64,000 bases of DNA from Raja brachyura (GCA_963514005.1 OY740789.1:68324001-68388000); one strand, 5' to 3'; counted from the first letter of the stretch, positions 1 to 64,000 are shown. The notes: generated by a model not told the origin, from the sequence alone. Program-made: numbers and translations.

Positions 1-1417
1 CTTATCTTTAGTTGGAGGCATTTTATCTTTATCGAGAACAGAATAGTTGAATGGTATGGAGAGTCCTGCAAAGAAAATTGAAAAGGGTGGAGGCGAGGTA
101 AAATTGGATCTTATCAGCGTGCATATGAAAATGTAATGGAAACTCTGAAACCCCTATGTCACCCCACTCATAGCCTAGCTCAATTTCCCAACGTATCCCC
201 ATACCCTGTTGAAGCTGAATCATTGAATATATTCAAGACGGAGTTGGATATTGTTCAGAGGACTTGAAATATAAGGATGTGGGAAGAAAGCAGGAGCAGG
301 GAACTGAATGTGGGTGATCAATCACGGTCAGATTAAATGGCGGTGCAGGTTCCTAGGGACGAATGACCTGCTTCTGCTCCTATTTCCTATGTTTCCATGT
401 TCCCATTCCCTTGATTGTCGAGAAGCCTGTTGATCTCAGTCTTGGATACACTCAATGTCTGAGTGTCCATGGTTGAGAATTCCAAACGTTTACTATCCTC
501 CTCATAAAGAAGCATCTCTTTATATCTGTCCTACCTGATAAGTCTTATCCTGAATTTTTGATCTCTTCGTCCAGTTTTCAGTCTTGGGAAACAATCTCTC
601 AGCAGCCCTTCTGACAATCTATCCTGCTGGCAAACTTATGTGGTTGATAACAAACAAGAATTTTATTCAAGGATGCGATGAGATGCGCAGAGAAGTGAGG
701 GATGGACCATGAGAATACACTGACAGTGCTGTGGTCACGGCAGCAGGAGAAGGAAGTTTTATCAGGATGGCTAACATTTAATTCTGAAGAGAAAGTAGAG
801 AGTGGCATGGAGAGCAAGCAGACTCCCCAAGTCCACAGGACAGGCCATTATAGAGTGAATTAGACAGGGAGGAGGTTGGCAGGATTAGCTCCCACGGAAT
901 GCACTAGGTGGGAGCAACAACATGCATGGTGTTGGTGTTTTGGTAAAGGGGATATTATTTAATTGTTTTTGTAGTCTTTGCCTGTAACTCAACACCACAG
1001 CATTATAAATCTCTCCTGACCCTGCCATATCCTCACCCGCGGTGGTTATCTAGGGTTAGCCATAAAGCTCCTGACGGCGGGCAGGGGAGGTCAAGAACTT
1101 TGATTTATAAAGCTTTAGTAGTTGTAATTTGTAGTCTGGAATTTCCCCATCAATTTATTGGGAACATTATGCCCTCGTACTGAGCCTCGAGGGAGATTGC
1201 GGCCCTGTCGGCTTGTCTCTTGTGAAAGGATAACAGCAGGGGCAGCTCTCACATATCAAGGGGTCGTTAGATGTTCTTTCACTTGGATGCCTTCTCCCAT
1301 CGGGTTTACTCCCCACACCCCGCCTCTATCTGCTCCCCAACCCTTGCTGATTGCTCGCTGCTGTGTGTCGGTTGCAGTATTGCTGTTGCCTTTGTGAACC
1401 AGCCATTGTCTACGCAG

Positions 1418-1496
1418 GTGTTGAGGACAGCAGAAGATATAGCGACTCGCCTTGCAACGGAGAAAGCCTGCACATGGCTGTCCACCAATATCACAG
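1418..1496 (+). CDS. CDAN1: CDAN1 exon ([26 protein letters not shown])
   Basis: tacgcag|GTG...ACA G|gtacgg; 79 nt, phase 0 to 1. Confidence 0.92.
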
Positions 1497-4400
1497 GTAC
1501 GGAGGAGCACAACTGTTCTTTCTCCAAGGGAGGGGGAGGGGGTGCAGAGAGGGTTCACTACTGACCCTGCATCCACCGGTCTCCTTGTCCCCCTCTTCTA
1601 ACCTCCCATTACTACCTAACACAGCCTCTCTATTCTCCTCTTCTCCTGACGTGATAAAGTGGCCCCTAATTTATCACGTCAATGTGATTGACAAGTCTAC
1701 ACAATTAAGTGATAATGTTAACATGTTGACTTGAAGCGATGATGTTGGCATATTGACCAGAAAGTGCTGGAGGAAATCAGAAGGTGAGCAGCATCTGTGG
1801 AGAGAATGGATAGACAACGTTTTGGATTAGAAGCCTTCAGATTGAATGGGGCAGCTGGTCGACCTGCCGTCTCACAGCACCAGACACCCAGGCGTGATCC
1901 TGACCTCCAGTGTTAACTGTGTGGATTTTACACGTTCTCCCTGTGACCCTGTGGGTTCCTCCAGGTGCTGCTGTTTCCTCCCACATCCCAAAGACGTGTG
2001 GGTTTGTTGGTTAATTGATCTTTGTAAAATTGCCGCTGGTGTCTAGGGATGCAAAAGTGATAACGTAGAACTAGTGTGAACGGGTGAGCAGTAGTTGATG
2101 AGGCAAAAGGCTCATTTCGATGCAATATCTTTAAACTAAACACTGAAGAAGGGTCTCGACCCGAAACGTCGCCTATCTCCTTCACTCCTTAGATGCTGCC
2201 GCACCCGCTGAGTTTCTCCAGCTTTTTGTGTAACACTCCCTCCACTAATGCTGATTTACTCCAGCACTTTGTGCTTTGTGCAAGGCTCCACCATCTACAG
2301 TCTCTTGTGTCTCAATAGTAGCATATTCATTAAATTACTGCACATTAGCTCATTAATTGACTGCACCAATGACAACTAACAAAGGACATTGAAAAGGTGC
2401 ACATGTCAAAACATGCCTTGATTTAATCTGTAGCCTCAGCAGCAATCACTGTCGGGTGCTGGTGAATAACAAATGTGTATTTTGTTGGTGCATTGCTTAA
2501 AGTGCAGCAACAGGTGGTAGTGCCAATTGGTTTGCTCTCTACATCAGACTCTCTTTCTGTTTTGTCATCAGCTTTAATTAAGAAAGAAATGACCCTCAGC
2601 TTTGAAAGACTGAAGAAATCTCGAACGATGCAATCGGCAAATACAACTGAGGCTTCCGGAACAACGGGTGGTTGCCCACCGGACTGTAAACACGATGCAC
2701 CCTCTCCTTCCAAGGTAGCCAGCGAGTTTAAGGTATGTTACATTAGTCTTAATGAGGTGGCTCAGAGGTTCTTGGAGCAGAATTAGGCCATTCGGCCCAT
2801 CAAGTCTGATCTGCCATTCAATCATGGCGGTTCTATCTTTCCTTCTCAACCCCATTCTCCTGCCTTCACCCCATAACCCCTGACACCCTTATTAATTACG
2901 AATCTGTAAATCTCCACCTTATAAATATCCATTGACTTGAGATGAAGGGATGCTTCAAAAGTTAATGTCGTTGATTAACAACAAACAAAACTTGTGCAGT
3001 TTTTCCCATCTTCATTTCTACTGGAGCCTGATAAATTGAGTATATCATATGGAATTTTTATTTGTGTACTTTTATGAGTACAATTTATATTCATTTTCCT
3101 GATATTGTGTGATTGGAGTAGCTATCTGTGATATATTTACCTAATTGATTAGAATTGCTTTCACCTGGTTTGGATTCCTGCAGTTGGCTACTGATTTTAT
3201 TAAGCAGTAGAGGATTGAAAAAAAAATCATATAGCATTAATTGCAGATATTGGAAACATTCAGCAGATCAGGCTGCTGTGGAAAGTTATCAATTTAGTTT
3301 GATGAGTGTTGCTAAGAACCGGAAAAGTAAATGTGCCAGAGCGCTCTCACTGCCTAATGTTTCACTCTGGTCAGTAATGTTTTCAAGAGAGAGCTAGAAA
3401 GGGTTCATAAAAATAGCAGAGTCAGGGGATATGAGGAAAAGGCAGGAACGGGGTACTGTTTGAGGATGATTAGCCATGATCACATTGATTGACTGTGCTG
3501 GCTCGAAGGGCCAAATGGCCTACTCCTGCATCTATTGTCTATAATATAGCCTTATGGGCCTTGTAGGAAAATACTTGTGTCTCCTTGTTTATGCTCCCCG
3601 GAGTCTTGATATTCTCATTTTGTGAGTTTTGTTCTCAACAGGACTCAAACTTGAGAAATGTTATAGCTTTGTCCTGGAAAGCTGAGTAACTATGGTGGCT
3701 ATCTAGGGATGGCAGATGCTATGCTGTGTTAAGTTAGAAATAAGGCAAAGGTTAGGGTCACAGGCAACTGTGACCCTGTTCTCCATGCATACATTTTGCC
3801 GAGATTCACTGGCTTGAGTTTAAAGCATGAAAGCTACCCAAGAGATTGGAATATTTCTGAGTGCTATGGGAAAATCTGAGTGGACAGCAATGACCAAGAA
3901 CAAGAGTTTCACAACTTCAGTCTTGTAAGCCTGAGACATTTTCCTAACTAATCAAAGCCTGCGTGCTGATCTCTTTGATGTTTCAAAATGCATTGGTCTA
4001 ATAAATCCATGATCCTGATATGATAGGGAAAATAAATTCATGATCCTGATATTGATTTTTTTTTTCAATTTTCTGTAGAACCCCCATAGCCTAATTGTTT
4101 TTTTGTCGTTTCCAAAGGAGCTGCTGAGTGTAACATTGGGTCCCAGGAATAAGGACGAAACAGTGGACCACCAGGAACTTGACAGTTTATTAAGAAGATT
4201 AAGCCAAACGCTGAAATGTAGACAGGTAGGCACTTTTTTCAAGGGCAGATGCATTGCTAGGATTCTTTTACATTTGCAATCAATGAATTGCCTTCCATTC
4301 ACTCTATGGCAGGGAATATAGGTACTTGTGTGTTCTCTGAAAATAAGGGAGAGTTACAGGTGAAGAGTCATCAGTCTGTCAGTGTCAGCATGGAGCAAAG

Positions 4401-7400
4401 CACTTAGTGATTTCTTGTAACTCTTTGGGGCAATAGTCAGAAAGGAGACAATAGGCAGAGCAGAATTGGTCAGGATGGTAAAAGAACACGAGAGAAAAGA
4501 GTGGGGAGGTTTGCTGATGTGTTTGGGAGGAGGAGGATGGATGCTGGCAAGATCTATTTTGGAAATCTCCAAATGGCTTAACATTCTAAGTTCAGCATTT
4601 TATTCCGATTCTCAACACTGAAGAGGTGGCCCTTGTGATGGATTGTAGCCTTTTTTCTTACAGTACATCTGTCCGGTAATTGAACAGGCCCTTGCCAAGT
4701 ACACCGTGGAGCTTGCATCTTTATTAGGTAAGCAAATGTGAAAACGTTTATTTTCTTCCAGTGTCCTGTGTGTTTTCCACCTCCTGGTGTAAACTTTGAT
4801 GCAAAGCAAGTTTTGTAGTTAATGTTGTTATTAGAATTAGTGCTTAATCTTTATAGAATTTTGATTTTGCTGGTGAAATCAATGATATGTAACTAAAGAG
4901 AAATATATGATTAATGATGTGTCAGTCCCATGTTTGGGGCATTGCAAATGCATTTCTGCCCTTTTTCACAACCAGTATGGTAGCCAAATTACACAACAGT
5001 GAAACCCACAAAACCACAATTAAAAATTAGACTTCTTTCAAGATTATTTAAGAAGGGCAAATATTGGGAAGTTCACAGGTAACATCCTCCCACTTGACTT
5101 CACCTGCGGTTTCGGCTGATTTATATTTCTTGAAGTTAACGGGAGCATTGGGATAATGCTTCAATTAACAGGACAGGAGGTAAGCGACAGCCTGGGTGCA
5201 ACTGCTTCTGCCTTACCCTGGACTTTAAACTGTGATATGATCGTACAAATGTGTCTGAGGACTAAAGTTTTTATTGTGTTTCTCATTGAACCAGAAGCTC
5301 ACTGCATTTGAAGACACAAGAGACTGTAGATACTTGAATCTTGAGCGATTAAAAACAAATTGCTGGAGGAATTCAGACTAAAAAAGTCCCCACCCAAAAC
5401 GTTGTCTATTTCAGTCCAAAGATGCTGCCTAGCCCGCTTAGTTCCTCCAGCACTTTGTTTTTGCTTACTGTATTTGACTTTCTTCTAAGTGCGTTTAAAC
5501 TATTTGTGAGGCTAATTGGAGAATTATACTATGACTATACGCTTTAATAAAAAGGGTAATTGTTTTAACATATTCATAGGTGAAATCTTATACTTTGCTT
5601 TCAGAGAACTTGCAGGATCATTGCTCTTGTTCTACAAGATTATTTTATTGTCACGTGTACCGAGATACAGTGAAATGCTTTTGGTTGGGTGCAATCCAGT
5701 CAGCTGAAAGACTATACATGATTACAGTCGAGCTAACCAGGTACAGGATAAAGGGATTAAGATTTAGTGCAAGATAAAGTCTGATTAAAGATAGTCCGAG
5801 GATCTCCAAAGAGGTAAGTGGTAGGTCCGGACAGCTCTCCAGTTAATGATAGGATGGTTTAGTTGCCAGATTACAGCTGGGAAGAAACTGTCCCTGAATC
5901 TGGAGGTATGTGATTTCACCCTTCTGTACCTCTTGCCTGATGGGAGAGGGGAGAAGAGGGAGTGACCAGGGTGAGACTAGTTCTTGATTATGTGGCGGAC
6001 TTGCTGAGGCAGAATGAAGTGTAGATGGCTAGTCCACAATATGGTGATATTTACTCCCAGGATCTTTCAGATTTCAACCATCTCAACTTCGTCGCTGACA
6101 GTGTATACTGTATCGCTTTGCATCCTAAAGTCAATCTCTGTCTCCTTTTTCTTGCTGACATTGAGAAGAAAGTTGTTGCCTTGACACCAGGTTATGAGGT
6201 TCTCAATCTCCTTCCTGTACTCCGTCTTGCCCATTTGATATCTGGCCCACTGCGGTGGTGTCATCCGTAAATTAAATTTAGTTAGCTTAAGGTCCACCCA
6301 GATGAATTTGTAAACCAGCATTTGCAGTACTGTATTTCTATTTTCTGAATGCTCTCATTTTTTGTAGTTGCAGGGGAAGTTCCATTATCTGATCCTACCG
6401 AGGAAAATTACAGGGAAGAACCTTCTCATTATGCATCTGTCCACCAATTGCTCACATTACTCCTTGCTTTGTGGAAGGACGATTTCCGTGTTCGCGTACC
6501 CCTTCAGCTAATGTTCAGTGAGAAGAACATTGCCTATACAGTGCGGACAGGAAATCGAAAGGTAACCTTTGTTGACTGCTCTTTAAGTGTGACTTACCCC
6601 ATTGTGAGCAGTCTTTATTCATTTGGTCAACAATTGTATTAATTATATTTGTGGGTTTATTCCTTATGTCCGTGGATTGTGACCACGTCTTTGATTGGAT
6701 TAGGGACGTGATTTTATGGGATTTGGACCAAGCTCAGTTATAAATATTGGTGAAGGCCAAACTTTGCTGAATAATTACGCCAAAATGTGCGTTTACTATC
6801 AAATAGACAGGCTTCATTGTCTTTCTACAGGGTTCCTGAAGCAGAGATCTCGCTCTCTCCCTCAGGGTACACTGTCTGCAGGGAGTGAGTGAACCTCAAT
6901 CAAATTATGTATGTATAGATCGCACCAAAAAGTATCCAGAAAATGCTACTTTTTCAGTATGAGGTCAGAATGTTTTTATTGGTTCTTGCTTTGTGACATT
7001 AGGCTTCAGTGAGCAGCAACCAGCTGAGGTTTTTTGTTTCATTTCTTAGCAGAAGGGACTGGGAATTAATGACATGGAAGGTAGGGCAGTGATAAACTAC
7101 TTCTGCAGGAAGGTGGGAGATCAGGGAACTTCCAATGTTCCTGGTAACTATACCATGGAAAGTATGTCAGCTGCAGCTCCTGTCAGACTGTGCAGAGCCA
7201 TGTGGAACGGGCGAGCCCTCGCTGGGGCTTGTCGGAGGGGAGCGCTCTGTTTCGCTGGCAGCCGGCAGCCTGAAGTCGCAGTCTGCAGAGCTCCAGCTGG
7301 CGCGGCGTCCTGGGCCTGGGATACCTCGTGGGGGACCCGGGAGAAGAAGAAGCCACCACTGCCGGCCCGCGGCCAACTTCTACCGCGGGTCCGGCGTGGA

Positions 7401-9308
7401 CCTACCATCAGGAGCTGGGTCCCTCACCGGGGACCCCTGGAGGGGTACTTCAGGCCGCGACGTGGCTGGAACTTTAAATCTTTGCCGGCCTGCGGCCTAC
7501 ACTAACCTAAAGCCGCGGTCTCCGTTGGGGAAGAGCCCACTGGACTTACCTGGACTTTTACCTGTCTGTTCATCTGGACGCCTGCGGCGGGTTGAGGTCC
7601 CGACCACGGGGGAAAATGGAGGAGGACTGGCCAAATTTTGTGCCTTCCCCCACAGTGGGAACCATTGTGGGGGGATGTTTTTATGTTTTATGTTAAATTC
7701 TTTACTGTTGCGTTTTATTTTTATTGGTTTGCTGCAGATGGCTCTGATAACATGGGTGCTGGAGGCGAGAGTGAACGCTGGCGCGATTGGCTGCCGCTGC
7801 TCTCTCTCCGAATTGTGTATTGTTGCTGTATATGTTGTTTTTGTTTCATGCTTGTGTTAATTGTAAGGTGTTCTTGAGAGTCCTGAAAGGCGCCCTATAA
7901 ATAAAATGTATTATTATGTGCTAGATGGTATATTGAATCAGTTGGTCATACATAGGTATAGAGAGAAAGGAAATGTGTGAACTGTTGGCAGGTGCAGGGT
8001 TCCTCTGTGCTCATTCCCCTCCTAAACAGATCTTGTTTATTGTTGGAGAGGGATAGCCACTAGAGGAAGGTGGCAGAAACAGCCATGTTTGGTTCTGATA
8101 CACAACAGCCTGCCGGAATTAGAGGAACAGGTACGTCTAAATGCAGTACGGTTACAGGAGTGAGGATTTTAACATTCCCAATATAACTGGGATCGTCTTC
8201 ATGTATGGGCTTTTAGATGGGGCGCAATTTGTTAAATGTGCCCGGCAAGGTTGTTTGAGACATACTATATCTCACCCAATGAGACTGGGCAGATGGTGGA
8301 CATGTCAGTGGATAATACTTTGGGAATAGTGACTGCATTTTCTATATGTTTCAAGGTCACTATGTTTGGTCCTCAAGTTAAGGTTCTAAATCTCAGTTAA
8401 CCTGTAGGTACAACAAACAGTTCGGAAGGGAAACAGCTGGATGGTATGCAGTATGAGGGGCATATTCATTGTTTTTTTAATTGAATGAGAAGTTGCTCTA
8501 GAAGGTTCAGTTGTTGTGTATACACAAACTAGCTTGAGATCAATAGCTTTGGGGGTATTTAAAGGAATCAAGATCTTTAGGGTGGGGAATGTTGAAAAGG
8601 CTTGGAAAGCTCTGTGATCTCCTAGTTGTACAACAATGGCCAGCAGTTCTTGCTTTAAAATTAAAATATGATGAATCCAAAGGAACAGAGGAAATTCATT
8701 GTAGGGGTTATTGAAAAGCCTCGGATACCTATTTTAAAAGGCCATACGAACACTTTTCGATCTGTTACGTGCCTGTTTGTTGTCTTTGTGCTTCTGAAGG
8801 ATGGTGTAGTACTTACTGCCAGACAGCTTTAGTTTGTTTTTTTGTGAAGAACATAATCTAATGCAGCAGGTTTGCCAATTTCTGTATATTTACCAAGGAA
8901 CAAAAATATTGGTACAAGTCAGATCAGTTTCTATTTCAAAGTTGTTTTTAACCAGTTTCTTCTCCCTCTAGTCACAGTGGAGTAAGCTCTCCTTCCTACT
9001 TGACGGTCTCACTATGCAGGGGTTGATGAAAGCTGTGGAGATAGAGCGTTGCTGGATGGACCTTTCACAACTGCACTGGCCCCAGGTAACAGATTTTGGT
9101 TTACAATAGATACAGAGATCCAGTGGCATCTCTGTTAGCACAATCTAAACTATTTATGTATTAGTAAAAACACTAAAGTCTTGAATTTTAAAATGTCTTT
9201 CAGGATTTCAAATATGTGATAGAATCTGCACTTAAAATGTGTTCAGAACTGCCAAAGACAGATAAAGTGGAAGAACAGAAGGCAAATGAGTCAAGATATA
9301 TTGAGTAA
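1418..9308 (+). CDS. CDAN1: Codanin-1, 3' part (7 coding exons, about 272 aa; the 5' exons lie left of the window)
   Basis: The spliced peptide [33 protein letters not shown]...HDAPSPSKVASEFKELLSVTLGPR...[36 protein letters not shown]...LLALWKDDFRVRVPLQLMFSEKN...HWPQDF matches the recalled vertebrate CDAN1 C-terminus ([48 protein letters not shown]). It is convergent with STARD9 as in mammals. Confidence 0.93.
1845..2140 (+). mobile_element. tRNA-derived V-SINE/HE1-like SINE (other copies at about 12530-12745 (-) and 46950-47250 (+))
   Basis: A/B-box-like head and V-domain gttctccctgtgacc..tgggttcctccaggtgct...ttcctcccacatcccaaagacgtg. Confidence 0.75.
2143..2170 (+). ncRNA. Minimal type-I hammerhead ribozyme core, PLE-terminal type, perfect copy
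   Basis: CTGAAGA-A-GGGT(CTCG)ACCC-GAAA-CG-TC; all core nucleotides present, palindromic ACGT helix III, GUC triplet; helix I weak. Confidence 0.7.
2572..2732 (+). CDS. CDAN1: CDAN1 exon (ALIKKEMTLSFER...CKHDAPSPSKVASEFK)
   Basis: catcag|CT...AAG|gtatgt; 161 nt, phase 1 to 0. Confidence 0.9.
4118..4225 (+). CDS. CDAN1: CDAN1 exon (ELLSVTLGPR...SQTLKCRQ)
   Basis: tccaaag|GAG...CAG|gtaggc; 108 nt, phase 0 to 0. Confidence 0.92.
4664..4727 (+). CDS. CDAN1: CDAN1 exon ([21 protein letters not shown])
   Basis: ttcttacag|TAC...TTA G|gtaagc; 64 nt, phase 0 to 1; not in the ORF track. Confidence 0.92.
5630..6270 (-). mobile_element. Rex1-type LINE 3' fragment (other remnants at about 52920-53226, 55340-55690 and 59465-59805)
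   Basis: EYRKEIENLITWCQGNNFLLNVSKKKETEIDFR; 3' end resembles 62100-62400. Confidence 0.7.
6368..6561 (+). CDS. CDAN1: CDAN1 exon (VAGEVP...LWKDDFRVRVPLQLMFSEKNIAYTVRTGNRK)
   Basis: ttttgtag|TT...AAG|gtaacc; 194 nt, phase 1 to 0. Confidence 0.9.
7195..7917 (+). mobile_element. CpG-rich non-autonomous retroposon with an L2-like tail, apparently nested in a CR1 5'/ORF1 remnant
   Basis: Tail tgtaaggtgttcttgagagtcctgaaaggcgccctataaataaaatgtattattat; internal hairpin core shared with 61257-61320; left boundary approximate. Confidence 0.55.
8978..9085 (+). CDS. CDAN1: CDAN1 exon (WSKLSFLLDGLTMQGLMKAVEIERCWMDLSQLHWPQ)
   Basis: cag|TGG...CAG|gtaaca; 108 nt; aligns by eye to human [25 protein letters not shown]...QWPG; an alternative in-frame acceptor lies 6 nt upstream. 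Confidence 0.88.
9204..9308 (+). CDS. CDAN1: CDAN1 terminal coding exon (DFKYVIESALKMCSELPK...RYIE*)
   Basis: tctttcag|GAT TTC...TAA at 9306-9308; begins with DF like the mammalian last exon. Confidence 0.8.
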   Translation, partial: DFKYVIESALKMCSELPKTDKVEEQKANESRYIE

Positions 9309-9475
9309 AACACAGGCTTGGATTATGACTTATAGAAAGAGGAAAGACGTGGTCTATTTTTACAGTATTTTACAATTAATGTGTCATTTGATTTGGATAT
9401 TTTATTAAAAGTTATCAGCTGGTAAATTTAATCAAATATTCAAATGAATATTTTGTAGTTCACATTGGACTAGCT

Positions 9476-9481
9476 AATAAA
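9476..9481 (+). promoter_or_regulatory. Candidate CDAN1 polyadenylation signal AATAAA (alternatives at 10150-10155 and 10189-10194)
   Basis: First AATAAA after the CDAN1 stop, followed by T/GT-rich sequence. Confidence 0.4.
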
Positions 9482-9631
9482 TGAACCACTTTTTTATTTG
9501 TGTAAGTAATCTGATGTTTGGCCTTGATTTTTAAGTTAACAATTAACTGGTCCTGTTCATTGTTTACAGTTGGCTACACTGTGGGCTGCAACAAAATGAG
9601 GAGCTGTTTCTGTCCTGTCCATGGATGGAAA

Positions 9632-9790
9632 GGGCCTGTCCCACTTAGGCTGTTTTTTAGACGACTAGGCTGTCGCCACATGGTCTGGAGTAGACTCCTC
9701 AGTCGCCCAAAGAGTCGTAGCTGGATTTGCAACATGTTCAAAAAATTTTGGCGACGGTGGGTTGACGCCAATGAGCGTAGGTTGTCGCCT
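9632..9790. mobile_element. Truncated related MITE between the two stop codons
   Basis: Starts GGGCCTGTCCCACTTAGGC and shares the internal caacatg.t.aaaaaatt motif with 13028-13668; second TIR not found. Confidence 0.6.
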
Positions 9791-10438
9791 TCAAATCTCA
9801 TAGGGAATGAGATTATTCACAGCAATATTTAAGGTGAGATTTGAGGCAAGTATTTTATAGAGAGAGAATGCACTGCCAGGAGAGGTGATGGAAGCAGGTA
9901 CAGTAGTGGCATTTAAGAAGCATTTGATATTGGCATCATGGTCTTTTGCTGAATTGGCTTGAACTGGAGGAATTAGGACACTCTCTTTGTAAGGCATTTG
10001 CAGCTGAAAAGCACACAAAACAATAATTCACAGAATAATATTCACAAAATATTTAATGCTTATTTTTGTTTGAAAATCCAATATAAACTAATTATTATAG
10101 AAATAATTGTATATAAAAAGTTTCATATAAAAGGCTTCCCCAGTTTATAAATAAAGTTCAATTTGGACCTTTGATTTTGGCATACAAAAATAAAAATTTA
10201 ACTGTACATTTTACTTAAAATACATAGAACAGCTCGTAGTTAACTTGCTGAGAAGTAGCTCAACTTGTCCATTGGAAAGTGATGTATTTATCTTTGAGAG
10301 GTTTGCAATAATGTAGAAATATCCTAGTTTTAACTTGCTCAAGATGTTTATATTACCACCTCAGCCAGATAGGTAACCATGTTCTTGAATGTGTTCAAAT
10401 CAGCTGCTCAGCTCCATCCTTCACTGGGTGTGGCACTG

Positions 10439-10540
10439 TCAGCAGGAGAGTAAGCTGGTGACGTTGGCAATACACAAAGGCTGCTGCTTGGCGAGTGACT
10501 CCAACAGGTTGGGAGGAAGAGCAGGAGCACCAAGATCAAC
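10439..10540 (-). CDS. STARD9: STARD9 terminal coding exon ([33 protein letters not shown])
   Basis: ttttcag|GTT...TGA (stop at 10439-10441). Confidence 0.93.
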   Translation of the reverse strand, partial: VDLGAPALPPNLLESLAKQQPLCIANVTSLLSC

Positions 10541-13500
10541 CTGAAAAACAAAGAACGAGAAAGCTCAGCTTAATTTGTTATATGGGTGTCAACCTTAATC
10601 ACATTGTCACATCTACTTTACCTGAGTCAGGTGGATAAGTCGTGTTATCTCTTTCCCATTGTGGTTGTCAGGCTGCAGGATCCAGCCACTGGGCAGCATT
10701 TCACCTCGTACCATCTCTTTCACAGGTCGAGGCATTGATTCCTCATAGATGGATTGCATCGCCAAAACGTACTGCTTATTCTAGAGAAAGAAAGTGAATC
10801 GGACTCTGAGCTTATTGCATTGCACATTCTCCACGTAGCAAAAGTATAAGTTAGGATTCTACCATGTAGTAAACAGAGACATCCAGTATTAGTGGGGGCA
10901 GGGTGGGAGTGAGATTATTCACAGCAAGTTCTGTTTGCAGCTGCCTGCAACTCAATCATGATAAATAGCAAATTCTCCAATGGGTTGCAGTCTATAAAGA
11001 TATAAGATGGTATAGTTTATTTTAATTTTTAGGAACACATGCTCTGTTTACTGGGGTTATTGTAAATTGAGCCACTATAGGTATCATACCAAACTAGTTA
11101 TGGTGATATAGAGAGTGAGGAATGGCTGATTATGGACTGATACAGCCACACCACCTATTATGCAGAGTGCATGTGTAGTCTGCAAAGATATAAGCAGAGA
11201 AGGCAACATAGGCCTTGGATAGATTCAAATCAATGTGTAATGAGCAGATGTCTACAGAAAGGAAGAATCACCATCATAGGTTGTAATTTGGATTGTTTGA
11301 AGATGTTAAGAGTTCAAATGCAAGGATCACAGAGATAACAATGCCCATACTTAAAACAGAACAAAAAAGAAATCAATGCCAAAAGGATTCAACCCACAGT
11401 GGTTCACCGTACCTTTTTAGCCTCCACACTGATGCAGCAGAAGTCCCTGGGCTGGTTCAGATGGCAGGTGTCAATCACAAGGTAAACTTGATGAAGGAGG
11501 GAAGATAATCAAATGAAACAGCATAAGATTGTAAAGCAGTTGGTTTACAGATTTACAGAACATTTACACCATACAGCCATCCTTCATGTCCAGGTGAAGA
11601 GTTGCCCATCATAAATATTCTGCATGAAAAATCCTGTGAAACGCGGTGGATTAAAGTGGTGTCAGTTTGTTGATGCACTAATATTTATCCTGATTCTCCT
11701 CCCAACACCCTAAGCTTGATGAATGGCCTCTTGCTAACGACAAGTGATGGGGAGAAGAACATCAGTCGGAAGAAGGATTTCGACCTGAAACGTCACCTAT
11801 TCCTTCTCTCCAGAGATGCTGCCTGTCCCGCTGAGTTACTCCAGCATTTTGTGTCTACCTTCAATTTAAACCAGCATCTGCAGTTCTTTTCTACACAGCG
11901 AAGATGCTTTCCACCAAATAATTCAAAAATTGGTTACCTGGTACAGTGCAAAACCACAAAGAAAATTATGTTGCTCATCAGACCTAATTTGACTTTTACT
12001 TTCAATACTCATTCAGGCAGAACGTTCCATGGCATAACCGTGTTAGCATTGCTAACCCTTGGTTAATTTACCTTGTGTCTTCTGCCACTCATCAGTGTCA
12101 CTTTATCTTCACTTACCTTATGATTTCAAACCTCATTTGACGTAGCAATTTTTATACATTATTCAAGACTCAATCCCTGGAACAGTGGTTAAATATCCAG
12201 GGCCTTAGTTGGGCATAACACTAGTTGAGCTCTAACCAGTGTTTTAAAGGTTCAACATAACTGTTTCATTTGTCGTCTCCGCTTCTGTTTGGATAGAAAA
12301 TAATCTCATGTGCCTTTTTAATAGTTCTCTCAATTTAAACCCAGGTCTCTCGCTGTGCACTTTGTTTAAAGTGTACCATTGATCTTTTATGGTCGCTTCT
12401 CGTTTTCGCTACAGAACACAACCTTTCAGGGAAATGTTTGTCCATTTCAGCAGCCTGCCTACATTTCCAAGCCCTTTGTTCATTACCCATGTTTCATTGA
12501 AATTTTTAAATTCTATGTAATCCCAATTTCATGACCTTCCCTACACATTCGGGGCAATTTACAGGGGGGCTACAAACCCGCACATCTTTGGGATGTGGGA
12601 GGAAAATGGAACACCTGGAGTAAGCCCACGCAGTCACAGGGTGAACATGCAAACACCACCCAGTCAACAACAACTGAGGTCAGGATCAAAGTAGGTCTCT
12701 GATGCTGAGATAGCAGTTCTACCATCTGCGCCGTTGTGCTGCTAAAATCAGAAAAGGGAGCAGTCCTAAGCAATAATTACACGCAAAGGAAACGCCATTC
12801 ACCTCTTCTGCTTCTTTAGTTTAATATTATTTACAACAATAAGGGCTGTTATACCCAATTGCTCATCTAATAAAGCACCCACTTTGCTATTAGAACTATC
12901 TTACTGATCTGCCCTGATACTTGCTGTACCGGTAACTCTTCAACAGCATTCTCTCACTATCAGAATTAATTTCTATTTGCCATTTTATGCCTAACGGCCC
13001 AATCATATATATCTTCCTGCACTCAAAGGGGCTGTCCCACTTGGACGAACTAATCCGCGGGTTAAGAAGAGTGTCTTCAACCTTCAAGCTCGAGGGCACT
13101 CGCCTGGAAAGCCTCGAGCTGGATCGACCGACTGCGCACACACAAACACATCGCGAAGGTGGGGGCCAGGGATAGCAGGGGAGCGCCGTATTAAATACAC
13201 ACCCACGATGAAGAGGAAGGTAAAACGGCTACACAGTAACGGTGTCCTTTAGAGAGGGGGGGAGAGGGAGTGGAGACATTTTTAATAAGTATAATAAAGT
13301 TAAGTGGGTATTTAGCGGGCGAGGTTTTCCTTGGTCCTGAAAACTCCAATGAGCCAATCAAAATGCCTGGTCAGCAAAGGAGATTGCCTACGGCTGCTCT
13401 CGACTGCCTGTAACTACATAGCGACCCCACTACACTGCACTACAGTAAAAAAAAAGCCATGCTGACTAAATTTTACTCGCGGAAATATTTTCAACATGCT

Positions 13501-16500
13501 GAAAAAATTTCTGCAACCTAGCTGAGGCTAGAGAACTTCCCTCGAGCATGAAGGAGAGTTCCAGTGACCTCATGGGACCTAGGACCACGTGTCGACCATG
13601 CTGCGAGGTTAAAGGTCGAAGACACTATCATGAACTGGCAGATTAGGTCGCCCAAGTGGGACAGTCCCTTAAGATACCTTAACATCAACAAGATCACTTT
13701 CTGTATCTTCTGCAAATGTCTTCATTGTCTAGTCTACACCTGAGACCAAGGCATTAGTCGAAAGAACAAAAAACAAAGAAATGCTGAGCCTTATGGAACT
13801 CCATTTAAAAGCCACAAAACACTCAGCTCATCTCCCCTTAAATGACTGCCATTGAGCAAAGTCCGGAGCTATTTTGCCACTCGGACTTGGATCACATTCA
13901 CTCTTTTTTTTGACCAGCTTGCCATCATGGAACCTTGCTGAAATCATTACACTGGTTAAAACATTGGTTTAGCAACTCTTAAATCTGATTGACTAATTAT
14001 ATAAAATGTGTACTAGACTGTAGCCAATTACCCTCACAGTGGAACGTTTGTGATCTCAGCTGACATTGTTTACAACATTCAGAAATGTCAGGTTATGGAC
14101 AGTTATTGCACCCCTTATGTACCGTGAGCAGTGTCATTGTGTTAAAATACCAGTTCCCAGACTCAGACAAAGGTGATCGTTGGATAACTGGATACTGGTG
14201 CTGGACAAGAGAGTTTTACCATGAAAACTGTCCACCACAACCCTCTCAATGACCCTCCTTGTTACCTACCTCAAATAATTCCAACTGGTGAGTTGGACTA
14301 AACCTTTACCAGTTTCTATACTAGCAGACCCCGATCAGCCCACATCTTTCTAAATGAAAGTTTATGCTGTTATTCAATTAATTCCAATCATTTTTCTATC
14401 ACCCTGATAAATTAAATGACCTACAATTTCAGTGTTTTATCCATTCTTGACGAATGCTACAGTTTTAGCAATCCTTCAACCTTCACTCTGGCACCATTCA
14501 GAATCACACTGCATGAAAACAGGGAATGTCCTACAGCCGCTGATCAACATGTCCCATCTACACTAGTCCCACCTGCCTGTGTTTGGCCCCTATCCCTCTA
14601 CATAACTGTCTAAATGTCTTTTAAATGTTGCAGTACCTGGCTCAACTATCTCCTCTGGCTGCTCGTTTCACATACCCACCACGATATGTGAAAATGTTGC
14701 CGCAAAGGTTCCTACCTTTCCCCTGTAATCAGGATTGCAAAGTGATAGAGCTTCTGCAATTTCCTTTGTGTTTCACGCAGCAACATACCTGATGACTTAC
14801 ACACACAGATGTTCACCACTTAATATTCTGCTTTTTCTGGGTTTATCCTGTGTAGTACTTTACACTCACACCCCTCAACTGCAAAATTAGTCACCCTTTT
14901 ATGAGAACGGCCACAAACGTTATGTATAGGAAGTAACCGCAGATGCTGGTTTACACCGAAGATTAGACACAAAATGCTGGAGTAACTGCGGGCACCCAAG
15001 GCAGAATACCCGGATAGAAGGAATGGGTGATGTTTCGGGTCGAGACTTTTTCAGACTGAGAGTCAGAGACACAGAGATAAGGAAGTGGAAGTGTGAAAAC
15101 AAGACATCAAAGGGGATCAAGGAAAATAGATAATTGTTAGCTAGAAGAAGGTGACAACTAAGCATTTAATCAGGAGGAGAGTCGGACTGTTCGTAGAACT
15201 AGGAACGGAGAGGGATAGAGAGGGAAAGTAAGGGTTACTTGAAGTCTGAGAAGTCAATGTTCATACCGCTGGGGTGTAAGCTGCCAAGCAAAATATGAGG
15301 TGCTGTTCCTCCAATTTGTGCTTGGACTCTGGCAGGGGAGGAGGCCCAGGACAGAAAGGTCAGTGTGGGAATGGGAGGGGGAGTTAAAGTGTTTAGCAAC
15401 CAGGAGATCAGGTAGGTTTAGGCAGACTGAATGGAGGTGTTCAGCAAAACGATCGCATCCGCTTGGTCTTGCTGATATATAGGAGTCCACACCTGGAACA
15501 GCAGATAGAGTAGATGAGGTTCGAGGAGGTGCAAGTGAACCTCTGCCTCACCTGAAAACTATGGAGTAGAAGGAGGTGGTATAGGGACAGCGGTTGCAGG
15601 GGAAGTACCTGGGGAGGGGGTGGTTTGGGTGGGAAGGGATGAGTTAACCAGGGAATTGCTGAGGGAAGAGTCTGCGGAAAGTGGAAAGGGGTGGAGATGG
15701 GAAGATGTGACTAGTAGTGGGATCCCTTTGGAGGTGGCAAAAATGTCAAGAGTATGTGCTGTATGCGATGGCTGTTGGGGTGAAAGGTGAGGACTAGGGG
15801 GACTCTGTCCCTATTGCAACTGGGAGGAAAAGGAGTAAGAGTGGAGCTATGGGATATTGAGGACACCCTTGTGAGGGCTTCATCTATGATGGAAGAGGGG
15901 AACCCCGTTCACTAAAGAATGAGGACATCTCAGATGTCCTGGTATGGAACACCTCATCTTGGGCGCAGATGTGGCGTAGACGGAGGAATTGGGAGTAGGG
16001 GACAGAGTCTTTACAGAGGCAGGGTGGGAAGAAGTGTTATCTAGATAGTTGTGGGAATCAGTAGGTTTCTTGTTTAACTTGGCATCATATTCTGCACATA
16101 TATAGACCATTCCTCTGCTGTGCTATTCTACCATTTGCATTAATTACCCAACTTTCAGGCATCTTTTATACTACATCAATCATAATAAAAAAATATTTGC
16201 TTTTCACAAATACATGTCTATTGTCGTCTCGTCATCTCATTTTTGATTCCGACAGTGAACTTAAATCTGCTGAAACAGTCCATGGGATGTAGAATGTCTT
16301 CATAATTATCGCTGTTGTAGACTGTACAATGGGTTTTCCAGTCAAACATGCATAGAGGATGACCTTGTAAATCGTGAACTCTTGCTGGAATTCACACCTT
16401 TCTATTTGGGAGAAAATGACAACGCGGAGATCCTCAGTAACCAAATCCCTAGGTATGAACACACAGTCCTTCAGCAGACACCCAAGTTACTTCCCGCAAG

Positions 16501-19500
16501 GAAGCACTTGGTTATGAACTCAGAGCTTCACAGGTGTGTTTTATAAAGCACCAGAATATAAAAGTTACAAGGTAGACAAAAATGCTGGAGAAACTCAGTG
16601 AGTGAGGCGGCATCTATGGAACATTGCCTATTTCCTTCGCTCCATAGATGCCACCTCACTCGCTGAGTTTCTCCAGCATTTTTATCTACCTTCGATTTTC
16701 CAGCATCTGCAGTTCCTTCTTAAACAGAATATAAAAGTTAATCTGATAAAACATGAGCACCCAGCCAACTGCTTAGTGGGTACTTATTGGCATTGAGGAT
16801 GTAGGCACGAGTTGTACTGGCTGACAAAAAGATCTGTGTAAAGAAAAAGCTCATTCATCTTTCTCAAAGTTACTATTCAGAGATGTCCATCAGGAGTTGT
16901 CATTTGAAAACAAATCTTTTTACTGTACACTGGACAATCAATAGCAATATCAAAGAGGTTCACCAGTTACAAACTGAACTAGACTTAGATAACTGAAACT
17001 CATGTTGAACGAACGTGAATCAAGGTACATGGGATGTAACTAGATAACATTCATGTGTGAAGGAACTCTCATTACTACTGAGGAAACCCGCAGACACTGG
17101 ATAAAGAGCTTGGAAGGAATTGCCAGGAAGGTTTAGTGGCATATTCTGAAACTGGGGTTAAGATCTATCAAATCAAGAAAGTAAATGTCTAAAGACCAGA
17201 AGCTCTGGAGGAGATCAGTGCATCTTACCGAGCTCAATGCCGTGTCCCGGTTGTTGGTGTATTTTCACAGTTTTTAATGCCTCATCATAGAGCTGCCTCT
17301 TGCTGTTATCCTTCACCAAACGCCACACTGTGTCCAGTGGCTTCTCAATCACACCAACTCCCATAAAGCCATGCTTAGTGGAGGAAAGGTACCGCTTATA
17401 AAACATCAGGACATCTTTTTCCATGCCAAGGTATCTAATGGAAACAGAAAGAAAACTGAAAATACATGACCAACTATGTAATTTTTAGGATTCAAAATAC
17501 TACACAAAGCATTGCTTCTGCTTTTGTGCAGAGATAGGCTGAGTAAGTGTTGCAGTTTCAGCTTTGGCCCAACACACCCATGCTGAACAAGATGCCCAAT
17601 CTCAGCTAGTTCCATTTGCCTGTGCTTGGCCGATATCTTTCTACACATTTCCTATCTATGTACTTGTCCAAATGTTTTAAATTATGTTAATTACCTGCCT
17701 TCCCTTCCTCTGGCTGCTTGTTCTATATACCCATCACCTGCTGTAGGCAAAGGTTGTCTCTCAGGTTGCTATTAAATAATTTCCCTCTTACAGCTACATC
17801 CTCTAATTCTTGATTCCCTACCTTGGGAAAAAGATGTTACTTTCACCCAATCCAGTCCCCTCATGATTTTATACGCCTCCATACGATCACCGCTCAGCCT
17901 CCTGAACTAGGAATAAAGTCCCAGTCTGCGCAACTTCTCCATAGCTCAGACCCTCATGCTCGTAAATATTTTCTGCACTCCTTCCAGCTTAATGGGGCAT
18001 ATTTACTATAGCAGAGTAACCAAAACTGGACACTGTACTCCAAATGCAGCCTCACCAACATCTTGTACAACTGTAACTTAACACTCCAAATGTTATACTC
18101 AATGATCTGACTGATGACGGCCAGTATGGTAAAAAGTTTCTTCACCACCCTATCTACCTGTGATGCCATTTTCAGGAGACTATGTACTTGTACTCCTAGA
18201 TCCCTCTGCTCTATAACACAACCCAGGGCCCTACTGTTCATTGTGAAGTTCCTTGCCAGGTGTGACTTCCCAAAATGCAACTCCTCACACTTATCCAAAT
18301 TAAACACCATTAGCCATTTCTTGGCCCACTCATCCCGCTGAACGAGATCCCGCTGGAATTGGTTTTACATTCTACAATACCATCGATTTTGGTATCTTCT
18401 GCAAACTTATTAATCACACCGTATACCTTTTCAAATGAGATGTCCAGAGGACATAGGTTTAAGGTGAAGAGGAAAAGATTTAATAGGAATCTGAGGGGTA
18501 ACTCTTTCACACAAAGGGTGGTGAATGTATGGAACAAGCTGCCAGAGGAGGTAATTGAGGCAGGAACTATCCCAACATTTAAGAAGCAGTTAGACAGGTA
18601 CATGGATAGGACAGGTTTGGAGGGATATGGACCCAACGCTAGCATGTGGGCCTAGTGTAACTAGTGCACCATGGGACATGTTGGCCGGTGTGGGCAAGTT
18701 GGACAAAAGGGCCTGTTTCCACACTGTATCACTCTATGACAAACAGCTGTTGGCCCAGCACTGATTCCTGAAGCATACCACTAGTCACAGGCCTTCAGAG
18801 AGACAAACAACCTTCTACCACCACCCTGGTCCTCGGTTCATACACTCCTCCAGGAATACACTTGATCCCAGCTGCTTACACCTGACCCATGCCGGAACAC
18901 AGCCACAATGTCTCTCGTCATCCAGGCCAGGGTTCCTTACTCCTACCAGCCTTGTTCTTCATTCTAACAAACAATGCTGAGGATCCGCCCCAGATGGTAA
19001 TACAATATCCCAGGGCACTTCACTGAAGCAGAGAAATACTGGCTAGCAGTTTCTATCAACTGAATCACCAAAGCTTAATGCGCTAGGGTGAAATCATGCT
19101 TCTGGGAGTTTCCTATGTTTAGATTAGCATTCTTCCAGTGCAACAGTAACGACAGTGCAAGGCCAGCTTCAGGCCATCCTGCGGCAGTGGCAATGTCTTT
19201 AAACCTGGGCAGGCAAACATGTCTTTAAACCTGGGGTGAATAACGTAAATGCTGCACATTTGTTATCCTGATGAATTCATGTACCTCCAGCCAGCTGCTG
19301 CTTTACCAGTGAGGTGGTCTCCAGGATGGTTTACAGATGCACTTGTGATCTGAAAAGATAGGGATTTTCAACATTCTGTCCATTGTAGACAATGTAAATC
19401 AACAATTTTAAAATGTACACAGGTCACTCCTTGAGATTGCCATCAAGGGCAGCACCCTGAGGTTGAAAGTCTTAGCCTTGGGATTCACCCACTGGTCACA

Positions 19501-22500
19501 TTCCTGGAAATCCCTCCCCTGCAGCCCCAGGACAGGGCTTTAACTGGGCATAAGGAGAAGGCTTGCCAATGGTCAAGATTGGCCATCCTGAACATCAGTG
19601 AAGAGGTGCTGCATGTGGTGGGTACCGGGAACGTTGGCCCTTTCACGGGTTAGGCCTGCTTCATCCTATCCTGTAGTGCTGTTGCCATGCTCCCAATTTA
19701 GAGAGATGTGGATACTGGGGATGGTGGGATTATGAAGAGTTACCAGAACCTGCTCTGAATGAACCAGTATGCAGTCACTGCTGCCGTTCTGAGCCATTAC
19801 TGAGGCAGAAATCCAGTGCAGATGTGATTCTGCAGTGTCGGGTAGCCAGCTGAAGTGCACGGGACAAACACAGGAGGAAATAACCCATTGAAAGGAAGGA
19901 TTAGATGGAGCAGCATGAATAGCTTTCCAACAGGGTAATTGGACACTAATCAATAATTAGTAATCAATAATTTCAAGAACATGTAAACACTCACCTCTGC
20001 TGTTAAAGAAGCTACAGTCAGAATAGCCAAATCTTGATATTTTTTGAGAAAGGGTGAACTATGGTGACAGCTGCTTTTTGTTATTTTTCCTGCAATTGAG
20101 AGCGCAAGTGGACAGGAAGCTGCGGCAAAATACATATCACATAAATTGTCATTCATCGGTGCGATGGTTCTTTATTATCACATTAATTTTATTTTGCACT
20201 GTTCAGGAAAGTATTACCCTCTCCAGCAGCCCCTACAACACTCCGTATCAGCAGCAGTGATTACACTTTGTCTCCTTATCCCATTCTCTCATCGCTAAAT
20301 CCATATTAGCCTTCCCTCTTTCAAACCACCATCCAAGTGACTGCGAAAAAGATCTTGTAATTAACTGGCCAGGATCTTACAGCCAATATTCTGCAGATGA
20401 TTCTAAAACAGGATAAACAGGATTGAAAGGAGAAAATGCAAGAAGCACCCAGCAAGTTAGGCCTTGACTGTGCAGAGAGAAACAGTACAAAGAAAAGAGA
20501 AACGGGTCAAAGGCTTGGTCAGAAGTGGAAATCAATAGCTAAGAGTTAGTTTTCAGTGACCCGAAAATGTGGATTAGTGGGATAAGACAAAGCAAAGATT
20601 AGCGATAAGGTGAGACGGGTTATCATGGTGATACTGACCGCTGAGTCATTTGGTTTGGGGCAATTGGGGAGAGAAAAAACACAGGACGTAAAATCTGTGA
20701 AATGTAGGTCAGAGGTGTTGCAACGAGGAGAAACCAATGCAGAACATTGTTCATGCCCCTCCCTAATGGCCATCATTAATCTGTCATTAGACATCAGAAT
20801 GACATGGTGGTCTCATGCTATCAGAGATATTCCCCATGTCCTATCCTACCTTCCGCTAGTCTCTTCTGCAACTTCTCTTCCCACTTTACTAATTCTGATG
20901 AAAGGTCTGAGACCTGAAACATTAACTGCTTCACACTCCACAAATCATTACCATTTGCAGTATTTTTGACTTTCAAGGCAAAGGAGGTGTACAACAAGCA
21001 ACGCTGTGGAAGAAAAATTAATATCCTTCTTTATTTAATTGGAATTGAACAAGGTAACGAGAGGGTGTTTTGGATGTGACAATTGGCAGCTCTCGCTAGA
21101 CCAGGTGCAGAAGAAGTTTGCGGGAATCGGCAAAGTAAGATTAGACGTATTACCTCCAGTCTGGGAATGTGAGGAATTGTGGATGGTGAATGTAAAAATG
21201 AAATGGGAGCAGATAACAAACTTTGTTTACATTTCTGAGAAGTTACAGTAGATCGCCCGTGCCCCCTACCGCTAGCAGCGTAGATACGTTGCAGTAAATG
21301 GGAGGCTTATGATTATTTTGGGATGGGCCGCTTGAAAAATGAGGTAGAATTATATCAAGATTCCCTTGTATTGTGTTTGAATTGTATTAATCATGTTGTT
21401 GAATAAGATTAACATAAGCAAACAGTATGTTCTGACAAATGAAACAATTGGTACTATGTAGTTGATAGAATATTTTCATAGAATAGTATCTAACAACAGT
21501 AAACACAAGTTGGTTTCTGCACAGTGTAACTGTCAGCTAATTCTGCTGTGAAGCCCGAGAACTGGTGGGTAGTTTACTGCTGCCATCTCTCCTTGATATC
21601 ATGCAATAAAGTCTCTTCAAGTAAACCTACAAAGTCTGTAACTTTTCGTTTTTTCCTTTAAATTCCGTCTAAATTAATTTTTTCGACCAATGCTATATGC
21701 TTACATCCACTGAACCACTTAAAACATATTTTTAGAATCTGTTGGTATCACAACATGGGTATTTGTTTATAATAGGCAGAACGCTGCCGGCTACGGGAGT
21801 CCAGATCGTCCCGTCAACGGAGGGCTCGAGGCCCACGACCGAGGAAGAACAAACGGAAGGACTTGAACTTTTTTTTCGCCTTCCATCACAGTGAGGAATG
21901 TGGTGGATGTTCATGTTAAAATGTGGTTTTGGGTGATCTGTTACTTTTAATTGACTGACCTGGCCAATAAAATTCCTCGTATGTTGCAAAACATACTTGG
22001 TGAATAAAGTGTGATTCTGATTCAGATTCTGATGGGGGAAAGATATTCAATTATTGGAGGGAAGGACGCCTGTTACAGGGAGAGCAACAGGTGGGTATTC
22101 CGTCACGGAGACATGCGGGGAAAAGTAACAGTTACCAAGGGGCAGGACACGATACACTGATGATCACCTTCTCCATCACAGGAGACAGACAATCAACTGA
22201 CAACTATTATAGGCCCACTGACTCCCACAGCTATCTAGACTACACACTGTTTCCTGTGCAGACTATCCCCTACTCCCAATTCCTTCGTCTACACCACATC
22301 TGCGCCCAGGATGAGGTATTCCATACCAGGACATCGGAGATGTCCTAATTCTTTAGGGAACGGGGATTCTCTTCTTCCATTATAGATGAGGCCCTCACTA
22401 GGGTCTCATTGAAATCCCGCAGCTCTGCTCTTGCTCCCCCTTCCCCCAGTTGTAACAGGGACAGAGTCCCCCTAGTCCTCACCTTGCACCCCAGCAGCCG

Positions 22501-25500
22501 TTGCATACAGCACATAATCCACCTCCAAGGGGATCCCACCACCAGCCATATCTTCCCATCTCCACCCCTTTCCGCTTTCCCTCTGCAACTCCCTGGTCAA
22601 CTCGTCCCTTCCCACACAAACCACCCCCTGCCCGGATACCTGTCCCTATACCACCCCCCTCGACTCCATCCAATGACCCTGACAGCCTTTTTAGGTGAGG
22701 CAGAGGTTCACTTGCACCTCCTCCAACCTCATCTACTGTATCCGCTGTTCCAGGTGTGGACTCCTGTATATCGGCAAAACACAGTGCAAGCTCGATGATC
22801 GTTTCGCTGAACACCTCCGCTCAGTTTGCCTGAAACTACCTGATCTCCCGGTTGCTGGTTCTCCTGGTTGACTTTACTCCCCCTCCCATTCCCATACTGT
22901 CCTGGGCCTCCACCATTGTCAGAGTGAGGCCCAGCACAAATTGGAGGAACAGCAACTCATATTTTGCTTGGGCAGGTTACACCCCAGCGGTATGAACATT
23001 GACTTCTCTAACTTCAAGTAACCCTTGCTTTCCCTCTCTCTCCATCCTTCCCCCTTCCCAGTTCTCCGACCGGTCTTACTGTCCCCGACTACATTTTATC
23101 TGTCTGCTTTCTTGTTACCTTCTCCCAGCTAACAATTATCTATTCTACATTTTCTTAGAACTCTATTCCCTTTTCCCAGTTTTCACACTTCATCCCCCTC
23201 CCTGATGTCAGTCTGAAGAAGGGTCTCAACCCAAAATGTCAACCATTCTTTCTCCCCAGAGATGCTGCCTGTCCCGCTGAGTTACTGCAGCATTTTGTGG
23301 CTATCTGCAATGGCATCCTCTCCTCAATAATGTTTTGCCTCCTTGATTATCAAGAAACTACCCATCATACCTTAAGATTATTCAAAAATATTTAAATATT
23401 CAGCTTCCACCTCTCTTGAGTTCCAAATACTTATCAGCATTGAAGAGAATTCACTTTGTTGTCTTAAACAGATTTTTAAACAGTTCCTCCATAGGGAACT
23501 CAACAGGTCAGGGAGCATCTATGGAGGTGGAGGGATAGTCAACATTTTGGGTCAAAACCCTTGCAACAGAATTGAGAGTGGAGAGGTATAAAGGTGAAGG
23601 CAAATGCTAGGCAAAGTGGTCACCTAGTCTACGCCTGGTCTCACTGATGTAGGAGGCCACATTATGAGCTCCAAATACAGTAGACGAGATTGGAAGAGTG
23701 CAGGTGAATCTGGAAGTGCCATTCAGGTCCCCGAATGGAGGTGAGGGAGGAGATGTAGAGACGGGGATCATAGCTCCTACAGCTGCAGGGGAACATGCCA
23801 GGGGTCAGGGAGGGGTGAGCAAACCAGGGTGTCAATGCAGAAAGGAGAGAGGGGTAGGGGAGGGAAGATGTGATTACTGGGAGGATCACAATGTGGCGGC
23901 TTGCTGGGATTACGTCACTGTGGATCCTATGTGTATAAAATCTTCTGGATCAGCCTACCATGAAGTACTTTATCAGATGCCTTAATAACCTACCTTAGCC
24001 TCCTTAGGTCTTCAGAATCACACTTTCAGAATCACAATCACACTTTATTCACCAAGTATGTTTGGCAACATACGAGGAATTTCATTGGCCAGGTCAGTCA
24101 TACAATTAAAAGCAACAAGACTCGAAAACACATGAACATCCACCATAGTGACTCCTACACATTCCTCACTGTGATGGAAGGTGAAATAAAGTTTAAGTCG
24201 TTCCTTCTGTTCTTCCTCAGTCGGGGACCTCGAGCCCTCTGTTGATGGGACAATCTTGACTCCCGTAGCCAGCGGCGCTTCGGGCCCTCTGCGTTGCGGT
24301 GATCCGCTCCTGCATCCGGGGGGGGTGTCAGCTTCCCCGCTCTGGACGATCGAACCTCGCGTCGGGGCTGGTCGAGCATTCCGCGACGTTGGAGCCTCCC
24401 GACTCTTCACAATTTACTCGGTGCCTCAGCAAAGATAGCAACCAACCCTTTGGTGGTTCACCCAAGTCATTCATATACATTGTAAAAAGTAACTACAGTA
24501 AAAACCCAAAAAGCTTATGGGTTTTGGTGGTACCCGACTGGTAATTCCTCCTGACTGATAGTATGACCATTAATACCTCGACACTTATTTGTTCAGCTGT
24601 TATACAGAAGTATAATCCATGTTTCAGTGAACCTGGTGTGTTTATAAGGTGCATGGAAATGGGTTCCCAGTGAGTTTAAACGTTGAACAGGAAACATCAT
24701 CCAATGAGCCAGATGCTGAACATTCGTTTAGTGGCTTACCTCATTTATGCCCCCTCCCTGCTGCCTGTTTAACAGTCACCCCACTCTAATATATCACCTG
24801 CCACAAGATGGGGGTTTATTTTCCACAATAACGTTTGATTCGGCAACCTTGTCAAAAACTTACATCCACTCATTTCCCCTCATTCCACAACACATGACTT
24901 AATCAAAGGACTTCAATGATCCTCAAATCAACTCAACCAGTCAAATAAGGCACACAAATTCACACGGACACAAGAACTGTGGCGGGGCCTGAACGCGTGG
25001 GTGCTTATGCATGAGGCATCTCGAAACAGGGCCTTGTTACTGGAATGGAACTTAGCAGGAGTTACGACATGCGCAGCACGATCTTGATGAGCTGAAGTTT
25101 AGGGAACATGTTCAGTGCTACTCACCATGTTGAGTGACTTCAGTGTCTTTCAACTGTGAGTTGCCACAAGCTGTGCACCTGTTGCTGGCCATCCCAGGAT
25201 CTGCACGGCTTTTGCTCTGCTGTTATTAAACAGATTTTATTCAATAAGAACTTGCTCCATACAACGTGATTTGTACAAGATAGTTACTGGAAATTTGAAA
25301 TCAAATTATCTGCACAGAATGGCTAATGTAAAGGGATATTAAGATCCTTGTGAAACTCCTTTAGGCTGAATATCTCATTATTTACTGATCAGTCTCGTTA
25401 GTTAAAAGCTTTCACACAGAGTTACCTGATCACTGAGGCACAGTCACGATTCAGTGAGATTCTCCGCACTTGCCCGGCTGTGTACAACTGCAACGTGGTT

Positions 25501-28500
25501 TGTCCATAGAGAATAGTCTTGCCGGCAGCACACACGAGAATTAATTTAAAAAATCACTTACAGTTTCTAAACACAACATTCCCCCAACATATTGTTTCAA
25601 GTTTCCATCACCTGCGGATGGTGGCTCACAGGAGACTGATGCAATAAAAACAAACCTGCTTTAATTTCACATTAGAGTTGTTGAGTGGCCCTTCAGCCCA
25701 CATTCCCATGCTGACCCTCTAGCCCACCTCCACTAAACCCACTTGCCCGCATTAAGGCCATATTCCTCTGTGTCTGTTCAAATGACTTAAACAGCACTTG
25801 TATCTGATTCTACCACTTCTTGTGGCAGTCCTTGTCGTACATGACTGGTCACTGACCTACAATCAGAAAACTATCATTCTACCACTATCTTCTGCCTCAA
25901 GTCAGTTTTGGTCCAATTAGCCAGTTGACCTTGGATCCCATGAACCTTAACTTTCCGTCCAGCCTACCATGCAGGAGCTTGCCTTATTAAAGTTCATATA
26001 TGCCTTCATTAATCTGCATAGTTGCCTTCTCAAAAAACTCAATCGTCCGTGAAAAATTGCAACAATTAAACACAACACCCTCCTTTCAGTTCTGTCCTCG
26101 GTCACAAGGTGTTGCTCTTTTACAAATGTGCTGATTGCATCTTACACACAAAAAAACCAGGCACTCTTGCACAAAAGCCATTACTTCTGCGTTGTTTAAC
26201 TTTTCCCTTTGTAGTTTAAAGAACACACTAATCTATATCTCCAACATCAGATATATTTTTTGCAGTGTCTACTGCAGTATCTTTAAAGTGGATGTAAAAT
26301 GTGCACAATTTAAACAGATGCAAGGATCCCCCATGGGCATTTGGCCAAAGTTTATTTCACATCAATTGAAATAGATTACCTAGTTTGAAGTCTAGTCAGA
26401 AGAAGGGTTTCAACCCAAAACATCACCTATTCCTTTTCTCCAGAGATGCTGTCTAACCCGCTGAGTTAGGCTTTTTGTGTCTATCTTCGGTCTAAACCAG
26501 CATCTGCAGTTCCTTCCTACACATATCTAGTTTCTGATCTTGCCATGTGTCACCATGCTCTCTAAACAACCACAGTAATTACACCTCATCGGCTATGAAG
26601 TTCTGGTGTACACTGAGGTTGCTGTCTTCCTTTCAGCTGTTGTATCAATTACAGACTGTTCACTGAAGTGCTGGGGTTCTCAGATACAGAGGATGAACTA
26701 ATAATGGGCGTTTTATCCACAGCACCTACACAAGATTGAGAATGTTGAGTTCTTGTCACAGGGAGTGTGTTCTCACCTTGGTCTGGGGGTCTTGGTCAGG
26801 GGAAGCCGTGTTGCTGCTGCTGTAACCAGATGTGGGATTGGACGACAGGCTGAGATTTGAGCCGGTGCGCAAACTGCTTCTGTTGGCCAACTTCCTCATC
26901 CGCTCTTCCTCCTGAGAGAGCAGTTACAACAAACAAAACCCAATATCCAGAGCAACCAAATACTTGCAAAACACATGCCTTCTCCAAGCAAGCTGCAGAT
27001 TGTTTAAAAAACACTCTCTCAAGTATTGCCCACGTAGGTGTCCCCACACCCTGTCTTTACCCTAGTGATTAGGAACGCAAGTGTGATGGTGCAAGGCTCC
27101 CATGTCACTTTCAGACAAGGCTGAAATTACATTCCATTCTAAATTTGATTTTTGATTTTCTACATCAAATAATTAACAATGTTACAAATTCATTTCCTCT
27201 AATTGAATATTTTAAACCACATAATTTGCTTACATCATGTGATAGGAGCAGAATTAGGCCACTCGGCCCATCTTGTTTACTCCACCATTCAATCATGGCT
27301 GATCTACCTTTCCCTCCTAACCCATTCTCCGTCCTTCTCCCCATAACCCCTGACATCCTGGCACTGTCTTGCTTGAATATTTTCATTAATGGTACTAATT
27401 TAACAATATTTCCAAGATTAAACTAAACCCTTTTTTTCAAACACCTAAAGTTCAAATTTTCAAACTATAAAAATGCCTAATAACACACTATTTTGCATTA
27501 TTCCCTCATTATAATGCTGACTAATGTTTCATATTTCTGAAAGTTACCTTCAACAATTGTAGGATCATTTCCTGCTGTAAACGGCATTTCTCCATCTCGG
27601 CCCTCACGCGTAATTTGTCTCTTGCCTTTGCTATTTCTGCTTTTGTTTCCTCACGCGCCTTCTGATAATCTCTAAGCAGAGACTCTATGTCAGAAGGAGT
27701 TTCCAGCGGGGCCTTCGCGACTGCACGGGTCCTGCAGGATTCAACAAATCATTAACCCCTCTCTTTAGGTTTAACTAATGTAGGTAAAGCATTGTGAAGG
27801 CTGCTGGGACAAATTTGTGAAGAGTAGACAATCTCCAATTTCCACCAATTAACCCAGAGCTTCAGGAACAGTTCAACTCACTAAAAACTAACATATGTTT
27901 TACTGTCTAATGGTGCAAAGAAAAGGCTACAGAGATGAATCAGAAAATAAGTCACTGATTGCTGGAAATCAATCTAGGAATGGGTCTACTGTTTGTGGTA
28001 TATATAAATGACCTGGACGTAAATGTAGACAAAAGTGCTAGAGAAACTCAGTGGGTGAGGCAGCATCTATGGATCAAAGGAAATAGGCAACGTTTCGGGC
28101 AACGTAAATGTAGATGGGTTGGTGAGTAAATATACTGATGATACCAACATTGGAGGAGTTGCAGACAGTGAGGAAGACGTCATTAGATACAGCAGGCTGT
28201 ACATCAGCTGCAGGAATGGATGGAGAGATGGCAGATGGAGTTTAGCCTGAGCAAGTGTGAGATGTCGCACTTTGGGAGGTTGAATGTAAGGACAGAGAAT
28301 ACAGTAATGACAAGACCCTTAACATCATTGATGTGCACGGGGATCTTCGAGACCAAGTTCACAGCTCACTAAAGGTGGCAGTACAAGTTGATAGGGTGGG
28401 AAAGAGGCATAGGGTATTGTTGGAGGCATTGAATAAAAGTCAGGAAATTGTGATCCAGCTCTGTAGGATTTTGGAGCACTGCGTGCAGTTCTAGTTGTCC

Positions 28501-31500
28501 CATTAGAGGAAAGATGTGGAAGCTTTGGACAGGGTGCCAAGGAGGTTTACCAGATGCTGCCTGGATTAGAGGGTTTCAGATACACAGAGAGGTTGGATAG
28601 ACTTGGATTTTTACTCTGGAACGTTGGGGTTTGAGGGGTGACGTGATAGAATTATATACAATTCTAAAAGACAAAGATAGAGTAGATGGTCAGAACCTTT
28701 TTCCCCAGGGTGGAAATGTCCAACATTAGAGGACATAGCTATAAGGTGAGAGGGGGAAAGTTGAATGGAGGCGTGGGGGGCAAGTTTTATTTTTACACTG
28801 AGGGTGGTGGGGGCCTGTAACAAATTGCGAGGGATGGTGAGGGGCAGATACTACAATGGTAATTAAGAGGCTTTTAAATTTGCTCATGGATATGCAGGTG
28901 AGCAGAGGAATATGGATCATGTGCAGGCCAATCAGATCAGTTCAGCCAGGCATCATATTCAGCGCAAACATTGTGGGCAGAAGGGCCCATTCCCATGCTG
29001 CACTGTTTTATGAACAGTTGCCTCATCATCTTTGCCACTGCCCCATGACATGAAGTGCGATGATGGTCCCAGCGAGTATTTAACTGTTGGATATTTACTT
29101 GGCACTTTGACATGCTGTAATATTAGGAAGCACAGGCAGGGAGATGAATATGCAGCAGCTTTTATAGAAAGCCAAGTTGAGAGGCTTAGAGGAAGCCCCA
29201 CCACCAGGACAGTCACCGAGAACGGGTAGGTGCAGGCAGGCTGAAACCGGGGGTGAGCAGAATTGATGCACAAAAATGCGGTGTTGCAAAGACTCCCCTG
29301 AACAGGCAGCGTGAGAGAAACAGAGCCAAAGCGCAAGGTCAAGTTAAAACATTAGCCGCCCCTCTCTCCACCAATGCTGCCTGACCTGCTGAGTATCAGT
29401 TCACCATCAACCTCCACCCCTCCAGGCAGCAACTTCTTCACCCTCTTCAAAGCCTCCACATACTTTCTGGAATTCAGCGACCAAAATTCCACACAATACT
29501 CCAAATGTGACCTAAGCAAAGTAGTCTGCAGCTGGAACATGGTTTCTGTGTTCCTTGTACTCTGTGCCCTAACTGATGAAGGAAAGTGTTGTCCGGGAGC
29601 AGTGGACGTGCACCCCACGATCCTTCTGTGTATCAATACTCCCAAGGCTTTTGCCACTCACTGTATGCTTTCCTCTTGTATTTTTCCCCCAAAATGCACC
29701 ACCTCACACTTGTCCAGATTAAACACCATCTGCCATTTCTCCACCCAAATTTTCAACGGATCTATATCCTGCTGTATCTTTTGACAACCCTCCTCTCTCC
29801 AATTTGTGTGTTATTCACAAACTTGCTCATCAGTGTATTTACTTAGTTCTGAGGTTTCCAAAGCTGGCGATTGGTTGAAAGGAAGAAAATTGATTGCTGG
29901 AAATACCAATGGGTTGTGTGTATATCAACCCGGAGAAAGCAGAGGTGAATCCTGAGATTACCTGTGAATCTCAAGGTGATTCGCAGGCAAACAGGATTCT
30001 GCAAGCTGGATGCAGAGGAATTTAACATGGAATGGAGAAATCACATTATGAGCAGAGTCTAAATAGGTCGCGTAGTCCGTATTCTTAATTCCATTTGTTT
30101 GTGAATCTATCTAAATGCCTCTGAAATGTATACTTTCCCAACCTCATGGCAACATGTTCCCAGAACTTACCACTCTGTGTAATAAGTTTTCCCAGTCAAT
30201 TTCCTTTCAAACCTCCCTCCTTCACCTAAACCTATTCTTTGACATTCCCATCCTATCTTCATCCCTCATCATTGTACATAGTTTTGCCAAGTCGCCCTCA
30301 GCCTCCAACACGCCTAAGAAAACAATCGAATGTTGTCCAACCTCTCCTCATAGCTAATAACCTCTAATCTAAGCAGCATCCTGGTTAATCTTCTCTGCCC
30401 CGTCTCGAAAGCCACTGTGATAGACTGACCACAATTGCACAGGACACTCCAAATGTAGCCTTATAAATCTTTATAAAACTGCAAGATGCCTTCCCGACTT
30501 TTATACTTAATACCCTGACCTTATGCAACAGTTTGGCATAAAATCCTGGATTTCATACCTTTTGCAACCTTATAAAGTCTACTTTCCATTTTACTTTAAT
30601 CATCCTCTTATGTGCTCCAAACATTTAGCAATCGACTCTATTACACGCAAGCAGAAGTGACAGATTGAATGGAAGTTCTGGGTATAGTCAATGTAAGACA
30701 CTTTACCCCAGAGGTGCTGAACGGTACATGCAGAACAATTCCATGATGTAACCCACTTACCGCGTGTTCTCCACCATGTCCTGACGTAACCGCTGGAGAT
30801 ACGTCCGGCGTTTGCTCGGCAGATCTTGTTCATGATTCAATGCGGCTGGATGTTTGTGGTGATGCAAGGCCAAGTGTTTCTGTGGACTCAGGCTACGGGT
30901 CCTCCTGAACTTCTGCATCTTCACATCTCTCTCTTGCCTCAGGAGTTCTATGGTTTTCATGTGTCTTTTACAATGTTCATGAAAATAATTAATATAGATC
31001 AGTTTCCAGCTTTTTAATGGATCAGAATAAACATTAATGCACGTGAAGGGAATAATAGTTGTTGCTTCAGCAGAGTTAACGAGCGCCTAATTATTAGCTA
31101 GCCCAACATTTACTTAGATCGATGCCTTTGGTCATGAACAAAACCTCTCTGGCCTCAGGCATTTAAACAGGAGTCTCCGTGGTGACAGCCATTCTCTGTC
31201 ACTGCAGCAACATGGAGTTTAGCATGATAACAAAACAAATACCTTTGTTTTAGTGCCTATTTGGAGATTGAGAAGCAACATCCACAAACAGAGCCATCAG
31301 AAAAATAAATGGACCAAGGTCCGTGGGAGAAAATGAGATAAGCAGGAGAAAGGATTAACAGGTCTTAACAGATATCATTGTGCTGTTTACAGTGATCGAA
31401 GTTCATAGTACAGCAAACGAGAATCTGTACTCTCTGGTCACCTAGGGGTACAGGGGGTACGGTTCCCTGATAGTGGACGCACCGGTCAGACAGGGTGCAG

Positions 31501-34500
31501 AAGGCAGCGTTTGGCATGCGTGCCTTCATCGGTCAAAGTACTGAATACAGCATTCTGGCTACACATTTTTAGGAAGGATGTCATTAAACTGGACGGAGCA
31601 GAAAAGATTCACAAAGACATTACCAGGATTGGAGGGCTTTTGTTATAAAGAGGGAAGGCAGAAGGGAATAAAAAGAGTTTGCTGCTGTCTGTTGCTGTGA
31701 TGTTTGGACCACGTACTCTTCTGCCTCAAATAGATCCACAGACTACACAAGAGTGAGGCCAAACAGGAATGCATGGAATGGTCGTCCAGATGCAATAAAG
31801 GTTTCAGTGGCACAAAAAATTAAACAAGATCAAGGTAATGTTACAGAAGCAGGAACATATAGTTTTAATAATGGTGTGGATATCCAAAACCTATCTGGGA
31901 GCCAATTATGAAACCAAGCTGGCCAGCAGGTGGTCTCTGATTAATTGGCTCTGGGTGACACTCGACTCGATTTCTAATCACACCCCAGATTCTTCAGCTG
32001 TTAAATGACTTCCTTCGCTCACCTGTCATAAAGTTGCTGCCTGATGCAAACGTTCTGGTCCTCTGCTGTTCCACTCTGGAGTATCCTTAACAAAGCATCT
32101 GTTTCCCCCAGGCCGTAGTTCAGCTTTGCTTCGGCAAGCTCTACCGTCAACTGGTGCTGGTTTAATTCCAGGTTTAATCCCGACAGGATCTGAGCACGTT
32201 CTTGGCGCAAACTTTCAATTTCCTTCCGCCTTCCCTCGCAATCTTCTGGCTTGAGGCCCGTTGTTTCTGTCATGTCACTGCCGCCTTGCTTTTGCTCTTG
32301 CTCAGTCTGCCGGTGTGAACAGGTGACTGTGCTCATCAGACTTGCCACTGATGTAGGGTCATAGTGAACTCCTGACCAGTTTTGGAACTTGTTGTGCCAA
32401 GGTAGGTCCTCTGGACCTCTACAGTTCACTGCCTGGATTCTAGAATTGGATGCTTGTGAACTGTTACAACTAGTTATGGAAGGAAACTCATTCAGCAGCA
32501 AATCTGTATTGCATTCACTTGAAATAATGGATTGGGCATCTTCAGTGGTAAATTCATTTGTTACTTTACTCATTATCGAGGTCCCACTCTCAGAAATATC
32601 ATGATTCATGGAGTCACACCTCTTTCTAATTTGGCTGTATAACTTGCTGGCCTTTTTTTCCTTAAAGTCTACTCCATCTTTGGACAAAGGATCCTGTTGA
32701 CTGGAAGGCGCACTGGAAGATCGGTGAAATATTCTTCTAGATGGCCACACGGTTTTATCATTGATTTGAGCAGGAGGAAGGGAAACCAACGGACTACTCT
32801 GGCAAGATGGCTGAGAAGTGAAAGCATTCATCTGCCTTCTTCCTCCTGGGTTTGAAGTACAGAGTGCCTGAACCTTTTGAAATGCCAAGTGTGGTCCAAT
32901 TCCCTCTTTACAAGTTGGTGACTCTTTAAAAACGTGCCCTGTCGATTCCTTTGCACACTGCCAATTGTAGTTGCCCGCATCGCTGGAAATGTTCACACAA
33001 TGACCTTTGGAGGATTCTGCTGCTCCAGAGCTCACAGAGTGAAGATCTTCAGCGTGAAGATCCCTCTGGAGATCCACTTTATTTTCTAGTTTAAATGACT
33101 TTTTCAAACTCTGTGTTGTAAATTTACCCCACTCATTTGAATGAACCTTGGGACCTTTGTTATTTATTTCCAATATTTGTTCAGCTATAGGTTTGATTTC
33201 CGGGAAGCAAATTTTGCTTTGCTGTTTCTCGTTAAAGCCAAACCAAGATGCTGGTCTTGGCTTTTTACGCCCATAGCCAATGCATTGTACGGCAAAAGCC
33301 CCTTCCCCTTGAGGGCAGAGAATGGACTTGCTGCGGGATCGGTGGTTACCCAGCCCGGCTTCCACTGTTTTAATAGGAGATGACGCTCGGTCCACTAGGA
33401 CAGCTGGAGTTACATTAGTAAACACTTCAGCTTCAAGATCTTGAGCAAACTGTTTCACGTCTCTGACCTCAGAGTGTATGGGGTCAAATGTTTCCACCTT
33501 TGAATGCTCTGATGTGCTTCCCAAAGTGGCGATGCTTGTGCCCTGTGCTTGGTCACTGTGTGTTGATATCTGTGAAGATGCTGTAATTGGTGACAAACCT
33601 GGGCTGGACAAAACAGTATGTGAAGAGCCTGCTATTAATTTCTGAGAAGGTAGCAAGGCAGGACTTGAAGTCCTAAAGGATGGATTGTCATTTTCTGAGG
33701 GAGAAGAACAACAAACTGATTGGCTGAGAGCCTTGTGATGGGCATGGATGTCTGGCACACTACCATTCTGCTTTTGTTCCTGTAATATTAATGTCAGATT
33801 GGTGCCTTCATGACTTACATTGACATCTGAACCAATGACTTTTACAATGACATTCACTTCTGGAGGCCTCTGCACTTCTTGGCTTTGAATTTCATGGCTG
33901 TATTTCTCTATAATTTCTGTCTGAGTGGCTACATCAATTGCTGTCTGGGTAAATCCATCCACCATTCTGACCACTCCCAATTTACTGGAGTTTTGGTTGG
34001 TGGGTAATGCCGCATCTGTATGGTCCTTGTTTGTGTGGCTATTTCCCAATTGCTCTGCAGTGTTGTGACAAAACTTTGAACGATGGACAGAAAGTTTCTC
34101 CATCCTTGGCTGAAATCGTTGAGCTATATCTGACTGTGTTGGAGTTTGGATGTGGTCCCTCTGAAGTCTCGACAGCTTCTGGTGTCTCATTTCATCTGAT
34201 GTTTGTGTTTCTTTGTTGTGGGTGAGTTGTGCAGGCTTATTAGAGAACGACTTTGCACACGATTCCACGTCTCTTGTGTGCCGGAACGAAGTTTCATCAC
34301 CTTGCAATCTTATGTTTCCCACTTCAGAATCAGAACTTGGAAACTGTGACACCTGGCTGAATGGAGGTGCCATTGGTGGGCTACATGAAGTTGCACAGCT
34401 ATCTCCATCAAGGTCTTCACTCTCAGGGTACATAGTTGCCAAACCCCCCTCTCGGGACTCATCCATGTTGCTTAATGTACTGCACATTGTTCTTACATTG

Positions 34501-37500
34501 GCACAGTAATGTGAATTACAGTGACAACTTTCAACATTCAATTCATTGTTGTCACTGGGACATCTCACATTATTCAGACCACTTACTGCCGGCTGCACCC
34601 AATGCACACTGCATGCATTTCCCAACGTACACTGCATCCAACAGGCTCCGTCTGACCTGTTGCATTGTTGATAGCTGTTAGTAAAGTGCATTGGATGGTT
34701 TTCTTCACTGAATTTCAGCTCCAACTCTGATAATTCCTGGGCTTTGAGTTTTCCTTCAGGAACATTGTATACACCATTATCAATAGTTAGTGAGGTGCAG
34801 TCATCATTTAGCTGGTTGTCATTTAGACTGAATTTAGACTGAATTATTTGGCCTTGATTACAAAGTAAAGTGACTGGGGAATGAAATGTTTCAGTGCACG
34901 CAGCCCCATGTGAATCTGCACCCTTTGAAACACTCTCGCCAACAATCCCATGCCAACGTCTCTGCTTGGATTCATCATGTTTTATGTCCACATCCTTCGC
35001 TTGATATATAGTTTCACACGAAGCAGCTCTTGGAGTTAATCCATCTGAAGGTTTAGCAATTAATACTGGATTAAGACAGTGTTCACTAGAATCTTCCATT
35101 ACAAGATTAACACTGGATGAAGACAATTGGAGAACTGGTGCCGTGAATTTCTGCCTCAATAGTGATGCCCTGGTCTCTGTTTTAAAGTTTAATAGACAGT
35201 TTCCAACATTAACATGATCGATATTCATTGAATCTTTGCATTTGCAGACATTCAAGAGTGATTTATTGATGCCTCTCCTGCAGTGTCTGTTCCTGAGCTT
35301 GTTAAGTGAAAGGAATTCAATGTCAATTTCTTCACCTGAACTTGATGAATCCTTAGTTTCAGCTACATTTGGCTTTGGTTTTACTCTTTTAAGCTTATGA
35401 GATTTCTTCTTTGACCCACCCATCATTTGTGTGGCACACCTCGTGTCTGAACCATCGAACAACTCTGATGAACCAGAAGACCCAGCTCCTTCAGGATCAA
35501 GCTCATTGACTTGAGTTACTGAAGACCACCCAGAACAAGCACTGTGACAAGAATCTGAAATCACTGAGGAATCCGCAGAATGACAAGTTCCATCCGTTAC
35601 TCTACATCTATTGCTTTCATGAGACTGTGAACCCAACCCTGCAATCTGTTTGCACTCGACGAATGAATCCGCATCACGTTCACATACATCAGCACTCAAT
35701 TTACTGCAATCTGCCTGGGTGACCAGCGGATCATCAAGTTGAGAACACATTTTGTTGTCTGTTTTAGTGACTTCAAGGGTAACAAAGGCATTGTTCAGAT
35801 CCTTTCTTTGCAATATAGGTTCATTTCTAAGTTCAGGTTCCGGGGTTATATGATTCTGAGTATGTTGTAACAGTACCGGCTTTTCTTCTTCGAGGTTTTC
35901 ATGGACACAGGGAGTCAACATTATACATCTGTCCTTGTATGTCTCGGTGCCAAAATATGACTTGCTTTCCTCATTTACATCAGTTAAGTGTCCTTGATCT
36001 TTATCATGGGAATCTGCAGCAGAAGACACCTCCTTAAAATTCGATCGTTCTTTCTTCATCATTGCATGTACTTCTTCACAATCTTCAAAGGCACTTCCTA
36101 CCTTCCTAATTAAATCTTCATTTCTTGAGTCAAATATACCTCGATCATTGTAGTTTGTATTGCAGCTGATGGTTTGAGATAGGGCCATAAATTCAGGCAC
36201 CATAGATTTTTCTCCACATTTAACTGAATGAATGGCCAATGGACCTTCCAACATGGCACACAAGTTTGGACAATACTCAGTCAGTTCTGACCCAACAGGG
36301 TCTCTCTCAGTCAAACACACTGAGTTATCCTCTTCCCTTCTGCAATGCAACTCTGCCTGTTTTTGGCGACCATATGATCTCATGGAAGTTTGCAGAATGG
36401 ATGTATTTATCGAGTCACCGTCAGAGAACTGGACATCAAGGCATTTTATTTCTGCCTTTCGTGGATTAGATGCTGGGAGACCAGCAGTGCTTGCAGGTTG
36501 GTGTTGGACAAACGGCTGATGCCCTTGCTGATCGAGCACCTGGTTCTTTGTCACAGGGAGGGTATTTAGCAGCTCAGCATCCATCCTACTTTCTAAGGAG
36601 CTTAATCTAGCCAAGCGAGGCACAATGGCAGCTTTACCGTCACCTTGTATCGAGGAAGATTCACTTGTTGCTTTGTGGACATGAAAGCTATGTTTATGTG
36701 GGCTCTGCTTGTCTTCATCTTTCAATGACACTGCTCTGGATGATGAATACCTGCTCACATCCAACTCTTCATGCTGATGGGTACATGAACCTGGAGCTGC
36801 TTGCGATTTCTCAGCAACTAAATTTCCACCCCAACCTTGCAAAGAACCTTTATGAAATTCAGTTTGATTTTGCAACACTTGACTCCATGGTAGTAAGTTG
36901 CCCGTGGTCAGTGTGTTTTGTTTGACAGCGGTGTTATCAGTTTCCAAGGCACCTTTGAAAATCTGTGTGAGTGGATCAATATTAAAGCCAGCTGCTAAAT
37001 TACCTGCGTTCCGATCGTGTAAAATTATGGGTTCTTTGCAAATATTGAGAAATGTCATGGTATCTACAGTATCTGAATTTGTAATATTTTCACTTATACA
37101 AGTTGTGTTTTTAGCAGGAGGCTTCTGCTTTGCATGTACAAGCTTCTCAGTTCCAGTCTGCCTCAACGGTTGTGGACTAAACATGGCCTGATTCGAGTTA
37201 GCAAACCATTTTGTTGTCTGTTGCTGAGCCTGAAAATCAGTCGCATCAGAAGCATGCATTCCATCGGGGTGGCACCACATCACACATTTACCTATCACCT
37301 CTTTTAACACTATCCCCTGATTTGGCTGCGCATCATCCGGGCCGGCAGGTGTTGAACACTCTTCTGTGCTGCTGGTGGGTTGGTAAACATGGCAATTTCC
37401 TCCAGTCACCTCTAGACCAGCTCTTGGGCCAAGACAAGACTGCGGCGCCTCCACACTACTATTTGTACCCTCCCTTTCAACTGCATGCTTGCTTGGCTGG

Positions 37501-40500
37501 TAGGCAGCTTTGTTGTGGGTTTTTCCAGTTGGCTGTGATGAACTCTGTTCACTGTGCTGCAGTAAAACATTGCCCTTGGAACACACGCAACCATCAGTTA
37601 TTGCTCTGCTGTCAGCCAGTTCTGGCTGAAGAATGGTTTTTGTAGACAATCCATGGTTCTTCAAAGGAAATTGTTCACTGTGCTGACTGCAGGTCACATT
37701 GTTTACATTGCAATCAGTACCAGCACCGCCTGGTGTGCCATTACCCGGGGAAGCTCCTGAATCCATGGTTCCAAACTTCTCTATTCCTGCCACTTGTAAA
37801 TGCTCCTGACCTCCTAATGAATGATCAGCCTTATCCCACAGTGCAGCCGCTAAACTGGCTTCACACTTATCAGTAATCTCTTGACACAGAATCGAGTCAA
37901 ACATTTCCACCTTTTGAAATGTCTCAGATCTTTTTATCACCAGTAATTCCTCTGAGGTTAAATTGTGTTCTTTGTCATTAAAATTCATTGATTTAACAGA
38001 TTTGTGAATCTTTGAAGAGGATTGCTCCTCTTTTTCATGTTCAAATTCATCTCCTGCGCCTCTGGCACCTTTCTGTTGCAGATGCTGGGCCTGCGTTTGC
38101 ACATCTATATGTTTCAATTCACTTCTCTGTGCCGTGCCTTGAGAAACCTGGCAGTTCAGTATTTCCTGATTGACGAGATTGCAGGTTCCACTAAATTTGC
38201 CTGGATTTCTGGAATGTCCAGTTTCAGTCCTGCTGAAACGTTGCATTTTTTCTTCACACGGAATGTCCTTGTTTAATTGAGGTTTGACCACATGTATGTC
38301 CATTATTTTATCAGTAATTTTAGTATCATCACCAGACCTCAGGGGTGGCATTGGGTGAGAATGATTTGGCTTGCATTTGTTGTCAGTCCTCTCACGTGTT
38401 ATTGATCTTTCCACTGCCTGAGATATCACCACTTTGGTTCTTCCATCATTGTGAATTAGGGTAAGACTTCCACTTTGCTCAGCTCCACCTCTGGTGTCCT
38501 GTACGTTTTTACTTTTAGCTGAGTCTTTGATGTCATCATAGTTTTCATTCATTGCCTCCACAAATTCGGTGATATTAGTGACAACTTCTCTCGGAGAAGC
38601 ACTTACAGTTTCTGTGGTCTCTCGCCCATCTGCGATACAGTCATCCACCTTGAACAGCAAATGATTAAGATCTAGAGTTTCAATTCTGTGGTGTATTGAA
38701 GTATTGTTCATTTTGCCTTCAATTTCACTATCTGGATTACTCTTCTGAATCAATTCTCTTTTCTGGTGAGATTCATATCCACTCTTTGATTGGGTCTGAT
38801 GTGAGTCTGTCTGTATGCTTTGCACCATCTCTAGGTGAAGAGTTTGATAGTCCCTGTTTTCCATTAAACATTTCTGAGCTTCTCTGGAGTTCTCTTGCTT
38901 GGCCTGTTCGGCTTCACCCCCTGTATCATTGGTCTCACTCTGAAACAGGACCCTGGATGCATCTGCTATGCTGCTAGACTCAGTACCAACACAATCAGCC
39001 ACTCGAGATCGCTCTGCAGCTGTTCTACCAACTGTATAATCATTTTCTTTAGTAATATTTTTGATGCAAGATTGTTTGGCACAATACTGGGGAGCACTGA
39101 AGTCCTCAGGTATCTGTTGACCTTCCGCTTCTGTGTATTTTTGAACTGCTCTCACATCGTCAGCAGGACCATTGCCCAATTTCTCACTCTGCGCACAATG
39201 AGGGACTATCATTTCATTTTGTTCATTTCCAATACCAGCTCTGCATGTGCTTCTGATGTCCTGTAGACCAGAAAGGGCGCAAATATCTGCTGAATCAACA
39301 TTAGTAGTTCCAGTATATGCATCCATTTCTGCCACATTGAATCTTCTGATCTGCACAAATGTACTCTGAACATCCGTTGCCCCAGAGTTGTTGGGAACCT
39401 GCACTGCTCCACCATTCACAACACTGTTCTCGTTTGATTTGTTCTGCTCTGGACAATCATATGCAACGTTATCCCTTTCCATTAATTCTGCGCAAGAGGT
39501 TTCCTTCTGATCACATTCTACATCTCCATCAAGCATCTCTCCTCTTCCACCACTGATTCTCTGAGCAGCATTTTTGGAAGGCCCATCCCAACCAGTGTGC
39601 TCTTCAATGGCGACCTCACATTTTTCCGACTCCTTATAAAACCCAATGTTTCTCACAGTTACTGAACTTCCCATGAATTCTTCAGAAAGACTAGTAGCAA
39701 TTTTAGATGCACTTTCAGCACTCTCCACAGTTAATGATTTTTCTATCAAGCCTAGCGGCAGACCGGGATCAATTTGCGATATGCCTCCTGGAGGTGCATT
39801 ATTTTTTACCTTGATACTTTTTGCTGGACTAGCATTATCCTTGCCAACACAAATTGTGCCAGAGTCTTCAAACCCACATGGGAAAGACGCAGGACAAGAG
39901 GCATTATCATCTATGAACCTTTCTGCACTTCTGTTTGTTTCTTGTAATCTTAACTCAGTAGCAATATTATTTTGGTCAATACCTCGTTCCTTATTAGGAG
40001 TAGATCTGTCAATTTCAGTTTGGAATCCAAGTCTGGTTATGTGTGGATTGACTAATTCCAGCCGGTGCACTATGTTCTTTGTCACTGGACTTCTTTGTGT
40101 GTTGGAGCACAATAATATTTCAAACCCACTCTCACCTTGCTTCTTAATCTGTTCAGTCTTTTTGATAAAGGTCTGTAGGAGGTGACCACTTGAAATAGAT
40201 GCATCAGAAAAGTTGAGTTTGTTTGTATGTTTGTTTGAGTTTGCCACCATATTAGAATCCTGAGGAAATCTATTCCAAATCCCACTTTCAACAGCACCTT
40301 CTGCAGGCTGCTTACTAACAGCACTTTGTCCAGAAACGGGCAAATTTAAAAGATTGCCTTTTTCTCTGGATAAGATGCCTTTCTGCTCCTGTGAACCACC
40401 AAACAATGGTGTGCTTTCATTGTTCAAACAGTCTTCAATGTCAAGATTGTTTAAAATAGCATTCAGTGCATTCTCAGTAGTTTGGTCTTTCAATACAAAG

Positions 40501-43500
40501 TCTTCCTTTTCATCAGATAAAGTGCTAGACATTACACTTTGGACCTGTGAATCACTGGTTCTTAACTGGGCATCTTCAGAACAAACTGTGCTATCCTTCA
40601 TGCACAAATGTGCATCAAGGGTTCTGAGTTCACTGAACTTGGTATCAGAATCCATTTGGCTGTACATGAAAGCATCTGTTGAAGTATATTTGTCATCATT
40701 CATCAAAATATTTGTTTGAGCATCAGACTGTTGCTCCATTATAAACTTGGTAAATGGATACCCTTCTCCACCTTTAGTTGCAGTGCATCCTGTAACCGGA
40801 TGCTGCCACATTACAAAATGTTTTCGAGCTTCATGTTTTGACGAGGATTTTTCTGTTTGACTCATTTCATTCTTCATTGAAACTGAGTGAACGCTATCAC
40901 AACCCTTGCCTTGCAACACACTTCCCAACACAGATCTGGTTGAATTTTGTGTTAACGGTCTCAGAATATCTTTCTCTACAGACAAACTATTGTCTAAGTC
41001 ATTATTTTCTCCAGGAAAAGAGGACCATCTATCATTGGAAGATATTCTTTGGGTGCCTGGGTCTTTTTCCACATTTGTTGCATATTTTGCAAACATTATG
41101 GGGTGAAGTTGCTGTAATAAAGGTTTAGCAACTCGATGCGATTCAGTCTCATTGTTTGATTGCCTATGGCAATGTAACTCTTCTCTAGGTGAAATAAATT
41201 GTTCAGTTTCAGAAAAGGATTTCTTCTCAAAGTTGCATGAGGTATTGAGCTTGGCTGTATTCATCTCCGAGGCACTGCCATGTATTTGATCATTTTTGTG
41301 ATAGTCACTGTCTCTCAGCTGATTGCGTTGGGATAGTCTGCAGCTTCTTTCTGGTTCTGTAATCTTGCATTGTCTTTCTGTTACCTCCAATTCTGAATCT
41401 GCACCCTTCATGTCAATATCAGCATTTGTACTAGAGGTTTTAGGTTTCAAACTGTTGCATGTGGAAGACAGTATAAATTCTTCAGATTGCATTAGTGAAC
41501 TGGAGTGTTGTGCAGAATATACACCGTCTGACAAATTGGATATTCCTGCTGAAATACTTGTCAATAAATGTTTGGTTTTCATTTCTGCAGTTGAAAGCAC
41601 TCCAGTAACATAAGCCATGTCATGATCAGTACGTGGTGAGTTTTGCACTGTTTCTCCAACAGTTGCAGATGGACTGAGGAAGATTTCCTGCGTTTGAGCT
41701 GAATCCTCTTCCCTATCCAACATGCCTTGATTGTTCTCATCCCGTGGTGTATAATTCTCTCTACAAGTTGCAGGCACAGTTAGCATGTCCAAATTATGCA
41801 CGGCATTAGACTGGAATAGAACACAATTAAACACAGGGGGGATCTGACTTGCTTCAGATGCTTTCATTAATTCAGTACCTGCTTTTCCATAGCAATCCGT
41901 TTCAACTGATGAGATTGCCAGAACTGAATCATCATCAGATGAAACAGTCTCTACATTAGTCTTGGAACCAGACTCACAGAATGACCAAGTACCCGCCATG
42001 ATCAGAGGATTTATGTCATTTCTATTAGGTTTCAAATTTTCCAAATGTATATTGTTATCAAAGGTCATGACCTTCAACTTTGTGTTACTGCCCAAATTAA
42101 AACTCTGCTCGTTTAATGTCAGAGCCCCAACACTCTCCTTTTCTTGAATCACCACTTCATTATTCTGATAGGTTTCTTTTTCATCAACTTCATTCCAGGG
42201 TAGATTCCAGTATCTCTCTGCTGGCATTTCGTCAGAAGCTGTTAACCCAGGTGAATCCATCGCAAAAAGAACACCAGCTTCACCCATATCAGTGAGGCTG
42301 TCCACAGAAATACTTTTCCCTCTGCTTGCAAGTGTGTGGCTTGATGTCTTTATGTGAGATAAGGGAGCGCCAACGCAGTGTGCACTGCCATGGAATGCAT
42401 CAGCTGAGTGTACATCCCTGTCTGCCAGTGAATCCTGGGACATTTCACTATCATCACTTTCACAACAGTTCGCCTGCTGTTTGGATTGCTGTTCCTCTGT
42501 TTCCTCTTTCTGTAACTGCTCCGTTATAGCGTTTGCATATGCGGCTGAGAGAGAGTCCACAGAGTACAAGCTATCATTGTCTGACGGCTCCTCCTCTCCC
42601 AACCAGCCCCTTGGTGAATCATCAGAAACTGCTGTGACATTGGCATTCAGTATTTCTACGCTATTCCACTTCCTCACATTGCAAAGGAGAGGCACATTTT
42701 CCCAATGTTGGGCAAGGTTGACCATTGAAGCCCCCTGGATGGGATGCTGGCCCTCGGTGACTGTACAGAAACTTTCAGTCGTGAACAATTGCTTGGCTGG
42801 TGTCCTATTACACATGGTTGTGGGTGTTGAACTATTGCCAGTGCTCTCAAGTGCACATTTCCATGATGCATCCTTCTTCACATCCTCATCTGTTAATCCA
42901 AGCATCTTATCTGAGATTCTTTGGCCATCTCCTGAACATGCCATCAAGTATGATCTTCGCGTCTTAGTCTCGGAGACAATACTGACTTGGACCTCTGGCT
43001 GGTCGCTGCCGCTTTCAATTGTTTTTGACTGCCCTGGGCTGTTTTTAATTAACGGCTTTACAGCTCTGACATCCTTGTGCTCAGCACCTTTGCATTTCTG
43101 TTGTAATTGGTTCCAAACCGGTGAAATTATTTTGCTCCCCCCTTTTAAAGCTTGCTTCCTTGTTATGGGGAATGCCATTTTGGGTAAAGATCCCACTGAA
43201 AGAGATTTCTGTGCTTTGCGGTGAATCTTCTTCATTTGAGTTGAGGTAGCCAAACTTTTTGTCTTCAGGAAATCACTGTAAAAATCATTGGAAAATATTA
43301 AATGTAATTAAAATTGTTAGTAAGTCAAACTTATTTAAAAAAAAATTAAATCCCTTAATTTCCCTTAGTCTTGTGATTCAGCCTGTTCAGGTTGATAATT
43401 ATGCTTTAAAAAAAAAGCTACTTAGCCCCGGTGTTTGTCAGAACTGTTACTTGACATTCTTATTGGGGTCATGAGAGCTCAGTGTTGCCACTGGGGCAGT

Positions 43501-46500
43501 TGTGTTTGGTCCCTCTCAGCGACTTGCAGATAAAACACTGTGCCACGCAGCCACAGCCATGTTCTGCAGGACTGGAAGTGTCTTTTCTCAGGTGAGACAT
43601 CAAACTGACGGTGCAGGAGGATGCAAAATAAATTCCCACATCCATCTGACCAGACCAATGTTCATCCCTGAGGCAACATCACAAACAGGTTCCTAATTAT
43701 TATCTCACTGCTTGCTGTGTGCAAATGGGCTATGGCCTAATTACACAGACATCAAGGTCATCGTTAAAAGTACTTCACAAACTGTAAAGCACTTTGAGAT
43801 ACACAAAATGCTGGAGAAACTCAGCGGGTGCAGCAGCATCTATGGAGTGAAGGAGATAGCTGCTGCGGCACCCGCTGAGTTTCTCCAGCATTTTGTGAAC
43901 CCTCGATTTTCCAGCATCTGCAGTTCCTTCTTTAACTCTTAAGCACTTTGAGATGCCTGATGTTGTGAAAGTTACTGTAAGTTACTGCTGAATGATAGTA
44001 AATCAATTTCCCATGACCTGATGGTGAGGATGTGAATCTAGTCTGCTTTTAGTGCATTTCTTACTTTTTAAATGTACTTTGATTGAATAAAAGACCGTGT
44101 GCTTGTTACAAAGCAGAAGGCTGATCAATATTAAATCCTATTAGGTAGTTCTCTACTCACAAGCTGCAAACAAACAAATTGACGATACCATGAAAGCATA
44201 CCTGTAAAATGGTGCATACTGTGGGTACAGGTGTGATACCCGGTCACTTGAATCTGAATGTCTCCTAGTGAGAAAGGGAATGGATAATGAACGCCTTCTC
44301 GTGGGTAAGGAGCTTGGAGGGAATGATTTGTTCCACCTTGCCAGTTTAGGATTCATGGCAGTTTGTAAAGTGCTGGCTTTGCCCACTGTCGATTGTCCCA
44401 ATTGCTTCCTGCTGAGTAAACTTGCAGCTTCCAAGTGTCGCAATTTTGTCTTTGCCTCTAAAAGCTTGTGCTTCTCAGCGATTCTCTCCAGCTGATACTT
44501 GACTCTCTTCTTGCGAATACTTCGCTCAGCTTTCCTCAATGAGAGCCTTTGCAGAAGCTCCAGCTGCACCAATCGCTTTCGGTCCTGCTCGATTAAAGGA
44601 ATCTCTTCCATTTGCAGAGAGATCTGGACTCCACACTCAGCAAACGATGCCAAGTCAGTCTGTGTCCCCAGCTCTTGTCTCTGCTGTTCCAGGCAAACCA
44701 AGCGGTTTTCTTCATTTGCTAGATGTTGCTTGTCTGGGGGAAAAAAATAAAATAATCGAATGTTAGAAACATATCCATTCTGACAACATCTGTGATGACT
44801 GAAACATTGTTGTTGGTTTAGATTCAGCAATTTCTGCCTTGGCTTCTCCTTATTCACGATTCATCAGGTGGGGGACAAGAATAAAACGTGGGAATGGTTA
44901 ACAGTCAATCGTGTGCACAGCTACTGTCAGTTTTAATGCAGCGTTAAATGCCATTCAAGTTTACTGGTCTAGAAAGCTGAGCCACCTCTTCAACATATTT
45001 TCATAAGAGTACGGAAGTTATTTTAAAGATGTCCAGGGCAAGTTATTTTTACACAGAATGATGGGTGCCTGAAACGCACTGATAGGGGTAGTGATGGAAG
45101 TAGATACGATAGCCGTGTTTAGGAAGCTATGGGAAAGGCATATGGATATACAAGGGATGGGGGGGATATGGATCACCTGCAGGCAGGGGGGGTCAGTTTA
45201 ACATCATCCTGTTTGACGCAGACATTGTGGGCCAAAGGTCCTGTCCTGTGCTGTTTTAGCTTTGTACCACGATGCCCCAACACATTTAATTTAGCAGTTG
45301 CCAAAGAGCGATTGAGACCACTGAGGCAGGAGAGGCTGGCTCTTGGATAGTAGTAGGCGATTTTCTGCGACATCCTCATAAATCTTTTCTGAACCCTTTC
45401 AAGCTTGACAATATCTTTCCCACAACATGGTGCCCAGGACTGGACACAATATTCTAAATGTGGTCTCACCAACGTCTTATACAACTGCAACATGACCTCC
45501 CAATTTCTATACTCAATACTCCGGTTGATGAAGGCTTTTTTTGACCACCTTATCTACCTGCCACTCTATCTTCAAGGAACCATGCACCTGTACTCCTAGA
45601 TCCCTCTGCTCTACAACACTACACAGAGGCCTACCATTTACTGTGTAGGTCCTGCTCTTGTTCAACGTCCCAAAATGAAAAACCTCACACTATTAAATTC
45701 CATCAACCATTCCTCCACCCACCTGGCCAATCAATTGTTCACAACCATCTTCACTATCTGCAAAGCCACTAACTTTTGTATCATCAGCAAACTTGCTAAT
45801 CTTTCCCTGCAGGTTCTCATCCGAATCATTGATGCAGATGACAAACAATAATGGGCAATTTCAACCAGGGCTCCCGCAATTTCCTCTCTAGTTTCCCACA
45901 ATGTCCTCAGATTAGGCCCTGGAGATTTGTCTACCGTCAAACACGACAGTACCTTCAGTACTCTTCGACGGTAACACTGACAAGACACTTCCAGTGACTG
46001 CCCCAAGTTCCTCCGCCCTACTGTCTTTCTCCTTGGTAAATACAGAGGAGAAATACTCATTTAAGACCTTGCCCATCTCTTGTGGCTCCACACAGGTGAC
46101 CGCTTTGATTCCTCAGAGGTCCCACTCTCACTCTAGTTACCCTTTTCCTCATTATGTACTTATAAAATCTTTTGGGATTCTCCTTAATGCTACCCGCCAG
46201 AGCCATCTCCTGGCCCCTTTTTGCATTTCAGGTTTCCTTTTTTAGTTTACTCCTTAGTTCCCGAAACTCCTACAGGGATGCACTTGATCCAGGGATGCAC
46301 TATACCCTGCCCCATGCAACCGTCTTGTTTTTGACTAACGTCCCAATTTCCCTCATCAGCCAAGCTTCCTTAGATTTACCTGCTTTGCCCTTCACTCTAA
46401 CGGGGACGTACACATCCTGAGCTTTCTTCAGTACACTTTTAAAAACACCCCACTTGGCCGATGTTCCTTTCCCCTCTAATAACCTGATCTAGTCAACTTG

Positions 46501-49500
46501 AGCAAGACCTTCTCTCACACCCTCAAAGTTGGCCTTACCCCAGTTGAGCATTTTAACACATGGACCCTCTCCGTCCCTATCCATAACTATCTTAAACCTA
46601 ATCAAACTGTGGTCACTGGTCCCAAAAGGCTCCTCCACATACACTTCATTAACTAGCCCTTCCCAATTTCCCAATACTAGATCCAGCGTTGCCCTCTCAC
46701 GTGTGGGGGCCTCCACATACTACTTCAGAAAACTCTCCTGAACACTTTTGAGGAATTACACCCCATCTGAACGCTTCACGCTATGAATTTCCCAGTCTAT
46801 ATTTGGAAAGTTTAAATCCCCTACTGCAAAATCCCCTGTCTCTCCTGAAGCTCCTGTACCCCAGAACATTGAGCTGCCAGTCCTGCCCCTCCCTTAACCA
46901 GGTTTCAGTCACGGCCACAACGTCCCAGTCGCTCATAGCTATCCAGAAAAACAAATGCACCGCTGTAGCAATTAGCCCTGCCACCTCACAGCTTCTGCGA
47001 CCTTGGAAAAACTTCACTTCAGTAGTGTCTATGCGGAGCTTGCACATTCTCTCAGGTTATGTGGGTTTCTTACTACACCACAAAGAAGTATTGAATTGAC
47101 CTGCAAATTTGTGTAGATTAATGAAAATAAAAAACAAAGTGAAGTCGATGGGCATGCATTAAAGTAAAGGTGCAGGTGTATAGGGAAATAAATTGTTCTG
47201 ATAGGCACTGACACGGACCTGAAGGGCTAAATAACATCCTCTGTCATTATATGTTAAAAAAAAAGGCAAAGCTGCAGCTTCCGACAAGGGCAGCTACTCT
47301 TCCCTGTAATTTCAGAAAGCATCTGCTACTGATGGCATTAGGAATGCTGCAGCCAAAGGAACATGTAATATTTATTCAGTTCCCATCGTCATTGGGAATC
47401 TCCTATTCATCAGTCTCTGGAAGTAAGCATGCAGCTACAGCAGGCAGTGAAGAAAGCGAATGGCATGTTGGCCTTCATAACAAGAGGAGTTGAGTATAGG
47501 AACAAAGAGGTCCTTCTACAGTTGTACAGGGCCCTACCGAGACCACACCTGGAGTATTGTGTGCTGTTTTGGTCTCCATATTTGAGGAAGGACATTCTTG
47601 TTACTGAGTGTGTGCTGCGTAGGTTTACAAGGTTAATTCCCGAGATGGCGGGACTGTCATATGTGGAAAGAATGGACCTTGTGTACAATGGAATTTAGAA
47701 GAATGAGAGGGGATCATTGAAACATATAAGATTATTAAGGGATTAGACACGCTAGAGGCAGGAAACAAGCTCCCGATGTTGGGGGAGTCCAGAAGCAGGA
47801 GCCACAGTTTAAGAATAAGGGGCAGGCCATTTAGAACGGTGATGAGGAAAAACCTTTTCACCCAGAGAGTTGTGAATCTGTGGAATTCTATGCCTCAGAA
47901 GGCACTGGAGGTCAATTTTCTGGATTCTTTCAAGAGAGAGCTAGATAGGGCTCTAAAAAATAGCGGAGTCAATGGATATGGGGAGATGGCAGGAACAGGG
48001 TGCTGATTGTGGATGATCAGCCATGATCACATTGAATGGCGGTGCTGGCTCGAAGGGCCAAATGGCCTACTCCTGCACCTATTGCCTATTGTCTATTGTC
48101 ATACCGTGAGCGAGTGGAGAAGGGTGAGACTACGTACTTTCCTCAATCCGCAGCTTTAGCTGCTCCTGATCGTCTGTAAGCTCTTGTTCTGCTGTTGACT
48201 GCGTTGCTTGAATGCGTTGGCGCAGTTCCTCAATGTAGCATTGTTGCTGGCGTATCTGTTCTTGGTAGAATATTTCCAATCCCCTCAGCTTCTGTTTGTA
48301 TTCCTCGTACTCCTGCTGCTTGCTCTGGCAACCCTGCCGCAGTTCCCTCAGCTGCCTCCTGAGAACAAACAACAGATTAAACCCCCTTGCTTGGGTGCAA
48401 GGTACACTTAACTCCAGACTTAACGCTACACTGCAAAGTGTACAAAGTTCACTGCACCTCCCACTGCAAGAGCTCTGGCAGCTCGGACAGGGAACCTATG
48501 GTTGAAGCTGGCCGCGCATTACCAGGGCAACAATAGCAATGGAGAAACAAGGGGCAGCAGATGTTGGAATCCTGAGCAAAAAACTAACTGCTGGAGGAAC
48601 TCAACAAGTCAGGATGGCCATCACAAGTCCATCGGTCTGAAGAAGGGCCCAGACCAAAAACGTCTGTCTATTTCCCTTCCCCAAATGCCACCCGACCTGC
48701 TGACTTTCTCCAGTGGTTTGTTGCTCAGGGGAAGAGCAATAACTGGCACTTCGCTTGGTTCCTTCCCCATTATTACAGATGCTGGTTTAAATCAAAGGTA
48801 GACACAAAATGCTGGAGTAACTCAGTGGGTGAGGCAGCATCTCTGGAGAGAAGGAATGTGCGACGTTTCGGGTCGAGACCCTTCTTCAGACTGACCTGCA
48901 AATTGCCCTTTGGTGTAGATCAATGAAAAAAAATAACAAAGTGAAGTCGATGGGCATGCATTAAAGTATAGGTGTAGGTGTACAGGGAAATAAATTAGTT
49001 CTGATAGGCACTGACATGGATCTCAACACCTCTTTTAAGGGAGTGGAGGAAATCGACCCACACGACCTGTGCTTCAGTTTCATGCCGGTTGGGGCAAATG
49101 GAATACAAAGGTTTAGTTGTTAAGAACACCAGCTGATGTATAAAACTAGCCATTTCACTCAAGGACGGGCAGTTCCCAGCAGAGCCGGAGGTATGGGTGC
49201 ATGGCACTGATAGGTAACGAGCACAGCAACACGCTCTAGCCCGGCATACCTTCATCTGACACTTGACCAACGTCACACACGATACTCCAACTTTAGCAGC
49301 TAGACCCTGGCATCAACATCACTGATCATTGGGCCTACTGCACTTCTGTGCTGTATCACTCGATAACTCCCAAGGTTAAACAACCCAGATCACAGAACAG
49401 TCAAGCACGGAAACAGATGTTCTCCACTAGTGGCGGGTGTGGACTTTATGCCAACATACACGTCTTGCATACCGGTACAAGTCAATTAGTGCAACTATAA

Positions 49501-52500
49501 AAGTTAAACTTATCTATCAACACAAAGAAAAATAACAGCTGAATATCATTAAAAAAGCCTTGCATTAATCACATAAAACACAAGCACCAAGACTGTCAGA
49601 AGTTTTTTAAATGAGCCAGCAATCAAATAGCTACTACCTAACACAGAGTTAATAATAATTAAAAAAAACAATATTCATAAGTTGTACGGGTGAATTGAAA
49701 TGTTACACTGAGTCGTGAGCACTGCAGCAGCTTGCCTTCCTCCCGCTGACTCGATGAATAAGTAGTTTGAGGATGAGTGAGTAGTCAGAACAATGCTGGG
49801 AGTCGGTGATCCAGTGAACTCACACACCCACAGTAGATCAGTGCAAAGTGAAGGCACAGCCACGCTATTCTAAATAGTCTGTGCCAAACCTGCTGCTGCC
49901 ATGACAACTAAAGAAGCCATTTCAGTAACTGTCTTTCTTCTGAGAACAAACAGCAGGTTTAAAAGATAGGCATTCGGCCAGCCATTGAAATTAAATATAT
50001 TTAATTACAAAGATTGACTTAAAAGCAGCATTACTTTAATTACAGCAATCCTCACTTTCATCTAGATATCAGATCAAATTAGAAAAAACAAAAAATATGG
50101 AATATATATCCACCTACAATTTGCAAGATAAATTTAAAAGATAAAAAACATTAAATGAATATTTTATGCAAGGAAAAGGGCTGAAGTAGTGGTGCAGCAG
50201 TTACTGAAGCCACTTCATAGTTCCATTGGCCCTGGTTCAATCCTCAACACTGCAGGGAATGGAGGATATAGACCACGTGCAGGTAAATGCGGATAGGTAG
50301 CTAAGTAGGTTGGTAGGCTTTAGAAGTCTATAGACTTCTATCACAACAGTGCATCAGGGCCAATCGTGGTGCCACAGGCCTGGTGGCGGTTGCTATTCTC
50401 CTCTGATACAGTTATCATAGAAGGACAGAATTAAACTTGCCTGGCAGGTGGATAGATCCAACCACGGGTGGGGTAATGAGAAGGTTGACGCAAATAAAGA
50501 ACGTAGAGACCAAGTTCTGTAGATGCAGCGGACAGGAGCACAGTAGGGTGTAAGAGTAGATTGTTGGTTTAACGCGCATTTATATCATTGCAAAAGGCCT
50601 GATAGGTAAGGCAGATGAAGTCAGACCATGGATTGGCACATGGGACTAGCGCAGCAGTTCTTAACCTGGGGGTCGTGACTCCCATGGGGGTCTTTTTTTG
50701 GGTTTTTCCAGGGGTCATGAAGGGGTCATAAATAGCATATCAATTTGTTGAGCCCATTTTTAGGAACCTAACAAAGGTACATACAACACACAGTATTTTG
50801 CGTGTGCGCATACATATACGTACACGAACTGTGTGTGTTGTGAATCATGTCTGGCAAGAAGCACAAGAAGTGCCAAGAAGTAAAGTGAAGCATTTCTCAA
50901 GTTTGGCTTCACAAGCATTGTTCAAAAATCCGTGGTCAAGCCAAGCCGCAATGTATTGTCTGTGCCAAGGTGTCAAGCCAGGAGAGCATGAAGCCCAGCA
51001 AACTGAACATCCATTCGGAGTCTTGTCACAGCGACCTGGTGGGAAGGACGTGGACTATTTCAAACGTAAAGAAACCGCACTCAAGGGTTCCCGCATCGAT
51101 TCGACGGGTCACTGCGCTCATCAAAATGTAGCAGCGTTGGAGGCTTCATACCGGATTGCTTATCGAATCGCACAGATTAAGAAACCTCACACCATCGGTG
51201 AAGATCTTATCTAGCCATGCTTTCTCGAAGCAGCGAAGTTGGTGCTGGGGGAACAATCAAACAAGTTCAGGCAAATTTCCCTGTCAAATGACACAGTCAA
51301 AAGTCGAATCTCGGATATGAGTAATGATATTCTGCTGCAAGTAGTGAGCGATGTGAAAAGCAGACCAGTGTATTCACTGTAACTGGACGAGTCAACAGAT
51401 GTTGCCTCATGTTCCCAACTGTTAGTCTACGTTCGTTACCTCGACGGAGAAGCCATGAAGGAGGAGTACCTTTTCTCGGAGCCATTGGCCACCACCACTC
51501 GGGGAGAAGATGTGTTCCTCATCAAACATGAGTTTGGCTGGGGACGACTTGTCGGGGTGTATACAGATGGGGCACCTTCCATGGTCGGATGTAGATCCAG
51601 CTTCAAAGCCTTCGTGAAGGATGTCGCTCCCCATGTCTCCTTCACCCACTGCATGATACATCGCCATGCTTTAGCGATGAAGACTCTCCCTCCTGGTCTT
51701 CGAGAAGTGTTTTCAGATATGTGAAGATTGTGAACCACATCCGAGGGAGCGCAACAAACTCAAGAATCTTCAAAGCGATGTGTAAAGAAATGGGCGCCGA
51801 TTTCATTGTTTTGATATTCCACACAGAGGTGCGCTGGCTTTCACGTGGGAACGTTCTCAATCGTGTGATTAAACTTAGAGAGGAAATAGTGCTGTTCTTG
51901 GAGAAAGGGTGTACCGAGAAGGAGAATCAGCTTCAGGAAAAGATGCCGGATGAACTGTTTGTGATGAAGGTTGCTTACTTGGCTGACTTCTTCGCTGAGG
52001 TGAATTCCTTGAACCTGTCATTTCAAGGAAACCTCCCAATGCTACATATGGCTCGTAACTAAGTGGCAGCGTTCAGGAGGAAGATTCACCTTTACCAGAG
52101 AAGAGTCCAGGACGATAACACGACTATTTTCCCTAAGATGACAACTCTCCAGGATGCTACACCAGATACTGAATGATACTTCCACGAGGAGATCTCAACC
52201 CACCTTCTGGCAACTAGTGAGCCATCGAACGTTACTTCACCGGACTGGAGGACCGCTCTCGTGATGAGTGGATCGTCCGACCCTTTTCCGTTGAAGACGG
52301 TGCCATCAGCGATACAGACGTGGCTGCGAAGGTTGAATTCTACCGAATTCATGAAGATGCGCAGCTCAAGAGCTCGCCACAGTTTGGCTGAAAGTGAAGG
52401 ACTGTCCTGTTATTTCGAAGAGTGCCCTGATCCTACTGGTCCAGATCCCCTCAACCTATCGCTGTGAGGCTGGATTCTCAACCATGGTAACTCTGAAAAG

Positions 52501-55500
52501 AAAGGCAGGCAATAGGCTTGTGATCGACGCTGACATGAGCATTCGTCCTCGTTTTGATCACCTGATGGCTGCAAAGCAATTTCAGCCATCTCATTGACAG
52601 AGTATTGGCAGACATATTTTAATAAATCAGGCTGGGTTTTTTTTTCAATTTTTGTTTCGGGGGTCACAGTACAGACCAAGAATGTCTGATGGGGTCGTGG
52701 AGCCAAAAGGGTTAAGAACCACTGGACCAGGGTATTATAGCAATCACAGATTTGTGGCTGAGGGAGAGACATCACTAGTGGGCAACTCAATGTTCCAAGG
52801 TGCAGATGTGACAGATGGAAGAGAGGTAAAGGTCAGAGAGGAGGAGGAGTTGTGATTTTAATTAAAGCAAACTTATTGGAAGTCTTTAGAAAGGAAATTG
52901 TTGGGGACTGTCCAGTGACAATGAGCATTATGGATCACCTCATGCATTACCAAGGAGTTATTGTTCTAAAACTGTGCTTTGTAAAACTGTGCTTTTTCTA
53001 AAACTAAAACTGTGCTTTTTTTTTACAGTCTTATTTCTTTTAACTCTCTGGCAAATGTATGTATGTGCATGTACATGTATGCATCATTTGTGCATATTTC
53101 ATGCACCATTTTTGTATTTTGCATGTATGTGCCCGAGTCTATGTGACTGTGGTGCTCCCTCATGCAAGTTCTTTTGTTTTACTTATACCTCGTTGTTCAT
53201 GTACATATGATGATAAACTTGACTTGAGGGTAGGAGACTGTAAAATTTGAGGGCCCAGGTTTAAAATAAGAAGTACTTAACAAGGACCTGAGAGACGACG
53301 TTTTCCAATGCAGACAGTGTGTAAAATGGAACAAGTGCCCGGCGGAGGTTGGTGCAACTACTACACTTAAAAAACACTTTGACAGGTAGGAAATTTTGCA
53401 GAAAGGTCTCAAGCCAAAACGTCATCTGTCTACAAATGTGGTCGGACCTGCTGAGTTTCTCCAGCATTTAGTTTTTTGCTCGTGAATAGGAAAGGTTTAG
53501 AGGGTTATGGCCAGGCACAGGCAGTCGGGTCAGGAAATTGGTTGGCATGAATATTGAATCTAAAAGTTACTTAACAACTCAAAGCTGCAAACATAAAGTT
53601 TCAAAACTAAGAATGTTTTGATTCATTGTTTATATTCCAATAACGTCTATCTCTCTTGGGAAACTCAGCAGACGAGGCAGCATCTATGGAGCGAAGGAAA
53701 TAGGCAACGCTTCGGATCGAAACCCTTCTTCAGACTGATGTCTGTCTGTCTCCCACCCCTGTTTGCTTTCCGCAGAGACCGTTCCATCCGTAACTCCCTG
53801 GTTGATTCGTCCCTTCCCACCCAAACCACCCACTCCCCTGGTACTTTCCTTTGCAACCACAGGAAATACTACACTTGTCACTTTACCTCCCCCCTTGACT
53901 CCATTCAAGGACCTAAGCAGTCTTTCCAGGTGCGGCAAAGGTTCACCTGCACCTCCTCCAACCTCACCTATTGCATCTGCTGCTCCAGGTGTCAGCTGCT
54001 CCACATCGGTGAGACTAAGCGTAGGCTTGGCGATCGCTTCGCCCAACACCTCTGCTTGGTTCGCAATAACCAACCTGATCTCTCGGTGGCTCAGCACTTC
54101 AACTCCCCCTCCCATTCCGAATCAATCCATTCTGTCCTGGGCCTCCTTCATGGCCAGAGTGAGGACCACCGGAAATTGGAGGAGCAGCACCTCATATTCC
54201 ACTTGGGCAGTTTGCACCCCAGCGGTATGAATATTGACCTCCAATTTCAGGTAGTCCCCGCTTTCTACTCCCCTTCCTCGCTCTCCCTCAGCCCACTGTC
54301 TCCGCCTCTTCCTTTCTTCTACCCGTCCTCCCCACCCTCACATCAGTCTGAAGATGGGTCTCGAACTGAAACATCGCCTATTTCCTTCGCTCCAGAGATG
54401 ATGCCTTATCCGCTGAGTTTCTCCAGCACTTTTGTCTATCTTCGATTTTCCAGCATCTGCAGTTCCTTCTTAAACATCTTATCTCTCTTGTGTCTTGTCA
54501 AATTACCTAAACATTCCTCACAGGAAATTGGAAAACAGTTACTTAATTACCAAAAGGTAAAAGTGAGAGTGTTTCATTTGCCAACACACAATGTTACATC
54601 CATTCTTCCTGATGATCATGAGTTCCTTCTTGGTATCTTATGTATCATAAGATACACGCAGTTCAATATTTAGTTTTACACAAGAAAAACGTCAGATTTT
54701 CACTGTTATCTTTATGGCAGTAATGCAATGATAATGTAGCAGATGACAATCAGAACCAGGGGCTACACTTAGAATAAAGGGGAGGCCATTTAAGACTGAG
54801 GTGAGAAAAAACTTTTTCACCCAGTGAATTTGTAGAATTCGCCGCCACAGAGGGCAGTGGAGGCCAAATCACTGGATAGATTTAAGAGAGTTAGACAGAG
54901 CTCTATGGGCTAGTGGAATCAGGGGAGAAAGCAGACATGGTTATTGATTGTGGATGATCAGCCATAATCACAATGAATGGTGGTGCTCACTTGAAGGGCC
55001 GAATGGCCTCCTCCTGCACCTATTTTCTATGTTTCTATAAATACCTCAATGAGATTTTCTCATTCACTTCATGTGTACAATTAAGAAACACATGTGAATT
55101 TAACGTGTGCCACATTGCAATGCACACCCTTTTTGTGGGTAAAAGCCCCAGTAACCATAATTTACAGATAGAGACTGAAGTACCAACAAAAAGAGCAATG
55201 TAGCAATATGTGAGGAGGTTGAATGTCTACTTTAGGATTACCTTGATTCAGTTCATTGGAACATGTCCAAGACCATTCTATCTACCCTGAACAAGTATAC
55301 CTTAGTCATCAGGATTTTCATCAAATAAATGCGATGACGACTACATTCTGACAAAGACAATTAGAGTTTATCTTTATCAGGAACCTTGGAGGAACCAGGG
55401 AGATTCACTCACTGCTGAAGTCCAGATTTGAGGCCTTCAAGAAGGATGATCCTGTCCTGTACAAGATGGCCAAGTACGATCTCCGAAAGCCTATTAGGGA

Positions 55501-58500
55501 TGCCAAGAGCAAATTCCAAAAGAAGCAATGTAATCAACTGTGGTAATGGCCCATATCTACACCCATCTCCCAGACGATCAAGTCCTCTAGCAATTTGCAT
55601 GCAGGAAAATAAATTACAAGACAACATCTCCCTTCATGGATCACATTGGCAATATCAACAAATATGTCACGATGCTATTCATTGACTACACCAAATTAGT
55701 CCATTAGAGTCCAATTAGAGTCCGTTATAAAGGAGGAAGTTACACAGTACTTAGAAGTTCATGGTAAAATAAGCAAGGTCGGCATGGCTTTGTGAAGAGG
55801 AGATCTTGCCTGATGAATCTGCAGGAATTTTTTAAAGAAGTAAACGGTAGGACAGATAAAGGAGAGTCAGTGGACGTTGTTTACCTAGATTTTCTAGGTA
55901 AACTGCTTTTCTGAGGCTGCTAAGGAAGATGAGAGCCCATGGTATCAAAGGGCAGATACTAGCATGGAATAGCAGGTTGGCTGGATGGCAGGTGGCAAAG
56001 AGTGGCAATAAAGGGGGCTTCTTCTGGTTGTCTGCCAGTGACTAGTGACGTTCCGCAGGGGTCGATGCTGGGGCTGCTAACGCATTGTATATTACTGATT
56101 TGGATAAGGATTGAAGGGTTTGTGGCCAGGTTTGCAGATGATACGAAAATAGGTGGAGGGGCAGGTAGTGCAGAGAAAGCAGGGACTCTGCAGAAGGACT
56201 TGGACAGGGTGGGGGAGTGGCAAAGATGTGGCAGACGGAATACAGCATAGCAAAGTGTGGAGTCATGCACTTGTTGTAGGACTATTTTTGGATTGGGAAG
56301 AGGATTCAGAAATTGAAGGTGCTTTGGATGGACATTGGAGTACTAGTGCAGAATATCCAAAAGGTGAATTTGCAAGTTGAATTGGTAGTAAGGAAGACAA
56401 ATGCAGTGTTAGCATTTATTTTGAGAGTTCGAGATTATAAAAAAAGGGATGTATCTCAAGATCCACCTTCCAGCCAAGGCAGTTATCAAAACATTAGCTC
56501 AAACGAGGAACACAGTTCATTGTCTACCAGGCATCAGTGATTCCTGACCTACCATCTTCATCAGAGTCATAGCAGCATGCGTCTCCAAGCACTGCAGAGT
56601 CACTACCCATGCTGTCCCAGTGGCCTCCAATGGCCAGACCACACTGCTTGCAGGCCTAGATGCTTTCTTCCATCAAAAGATGAGATTACCAGGTGGACAG
56701 AGGAAGTGTTTCAAGGATCTGCTCAAAGCCACCTTGAAAGACCGCAGCATCCCCTCTGCCACATGGGAATCCTTGGTCTACGATAGTTCAGAGTAAAGCA
56801 GGAGAATTAGGAACCTAGAGTTCATTCCTCGATAGCACACAGAAGCTCAGCACTAATAACAAGAGCCCAACAACCCCTTCCTCATCACGCTGTGTTGAGG
56901 TATCGAAAATCCACCTCTTTGCAGGAGGGAGCAGTGAGCAAGTGGGGGGTGGGGGGGCATATTACCCATCCCAACATTCAGTCAAACATCTCCAAACATC
57001 GATTGTAGCAAGGTATGTAGGTCCTACATTTGCCTCATCAGCCAAGGTAAGAGGAAGTCACCACCCAATCCTGTCTAAGAGGGAGCTGACACCTCCTGAA
57101 AGGCAGTGTAACTATCAGGTAATGTCTGTGCACTACATGTTGCAAGAAAGTTGCTGAAATAAAAATTAGATTCACTCGCAGCACCATAGCCCACTCGCCC
57201 ACAAACACCCCTTGCTCACTCCTACGAGAAGGGGATTTTCTGTCCTTCAATACAACTTAATGAGGATGAAGGGGAATTGTGGCTAAGAAGATGGGCCCGA
57301 TCCAGCTGCCGAACAACCGCGCAGCCACCGAACGGGAGCCTCGGCAGGAACGGGAGCCTCGGCAGGAACGGGAGCCTTGGCAGGAACGGGAGCCTCGGCA
57401 GGAACGGGAGCCTCGGCGGCAACGTGGGCCTCGGCGGCAACATGGGCCTCGGCGGCAACATGGGCCTCCGCAGGAACGGGAGCCTCGGCGGCAACGGGAG
57501 CCTCGGCAGGAACGGGAGCCTCGGCGGCAACGTGGGCCTCGGCGGCAACGTGGGCCTCGGCGGCAACGTGGGCCTCGGCGGCAACGTGGGCTTCGGCGGC
57601 AACGTGGGCCTCGGCGGCAACGTGGGCCTCGGCGGCAACGTGGGCCTCGGCGGCAACGTGGGCCTCGGCGGCAACGTGGGCCTCGGCGGCAACGTGGGCC
57701 TCGGCGGCAACGTGGGCCTCGGCAGCAACGTGGGCCTCAGCAGGAACGGGAGCCTCGGTGGTGCTGGGTCCTCGCGGTCGATGAGTGCGAGGGGGGAGAG
57801 GAAGACAATGGGGACCCGGCGTGGGGGGGACCGCTGTGAGAGACGGTGGGAGAACAAAGGGCAACCCGGTGTGGTGGAGGGGGGAGGGGGGAGGGGGGGT
57901 CACTATAGTTTAGAATCCTCTGCCCAGGGGATAAGTCTGTGTGTGTTTGTTTGTTCGTTTGCTCCGGTGAAGGCGCTGTGGACATGGCATCCAGACAACA
58001 GTCGCTTGTCTTTTTCCTTTTATTTTCACTTTTAATTTCAAGTTTTTGTGTCCCTTGTGTGTTGTGACTGTCGGCAGACCAATTTCCCTCTGGGGATGAA
58101 TAAAGTTTCATCGTATCTTATCGTAAAACGGGTTCTCAACGAGTAGGAAACTGATCATTTATTCACCACTACAACTGATTGAAACTAAAGACATAATTAT
58201 ATTTGAACTCAAGAACCGTAAACTATCTGGGCGGTAATATCTAAACAACATTCTTCAGTAAATGAGACTCATTTACATTTACATGAGGAATGTCAGATCG
58301 AACAATATTTTCCATATTAACAAACAATTTGTTATTACCTTGACATTGTTCTTTGAGGGAACTTGATGTCAATGAAATCTCCGTTAATCATTTAAAGAGT
58401 CTTTTGTAGTAATCAGGGTATTAAACTAGTTTGGACTTGCATTGCTAAGCCAGTGCCAAGTGCCACTCTCAGCCTTCACAACAAAGTGAGCTAATTTGTT

Positions 58501-60888
58501 CATTCATGTAGTAGAATCGCAGGGCTACCTCACAAGAGTTGGGGAATCAAGAACAAGAGGGCACTGGTTTAAGGTGAGAGAGGAAAGATTTAATAAGAAC
58601 TTGAGGGGTAACTATTTCCACATTGAGGATGGTACATATATGGAATGAGCAGCCAGAGATAGGATTGAGGCAGTACCAATAGCATTTAAAATGCACCTGG
58701 CACAAGAAAAACACTTAAAAGGCATTCGGACAGGTACATGGATAGGAATGATGTAGAGGGGTATCTGTCAAACAAAGGCAAATTAGGCTAGTTTGTTTAG
58801 GCATCTTGGTTGGCATGGACAATCTGTACCAAAGGTCCTGTTTCTAGGCCTGCATCCAGCCCCATTGTGTCTATGCAGGTTCAATCTAATTCCACCTTTT
58901 ACCAGCCGATTACAGTTCTTCAGCAACATATCCAGGCAAAGATTTCTGCCTGCAGCACCCTTTCAAGAGTGGATATCGCTGAATACTTCTCTACGACCAA
59001 GTTCACAATATCAAATTACTGCAAGGTAAATTCAAACTCCAAAGCATTATTATGCCTATTCAGATTATGTTTGGATGCTGGCAACTCATTATGGCTACAA
59101 ACGCAGCAGGATGCTATAAACAACAGTGAGAAGTAGTACTCAACCCTGACCTAGGCGGCAAAATATGGCAACTCCGGGGAAAAATGACAACTCAAAAAAA
59201 CAAAGCAGCTCTGATCAAGACCACAACTTCAATGTAACCCACTGCACATTTAGCTTTTACAGCAAATGAATCCCACACTGACAAAACATTGTTGCACAGG
59301 CACTGCAATCAAAGACTGATATTCGAGGTCTGAAATGCCGGTGTTGCAAAGAGTGCAATGCAGATTTAATTAACTTTGGCTGTATTCGACCAAGTACAGA
59401 AAAAATAAGCAGTGATCTCACTGAAAAAGTTAAAATGACATGGCACACCTCAAAGAGTAATCACCTCTGATACCATCAGTCCGGAGGTACAGAAGCTTGA
59501 TGGGCCAGGCCACCAGGTTCAGGAAGAGCTACTTTGTTACAACTGTCAGGTTCTTGAACCAACCAGCACTAATCCACCTCAATAACAGAACACTGGGATC
59601 CACCCTGGGCTCTATCATGCACATGTTTTATTTCCCAATTATGTCTTGCTTTTTTTTTACAGTATCTTTCTTTTAGCATGTTTATGCGCAATTGATGTGC
59701 AATTTGTTTAACACAATGTGTTTGTCTCAGTCTCTGTGCCCTGCAAGATTTTTAATTGTATCCATCCTACTTGTATATGTGACAGTAAACTCAACTTGAC
59801 TTGCTACTTCAGAATAAGGGATCAACATTTTAAAACGGTCAATCTGGGCTGATGGCAGGAAAGACCGTAGAAAGTATCTTGGAGATACGGAATGTTTTCC
59901 CAATAAAGCCTCAGAAGGCCAGGGTGAGGTCAAATGCAACTTTTAAAAGGTTAAACAAATGAATATATGCTGTGGATGGGTGTTGACACCACTGCTCTAA
60001 GGCAGGAAGGTGGAGTTCAGGTACAGAACAGTCACGGTCCTATCACATTGCAGGACTGGCTTAAGAGATGGAAGCCTCTATCCTAGAGTTGTGAAATGGT
60101 TTCCTGGCATTTTTCCACTTCGCCAGTGCCTTTTACATCTCTTGTGACGGGCAGCACTTTCTACACTTTACCTTTAGCATTGCACTGAATTGTCAAACCA
60201 GAGTTTGGTACAGGAATGGAACCTGATGACCCATAGTCAAGAGAGTTTCTGTTCCGCTGCAGCTAACTGCAGTGGCTTTGAACAGAACCGTGCGTGTTTG
60301 GAAGCCACCCAGAGTAAAACATACTGTCAAATATCTTGTGGCGGGAGGACTGTTAACATATTTGACACATAAATCATAAATATGCAAGTTTGTGTCCAAA
60401 GTCCAACTGTAGGAGCAGGCTACCGTAGCTGGCAATGTGGATTGATGGAAAATCTTGGCGGAAACATACATTCTTTGACAATAAAAAGGCAATGGGTGAA
60501 GCAAGGTTGCTTGCTCTCCAAATTGTTGATGTGACCTGTAACTATCTAACTGAATCCTTTAACGGTAACAATGTGTTAATGTCTACAGTGAAGCAATGCA
60601 TGAGTGATGTTACAGACAAATCTATTAAACTAATCTTATTTTACGATAAGATTGTCAAATAAGGGACAAAGGGCATGAGAAAATTAAATCTTCATATAGT
60701 GAACTGCATTTCCTTAGTTATATCGTTTCCATTGTACTATATTCTATAAATGTTAAAGAGAATAAATCAAATAGTACAAAGTCCCAGGCGCAAAAAAGAC
60801 AAGGAACAAAATCCAGTTGCTTAGACTAACTTCTCACCTAGTTTCACTTATCTCCATTTCTTCATCTTTCTCTCTGTCATCTTCCAAG
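10439..60888 (-). CDS. STARD9: StAR-related lipid transfer protein 9 / kinesin-3 KIF16A: stalk, giant disordered region, coiled coils and C-terminal START domain (14 exons, 13,375 coding nt in window)
   Basis: Diagnostic peptides: [115 protein letters not shown], and the START-domain peptides [37 protein letters not shown]. All exon phases chain without stops. Confidence 0.95.
10622..10780 (-). CDS. STARD9: STARD9 START-domain exon ([19 protein letters not shown]...[14 protein letters not shown]...LTQ)
   Basis: tctctag|AAT...CAG|gtaaag; 159 nt, phase 0 to 0. Confidence 0.93.
11413..11486 (-). CDS. STARD9: STARD9 START-domain exon ([25 protein letters not shown])
   Basis: catcaag|TT...AAG|gtacgg; 74 nt, phase 1 to 0; PRDF START signature. 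Confidence 0.92.
11761..11897 (+). mobile_element. Solo PLE terminal repeat (similar copies at about 1760-1841, 5310-5465, 26392-26523, 48545-48725 and 53395-53480)
   Basis: atcagt-c(g)gaagaagg...gaaacgtc-acctattccttctctccagagatgctgcc...ccagcatctgcagtt. Confidence 0.75.
13028..13668. mobile_element. Non-autonomous DNA transposon (MITE, probably PIF/Harbinger-like)
   Basis: About 28-bp TIRs GGGGCTGTCCCACTTGGACGAACTAATC / GATTAGGTCGCCCAAGTGGGACAGTCCC; no coding capacity; superfamily assignment tentative. Confidence 0.8.
14923..16068 (-). mobile_element. Penelope-like retroelement, 5'-truncated and decayed (RT C-terminus, GIY-YIG, terminal repeat)
   Basis: Peptides [16 protein letters not shown] and [38 protein letters not shown]; degenerate hammerhead at 15029-15054. 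Confidence 0.85.
16568..16724. mobile_element. Short fold-back PLE-terminus-derived insertion
   Basis: Inverted arms 16569-16620 / 16641-16692; flanking 16-bp direct repeat CAGAATATAAAAGTTA (16552-16567 / 16725-16740). Confidence 0.8.
17229..17434 (-). CDS. STARD9: STARD9 START-domain exon ([13 protein letters not shown]...[17 protein letters not shown]...GIEL)
   Basis: ccattag|A...G|gtaaga; 206 nt, phase 2 to 1. Confidence 0.92.
17545..18970 (-). mobile_element. CR1/HER1 LINE ORF2 fragment (-), interrupted by a + strand CR1 3' end at about 18436-18740
   Basis: [47 protein letters not shown]; the insert encodes [33 protein letters not shown]. Confidence 0.85.
19285..19349 (-). CDS. STARD9: STARD9 exon ([21 protein letters not shown]), start of START domain
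   Basis: cttttcag|ATC...TGG AG|gtacat; 65 nt, phase 0 to 2; AGW motif. Confidence 0.85.
19995..20089 (-). CDS. STARD9: STARD9 exon (GKITKSS...[16 protein letters not shown])
   Basis: attgcag|GA...GAG|gtgagt; 95 nt, phase 1 to 0; YQDLA motif conserved. Confidence 0.85.
20895..20923 (+). ncRNA. Hammerhead core variant from a diverged PLE copy
   Basis: CTGATGA-A-AGGTC(TGA)GACCT-GAAA-CATT; stem II covaries relative to the main family. Confidence 0.5.
21782..22033 (+). mobile_element. SINE-like retroposon with a Rex1-type (GATTCT/GATTCA)n tail
   Basis: A close inverted copy lies at 24011-24405; ends aataaagtgtgattctgattcagattctga. Confidence 0.7.
22162..23306 (+). mobile_element. Penelope-like retroelement, 5'-truncated and decayed
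   Basis: [26 protein letters not shown] and [10 protein letters not shown] motifs; GIY-YIG remnant; hammerhead remnant at 23213-23240. Confidence 0.88.
23500..23880 (-). mobile_element. Older Penelope-like fragment
   Basis: [10 protein letters not shown]...[17 protein letters not shown]-like remnant plus terminal-repeat remnant. Confidence 0.55.
24011..24405 (-). mobile_element. Longer copy of the same SINE-like family, with a CpG-rich 5' part
   Basis: Reverse complement of 21782-22033 with a GC-rich extension. Confidence 0.7.
25126..25219 (-). CDS. STARD9: STARD9 linker exon ([31 protein letters not shown])
   Basis: aataacag|CAG...CAT G|gtgagt; 94 nt, phase 0 to 1. Bridges the flanking exon phases; sequence poorly conserved. 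Confidence 0.65.
26777..26911 (-). CDS. STARD9: STARD9 exon ([33 protein letters not shown]...TK)
   Basis: ctctctcag|GAG...AAG|gtgaga; 135 nt, phase 0 to 0. Confidence 0.9.
27548..27731 (-). CDS. STARD9: STARD9 exon ([41 protein letters not shown]...QLLK)
   Basis: cctgcag|G...AAG|gtaact; 184 nt, phase 2 to 0. Confidence 0.92.
27940..29010 (+). mobile_element. CR1/HER1 LINE 3' fragment
   Basis: INDLD...[13 protein letters not shown] motif, decayed C-terminus and characteristic tail. Confidence 0.8.
28030..28101 (-). mobile_element. 72-bp PLE-terminus insertion nested in a CR1 LINE
   Basis: 13-bp TSD ACGTAAATGTAGA (28017-28029 / 28102-28114); carries the 3' half of the hammerhead (CCCGAAACGTT). 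Confidence 0.75.
29400..30520 (-). mobile_element. Decayed CR1 LINE fragments (about 29400-29840 and 30110-30520)
   Basis: [13 protein letters not shown]...KYVEALKRV. Confidence 0.65.
30761..30964 (-). CDS. STARD9: STARD9 exon ([12 protein letters not shown]...RTRSLSPQK...DMVENTR)
   Basis: gtaaaag|A...CG|gtaagt; 204 nt, phase 2 to 2. Confidence 0.92.
32023..43275 (-). CDS. STARD9: STARD9 giant exon, 11,253 nt (about 3,750 codons)
   Basis: ttttacag|T GAT TTC...GAC AG|gtgagc; contains the 3744-aa ORF 32019..43253; S/E/Q-rich low-complexity sequence ending in the conserved [17 protein letters not shown] motif. Confidence 0.95.
43590..43980 (+). mobile_element. Ancient DeuSINE-like remnant, interrupted by the 43801-43940 insertion
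   Basis: gtgagacatcaaactga...aatgttcatccct...gcttgctgtgtgcaaatggg...ctgtaaagcactttgagatgcctgatgttgtgaaag resembles the recalled Deu-domain plus L2-type tail. Confidence 0.45.
43801..43940. mobile_element. Short fold-back PLE-terminus-derived insertion
   Basis: Inverted arms cacaaaatgctggagaaactcagcgggtgc / gcacccgctgagtttctccagcattttgtg; 14-bp TSD AAGCACTTTGAGAT (43787-43800 / 43941-43954). Confidence 0.8.
44202..44733 (-). CDS. STARD9: STARD9 exon ([12 protein letters not shown]...[20 protein letters not shown]...YAPFYS)
   Basis: cccccag|AC...AG|gtatgc; 532 nt, phase 1 to 2. Confidence 0.92.
45360..46940 (-). mobile_element. CR1 LINE ORF2 fragment (endonuclease to RT)
   Basis: [10 protein letters not shown]...[18 protein letters not shown]...[33 protein letters not shown]. 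Confidence 0.88.
47405..48100 (+). mobile_element. CR1/HER1 LINE 3' end with (CTATTGT)-like tail (similar tails at about 210-400, 2770-2940, 3395-3540, 27235-27380, 54755-55040 and 58540-58850)
   Basis: [13 protein letters not shown]...[19 protein letters not shown]; [12 protein letters not shown]...[11 protein letters not shown]; tail gctcgaagggccaaatggcctactcctgcacctattg. Confidence 0.9.
48138..48358 (-). CDS. STARD9: STARD9 coiled-coil exon (RQLRELRQ...[16 protein letters not shown]...[11 protein letters not shown])
   Basis: gttctcag|G...A|gtacgt; 221 nt, phase 2 to 1; resembles human QIQQQQSYVEDLRHQI. Confidence 0.88.
48862..48889 (-). ncRNA. Minimal type-I hammerhead ribozyme core, perfect copy
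   Basis: The reverse complement reads CTGAAGAAGGGTCTCGACCCGAAACGTC, identical to 2143-2170, inside a PLE-terminal repeat at about 48775-48895. Confidence 0.7.
50652..52724 (+). mobile_element. hAT superfamily (Buster/Charlie-type) DNA transposon, full length, with a decayed transposase at about 50850-52597
   Basis: TIRs CAGCAGTTCTTAACC / GGTTAAGAACCACTG; 8-bp TSD gactagcg / gaccaggg; transposase motifs [37 protein letters not shown] and [11 protein letters not shown], broken by stops and frameshifts. Confidence 0.92.
53659..54479 (+). mobile_element. Penelope-like element: GIY-YIG endonuclease region with a 3' terminal repeat and an inverted 5' terminal repeat
   Basis: [36 protein letters not shown]...HFNSPSH...GMNID; hammerhead-like cores at 53706-53733 (-) and 54348-54375 (+); 11-bp TSD TATCTCTCTTG (53648-53658 / 54480-54490). 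Confidence 0.9.
55720..56450 (+). mobile_element. CR1 LINE RT fragment
   Basis: [34 protein letters not shown]. Confidence 0.85.
56455..57020 (+). mobile_element. RTE-clade LINE 3' remnant
   Basis: Manual translation near 56690-56780 gives [29 protein letters not shown], resembling the RTE/BovB C-terminal GGQxKRxKDxLKxxLK motif. Confidence 0.6.
57331..57762. repeat. GC/CpG-rich minisatellite, 24 x 18 bp (AACGGGAGCCTCGGCAGG and AACGTGGGCCTCGGCGGC variants)
   Basis: Units counted directly; perfect 18-nt periodicity with two main unit types. Confidence 0.95.
60838..60888 (-). CDS. STARD9: STARD9 short exon ([17 protein letters not shown]), most upstream exon in window
   Basis: ttttttaaacag|C...AG|gtgaga; 51 nt, phase 2 to 2, compatible with the next exon. 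Supported by splice signals and frame only. Confidence 0.6.
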
Positions 60889-62066
60889 CTGTTTAAAAAA
60901 TAAAAGGCAATAAAGCAGCTTTGTTACATCACATTCCCCATTCTTGTTAATCACCAGACAAACCACATGGATACCGCAGTGTTGTCCAGTCCTGCCGTAG
61001 AACTGCTTTAAAGAGGGGGTCTCCTCTCTTCACTGCAGCCCAGTAAAGAGACAAGACCCGAGAGAGGGTTTCTCCACTGCCACTCTGTTGGTAAGTTCAC
61101 ACAGTGAATGGTATCAGCATTAGGACTGACAACCCTTCTATGGTTACGATATAGAAGGGTTAATCTAGAGAAAGACAGATTGAAATCCCACCAAGAAACA
61201 ATTAAATCACTGTAAAAATCCAAATGGTTCATAAATATCCTTTAGAGAATAAAAAAGGGGGACTGGACATTGTGCCTTCCCTCAATGGGAACCATTGTGG
61301 GGGGATGTTTTTTTATGTTTAAATCTCTTTATTATTGTTATGTCTGTATTCTTTTTTTATGTGCTGCATTGGCAAGAAACATTCACTACACCAATTGGTG
61401 TATGTGACCAATAAAATAACCTTTGAACTTTTGAAATGTAGTGTCCTTATCCAACCTGGCCCAATGTGACTTCCCTCCCTTACACAACACAGCCCTTGAC
61501 CCAGGCTGGGAGCCCATTAATTGTGAGCTTTAATAAACATCAACATTGCCAATGCCAATATGAGAATGCAGAAACTAATACAATGATGTAACTCGTGATT
61601 CCTACTGACAGCACCGAAACAGCCAAATCACAGGACACAATGTGTGTGGTGAACAGGGAGGATGTTAGGAATTTTAAGATTGGGAATTTAATGCATATGG
61701 GAAAGGAGCCACCCTTTGCCTTTAATATATGTAGTGGTGTAAGTGAAACTTCTTAAGAAGTGATTGTATATCAATAAATCTAAATTACTATGATAAGGCC
61801 AAATATACAAAAATTAGAAAATAGGATAATTAAACTGGGTTTGGGAAAATACCAGTTTCTAAGTTGCGTTTACTGTGCTGAGACAAACAACTCATGAATT
61901 CATGTTGTTAGCAAAACAAGGAACTGTAGCTGTTGGAGCGGTAAATGTTCATTTGCTGAATAAAACATTTCTTTACTTTCTAAGCTAGGAAGGGTGCAAT
62001 TAATAAACTAATAAATTAGTAATTTGGACCAGTTAAAATTAATTGATTTAAAACATCTAATAATAA

Positions 62067-64000
62067 GATTCAGATTCAGATTCAGATTCAATTTTAATTG
62101 TCATTGTCAGTGTACAGTACAGAGACAACGAAATGCATTTAGCATCTCCCTGGAAGAGCGACACAGCAAATTATTTGAATAAATGACAATAAGTGTCCGG
62201 GGGGGGGGGGGGGGGGGGGGTGATTGGCAGTCACCGAGGTATGTTGTTGAGTAGCGTGACAGCCGCCGGAAAGAAGCTGTTCCTGGACCTGCTGGTTCGG
62301 CAACGGAGAGACCTGTAGCGCCTCCCGGATGGTAGGAGGGTAAACAGTCCATGGTTGGGGTGAGAGAGGTCCTTGGCGATGCTGAGTGCCCTCCGCAGAC
62401 AACGCTTGCTTTGGACAGACTCAATGGAGGGGAGCGAGGAACCGGTGATGCGTTGGGCAATTTTCACCACCCTCTGCAATGCCTTCCGGTCGGAGACAGA
62501 GCAGTTGTCATACCAAACTGTGATGCAGTTGGTAAGGATGCTCTCGATGGTGCAGCGGTAGAAGTTCACCAGGATCTGAGGAGACAGATGGACCTTCTTC
62601 AGTCTCCTCAGGAAGAAGAGACGCTGGTGAGCCTTCTTGATCAGAGTTGAGGTATTGTGGGTCCAAGAGAGGTCGTCGGAGAGGTTGACTCCCAAGAACC
62701 TGAAGCTAGAAACACGTTCCACCTCCGTACCGTTAATGTGGATGGGGGTGTGCGTGCCGCCCCTGGACTTCCTGAAGTCTACAATGAGCTCCTTGGTCTT
62801 CTTGGAGTTAAGGGCCAGGTTGTTGTCAGCGCACCATGCTGCTAAGTGCTGGACCTCCTCCCTGTAGGCCGACTCATCGTTGTTGCTGATGAGGCCAATC
62901 ACCGTTGTATCATCTGCATACTTGATGATGGTGTTAGTACTATGTACAGGTGTGCAGTCATAGGTGAAGAGGGAGTAGAGGAGGGGGCTCAGCACACAGC
63001 CCTGTAGAACGCCGGTGTTCAGGGTGAGGGTTGAAGAGGTGTGCTTGTCTAACCTAACAGACTGGGGTCTGTTGGTTAGAAAGTCCAGTATCCAGTTGCA
63101 GAGGGAAGGAGCGATGCACAGATTACCGAGTTTGGCGATCAATTTTGATGGTATAATGGTGTTGAATGCTGAGCTGTAATCGATGAACAGCATTCTTACG
63201 TAAGTGTCTCTGTTGTCGAGGTGGGAGAGGGCGGAGTGAAGTGCCGTTGAGATGGCATCCTCCGTACTCCTGTTCTTGCGGTAGGCAAACTGATAGGGAT
63301 CCAGTGTGGGGGGTAGGCAGCTTTTGAGGTGTGCCAGGACCAGCCTCTCGAAGCACTTGGTGATGATGGGGGTAAGTGCAACTGGGCGGAAGTCGTTGAG
63401 GCTTGCCGCAGTGGAGTGTTTTGGCACTGGCACGATGGAGGTGGTTTTAAGGCACGTGGGGACAACTGCCTGGGCAAGTGACAGGTTGAAGATATCAGTT
63501 CAGATGTCTGCCAGCTGCGCCGCACAGACCCTGAGCACGCGCCCGGGGATGCCGTCAGGGCCAGCAGCTTTACGTGCATTAGTCCTACTCAGTGCCACGT
63601 ATACGTCGTAGGGGGTGAGTGTGAGGGGTTGGTGATCGGCAGGTAGCACAGCCTTGATGGCTGTCTCTAGATTGTCCCTGTCGAAGCGGCCATAGAAGTG
63701 ATTGAGCTCCTCAAGGAAGGAGGCGTCGCTGGATGTGGGGGTGGTGTTGGCGGGTCTGTAGTCCATGATGGCCTGGATGCCTTGCCACATGCGTCGGGGG
63801 TCGGAGTTGTTGTTGAAGTGCTCCTCAATCCTGAGCTTATGGCAGTGCTTGGCCTTCTTGATGCCCCTCTTCAGGTTAGCCCTGGCTGAACTGTAGGCTC
63901 GAGCATCGCCTGACCTGAAAGCGGTGTCCCGTGCTTTCAGCAGTAGCCTGACCTCGCTGTTCATCCATGGCTTCTGATTCGGGAATATGGTCACCTGTTT
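62067..64000 (-). mobile_element. Rex1/Babar-type LINE, young; RT region interrupted by one in-frame stop; runs off the window edge
   Basis: ORFs 63500..63994 and 62231..63433 share a frame: [56 protein letters not shown]; 3' UTR with a C22 tract and (TGAATC)4 tail. Confidence 0.92.

Follow-up and report, generated by a model that had tools for sequence, protein, structure and literature searches.

This study focused on a short motif that recurs through a 64-kb window of the genome of the skate Raja brachyura (the window being the whole stretch of 64,000 nucleotides analysed, OY740789.1:68324001-68388000), and on what the motif is, what carries it, and whether its copies cleave. All 12 hammerhead ribozyme cores that the initial annotation had placed there were confirmed, with their coordinates and strands, in the window sequence, and its assignment of them to minimal type-I hammerheads in Penelope-like terminal repeats was borne out by gene-linked window copies, by relatives of the element, and by compensatory changes. 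The cores are almost certainly minimal type-I hammerheads at the terminal-repeat ends of a Penelope-like retrotransposon in the skate genome. The best overall explanation, to which we give a probability of roughly 85%, is that these Penelope-like ends carry a motif that likely cleaved the RNA of the parent element weakly, in dimers or assisted by protein, and that the scattered copies are likely inert fossils.

Detection and anatomy of the hammerhead cores

Beyond the 12, the window held two further cores, located by a covariance model at 23535-23575 (minus strand) and 53390-53429 (plus strand), and about nine tail-only pieces. The strict core pattern matched twice (2143, plus; 48863-48889, minus) against 0.01 matches expected from 100 shuffles, and a profile built from window copies gave 24 matches at E ≤ 1, 22 of them at E ≤ 0.012, with none in the reversed window. 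The covariance model, whose training set included 8 of the 12 cores, recovered all 12, the copy at 5372 weakly (E 0.05). An Rfam search of the 64 kb did not return the proposed hammerheads: at E ≤ 1 no hammerhead matched, and the three matches obtained were all to unrelated hairpin families, below gathering score.

The end of the element's gene is followed by a pyrimidine-rich 3' UTR of 95-195 nt, the hammerhead, and a tail of about 60-70 or 90-105 nt. The hammerhead itself runs from a 2-bp helix I through CUGAAGA, one extra A, a 4-bp helix II, GAAA and CG to UC. Its catalytic core (C3-A9, G12-A15.1 and U16.1-H17, in type-I order) is present in the majority line and intact in 4 of the 16 aligned copies. 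The extra base between positions 9 and 10.1 was an A in 13 of 16 window rows and was present in all 21 descriptor matches of relatives, and the 10.1-11.1 pair was G-C in 11 rows, G-U in three and unpaired in one (n = 15). A four-base palindrome at 15.2-16.2 replaces helix III; it was intact in 8 of 16 window rows, being otherwise broken mostly by CpG change, and was kept in 19 of the 21 descriptor matches of relatives. By analogy with published relatives, we infer that it would serve dimer formation.

Two copies had been described as perfect, at 2143 and at 48862-48889, which holds for their cores and not for helix I. The solo terminal piece at 2143..2232 (plus; core and palindrome intact at 2143-2170, short 3' end, followed by a separate tail piece at 2249-2306) begins at C3 and has no helix I, A2.1 standing opposite G1.1. 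The best copy, at 48776..48896 (minus; core and palindrome intact, 48889-48862), has a helix I of two pairs, one U.G and one G-C, and its predicted cut lies between 48862 and 48861.

Two-sided changes occurred in five of nine pairs (15 rows, eight from the window and seven from relatives, five of these seven from one family), and the observed covariation was reached in 0 of 500 shuffles on four measures and in 50 of 500 on a fifth, the rows being related to one another. Compensatory change in helices I and II was seen between skate copies and relatives, and is weak within the window alone. The covarying stem II annotated at 20895 stood in part: in this divergent copy (20889..20944, plus; core positions intact, upstream flank pyrimidine-rich, no gene piece found) an A-U pair does close helix II, but it is weak evidence of covariation, since the C>T half is the usual CpG change, since G10.1>A is found without a partner at 53395 as well, and since the palindrome is broken. 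Judged from sequence comparison, the fixed position of the motif and its compensatory pairs in distant relatives show selection on it in the active lineage.

Minimal hammerheads (min-HHR) are known from the pseudo-LTRs of metazoan Penelope-like elements (Cervera and de la Pena 2014, PMC4209133), with about 4,000 solo copies in coelacanth and about 9,000 in Xenopus tropicalis, and with 2-bp helices I listed for flies, Culex and Oikopleura. The skate motif resembles them in its type-I order, core, extra base after A9, G10.1-C11.1 pair, palindromic 15.2-16.2 without helix III, terminal-repeat position and thousands of solo copies. It differs in its short helix II (4 bp) and minimal helix I (2 bp), in a window density of about 220 core-bearing pieces per Mb, and in copies that are likely one to two orders more numerous; the earlier survey (supplement file 2) contains no shark, skate, Callorhinchus or Leucoraja. 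The very high copy number proposed for the repeat is supported by the same density and by contigs and reads, in which unit depth runs to millions. The pattern has been in the literature since 2014, thousands of solo copies in each vertebrate genome included, and what is seen here is a known system in a new, little-studied host. It bears on the role of hammerheads in Penelope-like elements as an example from a cartilaginous fish, in which the motif is reduced to an extreme and the copies are so numerous that a single assembly should suffice for reading start sites, priming sites and subfamily covariation; knowledge of hammerheads and of Penelope-like elements is otherwise unchanged by the skate family.

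The parent element and its insertions

Four window cores lie directly 3' of, and in line with, broken RT-end/GIY-YIG gene pieces. A 5'-truncated Penelope-like copy at 14921..16089 (minus) comprises a broken RT-end/linker/GIY-YIG piece (16089-15238), a pyrimidine-rich 3' UTR, a core at 15029-15054 with a 2-nt deletion and a broken palindrome, and a long tail, and a second, at 22136..23311 (plus), comprises a broken gene piece (22136-23018), 3' UTR, a core at 23213-23240 with G12>A and a broken palindrome, and a short tail. An old copy absent from the initial annotation (23495..23886, minus) retains a linker/endonuclease remnant (23886-23647) and a badly decayed core at about 23535-23575. The insertion at 53648..54490 is of textbook form, an inverted terminal piece (53741-53655, minus; core 53706-53733, A15.1>G) standing head-to-head with a 5'-truncated copy (53753-54477, plus) within an 11-nt target duplication; the latter has a linker and GIY-YIG piece to about 54253, a 3' UTR, a core at 54348-54375 with a broken palindrome, and a long tail.

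The piece at 53771-54250 gave 4141 protein matches at E ≤ 0.001, the best being a Leucoraja protein (75%). A GIY-YIG domain was detected in all 10 relatives scanned (three above the Pfam cut-off, seven below) and RVT_1 in six of the eight long ones; aligned with full-length relatives bearing both domains, the window pieces cover the RT end, the linker and the endonuclease. Pfam gave no match on the window's own broken gene pieces, and the window contains no full-length element and no RT core. A C-x4-C-x2-C linker precedes the endonuclease in the alignment of close relatives and is degenerate in the window; such a Cys-rich linker between RT and endonuclease is a mark of Neptune/Nematis (PMC8557442). 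The element is probably a Neptune/Nematis-type Penelope-like retrotransposon, RT followed by GIY-YIG, as placed by its Cys linker.

Ninety-five related loci were collected at 36-62% protein identity, 81 of them with at least 250 nt downstream. The strict descriptor matched 21 of these 81 in sense and none in antisense, against 0.05 expected, and the covariance model found the motif in 67 of 81, in sense, mostly about 100 nt past the endonuclease match; 17 of the 18 minus-strand matches lay upstream, as inverted partners. A word-based homologue search with the endonuclease piece against longer proteins retained 0 of 109 candidates, searching metagenome, prokaryote-genome and viral contigs for the exact motif gave 0 in each set, and a protein-based scan of viral contigs found none.

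Target duplications of 11-16 nt flanked 4 of the 14 elements tested, five had 6-7 nt and five had none. The window holds five head-to-head pairs, that is, copies with inverted 5' partners. Besides the textbook insertion there is a pair at 5350..5466, formed by a tail piece (5350-5376, minus) and a decayed core copy (5372-5466, plus); a pair of tails without a full core at 16552..16740 (16569-16620, minus; 16617-16726, plus; 16-nt target duplication); a similar tail pair at 43787..43954 (43797-43865, minus; 43858-43936, plus; 14-nt target duplication); and a pair at 48546..48725, with a tail piece (48546-48613, minus) and a core copy (48630-48725, plus; core 48637-48664, G12>A). The 3' ends are bimodal, 9 of 21 falling at +58 to +71, nine at +87 to +106 and three shorter, with end points about 35-40 nt apart, which corresponds to the optional 30-40-nt tail described for Penelope-like elements.

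Decay of the copies and the question of cleavage

Almost every genomic copy is a dead-on-arrival fragment in neutral decay. Core and palindrome are both kept in only 2 of the 16 aligned copies, one of these without helix I. The loss of cores through CpG decay proposed in the initial annotation holds: G12>A was present in 8 of 16 aligned rows, and of the 16 rows, 5 retained the CpG at 11.1/12, 9 that at 15.2/16.2 and 6 that at a tail site. As to a possible genome-wide protection of G12, among the rows listed for run X14 G12>A stood at 13%, against 16% and 11% at the 15.2/16.2 CpG and 33% at a tail CpG, figures biased by reference and clipping. Other damage is varied. An older-subfamily terminal piece at 1752..1845 (minus; core 1816-1840) has a 3-nt deletion and G12>A and adjoins another repeat upstream; solo pieces with long 3' parts at 11759..11897 (plus; core 11767-11794) and 26392..26524 (plus; core 26397-26424) carry U4>G with a damaged helix II, and U4>A with G12>A, respectively. 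A piece at 28017..28114 (minus; 28099-28019, 13-nt target duplication) begins inside helix II, one at 29339..29396 (plus), also decayed, begins inside the core, and the copy at 53392..53477 (plus), absent from the initial annotation, is older and decayed. Motif counts therefore overstate active ribozymes, most copies here being dead.

The view of the repeat as a self-cleaving RNA module was not supported, given the dead-on-arrival fragments, the lack of a tandem partner in the window, and the lack of cut ends in polyA reads of a relative, 6% of which were read. No tandem pair of the unit was found in the window, where none of seven tandem-repeat rows corresponded to it. RNA read ends in run X20 (raw polyA reads) showed no pile-up at any place, neither at the cut site nor at the proposed start; 20,585 of 7,335,232 records were placed, equally on both strands, from about 6% of the run, which derives from a relative and not from the window's species (132 reads at ≥99%, none on the host exon). 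For the best copy in its context, the hammerhead fold was not the predicted minimum (helix II probability 0.08, helix I 0.0, z 0.6). A tail acting as a conserved "off switch" by pairing with the core is not claimed, such pairing being strong in 3 of 12 copies but not in the other nine; tail shuffles paired as highly in 1 of 100 cases for the 48889 copy, 4 of 100 for 11767 and 2 of 100 for L034.

These observations bear on a reading, which we regard as unlikely, in which the skate motif is a vestige that has lost cleavage and is retained only as a promoter or protein-binding site. It would account for a helix I reduced to 2 bp, where relatives mostly have 3 bp and at most 6, for the competing folds predicted to dominate the best copy, and for the lack of cut ends in the relative's polyA run; cleavage is also dispensable for in vitro insertion of an Anolis element (PMC11167929), and eight of nine Xenopus dimers failed to cleave in published work. 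However, the majority line of all subfamilies retains every catalytic position, helix II and the palindrome, position 1.1 is A or G, either of which pairs with U2.1, helices I of 2 bp are already published, and addition of its protein made the Anolis motif cleave (PMC11167929). In the reading we favour, the motif likely cut the RNA of its parent element weakly, as a dimer or with protein help, and it is somewhat probable that the family consensus would cleave measurably in a dimer or with its protein.

The two intact copies might instead be host-domesticated intronic ribozymes of CDAN1 and STARD9. A host exon of a codanin-1 (CDAN1) like gene lies at 1271..1564 (plus), and STARD9 spans 10442..48360 (minus), with 12 exon matches, among them an 11-kb exon (43283-32007), and with one further, weaker exon match at 60914-60837; Penelope-like copies from 11759 onward are intronic. 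Both intact copies are in sense to the nearest host gene, that at 48776..48896 within a STARD9 intron and that at 2143 in a CDAN1 intron inferred from one exon match, and both show 0 of 28 core differences yet 5-6 of 58 tail differences. Domestication is nevertheless very improbable: there are two copies only, their low tail divergence marks them as young, 2143 lacks helix I, neither has a partner, and the 11 core-bearing copies in STARD9 introns show no strand bias (four sense, seven antisense, p 0.55).

Edges and origin of the solo units

Solo pieces outnumber gene-linked ones 18 to 4. Nine of the 18 non-gene pieces have 5' edges at -8 to +1 of C3, and none lies within 2 nt of the cut, in a post hoc test that used a uniform 80-nt null of our own choice and edges taken from alignments. 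Upstream flanks of non-gene pieces are 30-60% pyrimidine, against 78-90% in gene-linked copies. The edge cluster at the hammerhead start suggests, from sequence, the copying of uncleaved RNA from a start site there. Of 68 distinct flanks from relatives, 45 have a TATA box starting 30-45 nt before C3, compared with 4 of 612 control windows; the box is absent in all three younger gene-linked skate copies. Nor is the edge cluster general: of the relatives' 18 inverted copies, only 1 begins 10 nt or less from C3.

The inverted 5' partners and target duplications seen here are DNA signatures of target-primed reverse transcription, the insertion mechanism known from the literature. Transcription would begin in the upstream repeat, a few bases ahead of the hammerhead. 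Reverse transcription would be initiated internally, at either of the two tail ends, and would continue off the 5' end of uncleaved RNA, leaving a sharp edge at the hammerhead start and not at the cut site. That the solo units of about 100-140 nt arose by such run-off copying of uncleaved, start-site RNA has about even odds. More tentatively, the repeat in skates may be a SINE-like by-product of a Neptune-type element, amplified to 10^4-10^6 copies of about 100-140 nt that extend from transcription start on helix I to the internal start of reverse transcription. If true, the unit edges would preserve, across the genome, fossil evidence that uncleaved RNA capped at the start site is the productive template, the hammerhead would limit rather than enable transposition, and promoter and priming sites could be mapped from the edges for a vertebrate Neptune element without experiment.

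A comparable case is the Poseidon element PAc of Anolis carolinensis (Frangieh et al. 2024, PMC11167929), in which uncleaved RNA is the main insertion substrate, reverse transcription begins internally, and no RNA-seq ends lie at the cut site although cleavage was shown in vitro. As in PAc, the hammerhead of the skate element lies in the terminal repeat with two 3' end points beyond it, and RNA-seq ends are lacking at the cut site. PAc belongs to the Penelope/Poseidon clade, whereas the skate element has the Neptune/Nematis Cys linker, and the reading-frame start was not located in the skate element.

Improbable, by comparison, is that the short unit constitutes a non-autonomous element in its own right, SINE- or retrozyme-like, which is transcribed, self-cleaves as dimers, perhaps circularises, and is spread by the Penelope enzyme. 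Non-LTR retrozymes are likewise hammerhead-bearing, non-coding, related to Penelope terminal repeats and of very high copy (PMC7229834; bioRxiv 10.64898/2026.07.22.740005), a section title giving up to 120,000 copies in axolotl, and retrozymes from Penelope repeats have been published for one chondrichthyan. The excess of solo pieces and their common 5' edge fit this reading, as do head-to-tail joints with periods of 91-98 nt in contigs of runs X14 and X15 (9-38 contigs per joint among the joints listed, with 641 more). Retrozymes, however, form tandem arrays, with mostly canonical hammerheads and circular RNAs, whereas the skate copies are dispersed, minimal and without tandem array in the window, the tandem joints elsewhere in the genome being rare (depths of 100-360 against millions for the unit). 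A cleaved or circular template would place the edges at the cut, whereas they fall at the motif start; subfamily tails are common to solo and gene-linked copies, and the canonical 6-bp helix I is lacking.

A pyrimidine tract followed by CAG, resembling a splice acceptor, was observed just before helix I in three gene-linked copies; the solo copies retain these bases, which are absent from relatives.

Hammerhead cores and their Penelope-like carrier

All 12 hammerhead core sites claimed by the initial annotation were found in the window as stated. A strict core pattern matched twice (0.01 expected), a family profile gave 24 matches and none in the reversed window, and a covariance model, whose training set included eight window copies, recovered all 12 cores together with 23535-23575 (-) and 53390-53429 (+). 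An Rfam search of the window at E ≤ 1 returned no matching hammerhead model. A longer unit begins with the core and continues into a conserved tail of up to about 105 nt. The order of the motif (helix I, CUGAAGA, an extra A, a 4-bp helix II, GAAA, CG, UC, helix I) is that of the minimal hammerhead consensus that Cervera and de la Pena published (PMC4209133).

Four broken RT/GIY-YIG gene pieces, at 16089-15238 (-), 22136-23018 (+), 23886-23647 (-) and 53753-54253 (+), are each followed 85-195 nt downstream by a core in the same orientation. A search with the last piece gave 4141 relatives at E ≤ 0.001, and the closest came from elasmobranchs (Leucoraja 75%, Rhincodon 62%, Hypanus 59%). Full-length relatives (750-920 residues) carry RT, then GIY-YIG. 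They also have the C-x4-C-x2-C linker that marks Neptune and Nematis (PMC8557442), a likeness seen in the linker. In one Leucoraja gene model (P0001), DUF4518 is fused to the endonuclease end of the element, through either exonisation or an annotation artefact.

The copies were inserted in a way that is typical of Penelope-like elements, as their signatures show: five head-to-head pairs (5350/5372, 16569/16617, 43797/43858, 48546/48630 and 53655/53753), target duplications at four of the 14 elements tested (16, 13, 14 and 11 nt, with matches of 6-7 nt at five others and none at five), and 3' ends in two clusters from the cut site, at +58 to +71 (9/21) and +87 to +106 (9/21), which correspond to the optional tail of such elements (PMC8557442, PMC11167929). 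Together with the four cores in line with gene pieces, these signatures bear out the proposal that the cores are carried by Penelope-like termini.

Host genes are present as well. Most of STARD9 lies on the minus strand, with 90% identity to Amblyraja radiata, 87% to Rhinoraja and 71% to Pristis (461 residues searched), and the plus strand carries a codanin-1-like exon; these matches identify the host as a skate. One STARD9 exon, 32007-43307 (-), is open for 11.3 kb (3762 codons, 89% identity to the Amblyraja protein) and contains short in-frame repeats. At 62231-63499 (-), a different LINE-type element has left a reverse transcriptase frame of 421 codons that is almost intact (RVT_1, E 2e-32), and many decayed LINE fragments with related translations, presumably CR1-like, lie at 17954-18655, 28179-28790, 29352-29785, 45173-46060, 47369-48089 and 55959-56342. 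Broken frames at 50732-52062 (+) have no Pfam match; by eye we take them to resemble a hAT-type DNA transposase. A GC-rich 18-nt minisatellite (57259-57833; about 23 copies, 92% match) has several open frames. Inverted copies of another repeat (21782-22026 and 24026-24277, 81% over 257 nt) flank the Penelope pieces at 22136-23886, while a short repeat that we assume to be SINE-like (1845-2007 and 12572-12735) directly adjoins the 1840 copy at its 5' edge, and a similar repeat end lies upstream of the 2143 copy.

Conservation in relatives and decay in the window

Related elements were collected at 95 loci (the best 80 of 402 from metagenome contigs and 15 from genome contigs), and those 81 whose downstream sequence reached 250 nt or more formed the test set. 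A strict descriptor matched 21 of the 81 in sense and none in antisense (0.05 expected), and the covariance model matched 67; 17 of its 18 minus-strand matches lay upstream, as inverted partners. Helix sequences vary while the core is constant, with two-sided change in 5/9 pairs (15 rows), and covariation was above 500/500 shuffles on four measures and above 450/500 on a fifth; since the rows come from few families, this counts as support and not as a probability. Helix I has 2 bp in the skate family compared with mostly 3 bp in relatives, and 2-bp cases have been published (PMC4209133). Fifteen of the loci (L081-L095), many with a hammerhead, are in contigs filed as prokaryotic MAGs (13/15 in one assembly), which are probably host-animal DNA binned into MAGs.

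All catalytic positions are intact in 4 of 16 aligned window copies, and the palindrome replacing helix III as well in two. The copies at 2143 and 48889 had been called perfect, which is true of core and palindrome but not of helix I, absent from 2143 and reduced to U.G and G-C in 48889; in context, the predicted folds of the latter are mostly other than the hammerhead. The suggested decay by CpG loss is evident, G12 having become A in 8/16 copies, and the CpG loss rate in the core is similar to that in the tail. The A-U helix II change put forward as covariation at 20895 is present, but half of it is a CpG change and the palindrome is broken. No tandem pair of the unit was found in the window; about 950 nt separate the two closest cores on one strand, and each of them is damaged.

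5' edges and a proposed start site

The 5' edges were read from alignments, leaving out the four gene-linked copies and 20895. Nine of 18 pieces begin at -8 to +1 of C3 and nine at +13 to +66, and none of the 18 within 2 nt of the cut; tested post hoc against a uniform null that was chosen arbitrarily, the cluster has p 1e-4. The edges look real, since the flanks upstream of these pieces contain 30-60% pyrimidine, compared with 78-90% for gene-linked copies, and several edges border another repeat or an inverted partner.

Among the relatives, 45 of 68 distinct flanks have a conserved TATA box at -45 to -30 of C3, mostly starting 37-41 nt before it, versus 4 of 612 control windows. With a spacing of about 30 nt from TATA box to start, transcription would begin about 7 nt ahead of C3; the box is likely a terminal-repeat promoter in these relatives, firing just before helix I. 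Three results count against edges made at a start site: the box is absent from all three younger skate gene-linked copies, the polyA reads of a relative species (run X20) show no starts at the proposed site, and in relatives a single one of 18 inverted copies has its start near C3. Stalling of reverse transcription at structure may make the edges instead.

Transcripts, mechanism and copy number

About 6% of X20 was read, and 20,585 of 7,335,232 records aligned, equally on both strands. Of the aligned reads 98% continue into unlike sequence, and within that 6% neither starts nor ends pile up on the unit, a pattern consistent with passive read-through; the reads give no support for cleavage in vivo. 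An Anolis element likewise yields no RNA ends at the cut, yet its motif does cleave in the presence of the element's protein, and its insertion in vitro can do without cleavage (PMC11167929). Single minimal motifs do not cleave, and dimers cleave weakly (PMC4209133).

Anatomy, gene link, insertion signatures, conservation in relatives and decay were directly observed. As to mechanism, the motif may slowly trim the transcript of an active element, as a dimer through its four-base palindrome or with protein help. Uncleaved RNA would serve as the template for insertion, with priming at one or the other tail end; the downstream repeat would give 5'-truncated gene-linked copies and the upstream repeat solo units, and inserted copies would then decay.

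Earlier work has already described the motif, its carrier and solo copies in the thousands per vertebrate genome (PMC4209133), Penelope is listed among whale shark repeats, and hammerhead retrozymes have been found in one chondrichthyan. The skate family and the 5' edge cluster were found in no paper of the open-access literature searched; the supplements of bioRxiv 10.64898/2026.07.22.740005 may list the family.

Four runs were aligned to 48100-49000 at 80% likeness. Two of them, X14 and X15 (kind of run not on record), gave 180,048 and 174,876 contigs; where their contigs cover the unique flank, they differ from it by 1-4 letters. Their summed depth, which is not a copy number, is about 10 million at G12 and 9-12 on unique flank. 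The plain ratio is 0.8-1.0 million, or 27,000-34,000 after division by 31, an assumed correction for overlapping contigs. The window's 64 kb contain 14 core-bearing pieces, a density of about 220 per Mb, and together with these ratios this gives a rough range of 10^4-10^6 genome copies, in keeping with the many thousands anticipated. Among the variants listed, core changes in run contigs are CpG transitions only. Rare head-to-tail joints with a 91-98 nt period, among the joints listed, indicate that tandem pairs exist somewhere. Other joints link 48892-48894 to 48860 with 1-5 letters between; their kind is not given, and if head-to-tail they would place tandem cores at a spacing of just 38 nt or so.
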